Positions 1 to 64,000 are shown, counted from the stretch's first letter. The stretch is 64,000 bases of DNA from Schizochytrium sp. TIO01 (GCA_004764695.1 SMSO01000025.1:124001-188000), one strand, 5' to 3'. Notes: generated by a model from the letters alone, not told the origin. Numbers and translations are program-made.

Positions 1-167
1 ATAGCTGCTTCGGAGTCGTCATTGCGAATCGCTAATAACAGCAATGCCCGGTTTCCACGTCGCTCTGCAATTTCATCTTCTGTTCGCATGCTCATATCTA
101 ATGGCAAGGTGTTTTGCCCGATCCCTCCACGTATTGATGGGAGCATGGAGTTGTTGCTTGCGTCCAT
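1..167 (-). CDS. 5' part of a gene running off the left edge, possibly starting an ankyrin-like repeat
   Basis: Minus-strand ATG at 167 opens MDASNNSMLPSIRGGIGQNTLPLDMSMRTEDEIAERRGNRALLLAIRNDDSEAA with no stop before position 1. ALLLAIRNDD resembles an ankyrin helix. Confidence 0.4.
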   Translation of the reverse strand, partial: MDASNNSMLPSIRGGIGQNTLPLDMSMRTEDEIAERRGNRALLLLAIRNDDSEAA

Positions 168-969
168 TGTGCTTCTGCGTAGCCCCCAAGCACAATTTGC
201 CCCACCGCTGGATAATACAAAATCCTTGTAGCAAACTTAGACCGCGGATGAATCTTCAATGCCGGCCTCAGGAAATTGCCAGCTGACTTTGTAATGCCCA
301 ACAGCCCATTGGGCTAGAACTTCTACGCGCCTTGCATCATGGACTTCATGTCGAAAGTCTTGCGCGAGACCCTGTCCATCATTGCCCGCGGACTGCTGTT
401 CTCCGCGCCATTCCGGGGACCCCAGTGTGTACTTAAGGGCGCTTCTTGGGACAATACTAGGAACCTATATGATTTACTGCCTGTGCATATGTTCACAATT
501 ATGGAGCTATGACTAATTGTTTGGATAATATGAGGACGGAAGCCTGTTGGCTAAGCCTGGAAGCGCAGAGATGGTTCAACATGAATACCATATCTCGGAC
601 GGCTTGAGTTAAAGCTATGGTAGGTTTTATTCCATCACTTTACATATATATTTCTTTTAATTTAAAAAAATCTTTAATTTAGAAGTAAAAAAATGTTACT
701 GACTATGTGATGAAGACTCTAAGTGGGAGATCAGCTATGATAAAGATTGATGACAGGTCGTGCGACGACCAGGTTGGTGATTACATCGGACAGCGATGAA
801 GAAGACTAAAATCCTTGAAGTACAAAGGGGAATTAAGAATAGTACATTATGGAAAAGTTGCAGTCCTGAGTGTACATTTGAATTAGATAATGAATTTGCT
901 TCCATTGCATAGCATGCTTACATTGAGGCAATCCCTGTGCATGATGTACCCAAAGGATGAGTAGAACAG

Positions 970-1908
970 TTATGATTGCTTTGAAAAGCGTCCATGAACA
1001 CGAGGCCGATCATGTGCAAGGGCTCTGCGGACTGAATAACTTACCTTTTTACCCCAATTTCGTCGCAGACGCTTTTCGCGGTATCTTTGCACACGAGCTA
1101 GCCTTTCTTCAGGCGTGTAGGATGGTACCCGAAGGCGTCGATATGCCATCGCCCTGAATTGCTCAAAGCGCTGTTGCTGATAAAACTGTGAACTTTGTAA
1201 TTGACCCGAACGCTGTTGCTGCTGCTGTTGCTGCTGTGGTTGTGTGACTTTCTTGATTTTCGAAGAGGGTAAAGCTGGTGGGCTTTGCGTTTTAGATATC
1301 TTTTGTGGTAGTTTTCCTGCCACAAGCTTTGTGGGCCCTTTCAAAGTTGAGTTGGTCAGGGGTGCTACAGTTTGGGATGTTGTCGATGATTCCGCCAAAA
1401 GAGGAGGCGGCGATGAAGATGAGTTTGATGATGCAGAAGAAGAATACAAAGAAACACTGCTTTCTTTCAAAATCGGTGTAACAACCTTTTGTTTTGCATT
1501 TTTAGCTTCGGACATAGAGTTGAGAGCCGTGCTTTCTGTTTCAACATCTCGACCTCTCCGTTCGTCCTCAAAAGCAACAGCGCGCCCCGATAGACCAGAT
1601 TTGTTGCGAAACTGTAGCTTGTGAGGTGGATATTGAGCCTCGATACTGGGTGGGGTACTGGGTTGTGCCTTCGTTCTCGCTAGCCCTTCGGCAGGGTCAG
1701 GTTCAACCCTTTCTAAATGCCGATCTAGATGTTGATGTTGGGTCTGTACTTCGACACCATTCAGAATATTCTGTTGACGCAGTGGTTGATTCTGGTGACA
1801 GATATGACTGGCTTCACTCCATGCCTCTTGCAAGAAGCCCAAGAACAGCTGACATTCCGAAACTTTGGAAGAACCCGAAATCCCAGCATACTTTAGCTCT
1901 CGACGCAT
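970..1908 (-). CDS. CCT-domain (CONSTANS/CO-like/TOC1) protein, putative transcriptional regulator
   Basis: C-terminal RLARVQRYREKRLRRNWGKKVSYSVRRALAHDRPRVHGRFSK matches the CCT motif. It follows Ser-rich and poly-Q low-complexity regions. An upstream exon is possible. Confidence 0.88.
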   Translation of the reverse strand: MRRELKYAGISGSSKVSECQLFLGFLQEAWSEASHICHQNQPLRQQNILNGVEVQTQHQHLDRHLERVEPDPAEGLARTKAQPSTPPSIEAQYPPHKLQFRNKSGLSGRAVAFEDERRGRDVETESTALNSMSEAKNAKQKVVTPILKESSVSLYSSSASSNSSSSPPPLLAESSTTSQTVAPLTNSTLKGPTKLVAGKLPQKISKTQSPPALPSSKIKKVTQPQQQQQQQQRSGQLQSSQFYQQQRFEQFRAMAYRRLRVPSYTPEERLARVQRYREKRLRRNWGKKVSYSVRRALAHDRPRVHGRFSKQS

Positions 1909-3083
1909 GAGGGCGCTGCAAACGAAGGTTCCACTCAGAACGCACAGCGTATGATTAACAACTTAAATAGACGATCAGCCTTCAATGAAGAGGGCACCGA
2001 GGAGTCCTGAAGCTTGAGTGTTGCGGTTGAAGAAGGAGAAGAAGAAGTGATGAAGCAAAGCAGGACAAACGAACGAACGAGCGAACGGGTAACCGTTTAC
2101 GCCCTTGGACGTGCAAGCAGTTAGCCAGCGATGAGACCAACGATGATGCGAGCTTTAATGGTTCCCACGTCCACGCTTGACAAACTGTTCATGCGGCAAC
2201 AAGCGCGAGAGCGACCACGGACGCGCAAGTGTTTCTGTCGTGGCATGTGGTACTGGAGAGGCAGGCCGGACCACGAGGTCTTCAGTGGGCCACAGAGAGG
2301 GTCCTTCAGTTCGTGATTGGTTTCTGCACTCTCCCCACCTCTCGTCACTTCCTCTGAAAAGTGTCAGTGTATTGTGAGGGGTCAGAGAATATTTTTAGAT
2401 TTAAGATCACGTCACACTGAATTCTTAAGAGGCAGTGTAAGTGAGAGGAGAAAGTGAGAAATAAAAAGACGTTTGAACTCGTTCTTCAGGGTGGGACTCA
2501 CAAAAGAACGAATTAGAACACGTGTTCATGGAGGCTTGGAATTTATTTACCTGAGCAGATTTATTTTGATAGCGTTATGCTTGTGTACGATGCTGCAATG
2601 ACTTCTGTTGCAAAGGTTACACATATAATAGCAAGTTTCATTTATCGCTCACTTTGAGCAGCCCAGAGAATTTGGCATACTTGTCAATACTCTTTAATAA
2701 AGCAACAGATGTATTGGACTTCAATATTGAGGACGAGGGCTCACATCTCTCTTCACAACTCCACCCTGGTGAGTCAAATACACATCCAAAGTAAACAGTT
2801 CATTCATTCTCGCGATTTAAGCGTAATATTTTCTTAAGTTTGCGAAACAAGGTGAATCACCGCTGCAACACGATACCTACCTACAATCGCAAATGAATAA
2901 ATAAGATGATCTGCAATCACAAGATTTGACAGAAGTCTCGCTATAGTATACTAGGGAGGTCGCTGTGATATCTGGACAAGCACTCCAGTTGCCAAGACCT
3001 TGGCACCTTGAACGAGGTTCTGCTATTTGTGTGATTAAACACGTGCCGTTTCCACCTCTCACAAGGGCTCTGTAAAAAGAAAG

Positions 3084-3108
3084 AATAATAATAATAATAA
3101 TAATAATA
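3084..3108. repeat. (AAT)n microsatellite
   Basis: About 8 tandem AAT units. Confidence 0.9.
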
Positions 3109-3174
3109 AAATGGTTGTTCGCTATTGGTGCCACTCAAATCCACAACACAGACACTTCGCTGGAATACTCCAGG

Positions 3175-4692
3175 ATGTCTGAGGCTCCTGCTACAGCCTC
3201 TGGCGGTATGCAGGCCTTTAAACTCAAGTCAAAGCGTCCCCGTGGCGGTGAAACCTCCGGCAGGGGAGGTGATGGAGATGGTGATGATGGCAACCAGAAC
3301 GGCCTGGTCCAGGTCGAAGGCGACGTCTTCACAGAGGAACACGATGCAAAGATGGGCAACCGCGACGGGTATGAAAGCGACTCTATTGCTGCGAAGGAGC
3401 CCAAGGTTCCTGCTGTGATTCCACTCATCGAGGCAGACGGCGTGGACAAGAGTCTACCGATCATGCTGCGAAATCAGCCTGCGTCATTGCGGTCTATCAA
3501 GGATGAGAAAGAACGATTCGAGGAGCAAATGAGTCACCTGCCAGACCTTACGCAAGATCAATACAAATCTGTATCCATTGAGGACTTTGGAGCCGCGATG
3601 CTCCGCGGTATGGGTTGGAATTCTGCCACTTCGGATGCAGGAACCGCCTCGGCACTGCCTTCAATTCCAAGACCAGCACTCTTGGGATTGGGTGCCACTC
3701 CTCAAAAGGATATCGAGGCCATGATAAAAGAGCGTAAGAACCGAAAAGATAAAGCTGCCAGGGAAGCCGCAGCACGAGAGGCTAGAATTCAAGCAGAGGA
3801 GCAAAAACAGAAATCCAAGTTCCGACCTGGCTGGATCCAGGACGGGAGTCTTGTCTCCTTGCGCGGAAGCGAATGTGCAGACGATGAAGGTAAGCTTGCG
3901 GTAGTCACCCAGGCTGATAATGTACCAGGCCTAAACAATATTATTATAGAAATGGAGAATGGTGAGGAACGTAAGGTCAAGCGGGACTCTGTGGATATTC
4001 TTGATCACACGAGCTTACCATCAGACGGCAAGGGAATCGAATTTCGTAACTTGATCCTGTCTCGCTTAGCCAAAGAAAAGGCCGAAGTTGACAGTGATAC
4101 TGAAGAGAAAAGTAAGATTGACGGCATCGACGATGTTGACGCACCCGCACATTCATCACGGAATCACAAAAGCTCGCATAAAAAGGATAAAAAACACCAC
4201 AAAAAATCATCAAAACGGCATAATAAAGATTCACACGGAAATGGGGACAGTGATGACGAGGGCGATGATGAGGGACGTAGTAATAAGCATAAATCAAAGC
4301 GAGCTAAGCACGACCGCCCGCGGCAGTCCTGCTGGCTGCTTCCAGGGATTCGCGTACGGATTATGTCAAAGTCAATTTCTGGTGGTCGTCTTTATGGAGA
4401 AAAAGCAGTGGTGGAAGATATTGAAGATATGTATGAATGTACCGCGACTCTTCTTGTTGACGATGGTCGCTCACGTCGCATTGTTGAGGGCGTTGCTCAA
4501 TCGCAGCTTGATACGGCACTCCCAAAACGTGGAGGGCGAGTTATGATTGTTCGTGGTTCATTGCGTGGTAATCGGGGCCGTCTGACGGATCGTGATAGTC
4601 GCCGGAGTCGGGCAACTGTGGAAATGGACGACACCTTGGAGGTGCTCACATTTGATTATGATGACCTTGCGGAGCTTGTGATTGAACATTAG
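3175..4692 (+). CDS. GPKOW: G-patch and KOW domain splicing factor (GPKOW/Spp2/MOS2 family)
   Basis: G-patch SIEDFGAAMLRGMGW...RPALLGLGA. C-terminal KOW-type region WLLPGIRVRI...LDTALPKRGGRVMIVRG. First ATG is at 3175; the ORF track starts at an upstream TTG. Confidence 0.88.
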   Translation: MSEAPATASGGMQAFKLKSKRPRGGETSGRGGDGDGDDGNQNGLVQVEGDVFTEEHDAKMGNRDGYESDSIAAKEPKVPAVIPLIEADGVDKSLPIMLRNQPASLRSIKDEKERFEEQMSHLPDLTQDQYKSVSIEDFGAAMLRGMGWNSATSDAGTASALPSIPRPALLGLGATPQKDIEAMIKERKNRKDKAAREAAAREARIQAEEQKQKSKFRPGWIQDGSLVSLRGSECADDEGKLAVVTQADNVPGLNNIIIEMENGEERKVKRDSVDILDHTSLPSDGKGIEFRNLILSRLAKEKAEVDSDTEEKSKIDGIDDVDAPAHSSRNHKSSHKKDKKHHKKSSKRHNKDSHGNGDSDDEGDDEGRSNKHKSKRAKHDRPRQSCWLLPGIRVRIMSKSISGGRLYGEKAVVEDIEDMYECTATLLVDDGRSRRIVEGVAQSQLDTALPKRGGRVMIVRGSLRGNRGRLTDRDSRRSRATVEMDDTLEVLTFDYDDLAELVIEH

Positions 4693-5135
4693 TTTCCAGA
4701 AGGACACATTGACTGTACGTAACATGAATAGAACAATAAATAAAGGTAGACAAATTTTATTTTCATTGAGACGTTGAGGGATATTCAGAAAGCAACAGCA
4801 TCATCATCATCATCATCAACAATAGCAACAACAACAATCAGAACGAAACGAGCTTCTAGATATATAGCACCTAGGTAGATATTTCTTTTGGAGTTGGATT
4901 AGCCAGGAAATTGTGCTGTGCACGTACTACTTTTGTAATCCGAGTTGCAAGACCTAAACTGGTAGGCGGCAGCATATGCATGGCCTGATCATACTCCTAC
5001 AACGAGCACACACGCTAGTATTTGCACAAGTGAACCCTTATCACTTTGTTGGTATTTTTCATAACCAAACGGGAAATCACAAGTCGTCAGAGGGATGAAC
5101 CCAGGTGTACATAAAAACATATATGATTCTACGGT

Positions 5136-6587
5136 TCATTTATCCTGAGCCTGACGCCGGGCTTGCTCCTCTTCTTGCTTCTCGAGAATTTGTCCGATCA
5201 TTCCACCCTTGATTGCTAACATATGAGCTGCATTTCCATATCCACAGCGCCGTGTGAACTCGTCTGGGCTCTCCCTGCACAGAGCAAAGAGAAGTTCACC
5301 AACGCAGCGTTTCAAACTAGATTCTAGACATGTCAGAAAGGGAATCAAACGACCACCCAATACATCCTTTGGAGTGGTTCCGTGCATTTGACGTTTCTTA
5401 ATGCGAGCCTCGAAATCCTTGTCAGATTCAGCATCGTCTTGCTCCAGTGAAGGAAGCTCCTCTGGGAAGACTCTCGAGCGGGCTGAGGAACAACCCACTG
5501 GGCTCATCTGCACGGTTTGTGTACAAGCAATAATGTATGGCAAGAGCTCTCCTACATGTTGTACAGCCCGAGCTGGGTCTGCTTCATAGTTAGCGATTTC
5601 TTGTGTGCGTACGTCAAGAATATCAAGGAGGCCTTCAAGACCCCCACGATGCACAAATAAATCTGGAAATCCATCAAAAGCGCAAGCAAGCATCGCAATG
5701 CTCGTTGCCTGAAGCCAAAGTTCACTGAGGCTTTTTAACTCTTCGGTCGATGCGTTCTGAGGAGCTGTTACTCGAAGAACCTCTGTTACTGCCAAACCAA
5801 ATCTATCAACAGTACTTACCTCAGTACTATCTAGTGACAGATTATCCATAAAAGCCGCAAGGGTTTTCTCCTCGCTTAACATGTCTTGGCTAGTAGAAAG
5901 CTCCTGTCGTGAAGCTTGTGCTTCGGAAGCTTGATTAGCAAAGACATCAGGTTGGGTGACCATGACTGCATAAATGAGTTTTAGGCAAGATGTAAGCCCT
6001 GCGCGGAGGGCCATACCACGATCACTGGTGTTTTCTGGAAATAGATCAAGTCGATTATCGGTACTGCTTGGATGGTGGTCAGCCAGAATGTCCAATAGAT
6101 TTGGGAGCAAGCTACTCACAAATGCAGAACTAACGGGGGCGTCCGTGCTTCGCTCTGTGCTACTTGCGACAAGCATCATTCCAACTGCCCCTGCCAGTCT
6201 AAGCGCCTCAAGGTCGGTCTTCTGTGCTAGAACCTTGGCAAAGACCTTTGCGCCTTGATCTTCGGGTAGATCACAGAATGCTTGTTGAGCAAACCTTTGT
6301 TCATACATCGCATTGTTGAGGCACTTTAATGCATCATGAGCAGATGTTGAGCCGAGGTGCTTCACAGCAAGACGACAAAATCCAGCGAGAACATCACCTT
6401 CGCACAGTACCTTCATGGCTTCCACACGTTCACATAGCGCAAGCTTGCTCACCTGAAGTGCCAGTTGGGCTACATCCTCCGGAAACTCATTCTCCTCTCC
6501 AGCAGCGCGCACAACTTCTGCAGCAGTGGCGTAGGTTAATTCCTGCGCAGCTTCATCTCCAGCAAACCTGAAATATTCAACAGACAA
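5136..6587 (-). CDS. RIC8: Ric8/synembryn-like G-alpha GEF/chaperone (5' end uncertain, probably spliced)
   Basis: ARM-like helical protein with ALKCLNNAMY near the N-terminus and C-terminal LKRCVGELLFALCRESPDEFTRRCGYGNAAHML, the Ric8 GYGNA motif. The ORF begins at TTG, with an acceptor-like tttcag near 6568. Confidence 0.8.
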   Translation of the reverse strand: MSVEYFRFAGDEAAQELTYATAAEVVRAAGEENEFPEDVAQLALQVSKLALCERVEAMKVLCEGDVLAGFCRLAVKHLGSTSAHDALKCLNNAMYEQRFAQQAFCDLPEDQGAKVFAKVLAQKTDLEALRLAGAVGMMLVASSTERSTDAPVSSAFVSSLLPNLLDILADHHPSSTDNRLDLFPENTSDRGMALRAGLTSCLKLIYAVMVTQPDVFANQASEAQASRQELSTSQDMLSEEKTLAAFMDNLSLDSTEVSTVDRFGLAVTEVLRVTAPQNASTEELKSLSELWLQATSIAMLACAFDGFPDLFVHRGGLEGLLDILDVRTQEIANYEADPARAVQHVGELLPYIIACTQTVQMSPVGCSSARSRVFPEELPSLEQDDAESDKDFEARIKKRQMHGTTPKDVLGGRLIPFLTCLESSLKRCVGELLFALCRESPDEFTRRCGYGNAAHMLAIKGGMIGQILEKQEEEQARRQAQDK

Positions 6588-7748
6588 ATATCATCAGCCG
6601 CACGTGAGGTTGGTGAATAATTATGCATGGCATGACATGTCTCAATGGCATTTAAGGAGTTTAAAGTTAGTCATAGTGGTTCTTCTTGAAGTCATACGTT
6701 CATCTCCTAAAGCGTTGCCGCACAAGTAGCCCAACCTAATTAGAATTGTACAGCCAGCCGGTCATGATGAATCTCGTCACATTTCTCAGGCTTATTGTGC
6801 TTTCCAACAACGCAAATTTTGCCTCTCGCGCGATATCTTACGCTTAGAACCTACACTCTTTGCACAAGTTGCTCTCCCTGAGCCGTTTGTGCGCTCGCTT
6901 CCGCAGTACTTTGCGCACTCTTCAAAAGTTGTCGTGCTTCGTCTGGTGTCGAGCGTGCCATCTTTAGGGCGATCAACTGTCACTCAGCTTCTGCGCTGTT
7001 TTCCCTCAATCGTCGGTGATAATTTGTCTTAGGGCTGTCCAGCCTGCAAGCCTGACGCGAGCCAGGAACTAGTTGAAGAACGACTGCAAGAACGTTAACT
7101 ATATTCTTCGAAAACCCATTTTTACTATCATCGATGGATCAAGTATCCACTACTATAACATGACCTGAAGAACGGTAACCAAGGTGTGCTAGCCATCCAC
7201 CTACCTTTAACAGTAGCCAGCCGCACTTCGAGAAGACCCGCACGTGTGCGTGAAAAAGAACGAATACTACTTTATCCCCTGATCACCTCCCTGCACCCCG
7301 CCCCAGAACGGAACGAAGAAGAACTACCCTCCGTAAGCAGGGCCCAACCCAAGAAAGTGGAACTCCTATGTGTTCTCCAGGGTACTCTTAGTCTGCGTAG
7401 TTCTAGCAACACCAATACCTACCTACTAAGATACCACTATCTCTTTCTCTCTCAATCTGTATCTGTGTCTGTCTGTATCTATCTATGAATCTGTCCATCT
7501 ATGTAGTTAGTTAGTTAGTTATCTCTGTATCTATTACCTAGAGTACCTCTAACTAAGAGAAAGAACCGCTCCCTCTCTGCTTCTACCTAAAGCAGCCACT
7601 TACAAATCAAACCTACAGAAACATACAAATTCGCTGCTCCAGACACTGGACGCCGCCGTGGCGAAGCGAGCAACGCAACGCACATACATCACCTCCACTG
7701 CTCTGCTATGTTCCTGCACCCTGGAGTATACATAGCCAATAACATCGG

Positions 7749-7764
7749 CATCATCATCATCATC

Positions 7765-7799
<35 letters not shown>

Positions 7800-7800
7800 C
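7749..7800. repeat. (ATC)n(AAC)n compound microsatellite
   Basis: Direct observation. Confidence 0.9.
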
Positions 7801-8507
7801 GCATTTAGTCACCTCAGGCTTAATATGACAAAGGTAGCTACGACTGCTACTGCTACCACTGTTACCACTAATGCTAGCACTGCCAATACTACCACCTAAA
7901 TAGAAATAGGTAGTTATTTCTCTCTTTTCACTATTAAGAGGTTTTAGTTTTTTAAAGTTTTATTTCAACATTGTCATTCATTCCATGTACTTAACGCCTA
8001 ACACGCACTAGAGCAGTAGTAGTGCAATAAAGCTTGCGCGAACGAGGCGGCCCATTGTTACCCAGAGATAGCGAAGCCACGGTGCGCAGCGTAGGACAGG
8101 AGGGGTCACATTAGACGTTTCCGGCTATAACCCATACACGTTCAGTATTGAGGAGGGAGGGTTCCTCTGGGAAGTCAGCTAAAACGCGCGCCATGCCCCC
8201 GCTTTTCTCGGCTGCTGAGCGGGCTTTGGCTGTTTGATTATGCTCTTCTCAGTTTCTTCGACAAGTTTTCTCTGCTTTTGATGTTGTTTTCAATCGATCA
8301 ATCAATCGATCGATCTCGTTCGCTCTCGATGGACTGGAGCAAATGACACGCGGCGGTCTCGCTCTCTACGCGTTGGCTGCGGAACCAAATGGCGAGTTCA
8401 GACAGCGTGTATGCGACGACGATGCCAGAAGCGGGCCGTGCGAGCAGGCCGCGGCGACTGCGAATTCCAAGAACTTGGACTTGCACTGGTTACCTTTGAT
8501 TGGTTTT

Positions 8508-8549
8508 ACAAACAAACAAACAAACAAACAAACAAACAAACAAACAAAC
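8508..8549. repeat. (AAAC)n microsatellite
   Basis: About 10 tandem units. Confidence 0.9.
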
Positions 8550-8729
8550 GACTACTTCAATGACAGACAGGATGAATCAATCGACGTCGCTGACGGAGAT
8601 CGGTTCCACAGAGCGCTGCGTTGAGTCCACCGCTCTGCAGGGCCTTCTTCGAGGATTCGCAGATTCGACATCGCCGCCGTCAAATCCATCGCTTTCCTCC
8701 CATGAAACACACGAATCAACGAATTTGGT

Positions 8730-8878
8730 TGAATGATTGAGTGAATAAATGAGTGAATAAATGAGTGAATAAATGAGTGAATGAATGAGTGAATGAATGA
8801 ATAAATGAGTGAATGAATGAATGAATGAATGAATAAATGAGTGAATGAATGAATGAATGAATGAATAAATGAGTGAAT
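8730..8878. repeat. Compound tetramer repeat (GAAT/GAGT/AAAT)
   Basis: About 150 bp of interleaved GAAT, GAGT and AAAT units. Confidence 0.9.
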
Positions 8879-8929
8879 TGGTGGATCAGCAGTGATTTGT
8901 TTGTTGCGGGAACGGAGACTGATGTGGCA

Positions 8930-9003
8930 TCCAGCAAAGGCGATCTTCGTGGATGCCCAGATCAGCCAGTCAGCATACGCCATCCTTGGTCTTGAAGTTG
9001 GAG
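8930..9003 (-). pseudogene. Decayed protein-kinase fragment (subdomain VII region)
   Basis: Minus strand reads SNFKTKDGVC*LADLG then, after a one-base shift, ASTKIAFAG. This resembles the STE-type consensus N..TKDG.CKLADFG.S.KI with one stop and one frameshift. Confidence 0.45.
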
Positions 9004-9810
9004 TGTCGATGGAATGAAGTAAGAGAGAGATCAGGCTAAACTTGCAAATGACAGCCTCCTCGAAAGCTTGGGCGGCGTACTATTTCCTCTCTTTGCTTCC
9101 TCATTTACTCATGTGAATGGATGAGGAAGAACCATTGTTATTTTCAAGATTAAAAACCTTTATTATTATTATTTATTTATGTATTTATTCATTCATCATT
9201 CATTTATCATTAATAATAATTATTTTATTTTCCTGTTTGATCGATGCCCTTTTCATAAATTAAAAAATCGATTCTCTTAAAAACAAGCTACTACAAGAAG
9301 AAAGAAAGAAACTAGGAGGCGGAGAAAAAGTCCTATCAGCTGCAGTAGCACTGCCTAGAAGGTAGCTAGCGAGCCGCAGCTCATGAATCTCCTCTTCAAA
9401 GGCTTCAAAGATGTCAATAAAACTCCGACTGATTCGAGTTCGAAGTTGTTAATCGTCGTCTTCGGTTCTGCATTTGCATTTTGAAGTGCGTAGTGCGTAT
9501 TGCATACATGAATGCATGTTTATATACATATACATATACATATATATATATATATATACACACAATAAAGCTGCCACGAAGATATTATGGAGCGAGCGAG
9601 CGGTGGTTCCAGATGGAGATAAATGAGCATCAATCGAAGCACAGCCCTTTCAAGTCAGTAGTAACACCTAGTTCTGTCTAGCTAGAGCTAAGTTATTATT
9701 TGATGTAGTTCTTCGCTTGAAGAGAACGGCGAGAAACCACGGAAAGTAATTCGCTGTTGGTTACTTTAAATTTTACTTTTCTATTTTTGTTATTCTAAAC
9801 CTAAAGCTTC

Positions 9811-9905
<95 letters not shown>

Positions 9906-9906
9906 T
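9811..9906. repeat. (TTTA)n microsatellite
   Basis: About 24 tandem units. Confidence 0.95.
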
Positions 9907-11756
9907 TGACAATATATTATCTATCTCTTGATAATAACAATACAATAAATAAAAATTCTTTTTATATTAAATTTTTAATAATGGCTTATGCAATTTTGAA
10001 AGGCTTTATTATCACTACGTACCACGCCGCTGGAACGTAATAGCGTATTCCTTATAAACGCACTATGGTAATAGTAAAAAACAAATGAAAAGAACCTGAG
10101 TAGTCTTAAGACTTTGTTTATAAACAAAATAGTTCATGTTCGTAGTACTATCGTAGATAGGTACTAACTACTCACTGCCTGACGAAATATAAGTAAGTAA
10201 GCGAGTCTGCAAATGCGATGCATGCATGCATGCACAGAAACCTTCACGGTTACGCTTGGCAGACACATCCACCTCAGGATAATGCGAGGCTTGCACAGCT
10301 AGCTGCAGGCGCTCACCTACGTCTTGGGTGTGCAAGTCTCCGTCGCTGCCCATGGCGACTCCTACGAGCACTGGGAAGACCATCTTGGCGCACCGTCGCT
10401 ACGTACGTAGTCCTATCGTTTTTTAATGGAATAGAATCAGTGAGAAATGAATGATACAACAACAGAATCAACTCAACACAAGAATCGTCGGCAGCCTGAG
10501 AACCACGATCGACAATCCTCGTGGGTGAAAGCAACGCAAGAGGTTAGTTAAGTAGGCACTGCGGACTCGGCCTGGAGAAGAGCCGTGCAAGAGGCTAAAC
10601 TGCCAGCCGACCTGCGAAGCTTGTCGAGCCAGAGATGATGAGTGAAGTGCCGCAGGAAACCTTCGTGGCTGCCTACGTTTCCCGGGCGCTGCACCTGCCG
10701 CTGGTCTCGGCACCGATTCTCATGACAACTCGCAGTCGCGGGAACTCGCAGTCGTGAGGACACGTTCACGGGGAAGAATGTGAAGCAGTCGTGGACTTGA
10801 AGCACAATCATTTGGACAACCTCGTGCTCGTTCTGGCATTTATTCATTTACTCTTGGTGACTCCAAGATGATGTCGTTGGCGTAGTAGAACAAACACCTC
10901 ATTGCAATGGAAGAACTCATTATAAAGAAGAAGAGCTGCACAATAGCATCGAAACCAGCGAGACGTACGGAACGGGCATGGGAATGAGTCTCGAAGACGT
11001 TTCAGGCTCAGCTAGTGAACTACTCTTTAAGCACTGTATCTGTGAACGAGAATTTAGCCGAAGCAGATGAAGCGCCATTTCTATTGTAAAAGTAGGCCTT
11101 CAATTCGTCACTTTTATTTATTTTATTTTATTTGTACATAATGAGAAACTGTAGCTAGCATGAATAATAGCAAAAATGGTATTCAATTTGGCTTATAAAC
11201 AAATCATTTTATTCATTGATTTTTTAATTTGTTGATTTACTTATTGTAAAGCCACAACTACTTCGTAAACAGGCTGACTGATTTTAAAAAAAAAGCGAAA
11301 GAGAGCTCACCTACGATCGTAGGTAGAGCGCCATATTGTAGATTACAGCAGTACTTAGCTAGTTAATCAGTTACCTTCTCAGAGTAGAATGGAGTGCAGA
11401 AGCTCTAAATAAGCTGCTTCATTGCAGAAACTATTCCCATTCCCCAAAGAAATAGTACCTCGTTATAACATTTATGATCATAAAAAGCCATCATCCATAC
11501 CTAGCTACTATCACATTCTTAGAGTTACAAGTAGGCAGCTGTAGTAAGTGCCATGTTCTTCTTTAACAGAATAACATGTTTTATAATGTGTGTCAGCGAC
11601 AGTCACTCATTCGCCTGAAGGATGAAGCAGAATCGAGTCCTGCTTGAAAGAGATGATGATAGGATTACTATGGCGCTTCGCTTCTTCTGTGCGCCTGCAG
11701 TTGTTGAGATTTGCAGCAGTAGCGGTCAGTCGTCTTAGCTTACTTCGAGAGCACCA

Positions 11757-11911
<155 letters not shown>

Positions 11912-13066
11912 ATTTGGGAAACTACAACCGATTGGCTAATTGATTGTGTGATCGATCGAAAACAATTTGACAACGATATCGCACTACCTACGCAAGATCG
12001 AAGGCAATGCTGACTTCTCTTCTGCCAACGAGCAGGTTGTGCTTATTGCTTATTGCACGACGTCTTCAGCTGCAGCTGCTGCTCATCGTTCGCAGCTCCA
12101 TCATTGCTTGCATAGAAGTACAATCAATACTTAGAAAGAAAGTCTATTTATGCTATTATTGCTATTATTGCTACTGCAATGTTGATATTTTCTGAAGGAA
12201 AAGAATGATTATCCAGCAACATCTTGTCGCTCAAAGTAGCCCAAAACTCATCATCTGTGGCCTCCATTGTCTCCTGCAGTGATATTCCCCGCGTTATTGC
12301 CATTGAGGATGACCTGCTTGCTGCCCTCCTGTATAAACCCGTATTGGCTCTTCAAGAGCACCCTCTGGCTGAAGGACCGGGAAAAATAAATGTAGAAATA
12401 CCTGAGTCATAAACAATTTTCTTTTTTGTTAAAAATAAATAAATGAAAACTATAATTATAAAAATCCTCACAGAAGGGAGTGGGCCACTCCTATAAATTA
12501 GGCTAGAGTATGCTAGTGCTAGCAGCCGTCTAAAACCCCATCCATCGTAGCTCCATTCCCCTCTCGTATGTCATTCGCCTGCCGTGACGATCTCTTGATT
12601 ATGTTCGCATTAGATTTGTGTGGATCTGAGAATATATGCATCCTCCCACGCAGTCAATCGCCGGTTTTAATGGCTCGGTTGTCGGCGAGTGGAGCGGGCT
12701 CAGGCCATCTGGTGATTTGATACTGTTGTGTTTACTACAATGTTAAATGTTTTGTTCAATGAATGAATTAGTTTTGTTTGTTTTTCTCTCGAACATTAAA
12801 AAGAGATTCCGCCTCTGAGAGATTCGTATAAAATTGATCCGAGGCAGTGAAAAGGTCAAAGTTTGGAGGTCATGATCTTGCAAAGTTGAGCCTGAGACCA
12901 GAAGCCGAGACCAGAATGAGAGCAGTCAACTCTAACAGTGCACTCCGAAGCCCTGCCTCCAGAATGGCACAAAGCCTGTGCTACTTGCTTACTTACGATT
13001 AATTATTGGCTGCTTCTTTCCTCGTGTTTCAAAGTTTGAAGAATGGTAATAAAATGAAATGAAAAT

Positions 13067-13068
13067 AA

Positions 13069-13128
<60 letters not shown>

Positions 13129-13129
13129 A
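13067..13129. repeat. (AAAG)n microsatellite
   Basis: About 15 tandem units. Confidence 0.95.
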
Positions 13130-13329
13130 ATCTTTTCTTTTTTTTTAAATCTTTTGCTAAGTCTCCTTTGTCCTCTGTTTCTCTGTCTCCAACATTCGAC
13201 GAATTGCTCGCTGCTCCATAGCGCCTGCAGCGCGCCAGCACCGCCAGCCTCGCCCTCAATCACTCTCCAGCCTCTCTCCTATCTGCTCAGCCAGCCCCCC
13301 ACGCTCACTTACCTTCACACGCACAAACT

Positions 13330-14460
13330 ATGCTCTCTCGCACGGCCATCCGCGCGGCCGTCTCCGCAAGGAGCGCCCTGCCGCACCTCCATGGCGCCTC
13401 TGCTGGTGTCTCCGCCTTCGCTCCGGGTCTGTCGAAGGCTTCCCTCATGGTTTCTGGTGTCTCATCGCGCAACTTCCGTGTTTCGTGTGCTCTTTTTGAG
13501 AAGATCACGGTACCCGTGCCCGCCATGGGTGAAGCCGTGACATCCGGCGATCTCGTGGAATGGCTCAAGCAGCCTGGTGACCGCGTGGAGATGGATGAGG
13601 TCATCTGCGTCATCGAGACCGACAAGGTCGCCGTGGATATTCGCTCTCCTGCCGCCGGAACCCTCGTCGCCCAGCTTGCCAAGATCGAGGAAACCGTCAA
13701 CACGAACCAGCCCATCGCCGAGATCGACGCCTCTGACGATGCCGCTTCTTCTCCCAAGCCTAAGGAGGCCACCCAACCCGCCCCGGAGAAGACATCCGAA
13801 GCTGCTGCTGAACCCGCAGCAACGGGTGAGGTGACAACCATCCCGGTGCCTGCAATGGGCGAGGCCGTGACCCAGGGAGACCTCGTGGAGTGGCTCAAGC
13901 AGCCTGGTGACGCCGTTGCTGTAGACGAGGTCATCTGTGTGATTGAGACTGACAAGGTTGCCGTTGATATCCGCTCGCCGGTCGCAGGAACCCTAACCAA
14001 GCAGCTTGCTAGTGTGGAGGAAACCGTACACACTAACCAGCCTATTGCTGAGATCCAGCAGGGCGCAGCACCTGCCAAGACCTCCGCTGGAGAGCCCTCC
14101 AAGGAGGCCCCGCAGAGCGAGGCCGCACCTGCTCAGGATTCTGGCGCCAAGGCTCACTCAGACCTTCACCTCGCACCGCTCAAGCCGCCCATGATCCACT
14201 TTAGATACGGAAAGCGCGATGTCATTGACCGTGAGATGGGTCTCTACGAGACCAAGGAGGCTGCCCCTGCCCAGACTTCCAGTTCTGCACCTGCGCCCCC
14301 CGCCGCACCCAAGGTATCGCACACTGAGGTCAAGGCCGCCCCGGGATTGCCAAAGACCATCGTGGAGTACGTCGACCTGCCGGCCAGCTATGGACGCTTG
14401 CCGCCGCTCTCTGACGAGGAGGCGCTTCGTATCCAGCTTGGAGGCGCAGAACCTTACTAG
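13330..14460 (+). CDS. Mitochondrial tandem lipoyl-domain protein with C-terminal KGD4/MRPS36-like module and no acyltransferase domain
   Basis: Arg/Ser/Ala-rich transit peptide. Two near-identical lipoyl domains (VPAMGEAVT.GDLVEWLKQPGD...VIETDKVAVDIRSP). Ala/Pro linkers. Then PPMIHFRYGKR and LPASYGRLPPLSDEEALRIQLGGAEPY*, resembling the two conserved blocks of KGD4/MRPS36. Strong C/G-ending codon bias. Confidence 0.8.
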   Translation: MLSRTAIRAAVSARSALPHLHGASAGVSAFAPGLSKASLMVSGVSSRNFRVSCALFEKITVPVPAMGEAVTSGDLVEWLKQPGDRVEMDEVICVIETDKVAVDIRSPAAGTLVAQLAKIEETVNTNQPIAEIDASDDAASSPKPKEATQPAPEKTSEAAAEPAATGEVTTIPVPAMGEAVTQGDLVEWLKQPGDAVAVDEVICVIETDKVAVDIRSPVAGTLTKQLASVEETVHTNQPIAEIQQGAAPAKTSAGEPSKEAPQSEAAPAQDSGAKAHSDLHLAPLKPPMIHFRYGKRDVIDREMGLYETKEAAPAQTSSSAPAPPAAPKVSHTEVKAAPGLPKTIVEYVDLPASYGRLPPLSDEEALRIQLGGAEPY

Positions 14461-15599
14461 ACTGATTAAAGAGCTCCGCAACAGCAAATATGAACTACAG
14501 AAACGAGATCGAACTGATGTCCTACCTTTACATACGTGCGATCGCGCACTCTTTAGCACGCCCGAGTACCATCTTGGATTAATTTTTGAATTGATCCATG
14601 CTTGGTTGGCGGTGTGAATCATGTGCGGGTGAGCTATCTCGATGCAAAAACGTGGGGGTCTGTGGAGTCTCATCAAAGAAACAGCTGAAATTTTGCTTCA
14701 GATTGTATATCAGCAGCACCCAGCACCAGCCGAACGCGCCCGATTTGCCTTCACCGCACCTTGTGCTACCTTTTTAGGCTGACTGATTCATACACTACTG
14801 ATTGTCCGTCATCGACGTCCGTACTGCGTGCCTTCAACCTCCACCTTACCTGTTTAGCATCATCTGCATGTGGCTTATTTTTCTTCTTCTTACGGCATGA
14901 GCAATCCCTCTTCTTTCTCTCTCTCTCAACCTCTGTGTCTTAGAAGTTGCTGCTCTTACCCTGGCGCAACAGTTCAAATGAAAATTTGTCGTCTTTACAC
15001 AACAAGTCAATCAGCATCATGCATGTGCCTTTTTACACACGATCCCAAACATGGTAACCTCCCCTTTCAAAAAAGAAAACACAATAAAAATAACACAGCA
15101 AAAATACAAGGATTCAAGGCATGCGTGAGTTTTCTCTAGCATCTGCCTATCCCTACACTCACTCCTCATTTAACCATTCACATTACATAATACTCCCGCT
15201 AGTTTACTTCGGCTTTTCACTTTGTCTTTAATATATGCATCTTTTTGCTTCCTGAGAGATACTCATGGATTCTTTACAGAATCCCTTCTCATCTATTACC
15301 TATGGTAGATAGTAGTCCCAAGAGAGGGTTTTACGTGGTCGCACTCCTGACCTGCAATGAGGGTGCAAACTCCTCGTTTATTGGTTAAAGGGACAGAATT
15401 GACTTCCACGGTTCCGTATGCCTTTAATCATGGTACGCTGACCTTCGAGGTATAGGCTGATTTTTTGTTTTCTCTTAAATATGAATCGAAGAGGTGTGTT
15501 AAAAAAGGATGAATAATTCTACATTCGAAAAAAAAAATAATAAATCCAGCTTTTCAGTTTAGCATAATGTATTCAAGGGATATATATGTGTGCCATAGC

Positions 15600-15971
15600 T
15601 TACTCGTCGTGCTTCTCAATGCCCATAAGGGTGGGTGCCGCGCGAGCGCTCTCAAGGGGCTCAAAAATTGTAACGGCGTACTTGTTACCTGTCTCCTTTA
15701 GCTGGAGGATAATCTTGTGGTTAGTGCCTGCCACAACCTGGCGCTGGACGCCAAGGATCTTCACGTCAGCAACGTCCTTGATCTCAACCTTCTCACCAGC
15801 CTCCTTGGCCTTTTGGTTGAGCATCGGGATGAAGGTATCAAGAAGCTGATGGGTGGTCTCATCAGGCTCCTGAACAGTGCCAAAGCTGCCAACCAACTTC
15901 TGGTTGTGCGGCACCTCGTTACGGCGGTGCTCAACGTGCTCCTCACGGCGTTGCTGCTCGACGTCCGTCAT
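15600..15971 (-). CDS. Cystatin-family cysteine protease inhibitor, no signal peptide
   Basis: QxVxG motif (QRQVVAGTNHKIILQL), N-terminal Gly (LVGSFG), 123 aa, strong codon bias. Confidence 0.8.
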   Translation of the reverse strand: MTDVEQQRREEHVEHRRNEVPHNQKLVGSFGTVQEPDETTHQLLDTFIPMLNQKAKEAGEKVEIKDVADVKILGVQRQVVAGTNHKIILQLKETGNKYAVTIFEPLESARAAPTLMGIEKHDE

Positions 15972-18070
15972 TTTACGTTAGGTATATGGTGCGGTTGACT
16001 TTGTAGGTCTTGACTAGAGTTCGAGTTTTGGTTTTTGGTTTTTGGTGTTGTGGATTTGCTGGATCAAGTTTGCCAAGCTTGCGGTGAGCTGAGTCGCTAG
16101 CTATTGTAGTACATAAGTCAATAGTAATTAGAATTGAAGAATATCTGGACCCTTAGGAGTTCGTGCACCAGCCTCCCCAGCAGAAGCTGGACTCACAAGT
16201 GAAGCGCCCACAACCGCTGAGCTTCTTCGAGACGAATCGACACTCAGTCCCATACATTCGTCGTGAACATTGGTTCACAACCCCTTTCGTAGTATGCTCG
16301 CAGTAAGTCCAGTGAAAGTGCCATCTTGAGCAGGATGGCTGCGAGTTCGCTCCATAACGACTGCCCGGATAAGCGCACACAGCATCAAATCCCGTCGAAG
16401 ATATTGCCAGAATCTCACGAGCGCGATTGGCAAACGTTGAATGAAAACGTACGCTCAGTTCGCAAACGCAAAGTAAAATATATGAGTCTCTGGACCAACT
16501 GGAGCAGTGTTTCTGCGTGCACTTGTGCGCCTCTGCATCCGCCCCCTGCCAAGAATGCTCATGCGAAGCAGATCAGAACTGGTTCTGAGGCACATCGAGG
16601 CTCTCCAGACTCTCACCATGTTCCCAAGAACACGCATCACGTGGGCCATCCCCGCGTACCCCATGGGCACCCCAAGGTTGTAGTACACACCACATTACAA
16701 TGGTGTCCCCGGGGACGAGGCGTGACTCAGCTTAGGTACTCCTGCTTCTACCAAGGTTCAACGGTCAAGTTGGAGACGTCTGTGGTTTGCAGTGAGAACC
16801 GTTCTGGTGGAAGAAGCAGAGTAAACGCGACTGCTGGTGGACACTTTTTAGTAAGAGAGGGGCATTTCTACCCAGCATAGCGGAGATACGCCGTTGCTTT
16901 TCTTGATTTTGCGGTGGGTTTTTACGGACGTGAAGGCCAGCCTGGTGAGACATGACAAGGCCAGCCGTGGCATGAGCGTAATCAAAGCTATCATCATAGT
17001 TCAAGATATTCCCTGCAGAAGAAAAATAATTAGAAATTTAAGGCCGTTTTCCAATAGTCTTATATCTGTTTTACCTGTGAATAAGAAGTAGAACTTTTCT
17101 GAAGGCATATCCAGAGTTTTTGTCAAGATCACAGTGCAGCTCGCTTAGCTTTCAACATTAAAAAACTTTTTAATTTAAAGTAAAATTGTGCATTATGGGT
17201 GTGCGAGCTATTTCTTTGCTTCCAGGCATTGCTTTGCTTCATAAATAACCAACCATGACCTTGCACGTCGACACTTGCAATTTTTGCTTCTTATCTTACA
17301 AATGTTTACTTTTCCTTCTCTCCCTGTTTATCTCTTTCACTCCACCCCTACTCATTCCTTTTCAATGTTTGACACCAACCTGAAACGATACTAGTTGAAA
17401 TTTTACACCTACCCCGGTTCTAACTAACAAATTATACAAATGCGGCTAACGCAACTATTGTAAACCTCATGTATGCACACAAGCAGACATACAGGTATGC
17501 ATGTATAACCAGCTCATGTAACTTCTAGCGGATAGTTAGTCAATTCAAGTAAGCGAACAAGACAACTCGAGCAATAAAAGCAAAATACCAATACATAACT
17601 TGTGCGCTGCCATATTATCAGGAACAACTCTGTTAGGTTCAAGGCTGCGCGGCCTGTGCCGACACGGGCGGCGCCACGGGAGGTCATCTGGCAGGTCACA
17701 TAGACAGTATACTCAAGGTGCTAGAAGGTGCTTACGTCTGCGCACGAACACCTGTTTGTAGAAATTATTTCACTCCTGCCAAAGACAAAACGCAGTGAAG
17801 CAAGTCAGAGAGATACCGACACTTTGGAGACAATTGGCAATCGAGGAGCAAGAACAAACAACAAATAGTCCAAGTACTGCAGGGGATCTACTGCACCTCT
17901 CTTGTATTCGGAAAGCACCGTGGCTACATCCAAAGCCTCTTGTAGCCTTTTTGTGCGTCTCTCTTTCTGGGGAAGCAGTCTGTAAGTCAGCCCGTCAGTG
18001 CGTGTTTATTGATGAATTTCTGACGGCAGACTTTCACCGGGATAGTATCGCGTATTATTGAATTGCCACC

Positions 18071-20926
18071 ATGGCGGGTGTCAACCCAAACCAGATTTTA
18101 GCATCTATTGAGCGCACGAGAGCTCTTCAGCGCCCACGTGAAGAAACCACATTTAATGGAGATCTAAGTGCGTTAGAATCGGCTGAGGGGTTCGGCCCAA
18201 GCGGTGTTGACTATCTGCGTTTTCGTGATGAAGAATTTATTGGAATGGGCCTCTCATCAGGCTACTCACGCTCAAAGGTCGTTCCTTTACCTACAGTGCA
18301 AGATGAGTCCGAATATAGCGAAACAGAGTCCGACGCCTCAGATGAAGGTCCAACCGCTAGAAACAGTCATGACACTAATCATAGCGACAGCTTGAGGGCA
18401 GCAGCCTCTCGAGACAGCGCAAAGTCAGGTGCATCAGGCAATACGAGTGATGATGACGCAAAAAACGCTGATTCTGACGAGGCTCATCAAGACTCCATTC
18501 CGAATCTGAATAGAAGAGAAAGTATTCTTCGCAATTCGACCTCTGAGCACACATCGAGCGAAAAGTTTAATCGGCAAGCACTTAAGTCAGACGTACCAAG
18601 CTCCCCAGCACCGACATCTCCAACAACAAACCGTGGTGCTATTTCTTCAGGCCGCGGCCGACGTAGCAGTGATGCATCACGCGCGTCTCGTCGTACTAGT
18701 GAAGAAATCATAAATGCAGAAATGCAAGATGGACTTGGAGAATTACCATCAGTGGCGGGTCGACGTTTACAGGTAGAAAATGAAAAGATCGAAGAAACAA
18801 AAAAGCGCTGGCGAAAGGTTCGTCTGGCTACGAAGACAATGACAAAGATCAAACAAGTGGAGGAAGACATGCGCCTTTATGGAACGACAGCGCGTGATAT
18901 CGACGATACATATGACGAAACTGATCCACGGTATTATTCTCAGCAAGGATTCTCGTCAAAACCGAAATCAAAATTCATTCTAGAGCCTAAAAATCGTTTC
19001 CGCAGAATTTGGGAGGTTATGATGGTAGCAATGCTTCTCTACGTTGTAGTGACTGTCCCTGTAAGGGTTTGCTTTGATATTGAAGCTACTGGCGGAGCAG
19101 CGAATTTCGATCTTCTGGTTGACGTACTCTTCATTCTCGATATATTTGTTAATTCAGTATGTGCTTATGAAGACAGGAATGGTGAGCTGGTGGTAGACTT
19201 GAGACTCATATTTATACATTATGCTCGAACTTGGTTAATTATTGATCTCGTTGCTTCTGTGCCACTTTACAAGCTAATGTCCTATGAAGATGAAGCTCAA
19301 ATGAATCGTCTTGGCAAGATTGCACGTCTGCCTCGCCTTTTGCGGCTCATGAAGCTCTTGCGTTTGCTGAAGTTACTCCGCGTTTTCAAGCTTATGCGTT
19401 ACTTTCAACAATGGGAACGTCATAATATTGGGATGAATGGTGTTGTTACTCGTATGTTCAAGGTTATCTTTGGTGTTTTCATGGTAACGCATCTGATTGG
19501 ATGTTTTTGGTATTATATGGCATGGGCTGGACACGATGTGATCCCCATCGATAGTTGGGTCGTACAGTATGGTATTCAAAATCAAGACGACATTACCAAG
19601 TACCTAACATCAGTATACTGGTCTTTTAGTACACTCACGACAATAGGATACGGCGATGTAAGTTTGTGTAAATTATGGCAACGTGACCGTTGATTCATAA
19701 TGCAGAGAAAAGGTTAAGCATGGCTTGCACCGAATTTATGTAACATATTTTGAAAAGAAGAGTGCGGGGTCGGAGAAAATAATTATTGTTCACATGAAAG
19801 CAGAATACTAACATTGCTTGGATAACTGTTTTGGTCATTATCAAATTCATAGGTTCGGGCATCCACAAATCGAGAGAAACTGTTTAGTATAGTGTGCATG
19901 GTTGTCGGAGTAAGCTGGTATGCGTTTATTATCAGTACAATTTCCTCGATCGTCACTATGTTTGACCGACGAACTGCTGCTGTAAAACGCAAGCAACGCT
20001 TGCTCGTTGATTTTATGCGAGAAACATCAATGCCATGGGCTATGCGTAGGCGCATTATGACTTATTTTGATTACGTGACTACGCGAGAGGGCGGGGACGC
20101 AGACCCTAACGAGATGGCAAGTATTCTCTCCATGCTTTCGACCCAACTTCGTACAGAAGTTACTTTACATATCCACCGCAATCTTATCCCCAGAGTGCCT
20201 TTTTTCCTGAAAAAGAGTCCACAGTTTATCGCTTCTACAGTGGCAGTTCTCCGTCCTCTTCAATTTTCGAAGGGTGACTATATTTCTACTCGTGGGCAGC
20301 ACGCTGATGAAATGTATTTCCTTATTGAGGGACGTGCTGTCGTCGTCCTCGCTGATGGTCGAAAGTTTAAGTCCATTATCGCAGGCTCTTACTTTGGAGA
20401 AATCGGGTGCATTCTCTCAGAAAAACACCGTGTATCTATCGTAGCAGCCAATGAATGCCATATCTATGCATTGAGCAAGAACGATCTCAAGAATTTGATG
20501 GATGAATATCCTGATGTAGCTAGTGAAATCCGCCTTAATGCAAAGCGTCGTTTAGAACATGTCAATATGCGTCGAAACCTCTCCGCAGCAGGTAATGTGG
20601 ATGCTTCAAGCATCCGTGCACAAAACTTTCAGACCAGCTTTCCAGGAGTAGCGACTCGTGACCTTGAAAGTGACAACGACGCGGACGAAATTCGATCTCA
20701 GCTATCCGCAGCAAAAAGTTATAGTTCCCTTGCGGATGCTCAGTATGAAGAGCATGATGAAGATCTGGATGACAATGATTCTGGAGGTGCGATGAACACA
20801 GTCCAGTTTAAAGCCTTACAAACGTGGATGAGCAAAGTGGATCAAGCAATGGATCTTTTGATAAAGGAAAATCGGGAACTACGAGGAAGCTTGGATAAAG
20901 TTCAGTCAATGCTAGCTCAAAACTAA
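18071..20926 (+). CDS. Voltage-gated K+ channel with cyclic-nucleotide-binding domain (EAG/HCN/CNG superfamily); exons 18071-19657 and 19853-20926
   Basis: S4 KIARLPRLLRLMKLLRLLKLLRVFK. Pore TLTTIGYGD joined in frame to VRASTNREKLFSIVCMVVG across a GTAAGT...CATAG intron. C-linker and CNBD (MYFLIEG...GSYFGEIG). Confidence 0.92.
19658..19852 (+). other. Spliceosomal intron (195 nt)
   Basis: GTAAGT donor, TACTAAC branch point at 19806-19812, ATAG acceptor. Removal restores the pore-S6 frame. Confidence 0.9.
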
Positions 20927-21915
20927 CACAATCAATGAATACTAGCTACTTGGTGCTTCATTTAGTTTATGAAAGTAAAAGGATTATGGTCCATGTTTCA
21001 TAGTGAAGAGCATATTATATAAGTGACTGTGATGAGCGGTCATTTTGAATCATACTTCTTTTTTTTGGTTCTTCAATGGCAATCTCTTTTTGGTTCTTTG
21101 CTCACAGTACCCCAGGGAACGACAACAAAACTTAGAGAGCAAACATTCTCCAATTGTAAATGAACGAACCTCAATAGCGCGTTTAATATTGAATCATCTC
21201 CAAAGATTACATACCAACGGCGGGTACCTCATTTCATAACAAGATAAGCACTTTGTTTGTATTGCCTAGCCTTCGTTTTCTTTTTGTAGAAGAACACTTA
21301 ACTCAACCACTCATTTAAAAAAAAAAATGTTCTCTTCAAGCTTGTTTTCTAATTTCTAATTCATTATTTTTTTTTTTGGGGGGGGGGGGTTGCATCAAGA
21401 TTTGTCTAGGTCAATTGGATGCATTTAAGCTTTTATGGAAGCTCCAGGCAGGAAAACATGTGTGCATGCGATGGACCAGCAATGCGCAGTCCATAGTGGT
21501 TAATTGACACGAAGTTATGATGTGGAAAAGGCCATGCATGTATAAACTACATACATACGGGTTGATGTGCGTGTTGTGTGTTCCGCAGGCCATAAGAATA
21601 GTCAGTCCTACATTAGACACTAAACTCCTTGCAAGAAACATCTTGGGCGATTAGGCCATACTTGCTTTGGTTCCAATGTCTATGTAGCGCTGATATTGCA
21701 GAAGCAGCAGGATGAAGAATACAGAAAGGAAGGTGCAACATGATTTTTAGACCACCAGAGTAGAAGTCTAAGAATCTTGAACTTCCGTATTTTACTTGAA
21801 CCAAGTAAACTTCGCCAAGAAATGACCTTTTCAAGAACGTCATGGCTTTAAAAAGTACATTCACACAGTCTGGGAGATTTCCTAGACGTATCTACTTCGT
21901 AGGTGCATGTGTCCC

Positions 21916-21948
<33 letters not shown>
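21916..21948. repeat. (GA)n microsatellite
   Basis: Direct observation. Confidence 0.85.
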
Positions 21949-21950
<2 letters not shown>

Positions 21951-22028
21951 AGCGTTCATCACACATTAAAGGCTAGCCAGTGCTACACCGCTAGTAGCGA
22001 AGTCAACGGAACGAGGCACGCTTAAATT

Positions 22029-25000
22029 TTACACCTGCTTGAGGCCGCCAGGCTCATCGCTAAAGTCTACACCTCCAAAAGTGAAGCTTTGCTTGGATAG
22101 CGTTCCGTACGAACCTCCCTTGCGCCGCGCCTGTGGCTGTAAAAGGCCACGAGTCAGCAAACGTCTCGAGAAGAATTTAACTGTCTCATCCAGAACAATG
22201 ACGGGAAATGAAAACCAGAACACAGCGAGCCATTCATCAAAGGAGATCGGAGCAACAGAGAAAATGCCCGCAAGCGATGGAACATAGAGAATTGCAAAGT
22301 GCAACACAAAGGATAGGGCAATAGCAGCGAGCAACCAAATATTTGACCAGGGTGGGACGCTAAAGAGAGATTCATTCTCAGAAAGAGAGTTGAGGGCATT
22401 AAACATTTCAATCGTCACCAAAATCGAGAGAGCGATCGTGCTCGGGTGCTGAATCTGACCATCGTGGCCATGCTTGAAAATTTTGCATGAGTACCCAAGC
22501 ATCTGAGCTTCTTCCTCCTTACAAGACTCAAAGGAAATAAGCTGCGAGAATGAAATCTGAGGACCACCCTCAAACAGGGTGTACCACCAGCAAAAGCCAA
22601 GGACCACCGCCAATCCTACATAAAGACCAATGATAAAGTAGCGAAACGCCATCCAGGCATCCACAATGCCCTCCTTGCGGCTGCGTGGCTTACGACGCAT
22701 CACATCAGAATCCGGTACATTGAAAGAAAGAGCAGTTGCAGGAAGGCCATCGGTGACAAAGTTCACCCAAAGCAACTGGACAGGAATGAGAGCCTCTGGA
22801 GTGCCCAGCAGCGCTGTGAAGAAAATGCATGCAACCTCACCAATGTTGGAGGAGATCAGGTATCGAATGAACTGTTTGGTGTTAGCAAAGATAGCACGTC
22901 CTTGACGCACTGCAGACACAATCGTGTTGAAGTTGTCATCAACAAGAACCATGTCGCTTGCTTCACGAGCTACAGGCATACCAGAGCCCATAGCAATGCC
23001 AATATCCGCTTGCTTTAGCGCAGGAGCATCATTTACTCCGTCGCCTGTCATGGCTACCACCTCGCCAGCCTCCCGCAAATACTTGACAACCTCGAGCTTA
23101 TGCTTGGGTTCCACTCGCGAAAACACCGTCAGGCGGCGTACAGCTCGTCGTTGTTCTGCCACAGTCATCTGAGACCACATGGCGCCAGAAATAGATCTGC
23201 CACCAAGCGTGTCGTCGGTTGTATCCGAATCTACCGCAAGAAGCTCTTGATCACTCGCGCCTGCCATATACGGTTCATGTGCGTTTTCCTCAAGAATGCC
23301 AATTTCACGGCAAACGGCCTCGGCAGTTTCCTTGCCATCGCCTGTAATGACCATGACACGAATACCAGCACGTTGGCACTCCTGGATGGCAGTACGAACT
23401 TCCGGCCGGGGAGGGTCGTGCATGGCGACAACGCCAACAAAAGTCAACTGCTGTTCGATTGCCTCAAAGTGCTTCGCATTCGTGATGTCCAATGCTGTCT
23501 GCAATTCGTCAGGAGCCTCACCTTGAGCAAGTGCCAAACAGCGCAAACCTTGCGAGCCGAGCTCACGGACCTTCTCCATGAAGCTATCACGAAAAGCGTT
23601 TGAGATAGGCACAGTCCCCCCTGAGTTGAGCCTGGCGCGGTTGCAACGATGGATAATTGACTCGGGAGCACCTTTCACAAACAGGAGACGCTGGCGCATG
23701 CCTCCAACCGCCTGCGAAGCTTTGCTCGAAGCACCGGGGACTGCAGGAGCGCAAATAACGCTCATGGACTTTCGGGAGCGAGTGAACTCCAAAGTGGCTT
23801 CCTTCGTAAATTGCGACTCCCAAAAGTTGGAGCAGACACGTGCACTTGCAGTGATCAAAGCAGGATCCTCCCGACGCTGGATCATGACGCGCAAGTCTTC
23901 ACGATCATTTACGATCATGTCATTAGGCAAACCCAATTTCTCAACCATGACACGCAAGGCCGCTTCTGTGGGCTCTCCAGTCCGCACGAACTGATGAGTG
24001 GGGCGGTCGTAAGCGAGAGTTGCATCATTGCAGAGTGCAGCAATGCGGGCCAGGTCAGTCAGTGCAGGGTTTGATGCTGCTGGGTTTTCAATCACCATAG
24101 GGGGCTTTCCAGCAATACCAGAGGAAAGGGTGACGTTTCCGACGGGAGTATAATCGGCACCATCCACAGTCAACTCCAGAAGAACCGGATCACGTTTGGT
24201 AGAGTTTGCACCAGAACCGGTACTAGCGGATCCAGTCATAGCACTTGCAAAAGCAGCCATAGCCCCCATGGTACTATTAGGGCGTTCCACATTGTTGCCC
24301 GGGTTCACAGTTCCACGGTTGTCAGTTGCAATGAGAACCTTGTGAACAACCATTTGATTTGTCGTAAGGGTTCCAGTTTTGTCAGCGCAGATCACTGAGG
24401 TACAACCAAGAGTCTCTACACTTGGTAACGAACGAACAATGGCTCCTTCACGAGCCATCAACCGTGTACCTAAAGCCAAGCAAGTAGTGACAACTGCAGG
24501 CAAACCTTCAGGGATTGCAGCAACGGCAAGAGCGACAGCAATCTTAAAGTAGTAAATAGCTCCACGCAGAATACCTCCGTGGATGGGATCGTCAAAGTGG
24601 TGGATGTTGATGACCCAAACAACGATGCAAATAATGGCAATCCACTTGCTAAGCTGCTCACCAAATTCGTCAAGTTGAATCTTCAGAGGCGTCTTCTCTT
24701 GCTCTTGTTCAGAAATACTCCGGTGAATGTTTCCAATAGCCGTGTTAACTCCAGTAGATGTTACCACGGCAAGTCCACTACCACGAGTCATCAATGTACC
24801 AGCAAAGAGCATATTGATTTTGTCCTGGTTCACAAGTGAATCTGCCGCATTTGTGGCCTCGTAAAGTGTTTGTTCTGCTCCAGGAAGTACGCCTGAAGAA
24901 CTGCGAAGACGAGCAATTCTGTCCACCATCTTGAGGCAAGAGTCACTCTCTCCAGTCAGAACGGATTGGTCCACGGTGATCACCGACCCATGAATAACAA

Positions 25001-25726
25001 CTAGACGGCAATCTGCAGGTACCTTATCTCCAACACGGATCTTGATCAAGTCTCCAGGAACCAAGTCAGCAGCAGGTACTGTGTGCTCGCTGCCATCGCG
25101 AAGAACAAGGGCTTCTGAAGCCTCGTAGGCCTTAAGTTCCTGAATTGCCTTCTCGGCATTAGATTCCTGCACGACACCAACAATTGCGTTTGCAATCAAA
25201 ATAAGTAAGATCACAAGGGGCTCCATGAAGGCGGTGAGTTTGTCATCCTCGTCTTCAAAAATCGCAAGAATGAAAGAGATCAATGCAGCACCTAGCAACA
25301 GCAGCACCATAAGATCTTCAAACTGTTTCAGCACAAGCTTGAAGAACGGTGTCGGTTCCTCAGCAGGGAGTTCGTTTTTTCCATGGAGCATTGCGCGCTG
25401 CGTGGCTTCTTCATGACCTAGGCCTCGACTCAGACTCGTGCGAAGTGCATCGACGACCCTATCCAGTTTTAAACGCAAAGTTACAACAATCGACAAGCAG
25501 TTCGCAAGTTTAGAGTTGAGTTCCCGCACGGCAAGAAAGTACATGAAAGTTCAACAAATCAAGTAAGTTAAGCAACAAAGGACATCCAATCAGGTTAGTT
25601 ATTCGTCCTTCCATTTCAGGTCATCTGTCACCTGCTATCTCTCACGAATATCTTTCTCCGAAATCAAAATCTAACTTACTCTGTCACATCCAAGAACCAC
25701 GGTTCATTGTTCCTGTGTGAGAGCAT
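22029..25726 (-). CDS. P-type IIA (SERCA/ECA-type) Ca2+-ATPase; exons 25726-25680 and 25458-22029
   Basis: TGES, IPEGLP, DKTGT, KGAPE, DPPR, TGDGVND, SSNIGE, WVNFVTDGLP and IEMFNA motifs. Short first exon MLSHRNNEPWFLDVT joins in phase 2 across a GTAAGT...ATAG intron to (E)VVDALRTSLSRGL. Confidence 0.95.
25459..25679 (-). other. Spliceosomal intron (221 nt)
   Basis: GTAAGT donor and TAG acceptor with matching phase 2. Confidence 0.75.
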
Positions 25727-27545
25727 CTTGCAGCTCTTCTCGTACTCAAGGTTCTCCTCGGAAATGATGGCCACGATGAACTAGTAGAATATCCTAATCT
25801 AAATTCAACACGTTGCCTCAGCAGTTTATATCGTTGGTCTTTGTCCCACAGCGATGCAAACGTCCAGTAATTATCCCGCTATTGTCAACAACCCTCAACA
25901 CTGATATCGTCGTTGTTTTGGTCACTACCTTTCTGAAAAGGAAAAAGAAGACGGTTGTCTTACTCCACCTGGCAAGACTACCACGGACGTTTGGAATAAG
26001 ACTACACGGCTCAGTCGCTGGCAGTTCCCCTGATAATGGCGGTCGTAGCTTTAGCCACCCAGCAGTTTTGCTCAAGAGCTTCAAAGAAGTGGACAGTTCA
26101 ATATTGCGCGAGCACGAAGTAAAAGCGCCGCGGACAAGGCTTTGGGCGTCGTCGCTTGAATGAATGTTAAGTTAGTGATGGGCTGATGTCAGCCAGACGC
26201 TCGAGGGAGTGCAGTGCCACCACTCCTTAAGGGTGGGACTGTCCTCGCCGAGATCCTGCCCGCAGCAGATCAGCACACGCCCAGCGCAGGGCCCTCGACC
26301 GTGCTGTCTTGGATGAGGATTGATTGATGATGATCACTCACGACAATCCACTATAGCGAGAGAAAAATTATTTCCTTTTTAATTCCTCATTATGACTTGG
26401 ATGAGGATTTTAAGTTATCAAAGAAATCGACAACAATTCATCGAAGCAAATCCAACGCATTATTCATACAAGTTACCCAATATAAAATGCCATGAGGGCG
26501 GCTAAATGGTCGTTCTAACCCCGTGCCCTTTCCTAATCGAAATGATTTGCAACAATTCACCACCTCCACTCTGCATGGGCCACTCAGATTTCCCAAACCC
26601 ATGTGAACTATCTGTCGAATCCGATAGAAAATGGAGGCGACATTGGTCATGTTCCCCGCATTACCTTTATGTATGTGCTGTAGAAGTCAGGATAAACTAC
26701 ATAGGGGTAATTAAATACGGTGTATTATAATTGCAAGGGTGAGCGAGATCGAATGTAGTAGTACTTAGGTAGGTTGGTAACCTACGTAGCAGTGCTTTCT
26801 TTGGATGGAGAACCACACAAGTTATTGGCCGGCACGGGACTCGAAGACGATCATGTTCGATTGAAGTGAATTTTATGATGTCTGGACAACGATGGGGAAT
26901 GAAGACCAATTACATAGTATGGCTGTTTAAGCGGGGATGAATCTTGAGGTGCCGGGACACCTCAACTAGTGGGCGCCCAACAATCTCTTCACTACCTACT
27001 ATTATACCTGCCATAATATTTAAGGTTTGTGTATTTTGCTGTAAGACTTTGCTTTAGGTTCTTTGTAAGTACAAAGTACTCAGCAATGAAGTTTCATGCA
27101 AAAAGGCTGTGGACCGTGCAGCGTTCGGTGTATATGACGCATTGATTGATGTACTCATGATTGCTTTTGCACCTTAGGACCGGCCTTAACATACATATTC
27201 TGAAAGCGTACGAACTTGTAAGCAAGCTTTGCGACGGAGTTGCCATGTCCCAAGATCGTTTCCTCGTGCATACCAAATGCACAAGATGCCACGGTCTAGT
27301 ATTAGGTAGGTACCTAGGCACCTAATATGCCGTCTTTTTGCCTGAACGGTGTGCGCCTGCTACTTCTAATTGTTCATGACATTTGCCAGCAAACCCTTGT
27401 ATTGTGTGCAGGCCGGCATCTAAACAGCAACTTTGTAAATTCAGAAAGGAAAGATTATCTAGAGAATAATTAATAAGGGTTTTATGACACCCTGGTATAT
27501 TACTTTATAGAAGAATTTAATGTTCAGGAAAAAAAAAGTTATATT

Positions 27546-30500
27546 TTAGACAAGATTAATGCCATGGGTATTACCCAAGACATCTTCATTGCGCGCGTCC
27601 TCGGGAAGATGCAGCCGTTGGAAGGTATGATGATCTGGGTTTTTGTCAAGATCATGTTCTTGCTTGAGAAGTTTGGCACTATCCTTTAATTTTATTTGCT
27701 CCTCGTCAGGAATGGGGTCTGCATGAGAGCCTACATAGGATATTTTGTCATTTTTCGTCTTACAGGCTTGATCATTTCCAGCCTCGAGGTCAGCATCATT
27801 TTTCATAGAAACGGGCTCGACATCTTGAAAATGCTTAAACACTCTAGACATGTGGTTCAAGACACTCTTTACCTCCTCGTTATCAGGCTGTGTATGAGCC
27901 AGACGACGGAAATTATCAAATATTGACGATGTCGAGTCGTGCGATGATATTTCATGTGGTGTTATAACACGGAAACCGGCTTCCTCCTCGGCATGGCCCG
28001 TGGGAAAATCATCAGAACCTGTTTGAACAGACACGTTTCGCACTTCTTTCTTTCCAACTCGGTATAAGAAACCCTTGTTGCGAATAATTTCACGATATCG
28101 TTCTCGGACAACAGGGTTCATGTATCGCTCCCGGGATCGCCCGATCGAGTCCATGGTTTCCATATGCACATGCCAAAGATCAGGATCAAACACATGGTAG
28201 TGAGCTTGAATGCACCAAAGCAAAAAGCTGAAAGCATATCTTGTGCACGAGTGTGCGCTTGGTCGATTGCCATAAAACATATTACCGTGCTGCAGGAATC
28301 TTTCGATGCGAGAAGGGCTTATGATGAAACGACCATTGGAATCTAAAAGGATCTGCCTTCCCACATGCCGATACCCTGTCAGAGTTATACTTCGTAAGAA
28401 GTTCCGAGGTGGGCTCTTTGGGATAATATCGCCAGCGTTGACAAACCGGTTCGTTTTGGGAACAAGCAGGTTATAACGCGACATGAATACCAGGTTACCC
28501 ACGCGGGGGCAACCAAATGTGGAACAGGCAACTGCAACATCGTCTCGACCAGTTCGCTTACGTAAATGAACTGCTACATCAAAGGCACATAGCGTTGCTA
28601 GAGCCCCGCCCAGAGAATGGCCCGTACAGATTACTGCGCGGATTTGGTTACCATCAAAATCTACGGCGAGTTGATCAACATATTTGAGAACTTGATTTCG
28701 CACTGTGACGTAAGACTCAAGAAATCCTCGGTGAACATGGGCTGTTAGTCCACGAGATGCAAAAACTGACTCCTGGTCATCTTCCAGGTCCTCAATGAGC
28801 CACTTTTGATTTGCCACATCCCATGGGTGTAGCTGAAGCGCAAGGTCTGTTCGGCGGTTTGCATCCGACACAGTACCACGAAAGGCTATGAAAAGTCTAT
28901 CATCACTGCTGGACACGAGACAGTGTGTGTCTGAGCGGTCGTCGATAATGTGCTCCTCATATGTATAGTTCGGTGATTCAATCAGAGCCGCCTCTTCTTC
29001 TACACTCATATCCCCGCGGTTGTTAGATAGAAAGTATGTTACAACAGTGAAGTTAAACGCTAGGATTTCGGACTCTAAAATCAAAACATTGAGATCTCGA
29101 ATCATGGTGATCACAGGTGGTTCGCCTTCTAATTCTGCTTTCGCCATTGAGGCAATATTTCGGAATGACTCCGAGGTACCAAGGTTACGAAGCTTTTGAG
29201 AATCAAGGCTAGAAATTTGACGGCATCGCTTTAACGCCATAAAAGGTACAACTTGTTGAATCCGCCGCGCACCTTCCTCAATCATAATGTACACTGGACG
29301 TTCTTGATCCTCGAGACGAAGCTGATGACGGACCATGAGACGTTCACGGAAAAATAAGAGTGCAGCCTCCTTTTGTTTTTCAGACAGCACCGAGTCCCCA
29401 ACGGCACTGTGTTGCTTCCCTAAAGCGGTCATACGCGCAATTTTGTTTTCGAGTGCCGTGTCGGCTTCAGAAAGGCAGCTTGAAGTGCGCTCTCCAAGTC
29501 CACGGGGGCGATCAGACCCACTGGTAACGCTGTATAGAGGACAGAAACACCCACGAATCCCTTCAGAATCAGCTGGCAGATAGGACCAGGCCATCATTGA
29601 ATAATTAATAGCCACAATAAATCCATAGTATGTAAGCGAAATTGTTGCTCCAGAGACACCAACATGAAAAAGGGGATCAACATCAACGTAAAATTCGCCC
29701 AAGGCATTGCGCCTGGGCCTATCGATCCAATACTCGACTGGTTCGACTGAGACAACGAGTATACCCATAATTGTTCCAAGAAAAAATAAGGACACGGATT
29801 GAAAGGCGTAAAACAAAAAGCTGATTTGCTGTGGGCGTGTCACAGAATAAGGCACGCGTTTCAGTGCTTGTTTTGCCCGCGACAGTAGACGTCCATATGT
29901 GTAAAGGAGGCCAACTTCAAGAACGAAAGTAATCCCCGTTCCTAAGGCCCGATAGAACACCTTTTCATCAGAACATAAGGATATACCTGAACCATCATTG
30001 TAGGCGCACACACGAAAAACCGAGATGATACCAACGAGTGGAACAACGTTGGGTGCCACCTCCCACTTGGTGGCATAAATGCAGTTCCAAACCACCAAGA
30101 CTCCTGCTAGTAAAACGTTTATCACTCCAGTTTTTGAAATATATAAAAGTTCCTTGTAGCCACGCTCATCCCAAAGGATAGTTTCAAGCGAGTCGCGAGC
30201 CTTTTGAATAAGGTTTTGGATATCTTCTGTGATTTTATACATTGGATTAATCTCTCCACTGTTCTCGTGCAGCGCAGTTGGGTCACTTTCGCTGTCATTT
30301 TCTGCTTCAGAGTCGCTACTAAAGCTCAAGTCCGCGTCAAGGTTAAATCGCTGGCTCTGCATGCCTGAGCCTTGCTTTCTTCGCAGACGTGGGATCATTC
30401 CGTTTTCTTTGAGCTTAAGTACTGCTTGACTTTTTTGCACTTCCAGCTTGCCTGGAGGCTTTCTGCGTTTATCCTTGACCTTTTTGTACTTTCGCCCTTT

Positions 30501-31709
30501 CCCTTTACGGGTCTTCTTTTGCTTTTGATCCTCGTCCTCTTTGGTAAACATACTTTCCACAGAGCGTAAGGTGACGCGCGTCAGCTCGGCTAGAACACCA
30601 AAAATGCCAATGCAGCTATATGACATCACAACACTGATAAGCGAAAGCACAGTCAGCTCATAATCAGATTCGTAGCTAAGCTTACGGAAGAGAAAACCTT
30701 GTGTAGTATCCTCATCGTGAGCAGCTTTAATTGCGGACTCCCAGAACCAGTCAGCTCCCCAGAACGATGTGGTCGGATTCCCAAAGAGAAGACATGTTAC
30801 ACCGGCGACCAAAAGCTGTTCGGGCAATGGTTTGGAGTGGCTTGTGAAACAGAGCTTGCGGAGAATTCTCTGTGGATAAGCCACGAAGACAAACGTTACA
30901 ACTGCAGCTGCTAGAAGATGCGTTGTGCCAGCCAGAATGACAATTGTCCACTGATGACCTGGCTCGTCTCTGCTAAACTCCACAATAGTGTAGAGCGCAA
31001 CAATTGCAGTGTATAACGAGGCAAGGCCGAGTACAAGCCAGATCAAATCAAGTGCCTTGCTAGAAAATACCTCTACTTTTAATTGCGGAATCATTCCCAC
31101 ATTCATGAACACAGTGACCTTGTGTAACTGGTTAAGCTGACGTACAGCTTCATCGTGAAACTCCTCATGTCCTAATCTCGAAAACCTGAAGTGTGAATTA
31201 TGCTCAAGCGGGTGCTCCTCATCTCCGGAATTACTTTGGTCTCTCTGGATGCCCTGCGGGGAACATTGTTGTTCGTGGTCATAACGTCTTGGATCAGATT
31301 CTGAAGCCCCCCTTGAACCCGATTCTGAGGATGATATGGACAACCTCGAGGATTGCGGAGATCCCATGTGCAACCTTACCTCGACGTCATTTTCGTCAAT
31401 TGTATTAAATGCCCCCCCCTCAGAGCCAGAATTTCCAAATTCTGAGTTTGATGGTGCTTGTGAATAATCTTCAGTTGCACGCCCACCACGGAAACAGTGA
31501 CGCCTTTCTGGAGATTTAGGATCGCCATGCCGAGGCTCCTCATCCTCCTCTTCGGAGTCCAAATCCTCGCTCAGATAGGTGCCCTGTCGTTCCAGATGCG
31601 CTGGAAGAGGCGGAGGTGGTGGGAGTTCGTCTGGGCCGTCGCCCATCGTGCTTCGCTCGACGGGCTTTTGAGAACTGCTCTCGCCATGGAAGAACTCTGT
31701 TACGCTCAT
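27546..31709 (-). CDS. Multi-transmembrane class 3 lipase (DAG-lipase-like architecture)
   Basis: IAFRGT, HVHRGF, CTGHSLGGALA (GxSxG nucleophile), TFGCPRVGN, VNAGDIIPKSP. Several hydrophobic segments lie N-terminal to the lipase domain. Confidence 0.88.
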   Translation of the reverse strand: MSVTEFFHGESSSQKPVERSTMGDGPDELPPPPPLPAHLERQGTYLSEDLDSEEEDEEPRHGDPKSPERRHCFRGGRATEDYSQAPSNSEFGNSGSEGGAFNTIDENDVEVRLHMGSPQSSRLSISSSESGSRGASESDPRRYDHEQQCSPQGIQRDQSNSGDEEHPLEHNSHFRFSRLGHEEFHDEAVRQLNQLHKVTVFMNVGMIPQLKVEVFSSKALDLIWLVLGLASLYTAIVALYTIVEFSRDEPGHQWTIVILAGTTHLLAAAVVTFVFVAYPQRILRKLCFTSHSKPLPEQLLVAGVTCLLFGNPTTSFWGADWFWESAIKAAHDEDTTQGFLFRKLSYESDYELTVLSLISVVMSYSCIGIFGVLAELTRVTLRSVESMFTKEDEDQKQKKTRKGKGRKYKKVKDKRRKPPGKLEVQKSQAVLKLKENGMIPRLRRKQGSGMQSQRFNLDADLSFSSDSEAENDSESDPTALHENSGEINPMYKITEDIQNLIQKARDSLETILWDERGYKELLYISKTGVINVLLAGVLVVWNCIYATKWEVAPNVVPLVGIISVFRVCAYNDGSGISLCSDEKVFYRALGTGITFVLEVGLLYTYGRLLSRAKQALKRVPYSVTRPQQISFLFYAFQSVSLFFLGTIMGILVVSVEPVEYWIDRPRRNALGEFYVDVDPLFHVGVSGATISLTYYGFIVAINYSMMAWSYLPADSEGIRGCFCPLYSVTSGSDRPRGLGERTSSCLSEADTALENKIARMTALGKQHSAVGDSVLSEKQKEAALLFFRERLMVRHQLRLEDQERPVYIMIEEGARRIQQVVPFMALKRCRQISSLDSQKLRNLGTSESFRNIASMAKAELEGEPPVITMIRDLNVLILESEILAFNFTVVTYFLSNNRGDMSVEEEAALIESPNYTYEEHIIDDRSDTHCLVSSSDDRLFIAFRGTVSDANRRTDLALQLHPWDVANQKWLIEDLEDDQESVFASRGLTAHVHRGFLESYVTVRNQVLKYVDQLAVDFDGNQIRAVICTGHSLGGALATLCAFDVAVHLRKRTGRDDVAVACSTFGCPRVGNLVFMSRYNLLVPKTNRFVNAGDIIPKSPPRNFLRSITLTGYRHVGRQILLDSNGRFIISPSRIERFLQHGNMFYGNRPSAHSCTRYAFSFLLWCIQAHYHVFDPDLWHVHMETMDSIGRSRERYMNPVVRERYREIIRNKGFLYRVGKKEVRNVSVQTGSDDFPTGHAEEEAGFRVITPHEISSHDSTSSIFDNFRRLAHTQPDNEEVKSVLNHMSRVFKHFQDVEPVSMKNDADLEAGNDQACKTKNDKISYVGSHADPIPDEEQIKLKDSAKLLKQEHDLDKNPDHHTFQRLHLPEDARNEDVLGNTHGINLV

Positions 31710-34700
31710 TTTTTATTTTATTTTTTAATAATTTGCAAAGAGCAAGTAATTTGCAGAAAGTCACTTGCTGCAGTATTCTATGAACAAAGATGGTCTTGCA
31801 AGTTCAATGTCGGCTTCAACGGTTCCTTGCTATAAGCCGGCGCATAATCTCCACGATGTGTGGATCTGGAACCGTGACTAGCTAGCTCACTGAAGAAACC
31901 CGAGGTTTCTATCTGGACAACCTAAAAACTCATTGAGGATTGCAATTTCTATCAGCTTATTGCGTTCAGTGAACCAATGGCACCGCAGGAATTCTGTCGT
32001 CTTCCGAGGTCTATATCGCAGAGATACCATGCTTTAAATGCCGATAAAGCACTCGATTCAAGTGAGGCTACACCAGCAGGTGCTGCTTTTCGACACACCC
32101 ATTTCGTTTCGCTAAGTGATGTTGCAGCGTTCGAATGGTTGTAGGCACGAGTGAGTCAGCGAGTGGTGGACTTTTGATCACTAAAATGTATGGAAAAAGG
32201 AATAAAACGAAACGAAACGAAACGAATCGAACCAAAGGAACAAAGTAACAGTGGTGGCGAATATAAGCTGACTCAGGAAGGTCAGTTTCTATGCTCTCTT
32301 GTGGGATATCAACATCTTGGTTGAAGCTTCCAAGCCTCTTGGTGAGAAACGCCAATCTATCGAGAGGTATTTTGGCGATTGAACAAGTGCATAAATATAT
32401 ATTGATTCTGTCACTTTGTATTTCTTCTCCTTCTTTTTCCTAAGTTAAAAACTTTAAATAGATCTATGGCAAAGAAAATGGATAAAATAAAATAAGTAAA
32501 TACAATAGAAATAGCGCACTGCTTTAGAGTCTATTTACATATTGAACATGCGATGAAGACGAATATAAATTCATTCCACTCAATGCAGAGCAGCTTCTCG
32601 CAGTTGCCATTGGTGCACAGCCGAGTCTTGCAGCCTGAAACAACGTCGAGAGCAACCAAGTCTGACCTCAATCTTCATGAACCTACATAGTGTTTCTAAT
32701 TTTTCTGGGTGAATGCCATTTATTGTACCCCATTCTCCTCCTCGTGAACATAAATCAAGACTCAGGATCTAGTGCTACTTCTACAAGTGCCTGTGGCATG
32801 AATCCATCCTCAAAGCGAGCCTTAGACGTCCTTGCATTGCTCTTTATTGTGCCGCCAGCCAGAGCTTTCAAGGTCTTTACTTTTTCAAGATGATGGAGTT
32901 GCTGTCTTATAATAGAATTGGAAAACTTTTGACCAGAGACCTGAGTGACTTCACTACCATCAGCGTAATCCACTCGCTGCCCTCTTGACAAGCACGTGAA
33001 TTTTAGCGCACAACAGACCACCGAGACCTCAAAGATGTCGTTGTTTGGCTTGCCTATTTCTGTAAATCAATCACTCGTGCTATTACCTGGTTTCGACTTG
33101 TGGTGGCTGCCACCGACTGTAAATCATGCTGGTGGAGCTCTTTTCAAGATCAAATTCGGGTACAGAGGCTGCAGTGGAGTGGCTGCATTCATTCGAAACG
33201 TTGCGGCGAGGATCGATTATGCACCGAATTGCAGGCAAATGCTCCCAGCGAGGAAATTCTACTATTATTTAGTTTATCGCCACAAATACTGACAAAGCAA
33301 AGTAAGATAGAAAAAGAAAAGTGCGCCTTCATTCTATTCTCTCATAAACATTTTTCAATGGTTCAGGGTTCTATCCAACCTTATAAGTAATGCCTAATAC
33401 CTTTCTTGTCGTGTTTTACTTTCTTGAAGGAAAGAACTTTTTCTCTTTTCTTCTTTTTCTTTTTTATTAAACACAAATAATCGATTGATCGACAATCACT
33501 GTTATGAATTAGCGAAAATTGACAATCTTAAAGACTACCACTTCTACCATCTTCATAAACGGCTGAGCTTGAGCCTCGTTTCCATGGGTGTGCGGGAAGA
33601 AGACACCTATCAGCACCCACGATCTTCAATTATAGCGCTATAACAGTACAGATCACGGTTTTACATCAAGCTCTGGTATTCGTTTCCTCAGCTGTTATAC
33701 CTAGCCCTACTCGTAGGCTTCTTGGCCTTCTTGTCTTTCGCATGCCGAATTCTGGTATGTCAACCGTGAAGCAGGAGCGCGCAGCTTCAAGTTCCTCTAG
33801 ACAAATAGCACTTTCGTCTTTGGCGTGGTGCGTTAATGATCATTCTGAGCTTTATTGTAAATGCGGCTGCAATGCTGACGCCACCCAGTTGAGGACTTTT
33901 GTAAGTCTGGGTGGCCGCTGTCACTCCTTCCCATGAAACTATTGTCGTCACCGCAAGGGTGTCTTGAATTCTGATCAGTGCGTAGTACCCAGTACCTGAC
34001 CCGCCTTGAAACTCCGCAAGAACCTCTAAGTTGTGCCTCAACTTGTGGCCAAACTTACTGGTTTTAACCGCAACCAAAGACACCATCGAAGAACCCTACT
34101 GTTTGTATTTAGCACTGAGGAAACCTGCCATCGATCCTTGCATACGGGTTACCCCTGGACACGCCCAGAATCTCGCAAGGTGTTATTGAACCTCTCAGGT
34201 CAACCGTGTAGCCGAGAACATTTTGCAAATTCGAGGAATAGCTCGGAGCTTGATACATCATTTTTCAAGCAAATCGTGAGCACAAATTACAACCGTTGAA
34301 GTTTTGCACGCGAAACCTTCTGCATGCTATCAAATGCCTCAAGGGAACATCTCCCGCAACCTTGAAGCTGTAGATGTTTATCTGTTAAAATTATGATCAA
34401 AGTTTCGTCAAAACATTGCCTTGATGAATTTGAGCCATTGGCAATCTAGGGTGCTGACACTTAAGTATCAGATCACTTCATGGTGAGTTGGCTCACACCT
34501 TGGTATGAGGATGAAATGAAAATCAAGAATGTCAGGCGTCGATAGACTACGATCTTGGTCACCAATTGCTACGCTAGATTTCAACGACGCTTGCGAGAGA
34601 CTCACTTGGGGAAGAAAAGAACTCTTGGAACAAACGAGACTTCGCAACCCACGCATATGCTAAATGTTCTGTATGATCCATAAGTTCTGAAAGTGAGTCA

Positions 34701-35524
34701 GGGAAACTATCCGTTGTAAAGTGCGATACTGTTTTTGAGTAAACTTGTTGGGAAACTTGCTCACGAAATGACGGCTAGGGAGGGGAAGCTTACGAAGTCC
34801 GAGTAAAGACCCTGGAAAGATAAAAATATGTCTTATGGCCAGAACTATTTTTTTTTTTGCAAGCTTAGCGCTTGAAGCTAACAAGTTGCTTTTGGTTTTA
34901 CTTCTCGTGTGAGTCTTATAATTGACTTCTTCTGGAGTGAGGTTCCTCTTTGAAAATTCCACCCCACGCAGTTCTTCTCGCATCTGAATACTAGTATTAT
35001 TTAAGGTATATAAAACCTGGAAGCTCCCATCCGCGCTCAACTTGTTGTTGCAGATTTACTTGATTTCCGAATCAAACAACACATTTCCCTATTCTTCGAC
35101 AAGCGTGCTACTGTTAGAAGAGCTCCCTTAGAAGCTAACTACATGTGACTAAGCTGACTGCGCCGCGCGGTTCACAAAGGGTAAGAAAGAAAGAGCACCA
35201 TATCAACAGCTTCGTAGAATTTGTGAGCTGGCAACCGTGTCACAACGCCAAGAAGGTTGCCTTCTGTCAATTTACGCTCGCCGTGTAGTCTGTATTGCAG
35301 ATATTCATAGAGCTAGTTATCTGAAAGGACTTAGTATAAAGCAGAATTTGGGTTGAAGGCTAGCATAGTACCGCTTCTCTGTTGTATTGTCTTCAAACTC
35401 TAAAAGTTGAAGCAGCTTGAGGTGGAGAGATCTGTCGCTCGGCACTCTGGCCAGGCTGTGCGTGACGGAGTACAATAGGCTCTCGGACCTTGCAAGGTGG
35501 CAGCGAGGGCAAGTTTCGAGGTAA

Positions 35525-37271
35525 ATGGCGCCGTCGCTACGATCGGTAACAGCGACTCTGGTGAACAATCTATTCGAACTTTTGAAAAGTCCACCGGTGC
35601 TGGTCTCTGATGTTCGCAAGTTGCATGATCTCTTGCGCACCAACCAACGGGCACTAGAATATGCATTAAGTAAAGGGCTTGCACAAATATTAGACGATGC
35701 ATTACAAGGACGCGCAATCTTTGAGGTTCTGCGTGTCTTTGACTATATTAGTAAAGCTTCAGCACGTGGCCGCGCAGAAGTTCGAACTGTATTGCACCCT
35801 AAAAAACTGACGAGTCTCCTTCGCCAGAAGAATTCTGATCTAGAGTGTTGTCAGCTCGCTTTACGGCTTTTGTGCTTGGTAGTCAGAGGTCCAAGCGCCA
35901 GGGAGGTTTCATGTAGTGATTTGAGGTCTGTTCTCCAGACCTTGGTAAAATTTGGCTGTGAGTCTCCAATAGTTTCTGCAGATGCTTGCCGCTTTACATT
36001 TTTATATTTCGAGACGCTTGGTGATAATCGTACAGCGATTCTTCGCGCAATCAATGGGTCAGACGAAGCTCCACAGCATAAGATTGAAGGCTTATATGAG
36101 CTTTCAAGGCATCTTTTGGTAGAGGATGATATTCTCTCGCATCTTGTCACAACTTTTCGACATATTGAGTCTACACAGAAGAGAATGGTCCGTGCTGGCG
36201 TTCTTGTTCTGTCAATTTTCGCACGCAGCCGTCTAAAGGATACCTATGTGCAATTGTTTCGCGTAGCGCAGACTGACTCTCGACGAGATGCTCGCATTAA
36301 CAATTTATTAGAGATCTACAATGAAGTGTTCTCCGCACCAAGTCATGGAGATAACAGCGAGGATGAATACTTTCTTGAAGACGACTTCGAGGCTGAAGAT
36401 ATCGAAGGAAGCCAAGATCTCCTCTCTGGGGATCAGGTACTGCCCGATACTATGACTTCCTTTTCCAGCGCAGCACACCCTTGAGTACTCCAGGAACCCA
36501 TTCCTTTCACCAAAGGGAAAACCAGCTTTTCCGTCTTCTACCCGCCCAAGCACGGCTCGTCCAAGGCATCATTCAGCTGTTGCATCGTCAAGGCAAGTTC
36601 GTTCGGCTCAAGGGAAACGTACTAATAAGTACGCGGTAAATCCACAGACGCATGCACGAGGTGTTAAAAAACAATCGAAGTGGCGTAAAAAGCAGTCCAT
36701 GAGTGTTCTTCTTCGAGCTGCCAAAACAATAGCACCAGATAAATATTCAACAAGCTCAGATATTGAGCGTATTCTTCACCGTATGGAACGCGTGCCAGAA
36801 TTGCCAAAGATGCGCTTTTTTCAACCCATGAACGATCAGGTGACGAATAGCCTCTATGCGGGGGGAGGAGAAGAGTATAACACGCTGCCTAAAGACATCC
36901 CTTCCAGTGAAGAGGTTGATGTCATGGTTGCAAGCGTAGAAGATATGAATCTGTATGATCATCATCACCAAACCTCCCAAAGGAGTGGAACAGGCCCCAA
37001 GTTAAGCTCCAATAAGAGCAAATCTCGCAAATACAGATCATCAAATGGACATGGGTCTCGTGGCCAGCTTATGCCTGGATGGGACCAAGGAACATCTGGG
37101 GACCATACACATGGTCCGCCAGCAAAGCAAAAAATTAATCTTCTTAACCGAGACCAAGCTATCGTTGAGGATTTTTCCGGCGGCCTGGACTATGCCGATA
37201 GATTGAAGATTATGATTGAAGATGTAAATGAACGTATTCGTGCAGTCGATGATAACTCTCTGGAATTGTAA
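35525..37271 (+). CDS. Uncharacterised protein (ARM-like N-terminus, disordered C-terminus), split by a +1 frameshift near 36456-36484
   Basis: 319-aa ORF 35525-36484. The frame of the downstream ORF 36699-37271 is open back to 36456 (...EYSRNPFLSPKGKPAFPSSTRPSTARPR...), overlapping the end of the first ORF. Confidence 0.6.
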
Positions 37272-37389
37272 AAGTTGTCTTCCCTACTATTCTCTCTTTT
37301 TTTTAAGGTGAAAAAAAAGATTTTGGTGAAAAAAAAAACTGAACATAAATTTGCTAAACATAGGATTACATATATTCATAAAAATTATT

Positions 37390-39165
37390 TTAACTTTGTC
37401 CTTCTTTGGCCTCTGGATATCCGCCCATAGTTTGTTTCCTAAATTTATCGTCGTTGTCATCGTCACCGTTGTCATTGACTCTCTCTTCAATTTGATTTTC
37501 AAGCTCGAGTTTATGTTCAACCTCTAATTTCTTTTGCAAAACTTCTTGCTTTCGTTTTTCAAGTTCTTGTATAATCCGAGCTGCGCGCTCTCGTGATAGC
37601 TCTGCAAGTTCATCCCTCTGCTGGGTGACTGTGCATTCTCCTGAGCGAGAATGCGATTCCTGATCTCCGATTGGTATTTGCATACCACATCCAAGGCGAC
37701 ATGCAACGAGACGTTTAGTGCACACGATCTGAAGGTGGCTTCGCATTTGTGTCTGAGGGATAACCATACCGCACATGTACGGACACTCTCGCAATGTTCG
37801 ATGCGCCATACCAGCCTCGATTTGGCGACGGTACTCAGCCGCACCTGCACATTCATTTAGCTCGTGGCTATCGATATCTCTGGCACGAATTAGACGCCCT
37901 TCAAGACTACAATTAATGTGTGTAAACCTGCAGCGAACTAGTCTATTTCCGCAGTGCTCTTGGACATGCTCATTTAGCTCCTTACGAGTAATCTGCTCAC
38001 CGCACATAAGGGAACATCGGATACGTTCGGGTGCACGATTGCGGGCATGTGAAATTGCAGCAAGGCCTTCTCGACGCACAGAGAAAACGCAGCGCGCCAC
38101 GCGATGCACGGTATACATGAGATCTTGACGTTGATGAGCTTCGAAATCCTTTGCTCGAATTGTACTGCCACAAGCGCACTGTACGAATCGGTTCATACAC
38201 TCTCGCTTAATATGACCTGGCATACAGGCCTCTGGAATTCGTGCACCACATCCCATGGTACAGCGAAAACTTGTGGTAACTTTAGATTGAGCACTACGAA
38301 GTAACTCTGTTTGTTTTCGCCTTCGCGTACAGTCCTTTTCCAGATGTTCGCTCACGTCTTTCCACTTGATTAAGTTGCAACCGCATCGCATAGGGCAGGT
38401 GACCAATCTCTCCGGACACTCCTCTTGCTGATGGATACGAGCTCTGCGTGGCGCCACAACCTTACTGCATGCATGGCACTTAATCCCAGTAGCTTCTTTC
38501 TCGCGATAGAGCAGCGAAAGCTCCCGACGCTTTGCCTCAAGCTTACAGTTATGTTGCAAATGATGCTGCAAGTCACGTAGTTTAATTTGCTCAAGACAAC
38601 CCGTGATAACATTTGGGCATGCTACAGGTTTCTCCAAACATGTCCATAGATGCTTTTCCATGTCACCTTGCACTTGTTCGTGGCAATGCGGACAAAGTAC
38701 AGGCGTGGAATCCGACTTGTGCTGATGCCTTTCTTTCAGTCGAATGTAATTTTGCCGTTGCTTGGTATAGATGCAATCAACCTCTTGATGCCACTCTAAA
38801 TCTTGTTGCTCGACGCGTATGCTACATCCTGGGCGATCACATGCTACGACGCGATGAGGACAATCATTCTCTAGATGACCTCGTAAGCCGTTTAGACCTA
38901 CTCTAACCCCGCAATCTGGACAGATTGTCCATTCGATACTACTTTCGTTGGCCCCTACTCGACACCCCGATGTATGTTGTTGCAAGTTTGTTGAAGCCGT
39001 GCTAGATGCTTCGCTTGCAGCATCAGAGTTGTCCTCAGCAGCCAGGCGTAGCCTTCGGAGTTCCGGTTCTAGGTCTTTTTTGCTTGTTTGGTTGCCTCGT
39101 CGGCGAAAAGACTGCCGCTTTCTCCGCTGACCAGGAAGCCTGGCGCGTTGAAACGTGACAGGCAT
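37390..39165 (-). CDS. TRAF-type zinc-finger repeat protein
   Basis: About a dozen Cx2-4C-x11-12-H-x3-4-C units (e.g. CPDCGVRVGLNGLRGHLENDCPHR, CPYMCGMVIPQTQMRSHLQIVCTKR) and a C-terminal coiled coil. No RING or MATH domain seen. Confidence 0.82.
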   Translation of the reverse strand: MPVTFQRARLPGQRRKRQSFRRRGNQTSKKDLEPELRRLRLAAEDNSDAASEASSTASTNLQQHTSGCRVGANESSIEWTICPDCGVRVGLNGLRGHLENDCPHRVVACDRPGCSIRVEQQDLEWHQEVDCIYTKQRQNYIRLKERHQHKSDSTPVLCPHCHEQVQGDMEKHLWTCLEKPVACPNVITGCLEQIKLRDLQHHLQHNCKLEAKRRELSLLYREKEATGIKCHACSKVVAPRRARIHQQEECPERLVTCPMRCGCNLIKWKDVSEHLEKDCTRRRKQTELLRSAQSKVTTSFRCTMGCGARIPEACMPGHIKRECMNRFVQCACGSTIRAKDFEAHQRQDLMYTVHRVARCVFSVRREGLAAISHARNRAPERIRCSLMCGEQITRKELNEHVQEHCGNRLVRCRFTHINCSLEGRLIRARDIDSHELNECAGAAEYRRQIEAGMAHRTLRECPYMCGMVIPQTQMRSHLQIVCTKRLVACRLGCGMQIPIGDQESHSRSGECTVTQQRDELAELSRERAARIIQELEKRKQEVLQKKLEVEHKLELENQIEERVNDNGDDDNDDKFRKQTMGGYPEAKEGQS

Positions 39166-40505
39166 ACGTGTACTCTCCGCTCACTCATTGCCATCACTGC
39201 CCGAGCGAGGTTTTGTCTGTGGCTTGTGTATCACGATCCCCTGATGAGAACGCGCGTTCTCAACTCACAATTACTCTAATTCTAACACCAGGAACTGAAC
39301 GGTACACACCCCTTCTCTAATTCGCATTTCTTAATAGATTGAAATTTGGGAATTCTAAAGCTCAAGGCAAAGAAAGTCTAGCGGACGACATGTATCGAGT
39401 CCAGATTTGGAAGGGCGATGAAAAATACTTCACTTCTGCATACCTCTGAAAGCCACAGCACTTCTCATCTCTGTGTTTCTCAAGTTGTACGTTACTAAAG
39501 CAGAGTTATGATCTATGAAACAGTCATGACAAATAACCAGCGAATTGATCATTACTATGAATCACTTACCGATTGGTGCTGTGGCGTTTTGCACGTCGTA
39601 CGTTGCTGTGTAACCCTACACATCTTTCCCATTTGATGGGACCTTGATTCTTTGATTTTCCATTGGTGACCTCCTCTCCGCAAAATCCAGGGTAACACAT
39701 CTGCTGTTAATTAGACGAGTTTGTGCATTAATAATTATCCCGCATCATTCTCGCAACAAACCATCCATGTCTCCATTATTCTCGCACTTCGGGATAATAC
39801 ATAATACTTCGCAATTATTACTTTCCATTCGAGGCCATAGGCAAAGTAGTAAACTCCAACAATCCTTGCAAATTCTCAAAGAATAGAGCAAAAAAGAAGG
39901 GCACCTTATTTCTAATTTGCCATTATATTCATTTTCTTTTAAAGAAAAAGAAAAAGAAAAAAGGAATGTCCCTATATAATTGCCGTGAATGAGTGGCCTC
40001 AAATCTATGTTTCCTTTCTCTTTAAAATCTACACTCCCAGAAACCGAGCATCCCGAAACTCTCGGCTGTCATTGTGCATAGCTGTTTCCCTTTGTTCTTT
40101 TTAGCTGCTCATGAAATGTAAATCTCCATTCTCCTAGATTACTCGCTTCAAACGCTTCATCGAAATGTCATCGTAAACTCATCTGAGGCTTCAATCCAAA
40201 GATAAAAGAACATATTGTCATAGAGAACGAACTCATAACCACAGCTATCACTTTCCCTAAGGTTGATCTCTCCCGAAAACCATCAAGATCACCTCAAACA
40301 GAACACTATTATATCTATACCTCGAAGTAATTATCAAAAGCACAAGACAGAAAGAAGACCAAACCCAAATCAAGTCCAGGTCCACGAAGCGTATTGCCGG
40401 AGCGCAGTTAGCTTCTGCCCAACCCGAAAGCAAGACAAACGTCAGGCCTGAGCCAGAATACAGCGCAAAGAGCAAGTTTATCAACCGACTGATCTATCTG
40501 TGAAG

Positions 40506-41768
40506 ATGGCTGCCCGTGGAGAGCTCCAATTCGTGGCGGCGCTTGTTTTGCGCAGCGCAGGCTTGGCACCAGGCGGCGCTCTCGCGGAGTCTGCCGCTGC
40601 CCTTGCGCAGGCGGCGTCTCAGCAGGCGGAGCAGCCGAACGCACAGCTCAGGGCTGCTGTTGAGGCTGTCGAGGGCCCGAAGGAGCTCAAGCAGGCGCTC
40701 CAGATGAGATGGCTTGGTCGCTCTGCCGATGAACAGGCTCGCGTTGCCCAGTGGCTTTCTGTAAAGGCTGCCCAGGGCAACGCGGAGGACGCTGACGAGG
40801 TCCTCGCGGCAATGGACGCAGAGCTCCGCGAGCGTACATTCCTTGCCACGCAACTCCAGCCTTCGCTGGCGGATGCCGCCATGTTCTGGGCCATGAGAGA
40901 CGCCATCTCAGCTAAAACTGCCGACGCTGCGCCCGCCGCTGCTCGCTGGTTCAACTCGCTCCAGGCGGATGAGGATGTTCAGGATGCTGCCGGAGACAGC
41001 CTTAAGAAGGTTGTATTCCCTACGGCTGCCTTTGACGCCCTCGCCAAAATCCCTGCTGCCAAAGCACCCGCTGCCAAAGCACCTGCTGCTAACAGCCAGC
41101 CTAAGGACGCCAACAACGACAAGAAGAACGCAGCCAAGAAGAATGACGGCAAGAAGAACGATGCCAAGAAGAATGATGGCAAGAAGAACGAAGCCAAGAA
41201 GAACGACGCCAAGAAGGAAGAGGCCCCTGCTGCTGCCGGCGATGATGGCGCAATTGTCACTAAGCTGGATATTCGCGTTGGTAAGGTTGTCAAGTGCTGG
41301 AACCACGAGGGCTCTGACAAGCTTTTCTGCGAGCACATTGATGTTGGTGAAGGCGAGCCGAGACCCATTGCGTCTGGACTGAGGGCATTCTACAGCGATG
41401 CATCGCAGATCGAGGGACGCCTTGTGCTCGTGCTGTGCAACCTTAAGCCGCGCCCACTCGCTGGGTTCACCTCCAATGGCATGGTGCTCTGCGCTAGCAA
41501 CGCCGACAAGTCCAAGGTGGAGATTGTCGATGTTCCTGAGGGAGCACAGATCGGAGAACGTGTCACCTTTGAGGGTATCGAGATGACCGACGCAGCCAGC
41601 CCTGCGCAGGTCAAGAAGAAGAAGATTTTCGAGGCTGTCGCTCCTAACCTCAAGACCACCGAGGGCAAGGCACCCTGCTGGGTTGATGAAGAGGGTAAGG
41701 AACACATCTTCCTCACCTCCAAGGGCGCATGCTCTGTGCCCACGATCTCCAAGGGTACTGTGTCATAA
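40506..41768 (+). CDS. Arc1p/AIMP1-like aminoacyl-tRNA synthetase cofactor (GST-like domain plus EMAPII-type tRNA-binding domain)
   Basis: GST-C-like LRERTFLA...SLADAAMF...ARWFN. Lys-rich KKND repeats. LDIRVGKVVKCWNHEGSDKLF...LCNLKPRPLAGFTSNGMVLCA. Confidence 0.9.
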   Translation: MAARGELQFVAALVLRSAGLAPGGALAESAAALAQAASQQAEQPNAQLRAAVEAVEGPKELKQALQMRWLGRSADEQARVAQWLSVKAAQGNAEDADEVLAAMDAELRERTFLATQLQPSLADAAMFWAMRDAISAKTADAAPAAARWFNSLQADEDVQDAAGDSLKKVVFPTAAFDALAKIPAAKAPAAKAPAANSQPKDANNDKKNAAKKNDGKKNDAKKNDGKKNEAKKNDAKKEEAPAAAGDDGAIVTKLDIRVGKVVKCWNHEGSDKLFCEHIDVGEGEPRPIASGLRAFYSDASQIEGRLVLVLCNLKPRPLAGFTSNGMVLCASNADKSKVEIVDVPEGAQIGERVTFEGIEMTDAASPAQVKKKKIFEAVAPNLKTTEGKAPCWVDEEGKEHIFLTSKGACSVPTISKGTVS

Positions 41769-42539
41769 ACAGCTGAGCTCCACTGTGCACTGACAAAGAT
41801 AGCGAGGCGTAAAACCTGCATGTTGTACCCCCTTTTGATGGAAATCCGCTTACAAACGAACCACGTACTTATAATCAAACAACCGGCGAGGCATTCATTT
41901 AACCAATAGAGATGCCCTTCTGCCTTTGTCATAGCTAATGACGATCAATTATCTTCTATTTGACTAACACTTGCAGTCCTCTGTTAATGCTCCTTGTTTT
42001 CATTACAGTATGAAAGTTTATGTTCTTTTTAATGACAGTAAAGGTTATCACAACCTGTTTCTTTTCAAATCTCGTTTTCACTTTAGGCCAGTTTCCTACT
42101 AGAAAATCCCACTCATGCATTGTCGAGAAGAGAAGTGCAGTTCTTGTGCAGCCTTTACATGAACTTCAAGACTGCTGAAGTAAAACATTAGAAAAGGGTC
42201 GGAAAACAAAATACAGATATTTTATATACTACTGGTCCTGTCCAGGTACCTACCTACCTATTTACCAATTGTGGCTGTTTATTCTGTCATCACGGAAAAC
42301 ACTTATTTATATTGCAGAGGCTACTACTATCAGTCTTTTCTGAAGTGACTCGTCTGCCCCTTAAAACTAATATCTAGTATGAGTAATTGCTCTGAGTTGA
42401 GTATCGGCTGAGAAGAAGGACTTCAACGTTGGTAGTCTCTTTCATACTAGTGAAAGAAGCACATCTATATAGCACGGCGACCACTTCAGATGTTTCAGGT
42501 GATTTGTATTTGCTTTAGTTGTCACGTTCATTTTTTTGC

Positions 42540-45500
42540 TTATTCTTGTTTCGTGATAGCACTTTTAATCGATTCTCGCAAGGAATCCGGCTTGATTTCT
42601 ATTGTGACGAGCTGCGCAGTAGTCTGGAACTTGCTCCGATAAGTTTCGATGGCTTCGCGAAACTTATCCTGGATCAAATCGTTCAAGTCAAGATTTCCCG
42701 AAACTCTGTGCATTAATAGGAACTCTAGGTCTACCTCTGAGCCCTTTGCCTGGAGCAAGGTGTGCTGATCTTCCAGAGGTATGCTACTGGTTGACAACAA
42801 CATGCCCGTCGCGTAACTAACCCGAAATGACTCCTGCTGGGGTTTGTAAAGTGCCCCTTTGCCAATAGTTTTGATTGAGGTAAGATCCGCAGTCTGAGCC
42901 CGGCCCTTAGCAAGTAGCCACAGCTTGCGCATCAATAGAACCCAACCAACCTGCAAATCGTCTTCATATTTTGCAACGACCTCGGCAACGTCAGGATGCT
43001 TTGCAGGGTCGAGCAAGGGAGCCAAAAACCCACGCCATAATAAGTGCACTTGGCCTGCATTGTTGCCTTTGACAAGCCACTTTGAGAGGCCTACCAGGAG
43101 GTAAGTTAGAGTGCGCTGGCGTAGGCCACGGTCCTTTGCACGGGTCGCACGTAAGGATGCGACATTATCAGGCGCCCATGCCAAAGCTTTGACAAGCTCA
43201 TCCCTTGGAATGAATCGCTGAACAAGCTCCTTGACGTCAATCGGCTCCGTCTCGCACATGAGCAAGGTCCATGCGGCAGCCCGGTAAGGACTATAGTGCC
43301 CATGCGAGTCTGCATCTTTCTCAAAGACACCACTGGTCAAAATGTACTTGGCAAGCTTTAAGGCATCATCCGACAACGAACCTTGCAAAAGGGCTACCAA
43401 GTTTTCACGCCTCACTGCACGCAGCACCGTGGCAGGAGATCTGCACGCAGAAAGAAGCACCACGAACTCGTTGAGCGCAACCACTTCATTCTCCCTCCAT
43501 TCTTTCTCATAAACATCGGTAAAGTTTATGCTGTGCCCACGACGCAAAGCATCAGACATATCCTGCAGCGACTCATAGCTCCCGCCCCAGCTAAAGGTAG
43601 GACACTTGCGGTTTGTCAGGCTTGCACGGTCACTCAGCTGGTGAGGGAAACCCACCTGATCAATAAAAAAGGTTTTGAAGATCGTATCGGGAGGAATGGA
43701 TGCATTCGGCACTCGTTTCTTACTTTCTGCGCGCATCATGCAACACCAAGCTGCAATTTTCATTGCGGGTGATACACCATTTGCGCCGCGCAAATCACGC
43801 TCCACAAAGTCAGGAAAGTCGCGCCCAACGTCATTATCCCAAGTCAAAAGCGCGGCTTGCACCATGGCGCCCGTAACAGTCTTAGCCCTTTTCCCGACTT
43901 CTTCAAACAGCTTGCATGCCAGCGATGCATCTGCCTCAGGAGGATCAAGAGCCCCTATTTGGGGGGGTGGAAGACATTTCTCTGCTATTAGATATGCATC
44001 AACAAATTCCTGCGCTGTCAATGTCGAAAGACGCGGCATCTTTTTGCAAAGGAGCTCCAGAAGCTGCGCCGCTTTGTCCGGGGCCGATAAGGCTTCGTCG
44101 ACGGGATTAAGGATGCGTAGTGAGATTGATTCTCCACCAAAGAGTGCACGGCTTAAATGGAACCAGAGCTTGATAGCTAGAGGTTTCTTCACGTCACCCT
44201 TCCTCTTCTTGATAACCACATTCAATAAACTGACAGGCAGTCTTGCATTCACAGCTTGGGCATTCAGCGGCTCCAAAAGGCTGTCATCACTTGCGTCTTT
44301 ACGATTCGCGATAAGCAAGACATATAAGCGGCTCTGCTGGCCAGCAAGCCAGGCAAAAAGCTCTTGCTTGTGTGCACCAGACAACATGTGGTACTCGTCG
44401 ACCACGAGGAACATGCGTCCGCCTTCTTCCGGAACCTTTCGCGTTAGCACTGAAGCCAATGCTGTGTCTACGAGCTCATCGTCAGAGCCATCAACATACG
44501 CTTTGCCCAACGAAAGCTCCTTGGTTAGCTCCTTGCCAAGCTCATCCGAGAAATGGCTCTTACCAGCGCCAGGCGGAGAGACAAGCAAAACAATTCTCGG
44601 ATCAGGTTGCTTCAGAAGTTCCTTCATGCGTTCTCTGTAGTCATCGTTGCTTCGCGACTCATGTGCTCCGCCTGCTGAAAGCCAGGTTGATTCCTCATTG
44701 ACACCAGGCCCGATCCTTACGCCATCCCTTCTCTGGAGATGGTGCCGGCATACTGTCCTTCAGAAAGTCAATCACCACATTTTCATCCCTGGATTGCATT
44801 CCATCACTATCCCCATGCACTTGCGTACCCGGTAGGAGTGCCGCTTTAAGTGTGGTCTCGAGACTTTTCCAATCTTTGAGTGCCTCGAGGAATGATTTCA
44901 ATGAGATTTCCATCCACGTCGAATTCGTGCACGGGACGATTTGCTCGCAACTGCGCTCGCTGCAGGTCTTTCTTGCATGTCAAAAGCCGCGATGCAGATT
45001 TTGGAGCCCGCGTCAGCACGCACCGATCACGATTTTCCCCAAAGTTCCACGAGGTGTCACAGTCCTCGAGGTAGACAAACCGCCATGGATGATGCTTCGT
45101 GTACTCCGCAATCCACTTGAGCAATTGGTCACTCACTGTCGGTAATCCACGCACCCAGACAAGCCAAGTGAACTCAGAAAAGCACCCAATGATACGTAAG
45201 TACATGGACGCGTCGTCCCGAGCGTTGATAAGGCTATTGTGTCCCAAGTCGCATTCAACTGGAACAATTCCATGCCGGCCAAGAGTCTCCCACTCTTGTC
45301 GTCGAACTACATGAACACCGTACATGTCATTCTTACGTTTGATGAACTTGCGCATCCCAGGCTTGATTGTGTACACACGTGTTAGCTGCTCGCGTACAGC
45401 CTCCTCACGAGGCATCGCGGCTGCAACACAATTTGCGATGGCCAGGAGATTCACGTCCTCGTCTTCATCTACTCCCTCGCTTTTATTAAATGTTACTCCG

Positions 45501-48500
45501 TGACGCGTAAGCGCCGGAGCTACGCACGAGGGAGCACCGTGCTCGAGCGTGGCCATCATAAATCGCTTTGTGCTTACCGGCAATGGACTTCGTGCAAGCT
45601 TGCCAAGCCAATCCAGCAAGCGATCACAATGGTCAGCAGCTTCTGATGGCTCGCGACCATGTAAAGCTCTCGTGAGAAGCCTCTCGTGAAAGATATAGGC
45701 AATCGGAAGTCCATGCGCATCCGAGTACTGTAACTTGAGCTGTCTTGTGTCAAGTGGACAAAAGTAAAGGCAACGACCGGGTTCGCTTCCATGCAAGGTC
45801 CACACGGTGCGGTTGGAGTCCCGCACCTCGCCATATCCACCACTATTGTAGTCAAAAAGATTACTTTCCTTGCCCTCTGTTGTCTCCGCCTCGTCTCCAT
45901 CGTCAGCATCATGGAACTTTCCTGGGCCAGATATTGTCTTGCACGCTTCCTCAACACGCTTACGCGCGACTCCATCGTTTTCGCTCCCGGCCCGCATTTC
46001 TTTGACTGGTTGAAGTCGCAGGCCGGCCGCATCATCCTCGTCATCACTGTCCTCAAATTCCATCGTGAAGACTCTAACGCCGGATGGGGCGTATACACGA
46101 TCAAACTCATCGAGAAGCTGCAGTCCAATGCTGCGAAAGTTGTGCTTAGCAATGTGCGCGTGCATTGCCATGAGCTTGTTTTTCAGAGCGGGGTCGGGTG
46201 AGTATTTCCCGCTCGACAAGTTCAGGTTGTGTTGGACCAATTCTAGTACAAAGTACAGCTGCGAGCGAGCTTCATGGTCAGTTGTAGTCATGATCACGGT
46301 TAGAGCTTTGGACAGCTGAACCTGGATCTCTGGCGAAGCCATTTCGAGTTTCTTGGCAATTCCTGATACGATAGTATGATCCCCAGCCTTTTCACGCACG
46401 TCATTCAGCTGCTGTAGCATCCACGTGACATGCCGCAGCTCGGCCTCCTTATAGCTTGTGTAAGATTGAGCAAGATCTTCAGAAGCAACTTCGTTGGGAT
46501 GGCGAGCAGCTTCCAAATCGACAATATTATTGTCATCCTCATTTTCACCATCTTCTCTATCTTCCTGGCCGTCGTCGTGACTCTCCTCCTCATCATCACT
46601 TTCACTAATTTCGTTTTGCTTCCGAGGAATTAAATCTTCACTGCGTTGAAGAACTTTGATTTTCTTAATCATCTCTTTGACAGAACTTGGGGCTTCCATC
46701 TGTGGCAAGCCAGCAGCAAAAGCAACCTGCACAAGACATTCGAGGACGGCAACTACCTCATCTTGGAAGTTGAAAGCAGCTAGACGATGAGTTTCCACAA
46801 TTGTGTGCAAGAAAAGCTGCGGGCAGTCTCGCTCTTCGCTGCGCGTCGTTGCCATAAGCATCACCCAAGTACCTTGCTGTGTCTTGCGGAGGTAAAACCC
46901 ACGACCTAGAATGGTCGAGTTGTTCGGCAAATCTTGAAAGAGCTCCCAAGTCTCTCCATTATTCGCAAACACGTGGGCAATCCCTGCTTCCGCACCAAGG
47001 TCGCCGTCGAATGAGAATGGGCTGTGACGCACGTAACGCATAGGGTCTTCATCCTCCTGGTCCTCAGGTTTTCGCAATACTGGGTGCAGGCCTGGGGCCA
47101 CTTCCAGCACACCGTACGAAGGTTCGCATTTCACGCGCAAGAGAGTTCGTGCCGAGACCAAGCTCGGTCCTCGGCTTACCGCACCATCAGCTGCCTTCTG
47201 TAGAGAAATTGCAACGTTAAGGGCAAGCTGGTCATCCTCAACATCCTGAGACGACTGTTGTGTTAGGCTTGGGCTCGTCAACACGTCACCTGACTCCTCA
47301 ACTCCTTCATCGAATGTCGCTGACACTTGAGCATCTGTCCGGCCTTCCTCAACCTCTGGTGGGGCTTTATCAGCAGCCAACGGACCATTCCTATATGGAA
47401 GAATCTTTCCTACGAGGCAAATGTCGTATTTGTCATCTAACATGGAGTCCCGATCTTCCCGTGGTGTTTGTGGAAGGTTTGGGAACCTGAGCGCCTTTTC
47501 AAGGCGTGTAATAAAATCTTCACCAACATACGTGCTCACAGTCTCCGTCGTGCTTAGATCCCGCCGCACATCTTTTGATTCGTACTGTTTCACCATAGAG
47601 TTCAGGGCACGCACGTTTTCCCCGAGGAGGTCATCTCCTTCTATTTCCCTTGAACACGTTTCTGCTCATCCAACCAATCTCGTTTTTGCAAGTAGTTGAC
47701 ATGAAAATTGGCTTTGCATCTCCACTCCATTGGAATGAGGCAAATTCAGAAATCATTTGTTTTACTGTCTCACCATCTGTCAGGGGTGTAAGACCTAAAA
47801 CAATATAGAGACCATCGACGATTTCCGGAAGGTGGTCGCGCCCTTTCGATGTGGTATCTAAACCCTCAGCAAACGACTTAAAGGCTATCTCTGACAATGT
47901 TTTCTTTTTGCGAAGTCCAAGGAGAAAGCCGCCAATTGCGCGCAGTTTCTCCCACTCCACATTCTCGGAATGCGCAAAGTACTTGCCGATTTGCATGAAT
48001 AAATCTTTTACAATCGGTATGTAGTCCTCTGAGCTTTTCGCATGATGGGTTCTTTCTGCAAGAATAGTCCCGCTGCTGCCTGCTTTAGATGAAGTTTCAA
48101 ATGTATTGGCAAGCAAAAAGACTTGCTGCATTGTAATTGATTTGGAGAGCTTATCAAAGAGAGAGTCAGCGGTACTACCCATTTCATCCACGAAACGGCC
48201 ATCAAGAACTACTGGGAGTGGGCAATGTACAAAAAACATGTTGGCACGACGTGCATCGTTGCCTAGTTGTTGAACAGTTCTAATTACCTTTTCCAACTTT
48301 TCATCTACACTTCCACGTTTGATTAGGCTAGCCAGATCTTCAGGCTCGACTCCAACCTGGACAAACCATGCCAGCAAAGACATGCCGGTGTGGACTATTG
48401 CTTCAGGCATTTTATACTTCAGCGCAGCCATCGCGATATCCAAGTGAATGAGAAGACGCACATTATGTTCGACAGTACTTACGAAAAACCCCTCCTGAAC

Positions 48501-51500
48501 ACGAGGGAAACCGAGCTTCTTGTTCCACTTCTGGGGAGGATGCAGTGATTTGTCTCTAATTTTGCCGAAGACGTGACTGATGCACTTGGCTGGAAGAAAG
48601 CGATCTGGCTCTACCCGAAGTGCATAGAGTGGGAAATCGTCGCTAAATTGCTGAGCCAACACTAGCGACGTTGATTTGAAAGACGGCCTCGTCTGATTCC
48701 CCTGAAAGCGCGAGATCAAGCTGTTAAGGGACTCCCCTGCGAGTGTATGAGGCATCAGAACAAAGGTAGCGAGCAGCGATAGTGGTTCTGTACCTGAGTT
48801 GCAGGCATCACGGAGAACGTTGTCTCGCACGACGCAGGAGAAGTCGTTCCATTGCTCTGATCCAGTAGGCAGCAGTGCATGAGAGAGATTGTAGGCTGGA
48901 TTCGCTGCCCATGCAAACCATGCAAGCACAAGAAGTGACCTCGAAGGTTCCTTCTGAGTCTGGTTGTCCCAGAATCTCGTTAAAGCTGTGAGTAGTGCTT
49001 CACGTGCCATTTGTGTCGGAAAGAAATGATAGTGGCGCGACTTCATGATCTCTATCTCAATATGAGCTGCATCACTGGCATTGAACTCAACATAGAGTCT
49101 TAACATCACTGGCGATGCAACGAGATCCAGACCAAGCTCAGCCTGCAGCTCCTCAAGCATAAATTTGTTGCGCGCAACAGAAAGCAGTGAGAACTTGTAT
49201 ACGGATGCAGTGATGTCGCTTAGCCAATTTTCGAGAACTTGGGAGATAGAAGTGTCGTTGGAAAGCGTCTCGCTGCGCAGAATTGTGCACGTACGAAGAC
49301 AAACGTTAAAGCGGTCCCAATTTGTGCTCAACCTGGTCTCACTTGATGCGATGGCTTGCACAAGCTCGTGAATGTAGGATATCTGTGCGTCGACCTCACG
49401 GTGAGCAAGAATCGCCTGCAAGACGTGATCGCAAACAAAACGTGGGAAAGGTGCGTCCTTGTCATTATTCGGATGGCTCGCAGCGCCGCGCACAAGAACC
49501 TCAGCCATTGCAGCCGGGGAGAGTTGTTGGTGCCAACCCGAGGTTGAGCGAATGCGTTCAAGCCGTGGAAAGAGGGACATCGCCGTACTCCCTACCGCCC
49601 ACTTGACTAAAGGCTCAAGCCGCAAGAAGAGTACGTCAGCTGCTTGAGCAAGCTTCTCGCGCCATGAAGAGTGTAAGCACAAATTCAGGAGCGCAGCGCC
49701 CATGACGAGGTTCTCGGTGTTTTCCACAACGTGCCGGACAATTCGTTGATCCTTCTCTGACGAGGAAAGGATTACCTCGGCCACCTTCGGTTGTTTCAAA
49801 AGGGCCGTGGAAGGGTCGTCAATTTGCATAAGAATTTCAATGAGGCGCTGCTCAAGATTCCGGTCCTCTCCGTTTCCAGATTTGAAGTCAAAGTGCAGGT
49901 CTGAGCGTAAGAAATCTCGAACGAGACTTGGGAAATCGTCTTTCGTTTTCCCGGTCGAAAGTGCGCTCGGTCGCGCAGCCTGATGCTTAAGAATAGACCA
50001 TGCCAGGGCTGCGATCCTGTGTTGCAGTTCTGCTGCAACACGCGAGGTGGCTTCCTCTTCTCGTGGACCAGTTATAGCTTTCCGCAAAGCATAAAGATCT
50101 TGGCTCAACCGTTGTACAACAAGGTCTGGGAGTGGAAGGGAGGCCATGCGTGTTTTACTAAGTGACAGCGCAAGCAAAAGTCTCGAGGGTGCCTCCTGCA
50201 GCAAATGCAAAAGAATAGGCGTGGAAACCTCAGGAGTTCGCACCCAGCTGCGGTAAACCTCGTTCCAATGCAAATCTCCACCCCGAATAACTGTCTGCTC
50301 GATTATATCCCCCAACGGCGTCATGGAATCCCCACGGCCTGGATCGACATAATAACTCTCTTGACAGGTGGAAATCACGATGTTATCATCTCTGAGCGAG
50401 TTCAGAGTGCTGCACAGGATTTCTCCGGGATTATCTGTGCGACTAATATTGAGTCGTCCCTCTAGAGCACACTTCGGTCTGATTGTTGTTTCCCCCTCCA
50501 AGCATGCAATGAAAGCCCACACGCGCAATGCCTGCGGCGCCAAAAACATGGCCGGGTCATTGGCAACATCAGAAAAGTGCACAATTTTCGTGACGTCTTC
50601 CAGCTCCTCAATGTATGTCCACAAGACACTTGCGACAACATCACCCAATAGTGTTTCTCCACTTTCATTATTGTACGTAAAAGCACTCTCAGGTTTTGTG
50701 TTTGACGCCAATGTCCGTAGCATGCGGTGCAGCAGGGGCACCTGAGACGCAAGTCGTAGAGCAAATTCGCTAAGAAATGGAGGAACGTTGGCGGTGTCCT
50801 CGTCCTCGAGGAACGCCGAGAGCGACTGCACGTGGCTCTTGTCGGAGTTGATGTCAAGGTGAGGCCCAAGAAGAATTCTCAGACCCAGTAAAACGCGATA
50901 GAGTGACTGATTTCTCGAAGGGAGGCGAGTCCGCGCATGGAAAATATCAACATGTTCGAATGTGGTGGTTCCGTCAATTGAAGTTGTTTGAAAAGATGTA
51001 AGGTCGCGCGTTGCAGCGTTGACGACCAGAAGTAAGGGTTTTTGGCACCTTGCACAGTGTGACGCAATAACTTGGAGGCGGTCACGGACCAGTAGCTGTG
51101 CGTGCAAGAGTACGAGAACCATCGGCTCATCTTCGGTATCAGAGACGCCCTGCGACAACAGACCGCGAAGCTTTTCGATACAGCGTGGATCTCTTGCATT
51201 AAGGAAATCAAGCCTCGAGAACTTGTCCAAAAGCGTTGAGGTAAGAGCCTCGGGGTCCTCCGTCACAATGGCGCAGGTGTTTTTGCGCACTGAGCCCGCA
51301 TCGTCATGATACACACGGAGAGAGTCTTGAACATGCTGCGCCCAGTCTGCCGCCTGTGCCGCTTGATGCTGGATTCTGTCTATTGTGCGTGCCGCAAAGA
51401 TCGGGGAGTGGATGAGCTCGCGAGACACGCTGTGCAAGAGTCCATCGTACACCGTGTCGCTCTCGGTCGAGATGACAGGGCTAACCTCCTTGGCACGCTC

Positions 51501-54500
51501 TGTCACCATCTCATGAAGAAAGACGCGCGGGCGGATATCTGCCGACAAGCGATTGTAAAGCGCCATGAGCCCCTTCGTAAAGTAGAAGATGAGTTTGACG
51601 CAGCGGCTCTCAGATGCAACACCAAGCAGTTTCTCTAGCATACCGCTGTTGGTGCGGCCAGTAAGACGCACAAAGTAGAAGGTAGAGACAGACATTTCGG
51701 CACGGCGGGAAAGGCGATCAGCAATGCTCCAAAAGTTACTTGGTTCCACGTCAAGATCTTCACATGAAAATTTGGTTCGGGAACTCAATAGGTCGTGCAA
51801 ATGACCCCACATGTCATCTGTAGCTAGCACAGCTGTTGCAGGTGCGCCTGAAGACCGACCTGTAATGAGCGCTAGAGCAGCCTCGCGCGCTGCAAGCTCC
51901 TCAATACTCATGGTGTCGTGCGGTGTCAGAATTGACTCCCACACCTCGTGCACTGGGCCCTTAAATATTTCCGGCGCAACCGAAACAAGCGATGTCACGG
52001 ACATGCAATTGAGGATGAGCTGATTTGACTTTAGTTTTTCATAGACAATCTCCACGGGGGGCACGGCATCGTTCTTCTCTTTGACGCTGATGAAGATAGA
52101 GAGGACCTGAGCTAGTGTCTCAGCAGTCTCTACGTATGCAGTCTTAGCATAGCGGTGCAAAAGACCTGCGAGCTCATGTCTCTCTGACAGAGTAGTGTCA
52201 AAGTCGAGGTACGTGGCAGGCAAGAGAACGAGGTAGCGTCGAAAACTAAGATTGTCTTGGTTTGGGGCAACACTACTGCGCGGGAGCACGGCCAGTGAAG
52301 GAAGGCGCATGCCTTCAACCTCGACTTTCCCGGGTTGCGACAGAGAGATGAGAAATCGACGTTCGCAGCTTTCTTCGAGCGATCGATATGCGGAGTGCTC
52401 CTTCCTACGTACATCATCCTCTTTAGATGGTGTGGAGTCCATCTCAAGCAGAATATGAGTAAAATGCCGAGCCTGGATGTGCTGCGATGTATGTTGCGTT
52501 GTACCCTGATGCTGTCGATGCTGCTGAAACCCGTCATGACCTTCAAAAGAGTCACCACTGGAGACGAGAGACCTTACCATGGCGTTCTCGCGACTTCCCA
52601 TAGAACCTGGCGTTGGCGAGCGAGGCGTGGTGGGATCCTTAAGCTGGGTTATCGCAGAAGTGCCATCGTGTTGAGCTCGTGACGTACGCACAGCAAGTTG
52701 CGGCGGCTCTGCAAATATGCGTTCAAGCGGAGACGAATCTGCTGCGTGTACGCCGGTGGGAACAAACTCATAAAAGACAAGAGTGTCGCGCTCCTCGCGA
52801 ATCGGAAGCACTGAGTTGAAAATCTTGTCACGCGCTACCTCGCAGAGCTCGTCAGGAATTCGCGAATACAGACCATCAAGGCGGGCTCCAACTTCTGTAA
52901 TCTTTTCGCCAGCATCATCGTCAGTCACGCTGAGGCAGCGTGAAACAAAGGGTGCCTCATTACCTGAAGCAAGGCGCGCTCCGTGTTCACTAAATGCACG
53001 GTAGCCAATGACGAGAACGATGCGCTCAGCTTCTCCATCTGCTTGGTCACGTGTCTCAATGTGCGGGTCTTGCGCAGCCGTCAGACAGGAGCTCAATGCT
53101 GATGCTTCACGCAAGTCCATCAGACGCTGCTTCTTGGAGCAATACTGGCGCAGCTTGGGCGTGAAGGTGTCTTTGCTAGTGCCTTCTTCCATTGCTAGCT
53201 TTTCATCCTTGCGATTGAGAAGATTGAAGATATCCGGCTCACCAGAGTCTGGCAGAATGGCCTGCACGAAGGCATTTACGATCGGTCGTGTCCGATCAAA
53301 CCATTTTTTCTCTGCTTTGACAAGCGCAAGGCGCCGTTTTAAAGAAAGTGCGGCGGCCTGTGGCTGGGCACTGCCCTTTTGTAAGCTGTCACGGTGCCAT
53401 TTGTCCAAAGGGGTGAGCTTTGCCCCATGCCTAGGGTCCACAAAGACGACTTCGTTGCCATTCTCCTGGGTCTGTGTGACGCTTCGCCTTAACGCATCGC
53501 AGAACACACGCTTATTACGCTGAAATTTGTCTATGGTTGCATCAAGAAGGTGTCTGGTCCACTCAGCTCTTTGGTCGGGGCCATCATCATCGAGCTTCCG
53601 CTTAATATCTTCGAGGCAAGAGCTTGTCTGCTTGTCGCACACTTTGCTAAGCTCTGAATCGCAAATTCTGCGGAGAAATGCACTGAGCTCCGAAGGATCG
53701 TAAACTCGCAGGCGCATCATGGGAATGATGAAGCCGAATTCTGCCTCATCTCGAAGTCGATGCAGCAACTCATCAGGCTTACACCCTCGCAGTTCCTCGA
53801 GGAGATTGGAAAGTTCATGACGCTCTTCAAGCTTGCGTAGCACGCTTACGATCATCGAGTCACTCTCGCCAAATAGAATCCTCTAACATACTGACTAGAT
53901 TTTCTTCAGTAATAACGCACTCATATTCCGATCCGTCGTTATTCTGGCGTTTCCTCGCTACGAGTTTTCCACCGAGCCAGCGAAGACACGCGTATCCAAC
54001 CTGACCACGCCCTGCTAAACCCAACCACGTGTAGCGCTTGAGCTTGCTCAGCGCTGATACGGGCTCGAACACAAGGTCTTCATAGTCCACGGCGCGCAAC
54101 TTCTCGCTCCAGAGGTCAAGCCGTTTCTCCCAAGTGAGGACAACGGTGTCATTATCCGGCTTGATTTCTTCATACCAGTTATCAATAGTCTCCGGTGTTA
54201 CATTAGAGTCCATGTAGTCCTCAAAGAGGGAGTCATCACTATCAAAGTAGTCTTCTTCATCTGTTTCATGATTTCTAGCAAGCTTCTCAACTTCAGACCC
54301 CTTGCGCTCCTCTTGCTGCCTCCCTTTTTCCTCTAGCAGAGATGTGTCGTCGCCTTCATCATCCTCATCCCCTCCATCATCGGTTCCATCATCGACATTT
54401 GCATCTGCGTTGGTGTTTCCATCAACCTTAGCATCGACATCACTATTTTCTTCTTCTTCTCCCTCTCCCACGCTCGCTGCAGGCGAGTCGGACCTGAAGT

Positions 54501-54579
54501 TGGACTCGGACTCGGACTCGGACTCGGAGTTCTCTTCGAGCAGCTGCGCTAGCGCAAGCTGGTCCCTGTTCGTTGCCAT
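42540..54579 (-). CDS. Giant (~4,010 aa when joined) P-loop NTPase protein of unknown family, in five ORF pieces separated by four net +1 frameshifts
   Basis: ORFs 54579-53860, 53855-47631, 47614-44846, 44913-44695 and 44627-42540 have overlapping open frames at each junction. Good Kozak context (gccATGG). The last piece has Walker A IVLLVSPPGAGKS and Walker B MFLVVDEYH. Confidence 0.75.
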
Positions 54580-56209
54580 GGCACGCCTCGCGTCGTCTCG
54601 CTTCGCTTTCTGTCAGTTCGGCGCTCGTGCGGCAGAAACGAGATAGCTCGCTGCCACTAGCGCAGCGCAATCGGAGAGGTCCTTCGCCACACGCACTGCC
54701 ACTAGCGCAGCGCAACTGGAGCAGTCTTTCGCCAAACGCAGAGTAGGCACAGCTCAGAGCGAATCAGAGCGAATCGGAGCCACGAAACTCTGGTTGACGT
54801 GATCTTGAGACTCTTCAATTTGGTGCGTGGTGCTGTGATCGCGACGTGTTGGATATGGGGACCTTGCTGATGAGGTTGCAATGCTCGCTTGCGTCCATAC
54901 GAAGATCGTGATGGTCAGGTCGCCTAACACATGAATCGGGCAAGTGATGTGTGCTCTTCTTTTATCAATTTCGATTTGATTTGGTGTTTGTTTCCTTTTA
55001 TGACAGACCTAAAGCAGATACACAGTTTTCATTATTTTTATCATTCTTTATATATTAAAAATAAATAAATAATGTGTATACAGGTCAAGGTTCTCTACAC
55101 GTTTCTTTTCTTTTTTCTTTTTACGTTTTACTGTTTTTGTTTTAAAACTTTAAAAAAGAAAAGATAAAAAGCTTTTAAACTTTGGAGTTCCTCACAAGAG
55201 CTTATAAAAAAAGTCTACCTAAGTAGTGAAAATCATACCTCTACCTATATCTAAGCTTAAAATAAAAACTTCAGACACTTCTTTTAAAGCTTTGGAGCGA
55301 CCTTACAGATGTTATGGTATTTACTAACCCCGAACCAACAGATATACATTTTGTAATTTGTTTTTTAAATTTTTAAATGGATTATAGGTACTATTCAGCA
55401 TACCGTTTTTAACCCACCTTTCTGAATTTCTATTTTAAAACCAAGGACAAAGACTAAGAATATGATTATATTATATTTGAGATTTCAAAAAAGATAAGAA
55501 AAAAGATCGGGTTAGTACCTATATAAGGATAATGCTACTCCTGTCCGCGCTCTCGTATATTATTAAATACCGCTTCGTCTCGTACTAGCTATCTGTTAGA
55601 GTAATAAGTAGCATTTTGCATCCTTTGAAAAGTTAGTTTTGCTTCATTAATTTGCTTCATTAATTTTTAATTTTAATTTAAATCAATTTTGAATCGATTT
55701 ATCTTTGCAAATAAGTAAATAAAATAAACAGAACAGAACCTCCTAATCACTTTTCGGCGCGTGAAATCAAAGTCAAAGCAGATCACCCATGCCCTCAGAG
55801 TTGGATCCATACCAAGGTCAGGTGGAAAGAGACTTCTTCATACTCCTACCAACCAGGTGAGGTCCATCACGACGCCTCGACTTGCGTATGTTTTGATATG
55901 ATCGATCTCATTGATCAATTTGCTTGCGTTGCTTGTTTTGCTCTTATTTGCTTTTATTTGACATTCACCAAAAGTAGAAAAGAGTGGAAGTACATAATTA
56001 TTGACTAAGAGAGCGAATGGAAATGACTCTGATGGAGGATCGCGGCAAAGACTAAACCGCGAGGAGACAGGCGACCTCGACGGTGATGCGACCTGCAGCA
56101 GGTCGTGAAGACGTGCTCGTGAGGGCACGGGGGCGCGTCGTCTCGGCTGTGTTACGTGCGATACACGCAGAGCGCAGGCGGGAAAGACATCAATCAGCTT
56201 AGGAGCACC
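54580..56209. promoter_or_regulatory. Divergent (putative bidirectional promoter) region with AT-rich core
   Basis: Lies between the start codons of two head-to-head genes. AT-rich from about 54960 to 55740, with GC-richer flanks. Confidence 0.5.
54651..54740. repeat. 45-bp imperfect tandem duplication just upstream of the minus-strand giant gene
   Basis: CTGCCACTAGCGCAGCGCAA...TTCGCCA.ACGCA at 54651 and 54696. Confidence 0.85.
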
Positions 56210-59200
56210 ATGGTATGGATCGTCTTCACCAGCCCCGAAGGGCTCGAGGCCGCGGGGGAAGACGGCGTGGCCGTGCAGTTTATGAAAGAGGAACTGGAGG
56301 AAGCCAAGGAGGTTACAGTGTACCGCCGCGAGTCCCTTGTCCGGGGAGAGTCCCTTGTGTTGGTCAAGGTGTCGGTCGCCATATCCAAAGGGATGTTTTC
56401 TGAGGTCTTTGGATCAGTCAAAGGTTTCTTGAAGAATGCTGTGGGTGTCTCTGCGAAAGAGACTATCGAAGTTTCTATAGATACCGGAGCTGAACATCCG
56501 TGTCAACTTCAGATTCCTGCCAAGAGCCTGAGTGCGAAAGAACATGGTTTAATATGTTTTGTGGGTGGTAGCACCCTTGGGGACTATCTTCGATGCGTTT
56601 ATTTCATTGCGACGATCGAGGAGAAGGAACCGTTCAACATTTTCAACAAGTATGAGGGAAATCTAGAAAGGGAACATGCAAAGGTATCTGAGGTCTTGGC
56701 TTCGTACGGCAAGTGGGAAACTAGCTTGCCATGGGATCTCACCACTCCCGAGGACCATTTCCGTGCATCAAAGGCCCTTTCGAAAATAGAATGGAATTCT
56801 GCTGCTCAAACTCATCTAGATTCCCTTGTCAGAAGTTTGAGTCAAAAACAGTATATAGATAGAAATTTGGAGCGTCTAAGCCGCGGGGCACCATGGTGGC
56901 TGATGCGCAACACGATTTTGGCCGCCTTGTTTAAGGATATTTTTAGTGTTCCAGTTCTTGATGACGAGAACCGAGTCGCGCCTGATTCACACGAAGCTGT
57001 CTTAGAGGAGGCTATTGAAGTCGCATGCTCAATTGGTGCTCTTGCAATGAGCCATACGTGGTCTCCTCAACGCTACTTAACCGGCAATATCGTTTATGGA
57101 GCATTGCTCTGCATTACGCTGCCGACTATAGAAATTCTGCCGGACCTGCCAGACCTAAATGATCAGCAAATTCAACTTGCCAGGAAATTAGAAGTAAAAA
57201 TTGCGATTCGTTCAGAGCCTGCACAACAAAGGTTTCTCTCATGGATACGGCGGGCGGTGGTCATATCGGTGCCACTTAACCTTGCAATTGACAACTGTTT
57301 GGAATTCTTTAATGGCGACGTAGACGATCTTATTGCTAAGCGTGTAGAATTCCGTATGCAAAAATGGCGAGAAAAGGAATACAATTTTGAGCTCCTTGAA
57401 GGGTTCGTTGTGAATGAGATCCCGCCTTCACTGAAGCTAAAAATTGCGCTTCTCATGTTTCGATTGGCTTCAGATAAAGGTGACGCATATCATCTCCTTT
57501 GCATTGTGATAAATCCCCTTTGTGCCAGTTCTAGTCCCCCTTTACATGTAACCCGAAAAAAAGCAATACAAATGCTGGCGCAAAATGAGGCAACTGTATT
57601 TCTTGACGCCTTGTCGAAGCTTTCTTTGCAGTCCAAACAACGCATGGCGAAAAAAGTTAATTGGAAAGAGGCTGTAGATTCTTTTACAAAGTTGAGCACA
57701 TCCACCCTTCCACTTCTTCTATCCTTTGGGCAGGTACGCCAATGCATAGAGAACGAGGACTACATTCGCTTTGTTTGTACTGTGATGTTTAATTGTCCCC
57801 ATAAGGCAAAGGAGGCGGAAGTGCTTTCTCTCCTCCGACCAAACGAACAAAGGCAACTCAGAGACCTTTTCAAGGATATTCATCTCCTGATTGATATCTG
57901 CAGTGCGTTGAGCAAATTACCAGCTAACGAACGTCCTGAACGAGCACTCTCGGTCTTTGCGGGTGCATTCAAAAACCAAACGCGTTCCTTGAGCCAAGTG
58001 TCGGGGTGGTGCGCGGATTGGTGTGATGACCGCACTGCCTCAAAAGTAAATGTTCACATTCTTATCACAGAGCATTTCAACCAGAGTAGCCTTCAGCAAG
58101 GAGCTAAGCTTGCCCAGGATGGCATAACGATGCTGCAAGAGCGAGGCGAGCGTATGAAAGCCCTCCAATCGTATGTAAACTCAAATTTACGAGGGCATAT
58201 TAGTGAAGAAATTCGAGAAGACCTTTCCGAGCACCTGAAGTTGTATTCAGACAAGATAATGGAATTCCCTAGCGAAGACGCTGGGGTACACCAGCTTGAG
58301 AAGCTCAAGGCTTTCCAACGCCATGAAGGAGCAATTGCCGCAGACTCGGTATGGTTTCATCATGCAGCTGCCCACCTCGCTTCACAGTCTGGAGACGGAT
58401 TGCGCAATGTTGAAGATCTATTTGAGCTAGTTGGAAACGCTCTTGCCAAGGCACACGCAGATGTTCTCGAAGCTTTGAATGGACAGAGTATGTGCACGGT
58501 GCTAGATCTTATATTAAAGACTACCATCGAAAGAGAAGAAAACGCGCTCCGTGCGATACTTGCATCAAATCCTGATACTAAGGACGATGAAAACGTCAAA
58601 AACGTCAAGCGCCTAGCGCGTCTCTCGGTGGCTACAATTCCTATACTTGCAGACGTTCGCAAAACACCATCACGCCTTCACAAACTCATCGCAAAATTCC
58701 TCGAAAATCTGGATAGCTCCGCTCCATCTGGATCATGGATGCAGAAATATGGGGACGAGGGTCAGGCTCTTCAGTGGTTTGGGGAAAAAAGCCTCGATAC
58801 CTTCGTGCAGGATGGCGAAATGGTATTACAAACTCTTCCTGTTGAAGAGTGGCCTAAACTTATGCATGTAGAAGCCGAGAGCGCAGGGATACAGGCACTC
58901 CTTAGTATTCGCTTAACGGATGGAAAAGAAACCCTTGATCAGATGCTTGAACAGCTGCGCTCAGCGACACTGGTCCAAGACCCGCGACTAACACCTAGCG
59001 CGCGCCTTCTTTCAGAGATTTGCCATCGTTTAGATGGATTAAGCCCCCGGGGCAAGCCCAAGGATGCTGTAAAGGAAATTGTCAGCCTCGCTCGACTCTT
59101 GGCACAGTCCAAAGTGCGGGATTCATCTGTTTTGGGGCTTGTTAGTCTACTGAAACTAGGAGATTCTAAGCCGGAGACTTTGCTTAACCAGAATCTCCAG

Positions 59201-62200
59201 GCTCTTCAGGATGCCCAACTCGAATTACGTGTCGCTCGTCCAGGTAACGCCCTCCATAAAAATGAGTTGTGCAATGCTCCACACCACACGCATGGCGTCT
59301 GTGTGCAGGTGATTGCTGCCAAGGGGATGGAGTTTCGAATGATGGGCCATGGGCTCTCCTTGCATGAGTTAGGATGCATGGAACTCCCTGATATGGTATC
59401 ACAACTCCTTATTTACACCGGTAGCTCTGGGTCCAAGTTTAACGCAGCAAGAATCGCTCTCTTTATATCCCGTGTGCAACGTGCACGCGAACTAGGCGAC
59501 CGCTTGCACCATGCCATGCGCATTAACTTTGGTTTCCAGGGTACGAAGGAGGAATGGGGTGAGGTTATTGTCAAGAATACTGGCACTCTTCGAATTGTCT
59601 GGCGATATGCTATTCCCCAAACAGTTAGTGCTGAAACGGACGTTGACGATGCTCAAGAGACGCTTCTTCCGAGCACTATCCTTGCTGAGAAGATGCGAAT
59701 TAGGCGAACCTTGGAGGCCAGTGTCCCTTGGATCCTTCGTCTACGCCGTCGGAGCGTTGCCTGGAACGAAGCCGTGGCCTTGGAGGCTGTTCTGGCGGAT
59801 CCAGACTCAGCACGGGCGGCTCTTCGAGACCTTCACGCATTGAGAGCCCAGCACGACGAAGACGTATCAAGAGCACTGCGACTAGTGAACCAAGCCTTAC
59901 AGCACAAGTCCGTTGTAAGCAGGGAAAGCGAGCCGGTACAAGTCCAACCACGGTCTCTTGCGCCTGTAATTTTATTTGAATGGGACAACAAGTTAGCCAA
60001 AGCAAGTGCAGCGCAAGGAGGCATAAGTCTCGCTCATTGGGCTACGAGAGCAATGAATCTCATTGGTGCTGGATCGGCGACTACCTTCATCGCAATTGAT
60101 GAGTCATTTTCAGATCTCACTCTCGATGCGCTGCTGGTGGGTCTTCGTGAAGCTACCAAGACGCCAGATCGTGCAGGGTATTGTCTTGCGAATGCCAATG
60201 GGTTAGTAATTGTCGGTCTTGATTTGCTGCCTCTCAGAAAACAACTCACAGTCTACGAGGCGTGCGCACATTATGCTCGAGCAGTTAGGAAGGTTGAAGG
60301 GAAAATCCCAGTTCCGGTGCTTGTCCTTTTAACCAGTAGGTCCATAAACCTAGACGAAGAAACCACTCGAGCAATCTATCGTGTGGTGCCTGGATCTGCG
60401 GATGGAATTTTTGCAACTCTATGCGAGCAGGGTAGGCTATCACAAAAACTACGCGTCCAACGTATTAAGGAAAAATCACTTGTGTTTCGTGCTGCGGGCA
60501 TCGTAACAAGTGGGAAGCGTGTGTTGCTTCGCAAAGGCATGACAATCGCAGAACTTACTTCCGAGCTACGAGATGCCTCGAAGAATGCAGCGACAAGCTT
60601 ACGATCGGCTAAAATGCTAGTTTTAGACTGCTACGAGGATGCTTTCGAGATCTTTGAGTCTGCTCTTGGCGTCGCCTTGGTTGGGCTGTTCAATGCTCGC
60701 GTCGTTGGCGCCGAGTCTCAAAGTCGACCCTTGGTGTTCTCCCAGAAAGGTGATGTGGAGCTGATATTAGAGATTCCTGATGAATTAAATCTGCCGTTTA
60801 ATGCACGTAAGCTCAAAGATCGGTCGGATAAGTGGGTATCAATTTGCTGCGCCTGCACAACAGTCTGAGGCTACAGAGCAGGCTGCGGCTCGGCTCGAAG
60901 AGCTGGCGGAGCAAGCCATTCAACGTCACATCGACGAGTCTGATGTTCATGAAGCCCTGTGTTGCGTACCGCGGAGAGGTCAGCAGAGGCTCCCGTTTGT
61001 GTACACCTCGGCATCATTAAAGGCGATGGCAAAGGCAGTTCGGTCAATTCCCTTCTAGACCCGGAAGAGAAAATGAAATGGGTCACGCGGTAGTTCTGGC
61101 GGGCGATACAGGTACGGGAAAGACCTATTTGTGCATGAAACTTCATGAGCTCTTGGTGAGCTCAAAACTCTGGCGTGTTAATGATCTTCTCCGTATTTGG
61201 TCGTTTTCAGCGGCTTTTGGTCATCGTGAGGTGCAAGCCTTGAATGCAATGATCTGCGAGGATGCGCGAACTGAACATCAAAGGAAAACGAAGAGAATCT
61301 GGAACTTTGCAATTTTGGACGAGGTGACGGCAAGTCCCGCGCAGAGTTCCATTGAGCAGCTTGTCCGCATGCAAGGTCACAATGATCGTACACAAACCGA
61401 TCGCGTTGAGCGGGAAGATATTACCTCGTGTCCCTTGTTTCTCGTAACGTGCAATCCTGACCCTCTTCGTGACGAGGTTTTCCCACTTGCAAAAACTATG
61501 CGATCGGTTCAAATCAGTCTCGAGCGTCCTCCGTTAGATTCCATGGCCTCTTTTGTGCGGGCCAACTTTGCACGATTTGCGTCCAGAGTCGATGCTGACG
61601 TTGCGACCAGAATTTACCTTATCGTTGCCAAGGCCTTTGAAAGTCAAAGTAGAAGGAATAAAACTGAGTATGGTGTTTTGAGTGCACGTGATGCAGCTCA
61701 ATGCGCGGCCATTGCTGGTGCCCTAGACAGCAGTCAAGAGTGTCTTCAAGCAATTGCACCAGGAAGTTCATCAGTGCATGCTCTGATTCTTGCTATCTAC
61801 CTTGTGATGGGAATCCGCATGGTTCCTCGCAATGATTTCTACACAAGTTTGGAGCAGGAAGAAACTATATTTGAGACAGAAAGATCGTGGAGTAGTTGGT
61901 TTGATGGTGTACGAGACTGTATTACAAAGGCCTATGAAGTTCCTTCGACTATCGTCCCGACTCTCGCTTTCAAGGAAAACCTGTTGGTGCTCACCTTGGG
62001 TATGTTAACCAGGCAACCAGTTCTCCTCCTTGGTAACGACGGGATGTCCAAAAGTCTCTCAATTAAACTGACCATGCGACAGATGCGAGGCAGCCTCTCT
62101 GCAAAGGGCCTTCTTAGAGATCATTTCCCACGAGTGCAGTCTTTTGCTTTGCAATTTTCCCCTAGGACCTCCGCAGGTCTGGTTCGCCAACTTGGAAACG

Positions 62201-64000
62201 CCCTTGTGGCGTTGAATAGCGAAGGAGATTCTTCCTTAGGAGAAGTTCTGCCGTGCGCCGTGATGGAGGAGATGTCGATGGCACGTACGGGTCCTGATGG
62301 CCCACTGCGGGCTTTACATGGATTGTTAGATGATCACCAGACGCGTGTGGGCCGTGATCGAAGCAGTACAGCAGGCTCGGGTTCTAATACTTTCGGGTTT
62401 TGCGCCACATCTAACTTTCTGCCGAGTATGCAAGGGAAAATTCCAGTGGGCCGTGCGCTAGCCAATCGCATTCTCGTTCTTGTTCACGAAAAGCAGACAG
62501 ATGATGATTTGATGAAGATGGCCAATGCTGCGGCCAAGGGTTGGACTAAGCATCCGCTGCAAGTCACAGGGGAGCAACTTATCAAGCGCGCAGTCGGTCA
62601 TGTAGCCGTCCGTGATCTGCTTATATTTGCACGAGCCACAGCGCAGGCAGGTATGACTGCGACTGCGCCTGACACTGGCGCTGTCACTTGCGCTGCTTTC
62701 TTACAGCGACGGTCGAAAGCAGATTCTGAGAAGACATGGAAAGCGATGAAAATGTATCAAAATAAGGACCAAGATGACAATCCTCGGCTTTTTCGCGACA
62801 ATGTTCTTCGAATTTTCCGCGACCCCGGGATGCCATCTCGAGGTCTTTTGATTGTATACGATGATGTGAGAGATCTGAGCGACTGGCTCCACGAATTGGA
62901 CGAGCGTCTTTGCGCAAGGCTGTGCTATTGTGAAGCTTATGTGCTAGACCTTTTGTGTCTTAACCTTCCGACGAGGGCGATTGAGCTGACAGGAGCTACC
63001 AAGGTGAGTGAACTTGCGCGCTTGACCGAGTCTGATGTAATTCAGCTCTGCATGACTGGCAATTGCGGAGATGAGGCTCCCAAATTAGCACGCAATTTGC
63101 GACAATGTCTTGAAAAATATGCTCAGTTGTGTGGCGATCCTTCTCCCCTTGTCCTACGCACAAAGCTTGCAAAAGGTCTGAATGCTGAACAAGATGTTGG
63201 AGATTGGGTCGATACGGTGTTCACCTCATTTGGGAGCTTAAGACGCGAGAGGATTCGCACGGCCTTGGGGAAGCGGAATATTCGCACACCAGGTGATCTT
63301 GCAGATATGTCGGTCGCCGATTTTTTGATTCCAACATGGCGCGAAGAAGCTTTTACATGTCTCACGCTTAAAACAGCACGTTGTGCGCTTTCGGGCGGCA
63401 AGATCCCTGTAGACGTTCGTGACGAGCTCAAATGTCACAACAAAGTTCTTAGGATAGCGCTTGAAGCGGCACCTGAGGGCCCTTCGAAAGCAATGAAGAT
63501 ATTGAAGGCTTCAACAGAGAGACAACGCGAAATTATCTGCGTGAGTAGTTGGGCGCGAAGTGCAGATGATGCAAGTCAAGAAGCGCTGCTGCGGTTGCGA
63601 ACAAGCATTCAAAGTGGTGGGACAGCGGTTCTCGTGAATCCAGAGCCAATTTTAGATTGCATTCATGCGCTCTTGAATGACTTTACTGATGGGGAAACAT
63701 CAACACTGCAGATGGGCACCTCTTTTGAAACGGTGTCGATTGGTCCTGGTGCCCGCCTCATCTTGTGTATGCACTCCAAGCAAATTCAAAATGTTCATGA
63801 TGCCGTGCTCTCACGCGTCTCGGTGGTGAATTCTGGGTATCCAATCCCAAGACAGATACCGAGTACCACGTTACGTCCTACGTCTGTCTATGCTCAGCTC
63901 GCAGCTCGAGTGCGGAACGCGGGTACGAATTGGCCTAGAGAAGAGGATCGGCACCTTCTTAAAAGTCTTGACGACACAAGTGGAGTATTGAGTGAGCGTC
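56210..64000 (+). CDS. RNF213/mysterin-like giant multi-AAA+ ATPase, 3'-partial, with two net +1 frameshifts (~60835 and ~61040)
   Basis: ATG in strong Kozak context at 56210. After the shifts the frame is open from 61021 to the window end. Motifs in RNF213 order: VVLAGDTGTGKT (Walker A at 61102), AILDE, LVTCNP, VLSARD, FKENLL..RQPVLLLGNDGMSKSL, FSPRTS, AVMEE..PLRALHGLLD, FCATSN, ANRIL, SRGLLIV, GGTAVLVNPEPILDCIHALLN. Confidence 0.78.

What the first reader, a model, noticed from the sequence alone, without database searches (positions are those of the whole stretch)
42540..64000. Head-to-head pair of giant NTPase genes: an RNF213-like AAA+ protein and an unrecognised ~4,000-aa P-loop protein (candidate paired innate-immune system)
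Seen: two very large, apparently intronless genes diverge from a 1.63-kb shared region, both with P-loop modules and both much more divergent than the housekeeping neighbours. Established: animal RNF213 is a giant AAA+/E3 cell-autonomous immunity factor, and head-to-head sensor/helper NTPase pairs are known for plant NLRs. Inference: this may be a co-regulated two-component defence locus in a protist, for example against large DNA viruses or intracellular bacteria. I know of no description of such a pairing.
Basis: partly seen in the sequence, partly recalled or inferred. Interest (0 to 1): 0.88.

Follow-up and report, generated by a model that had tools for sequence, protein, structure and literature searches.

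The report
Paired giant RNF213-like and AAA+ genes
A marine protist (a thraustochytrid) carries two back-to-back, expressed 12-kb genes, one a RING-less relative of the animal immune ubiquitin ligase RNF213 and the other a member of a large, undescribed family of giant ATPases; the pair was copied as a unit within this genome, but I found no such pairing in other organisms, so a joint defence role remains a hypothesis.

Summary
Two intronless genes diverge from a 1,630-bp ATG-to-ATG spacer: a minus-strand gene (54579 to 42540, about 4,011 aa) and a plus-strand gene (from 56210, ending 4.5 kb beyond the window, about 4,095 aa). The ORF breaks are six single-base insertions in this assembly, not introns. 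Contigs that behave as transcript assemblies, from three studies, cover both genes end to end and leave about 1.05 kb of AT-rich spacer uncovered.

The plus gene is a real RNF213 homologue. It has AAA3- and AAA4-like modules and an RZ finger that keeps the catalytic Cys and His, but it has no RING.

The minus gene belongs to a pan-eukaryotic, unnamed family of giant proteins (at least 308 clusters). It has one live AAA+ module, two degenerate ones and a helical tail; some relatives end in a VWA domain.

The genome has exactly two copies of each family. Both copies sit head-to-head, at loci with unrelated flanks, and the duplication predates the split from Hondaea. The pairing is not general, however. 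About 14 informative loci among 80 metagenomic RNF213-like loci show no divergent giant partner. In Bodo saltans the minus family forms arrays of its own paralogues, and Monosiga has two copies with consecutive locus numbers.

Functional coupling or an immune role is plausible but unshown. Three other first-stage notes of this scan cover parts of this same stretch. I found no paper on the pairing or on the minus family.

The parts
42540..54579 (-). Minus-strand giant gene, about 4,011 aa, intronless. It belongs to an undescribed pan-eukaryotic family of giant AAA+ proteins.
   Evidence: Open pieces. The database model P0002 is 98-100% identical and collinear. A 12.76-kb contig that behaves as a transcript covers the gene. 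A profile search found 308 related clusters.
44295..44579 (-). Core of the live AAA+ module: Walker A SPPGAGKS (44556-44579), Walker B FLVVDEYHML (44382-44411), sensor 1 LLIANRKD (44295-44318).
   Evidence: Motifs located. The AlphaFold2 model has pLDDT 86. Foldseek matches RFC, ORC and FtsH at E 1.5e-5. VIA gives Z 14.3 to RFC and 13.6 to p97. The relative P0004 passes the Pfam AAA cut-off.
42543..43900 (-). Conserved all-helical C-terminal domain that follows the AAA+ lid.
   Evidence: The model shows helices from about residue 280 to 729 at high pLDDT. Invariant Trp, Pro and Asn columns run across 37 family members. No specific structural match was obtained.
45002..45361 (-). Degenerate AAA+ alpha/beta core without a P-loop. 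It contains the family's most conserved block, PWRFVYLEDCDTSWNFGENRDRC (45020-45088).
   Evidence: Model residues 762-881 match dynein AAA (Z 8.2), Rubisco activase (Z 7.5) and RFC (Z 7.0-7.1).
46865..47164 (-). Conserved beta-rich domain of unknown affinity, running from SLVSARTLLRVK to GFYLRKTQQGTW.
   Evidence: The model has pLDDT about 90 for residues 157-270 of this piece. The block is conserved in P0004 and 20 other relatives. No fold match was found for it, and it was not folded on its own.
50990..51350 (-). Dead N-terminal copy of the AAA+ module. The P-loop position reads AIVTEDPEAL, the Walker B position MVLVLLHAQLL and the sensor position LLLVVNAATRDL.
   Evidence: A profile-profile comparison of the live module against residues 850-1450 gives probability 82%, E 1e-5, over 155 columns.
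54580..56209 (.). Shared 1,630-bp spacer. It comprises the GC-rich 5' UTR of the minus gene (54580 to about 54955-55003), an uncovered AT-rich core (about 55004-56039, GC 0.22-0.36) and the 5' UTR of the plus gene (about 56040-56209).
   Evidence: Contig ends in three RNA-like runs, against full coverage in a DNA run. There is no sequence conservation with the 2,555-bp spacer of the paralogous pair.
56210..64000 (+). Plus-strand RNF213-like gene, about 4,095 aa, intronless. It runs on to its stop at extended coordinate 68497-68499 (G000:C24:192497-192499).
   Evidence: Open pieces. Model P0005. 12.83-kb contigs that behave as transcripts start at 56040-56060. PDB hits are to RNF213 only.
61102..61335 (+). 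First competent AAA module (AAA3-like): Walker A GDTGTGKT (61102-61125) and Walker B AILDEV (within 61309-61335).
   Evidence: The position is collinear with RNF213, about 310 aa upstream of the AAA4-like P-loop. Weak Pfam hits to AAA_16 and AAA_5.
62032..62283 (+). Second AAA module (AAA4-like): P-loop GNDGMSKS (62032-62055), aligned with RNF213 GKPGSSKS. The Walker B position reads AVMEEM (Glu-Glu instead of Asp-Glu; within 62254-62283).
   Evidence: phmmer against PDB RNF213 gives E 2e-8 over 156 aa. BLASTP against Spea RNF213 gives 3e-11. The C31 paralogue also has EE.
53871..53871 (.). One of six +1 single-base insertions that break the frames in this assembly. The others are at about 47645, 44895, 44729, 60830 and 61050.
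   Evidence: This base is 'left out' in the contigs of all four runs laid. The other five are inferred from the frame offsets against P0002 and P0005.

Best explanation
These are two real, intact and expressed giant genes that share a divergent promoter region.

The plus gene encodes a RING-less homologue of RNF213. It has a dynein-type AAA core with two nucleotide-binding modules equivalent to RNF213 AAA3 and AAA4. It also has an RZ finger that keeps the catalytic cysteine and histidine. By analogy with RNF213 it most likely works as an ATP-gated transthiolating E3 ubiquitin ligase.

The minus gene encodes a member of an ancient, unnamed family of 3,000-4,900-aa proteins. These are built from one live classical AAA+ module, two degenerate AAA-like modules, a beta-rich domain and a conserved helical tail. 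In some lineages a C-terminal VWA domain is added.

The two genes were duplicated together as a two-gene block before this lineage split from Hondaea. They are still the only copies of both families in the genome. This makes them a lineage-specific linked module that is probably co-regulated.

Shown here: the anatomy, the homology, transcription, and the duplication of the pair as a unit. Inferred: E3 activity, co-regulation, and any functional coupling. A role in cell-autonomous defence or surveillance rests only on analogy with animal RNF213 and on the way the minus family expands in tandem arrays.
For: Gene structure and integrity.

Transcription: in three RNA-like runs from different studies, contigs end at 54955-55003 and begin at 56040-56060. 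Nothing lies between these points, while a DNA run covers the whole stretch.

RNF213 homology: PDB hits are to RNF213 only, at E 2e-8. The RZ finger PF20173 scores 28.6 bits here and 50-58 bits in the paralogue. BLASTP aligns CPSC..GNCG..CPGCG..GGEFH with the RNF213 RZ finger, keeping the residues reported as nucleophile and general base (PMC11549300, read). The family profile hits vertebrate RNF213 at 1e-69.

Minus family: 308 clusters, 82 of them at E<=1e-30. Members occur in choanoflagellates, kinetoplastids, dinoflagellates, Syndiniales, a metamonad and thraustochytrids. VWA domains are present in 4 of 12 giants. Folds. Internal duplication.

Linkage: the C31 locus has uninterrupted 3,948-aa and 4,139-aa ORFs head-to-head. 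Homology between the two loci is confined to the two genes. The genome holds exactly two RZ fingers and two minus-type genes. Hondaea P0003 is 76% identical to the window copy, against 47% for the C31 copy.
Against: One duplication event can carry both genes and their orientation by descent, so 2 of 2 paired is a single observation and not two.

Minus-family HMMs found no partner in any of 80 metagenomic RNF213-like loci. The roughly 14 loci with 5-10 kb of upstream DNA show same-strand ORFs there and no divergent giant.

In Bodo saltans, three to five minus-type genes fill one 42-kb contig. In Monosiga, two minus-type genes have consecutive locus numbers on one scaffold. In these organisms the family's neighbours are its own paralogues.

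The two spacers share no conserved sequence.

The six frame breaks could in principle be real decay in the assembled strain, since 24 kb of the C31 paralogues have none.

The six-unit AAA ring of the plus protein was not modelled. Its AAA4-like Walker B reads EE rather than DE.
Confidence: 0.6

Rival explanations
1. The two genes are chance neighbours. They are unrelated giant genes that happen to sit head-to-head, and a single old segmental duplication copied both. They act in different processes and are not functionally coupled.
For: Divergent orientation is common among neighbouring genes (general knowledge). The pairing is absent from the metagenomic RNF213-like loci I could examine and from the Bodo and Monosiga loci. 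The two paralogous spacers share no motif. The two families are not homologous.
Against: Both members of both pairs have stayed intact and adjacent since before the Hondaea split, while every flanking gene differs. No unpaired copy of either family exists in the 64-Mb genome. The two transcripts start about 1.05 kb apart and have similar contig depths in three runs.
Confidence: 0.3
2. This is a two-component defence system. One giant ATPase senses or scaffolds, and the RNF213-like ligase marks an intruder (a virus factory, a bacterium or a damaged compartment) with ubiquitin.
For: Animal RNF213 is a cell-autonomous immune E3 whose AAA and RZ activities drive the coating of pathogens (PMC11549300; PMC7311170). 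The plus gene keeps those two activities' motifs. The minus family has a patchy distribution and lineage-specific tandem expansions, as immune receptor families often do. The plus paralogues have diverged faster than the minus ones (35% against 49% identity). Between strains, the N-terminal arm of the plus gene carries 12 nonsynonymous and about 6 synonymous differences. A related thraustochytrid hosts mirusvirus-like elements (bioRxiv 10.1101/2023.06.15.545109).
Against: There are no data on infection or induction. No recognisable sensor domain (LRR, TPR, WD40, CBM20) was found in either protein. The pairing was not seen outside this lineage. Neither family was found on viral contigs. The SNP count is tiny and may include assembly errors.
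Confidence: 0.15
3. This locus is decaying. In the assembled strain both genes are pseudogenes, broken by six frameshifts.
For: There are six frame breaks in 24 kb here and none in the 24 kb of the C31 paralogues. The breaks lie in very short base runs, which are not classic long-read error sites.
Against: All six are +1 insertions, a one-sided pattern that fits a technical artefact better than mutation. The insertion at 53871 is missing from four runs representing at least two haplotypes. Full-length uninterrupted models exist for both genes. Apart from the breaks there are no stops or larger lesions.
Confidence: 0.07

Closest known systems
RNF213 (mysterin), the vertebrate giant AAA+/E3 ubiquitin ligase of cell-autonomous immunity
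   Same: It is a giant single-chain protein. Two nucleotide-binding AAA modules lie in the same order and spacing as RNF213 AAA3 and AAA4, including the unusual GxxGxSKS P-loop of AAA4. A C-terminal RZ finger has the nucleophile Cys and the His in place. The matches along the chain are collinear.
   Different: No RING domain was detected. The protein is about 1,100 aa shorter, and no CBM20 or N-arm similarity was found. The zinc site reads CxxC where RNF213 has Cys...His. The Walker B of the AAA4-like module is Glu-Glu. It comes from a heterotrophic stramenopile, not an animal. It has a fixed divergent partner gene, which is not reported for RNF213.
ZNFX1, the other protein family with an RZ finger
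   Same: It shares the RZ-type zinc finger (PF20173).
   Different: ZNFX1 is an SF1 helicase with NFX1-type fingers. The plus protein has a dynein/RNF213-type AAA core, and its only solved-structure sequence matches are RNF213.
Midasin (Rea1) and VWA8: giant or large AAA+ proteins that end in a VWA/MIDAS domain
   Same: Some relatives of the minus protein combine AAA+ modules, a long helical region and a C-terminal VWA domain.
   Different: Midasin has six tandem dynein-type AAA modules near its N-terminus. The minus family has one live classical-type module near the C-terminus plus two dead ones. The window protein itself has no VWA. There is no sequence match to midasin in the PDB profile search.
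Head-to-head sensor/helper NLR pairs of plants (such as RGA4/RGA5 and RRS1/RPS4)
   Same: Two large P-loop NTPase genes are transcribed divergently from a short shared spacer, and the pair is duplicated as a unit.
   Different: The two proteins here are not homologous to each other. Neither passes a NACHT or NB-ARC model. No integrated decoy or repeat sensor domain was seen. Conservation of the pairing across species was not found.

Membership tests
RNF213 family | An AAA module homologous to RNF213 AAA4, with the GxxGxSKS P-loop | tested here: met
   phmmer against PDB gives E 2e-8 over 156 aa, and the significant hits (E at most 1e-6) are all RNF213 chains. BLASTP against Spea RNF213 gives 3e-11. 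GNDGMSKS aligns to GKPGSSKS.
RNF213 family | A second competent module (AAA3) upstream, with canonical Walker A and B | tested here: met
   GDTGTGKT and ILDEV lie about 310 aa upstream of the AAA4-like P-loop. The spacing is similar to human RNF213. The relative P0006 has GETGCGKT at the same position. The pairwise alignment of this module to RNF213 itself was not significant.
RNF213 family | A six-unit dynein-like AAA ring in one chain | not tested
The only extra evidence is a weak collinear BLASTP segment downstream of AAA4 (E 0.058).
RNF213 family | An RZ finger with the catalytic Cys and His | tested here: met
   PF20173 scores 27.8-28.6 bits (cut-off 27) in the window gene and 50-58 bits in the paralogue. 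The alignment to the RNF213 RZ finger keeps the Cys of GxCG and the His of GGxxH. The roles of these residues are from PMC11549300.
RNF213 family | A RING domain in the E3 module | tested here: not met
   No RING-type Pfam family was found at E<=0.1 in P0005 or in the C-terminal 3,333 aa of the paralogue. In the 3'-ward 2,492-aa open piece, which should hold any RING, the only CxxC...CxxC cluster is the RZ finger.
AAA+ superfamily (minus protein) | Walker A, Walker B and sensor 1 on an alpha/beta core followed by a helical lid | tested here: met
   The model has pLDDT 86. VIA gives RFC Z 14.3 with 185 aligned residues, and Foldseek gives E 1.5e-5. The relative P0004 passes the Pfam AAA cut-off; the window protein itself scores 17.5 bits, below the cut-off of 21.2.
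Midasin / VWA8 type (minus protein) | Six tandem dynein-type AAA modules and a C-terminal MIDAS/VWA domain | tested here: not met
   There is one live and two degenerate modules, far apart. The window protein has no VWA. VWA occurs only in some relatives.
STAND / NLR NTPases (either protein) | A NACHT or NB-ARC type NTPase with a winged-helix/helical arm and a repeat sensor | tested here: inconclusive
   NACHT and nSTAND hits lie below the Pfam cut-offs. Avs5 STAND structures tie with RFC, p97 and ORC (Z 12.4-13.0). Atlas hints at nSTAND score under 0.8, which is noise level. No repeat sensor domain was found.
Paired (two-gene) immune modules | Adjacency of the two families conserved across independent genomes | tested here: not met
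   Adjacency is conserved only between the two loci of this genome. It is absent from the metagenomic RNF213-like loci and from the Bodo and Monosiga loci.

The most novel reading that the evidence does not exclude
The minus-strand protein represents an ancient, unstudied family of giant eukaryotic ATPases that behaves like an immune-receptor family, with a patchy distribution and tandem expansions in Bodo and Monosiga. In thraustochytrids it has been wired to an RZ-finger ligase of the RNF213 type as a co-duplicating, co-transcribed two-gene defence module, for example against mirusvirus-like or intracellular invaders. That would place RNF213-type immunity, with a dedicated partner, far outside animals.
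Probability: 0.15. Interest if true: 0.85.

Novelty: new variant of a known kind. Interest (0 to 1): 0.55.

Why it matters
RNF213 is one of the least understood giant enzymes of animal innate immunity. A RING-less version that keeps the AAA core and the catalytic RZ finger, in a protist for which transformation methods are reported (my own knowledge, not checked here), would offer a simpler system for asking what the AAA-plus-RZ machine does on its own.

Apart from that, the search uncovered a family of at least 308 clusters of 3,000-4,900-aa AAA+ proteins that spans several eukaryotic supergroups. I found no name or paper for it. It forms tandem arrays in at least one free-living protist, Bodo saltans.

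If the linkage seen here reflects function, it gives the first handle on that family and a candidate partner for an RNF213-type ligase. If it does not, the locus is still a clean example of two 12-kb intronless genes sharing a divergent promoter.

Tried and rejected
- Introns as the cause of the frame changes: rejected. All junctions are single-base offsets against collinear models, and no joints appear in the laid contigs.
- Homology between the two giants: rejected by BLASTP and by profile-profile comparison.
- Midasin or dynein identity for the plus gene: not supported. All significant solved-structure hits are RNF213.
- Profile of the minus family against PDB sequences: only P-loop noise, E about 0.7.
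- ESM Atlas look-ups of the C-terminal 1,199 aa of the paralogue and of the N-terminal 1,860 aa of the window protein: scores 0.78-0.86, generic AAA or STAND hints. I treat these as uninformative.
- Foldseek on the 918-aa middle piece: nothing below E 0.3. Only the wide structural search exposed the degenerate AAA core.
- Viral contigs: no relative of either family.
- Conserved promoter motifs between the two paralogous spacers: none beyond a T-rich 19-mer.
- Synteny with Hondaea through the Rab-like 2A tail of model P0003: no Rab-like gene lies near the window gene, so that model is a chimera or the flank differs.
- Proteomics supplements of PMC12221091: no RNF213-like entry by name.
- Literature searches for the pairing or the minus family: nothing found.
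- The first profile job failed on a size limit and was repeated.
- No complex prediction was sent, because I do not claim that the proteins bind.


Full report
**Observation**

The window is G000:C24:124001-188000 of a 64-Mb, 37-contig eukaryotic genome. Earlier notes of this scan call it Aurantiochytrium-like. The best named relative of the minus gene is from Hondaea fermentalgiana, so I treat the organism as a thraustochytrid without naming a species.

On the minus strand, four open stretches of 250, 2083, 939 and 739 aa run from 54612 down to 42543. On the plus strand, an open stretch of 1581 aa (56123-60865) is followed by one that leaves the window. I fetched the next 30 kb. The second plus-strand stretch ends at extended coordinate 68496 and is 2,492 aa long.

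**The frame breaks are not introns**

A database protein of 4,011 aa (P0002, from assemblies of public runs) is 98-100% identical to the minus gene and collinear with it. A protein of 4,095 aa (P0005) matches the plus gene at over 99%. Mapping them back shows that every change of frame is a one-base offset: at about 53871, 47645, 44895 and 44729 in the minus gene, and at about 60830 and 61050 in the plus gene. All six are +1 insertions in this assembly.

Laying contigs of four public runs on 53701-59700 showed the base at 53871 'left out' in all four, and no splice-like joints. I read the breaks as assembly artefacts. One thing stays unexplained: the 24 kb of the paralogous genes on contig C31 have no break at all. 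The remaining five sites should be checked with reads of the assembled strain.

**Transcription**

Three runs from three studies are labelled as RNA by guess only; the tool flags one of them, X15, as probably DNA. All three have contigs that end at 54955-55003 and others that begin at 56040-56060. They have no coverage in between, while a DNA run covers the whole stretch. Their contig lengths (12,758 and 12,830 in one run, 12,845 in another) equal the lengths of the two genes plus short UTRs.

Both genes are therefore transcribed as unspliced mRNAs of about 12.8 kb, from start regions about 1.05 kb apart. An AT-rich core (GC 0.22-0.36) lies between them. Contig depths are similar for the two genes in each run (52 and 39; 10 and 11; 36 and 22). 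Contig depth is a poor measure of expression, and I use it only as 'both present'.

**The plus gene**

Sequence search of all solved structures returns RNF213 chains as the only significant hits (E 2e-8 to 9e-7). They align 156 residues around the P-loop GNDGMSKS to the GKPGSSKS module of RNF213. By position this is AAA4, one of the two catalytically competent units described for mouse RNF213 (PMC7311170). About 310 residues upstream lie a canonical Walker A (GDTGTGKT) and Walker B (ILDEV), in the place of AAA3.

Beyond the window's end, at extended coordinates 66442-66543, Pfam finds an RZ-type zinc finger just above its cut-off. The C31 paralogue scores 50-58 bits for the same model. BLASTP against a frog RNF213 aligns CPSCKFLYSIGNCG...CPGCG...GGEFH to the RNF213 RZ finger. 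This keeps the cysteine and histidine that PMC11549300 assigns as nucleophile and general base. The zinc ligand that is His in RNF213 is Cys here.

No RING family is detected at E<=0.1 in either paralogue. The Walker B of the AAA4-like module is Glu-Glu in both paralogues. A profile of the family, which included a closer RNF213-like protein (P0006), retrieves vertebrate RNF213 at 1e-69.

I file the gene as a divergent, RING-less member of the RNF213 family. The six-unit ring was not modelled.

**The minus gene**

Pfam gives only sub-threshold AAA hits. A profile of its C-terminal 1,000 residues, searched against 1.84 billion cluster representatives, found 308 clusters at E<=0.001 and 82 at E<=1e-30. 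Many are 3,100-4,861 aa long, with the match at the same relative position.

Named members come from these organisms:
- Monosiga brevicollis, Barroeca, Salpingoeca and Codosiga (choanoflagellates)
- Bodo saltans (kinetoplastid, at least ten genes)
- Symbiodinium species and Amoebophrya
- Kipferlia bialata (metamonad)
- Hondaea

All are 'hypothetical' or 'AAA+ ATPase domain-containing'; the Symbiodinium ones carry the automatic label PAT23. Four of twelve full-length members end in a VWA domain. The window protein does not.

An AlphaFold2 model of the last 729 residues (pLDDT 86, pTM 0.77) shows a complete AAA+ module followed by a long helical domain. Structural neighbours are clamp loaders, p97, Pex1/6, ORC/Cdc6, FtsH and bacterial Avs5, all tied (Foldseek E 1.5e-5; VIA Z 12-14). 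No AAA+ clade can be assigned.

A model of the preceding 918 residues is only partly confident (pLDDT 64). It contains two confident parts: a beta-rich domain, and an alpha/beta core that matches AAA domains of dynein, Rubisco activase and RFC (Z 7-8) but lacks a P-loop. That core carries the family's most conserved block.

A profile-profile comparison also supports a third, dead copy of the module at residues about 1077-1241 (probability 82%, E 1e-5). This is what another first-stage note on this stretch had proposed.

The two giant families are not homologous to each other.

**Linkage**

Searching the whole genome gives exactly one further copy of each gene. Both are on contig C31: a 3,948-aa ORF on the minus strand (6979193-6991036) and a 4,139-aa ORF on the plus strand (6993565-7005981). 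They lie head-to-head, with 2,555 bp between their start codons.

A six-frame comparison of 94 kb around the window with 60 kb around that locus finds similarity only inside the two genes. The annotated flanks differ: a TRAF-type zinc-finger protein and an Arc1p-like protein here, a cathepsin there. The genome holds only these two RZ fingers and, even when queried with a distant family member, only these two minus-type genes.

The minus paralogues are 48.7% identical and the plus paralogues 35.1%. The Hondaea protein is 76% identical to the window copy, so the duplication is older than that split.

**Outside this genome**

A metagenome scan with the AAA4 region returned 231 confirmed RNF213-like places, of which 80 loci were kept. 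HMMs of the minus family hit none of them in six frames. Most contigs hold little more than the gene. In the roughly 14 with 5-10 kb of upstream DNA, the upstream ORFs lie on the same strand, and there is no divergent giant ORF.

In the other direction, record numbers and contig lengths show three full and two partial minus-type genes on one 42,272-bp Bodo saltans contig, and two on another contig. Two more have consecutive locus numbers on one Monosiga scaffold. The pairing is therefore not a general property of either family. Tandem self-arrays are a feature of the minus family.

**Reading**

The anatomy is solid.

For function, I commit to the plus protein being an ATP-regulated, RZ-dependent ubiquitin ligase, by homology with RNF213. 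The minus protein I read as a large AAA+ scaffold or remodeller with a single active site.

The case that the two act together rests on four points: co-duplication, exclusive co-occurrence in this genome, long retention, and a shared start region. All four trace back to one duplication event. I put about 0.3 on mere neighbourhood and about 0.15 on a true two-component defence module. The remainder of the linked-module reading stays agnostic about the process.

Weak hints in the defence direction are the faster divergence of the plus paralogues, 12 nonsynonymous against about 6 synonymous strain differences in the plus N-terminal arm, the expansion pattern of the minus family, and the presence of mirusvirus-like elements in a related thraustochytrid.

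**Novelty**

I found no paper that mentions RNF213 in stramenopiles, a partner gene of RNF213, or the minus family. The RNF213-like gene is a new, RING-less variant of a known kind. The minus family seems undescribed but is visible in public databases. The pairing is new but so far lineage-specific.

Noticed in passing
window 37390-39165 (-): A 591-aa ORF with four TRAF-type zinc fingers (PF02176, E 3e-29) lies two genes downstream of the minus giant. TRAF-type fingers are signalling adaptors in animal immunity, so its nearness to an RNF213-like gene may or may not be meaningful.
   Followed up: no
window 53871, 47645, 44895, 44729, 60830, 61050, against G000:C31:6979193-7005981: There are six +1 single-base insertions in 24 kb of the window pair and none in 24 kb of the paralogous pair in the same assembly. 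This unevenness is unexplained. Possible causes are local assembly quality, a haplotype mixture or real decay.
   Followed up: partly
P0003 (Hondaea fermentalgiana, 'Rab-like protein 2A', 3432 aa): This public gene model is a chimera. It is the orthologue of the minus giant with internal pieces missing, fused at its C-terminus to a Rab-like GTPase. The name given by the source is misleading.
   Followed up: partly
Bodo saltans records CUG93875.1-CUG93880.1 (42,272-bp contig) and CUG90391.1/CUG90392.1; Monosiga MONBRDRAFT_38957/38958: The minus-type giant AAA+ family forms tandem arrays of 3,000-4,000-aa genes in Bodo saltans, and Monosiga has two copies with consecutive locus numbers on one scaffold. 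Bodo has at least ten copies.
   Followed up: partly
L023-L102 (for example L039, L053, L089; GC 0.18-0.22): RNF213-like AAA4 modules are common in metagenomes (231 confirmed places). Many of the loci kept have very low GC and uninterrupted ORFs of 2,300-4,450 aa. The contig name series suggest that they come from a few sample sets, which I did not trace, so the source organisms were not identified. RING-less RNF213 relatives may be widespread in protists.
   Followed up: no
window about 54650-54745 (5' UTR of the minus gene): A unit of about 45 nt containing TGCCACTAGCGCAGCGCAA occurs twice in tandem in the GC-rich 5' UTR. The RNA-like runs also carry a 6-nt in-frame insertion at 54501, in the Ser/Glu-rich N-terminus.
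   Followed up: no
window 56210-59700: Between strains, the N-terminal arm of the RNF213-like gene has 12 nonsynonymous and about 6 synonymous differences. The first 236 codons of the minus gene have none. The sample is small and some differences may be assembly errors.
   Followed up: partly
extended coordinates 69676-72540 (L006): The next plus-strand ORF after the RNF213-like gene is 955 aa long and has no Pfam family. It has no counterpart at the C31 locus.
   Followed up: no
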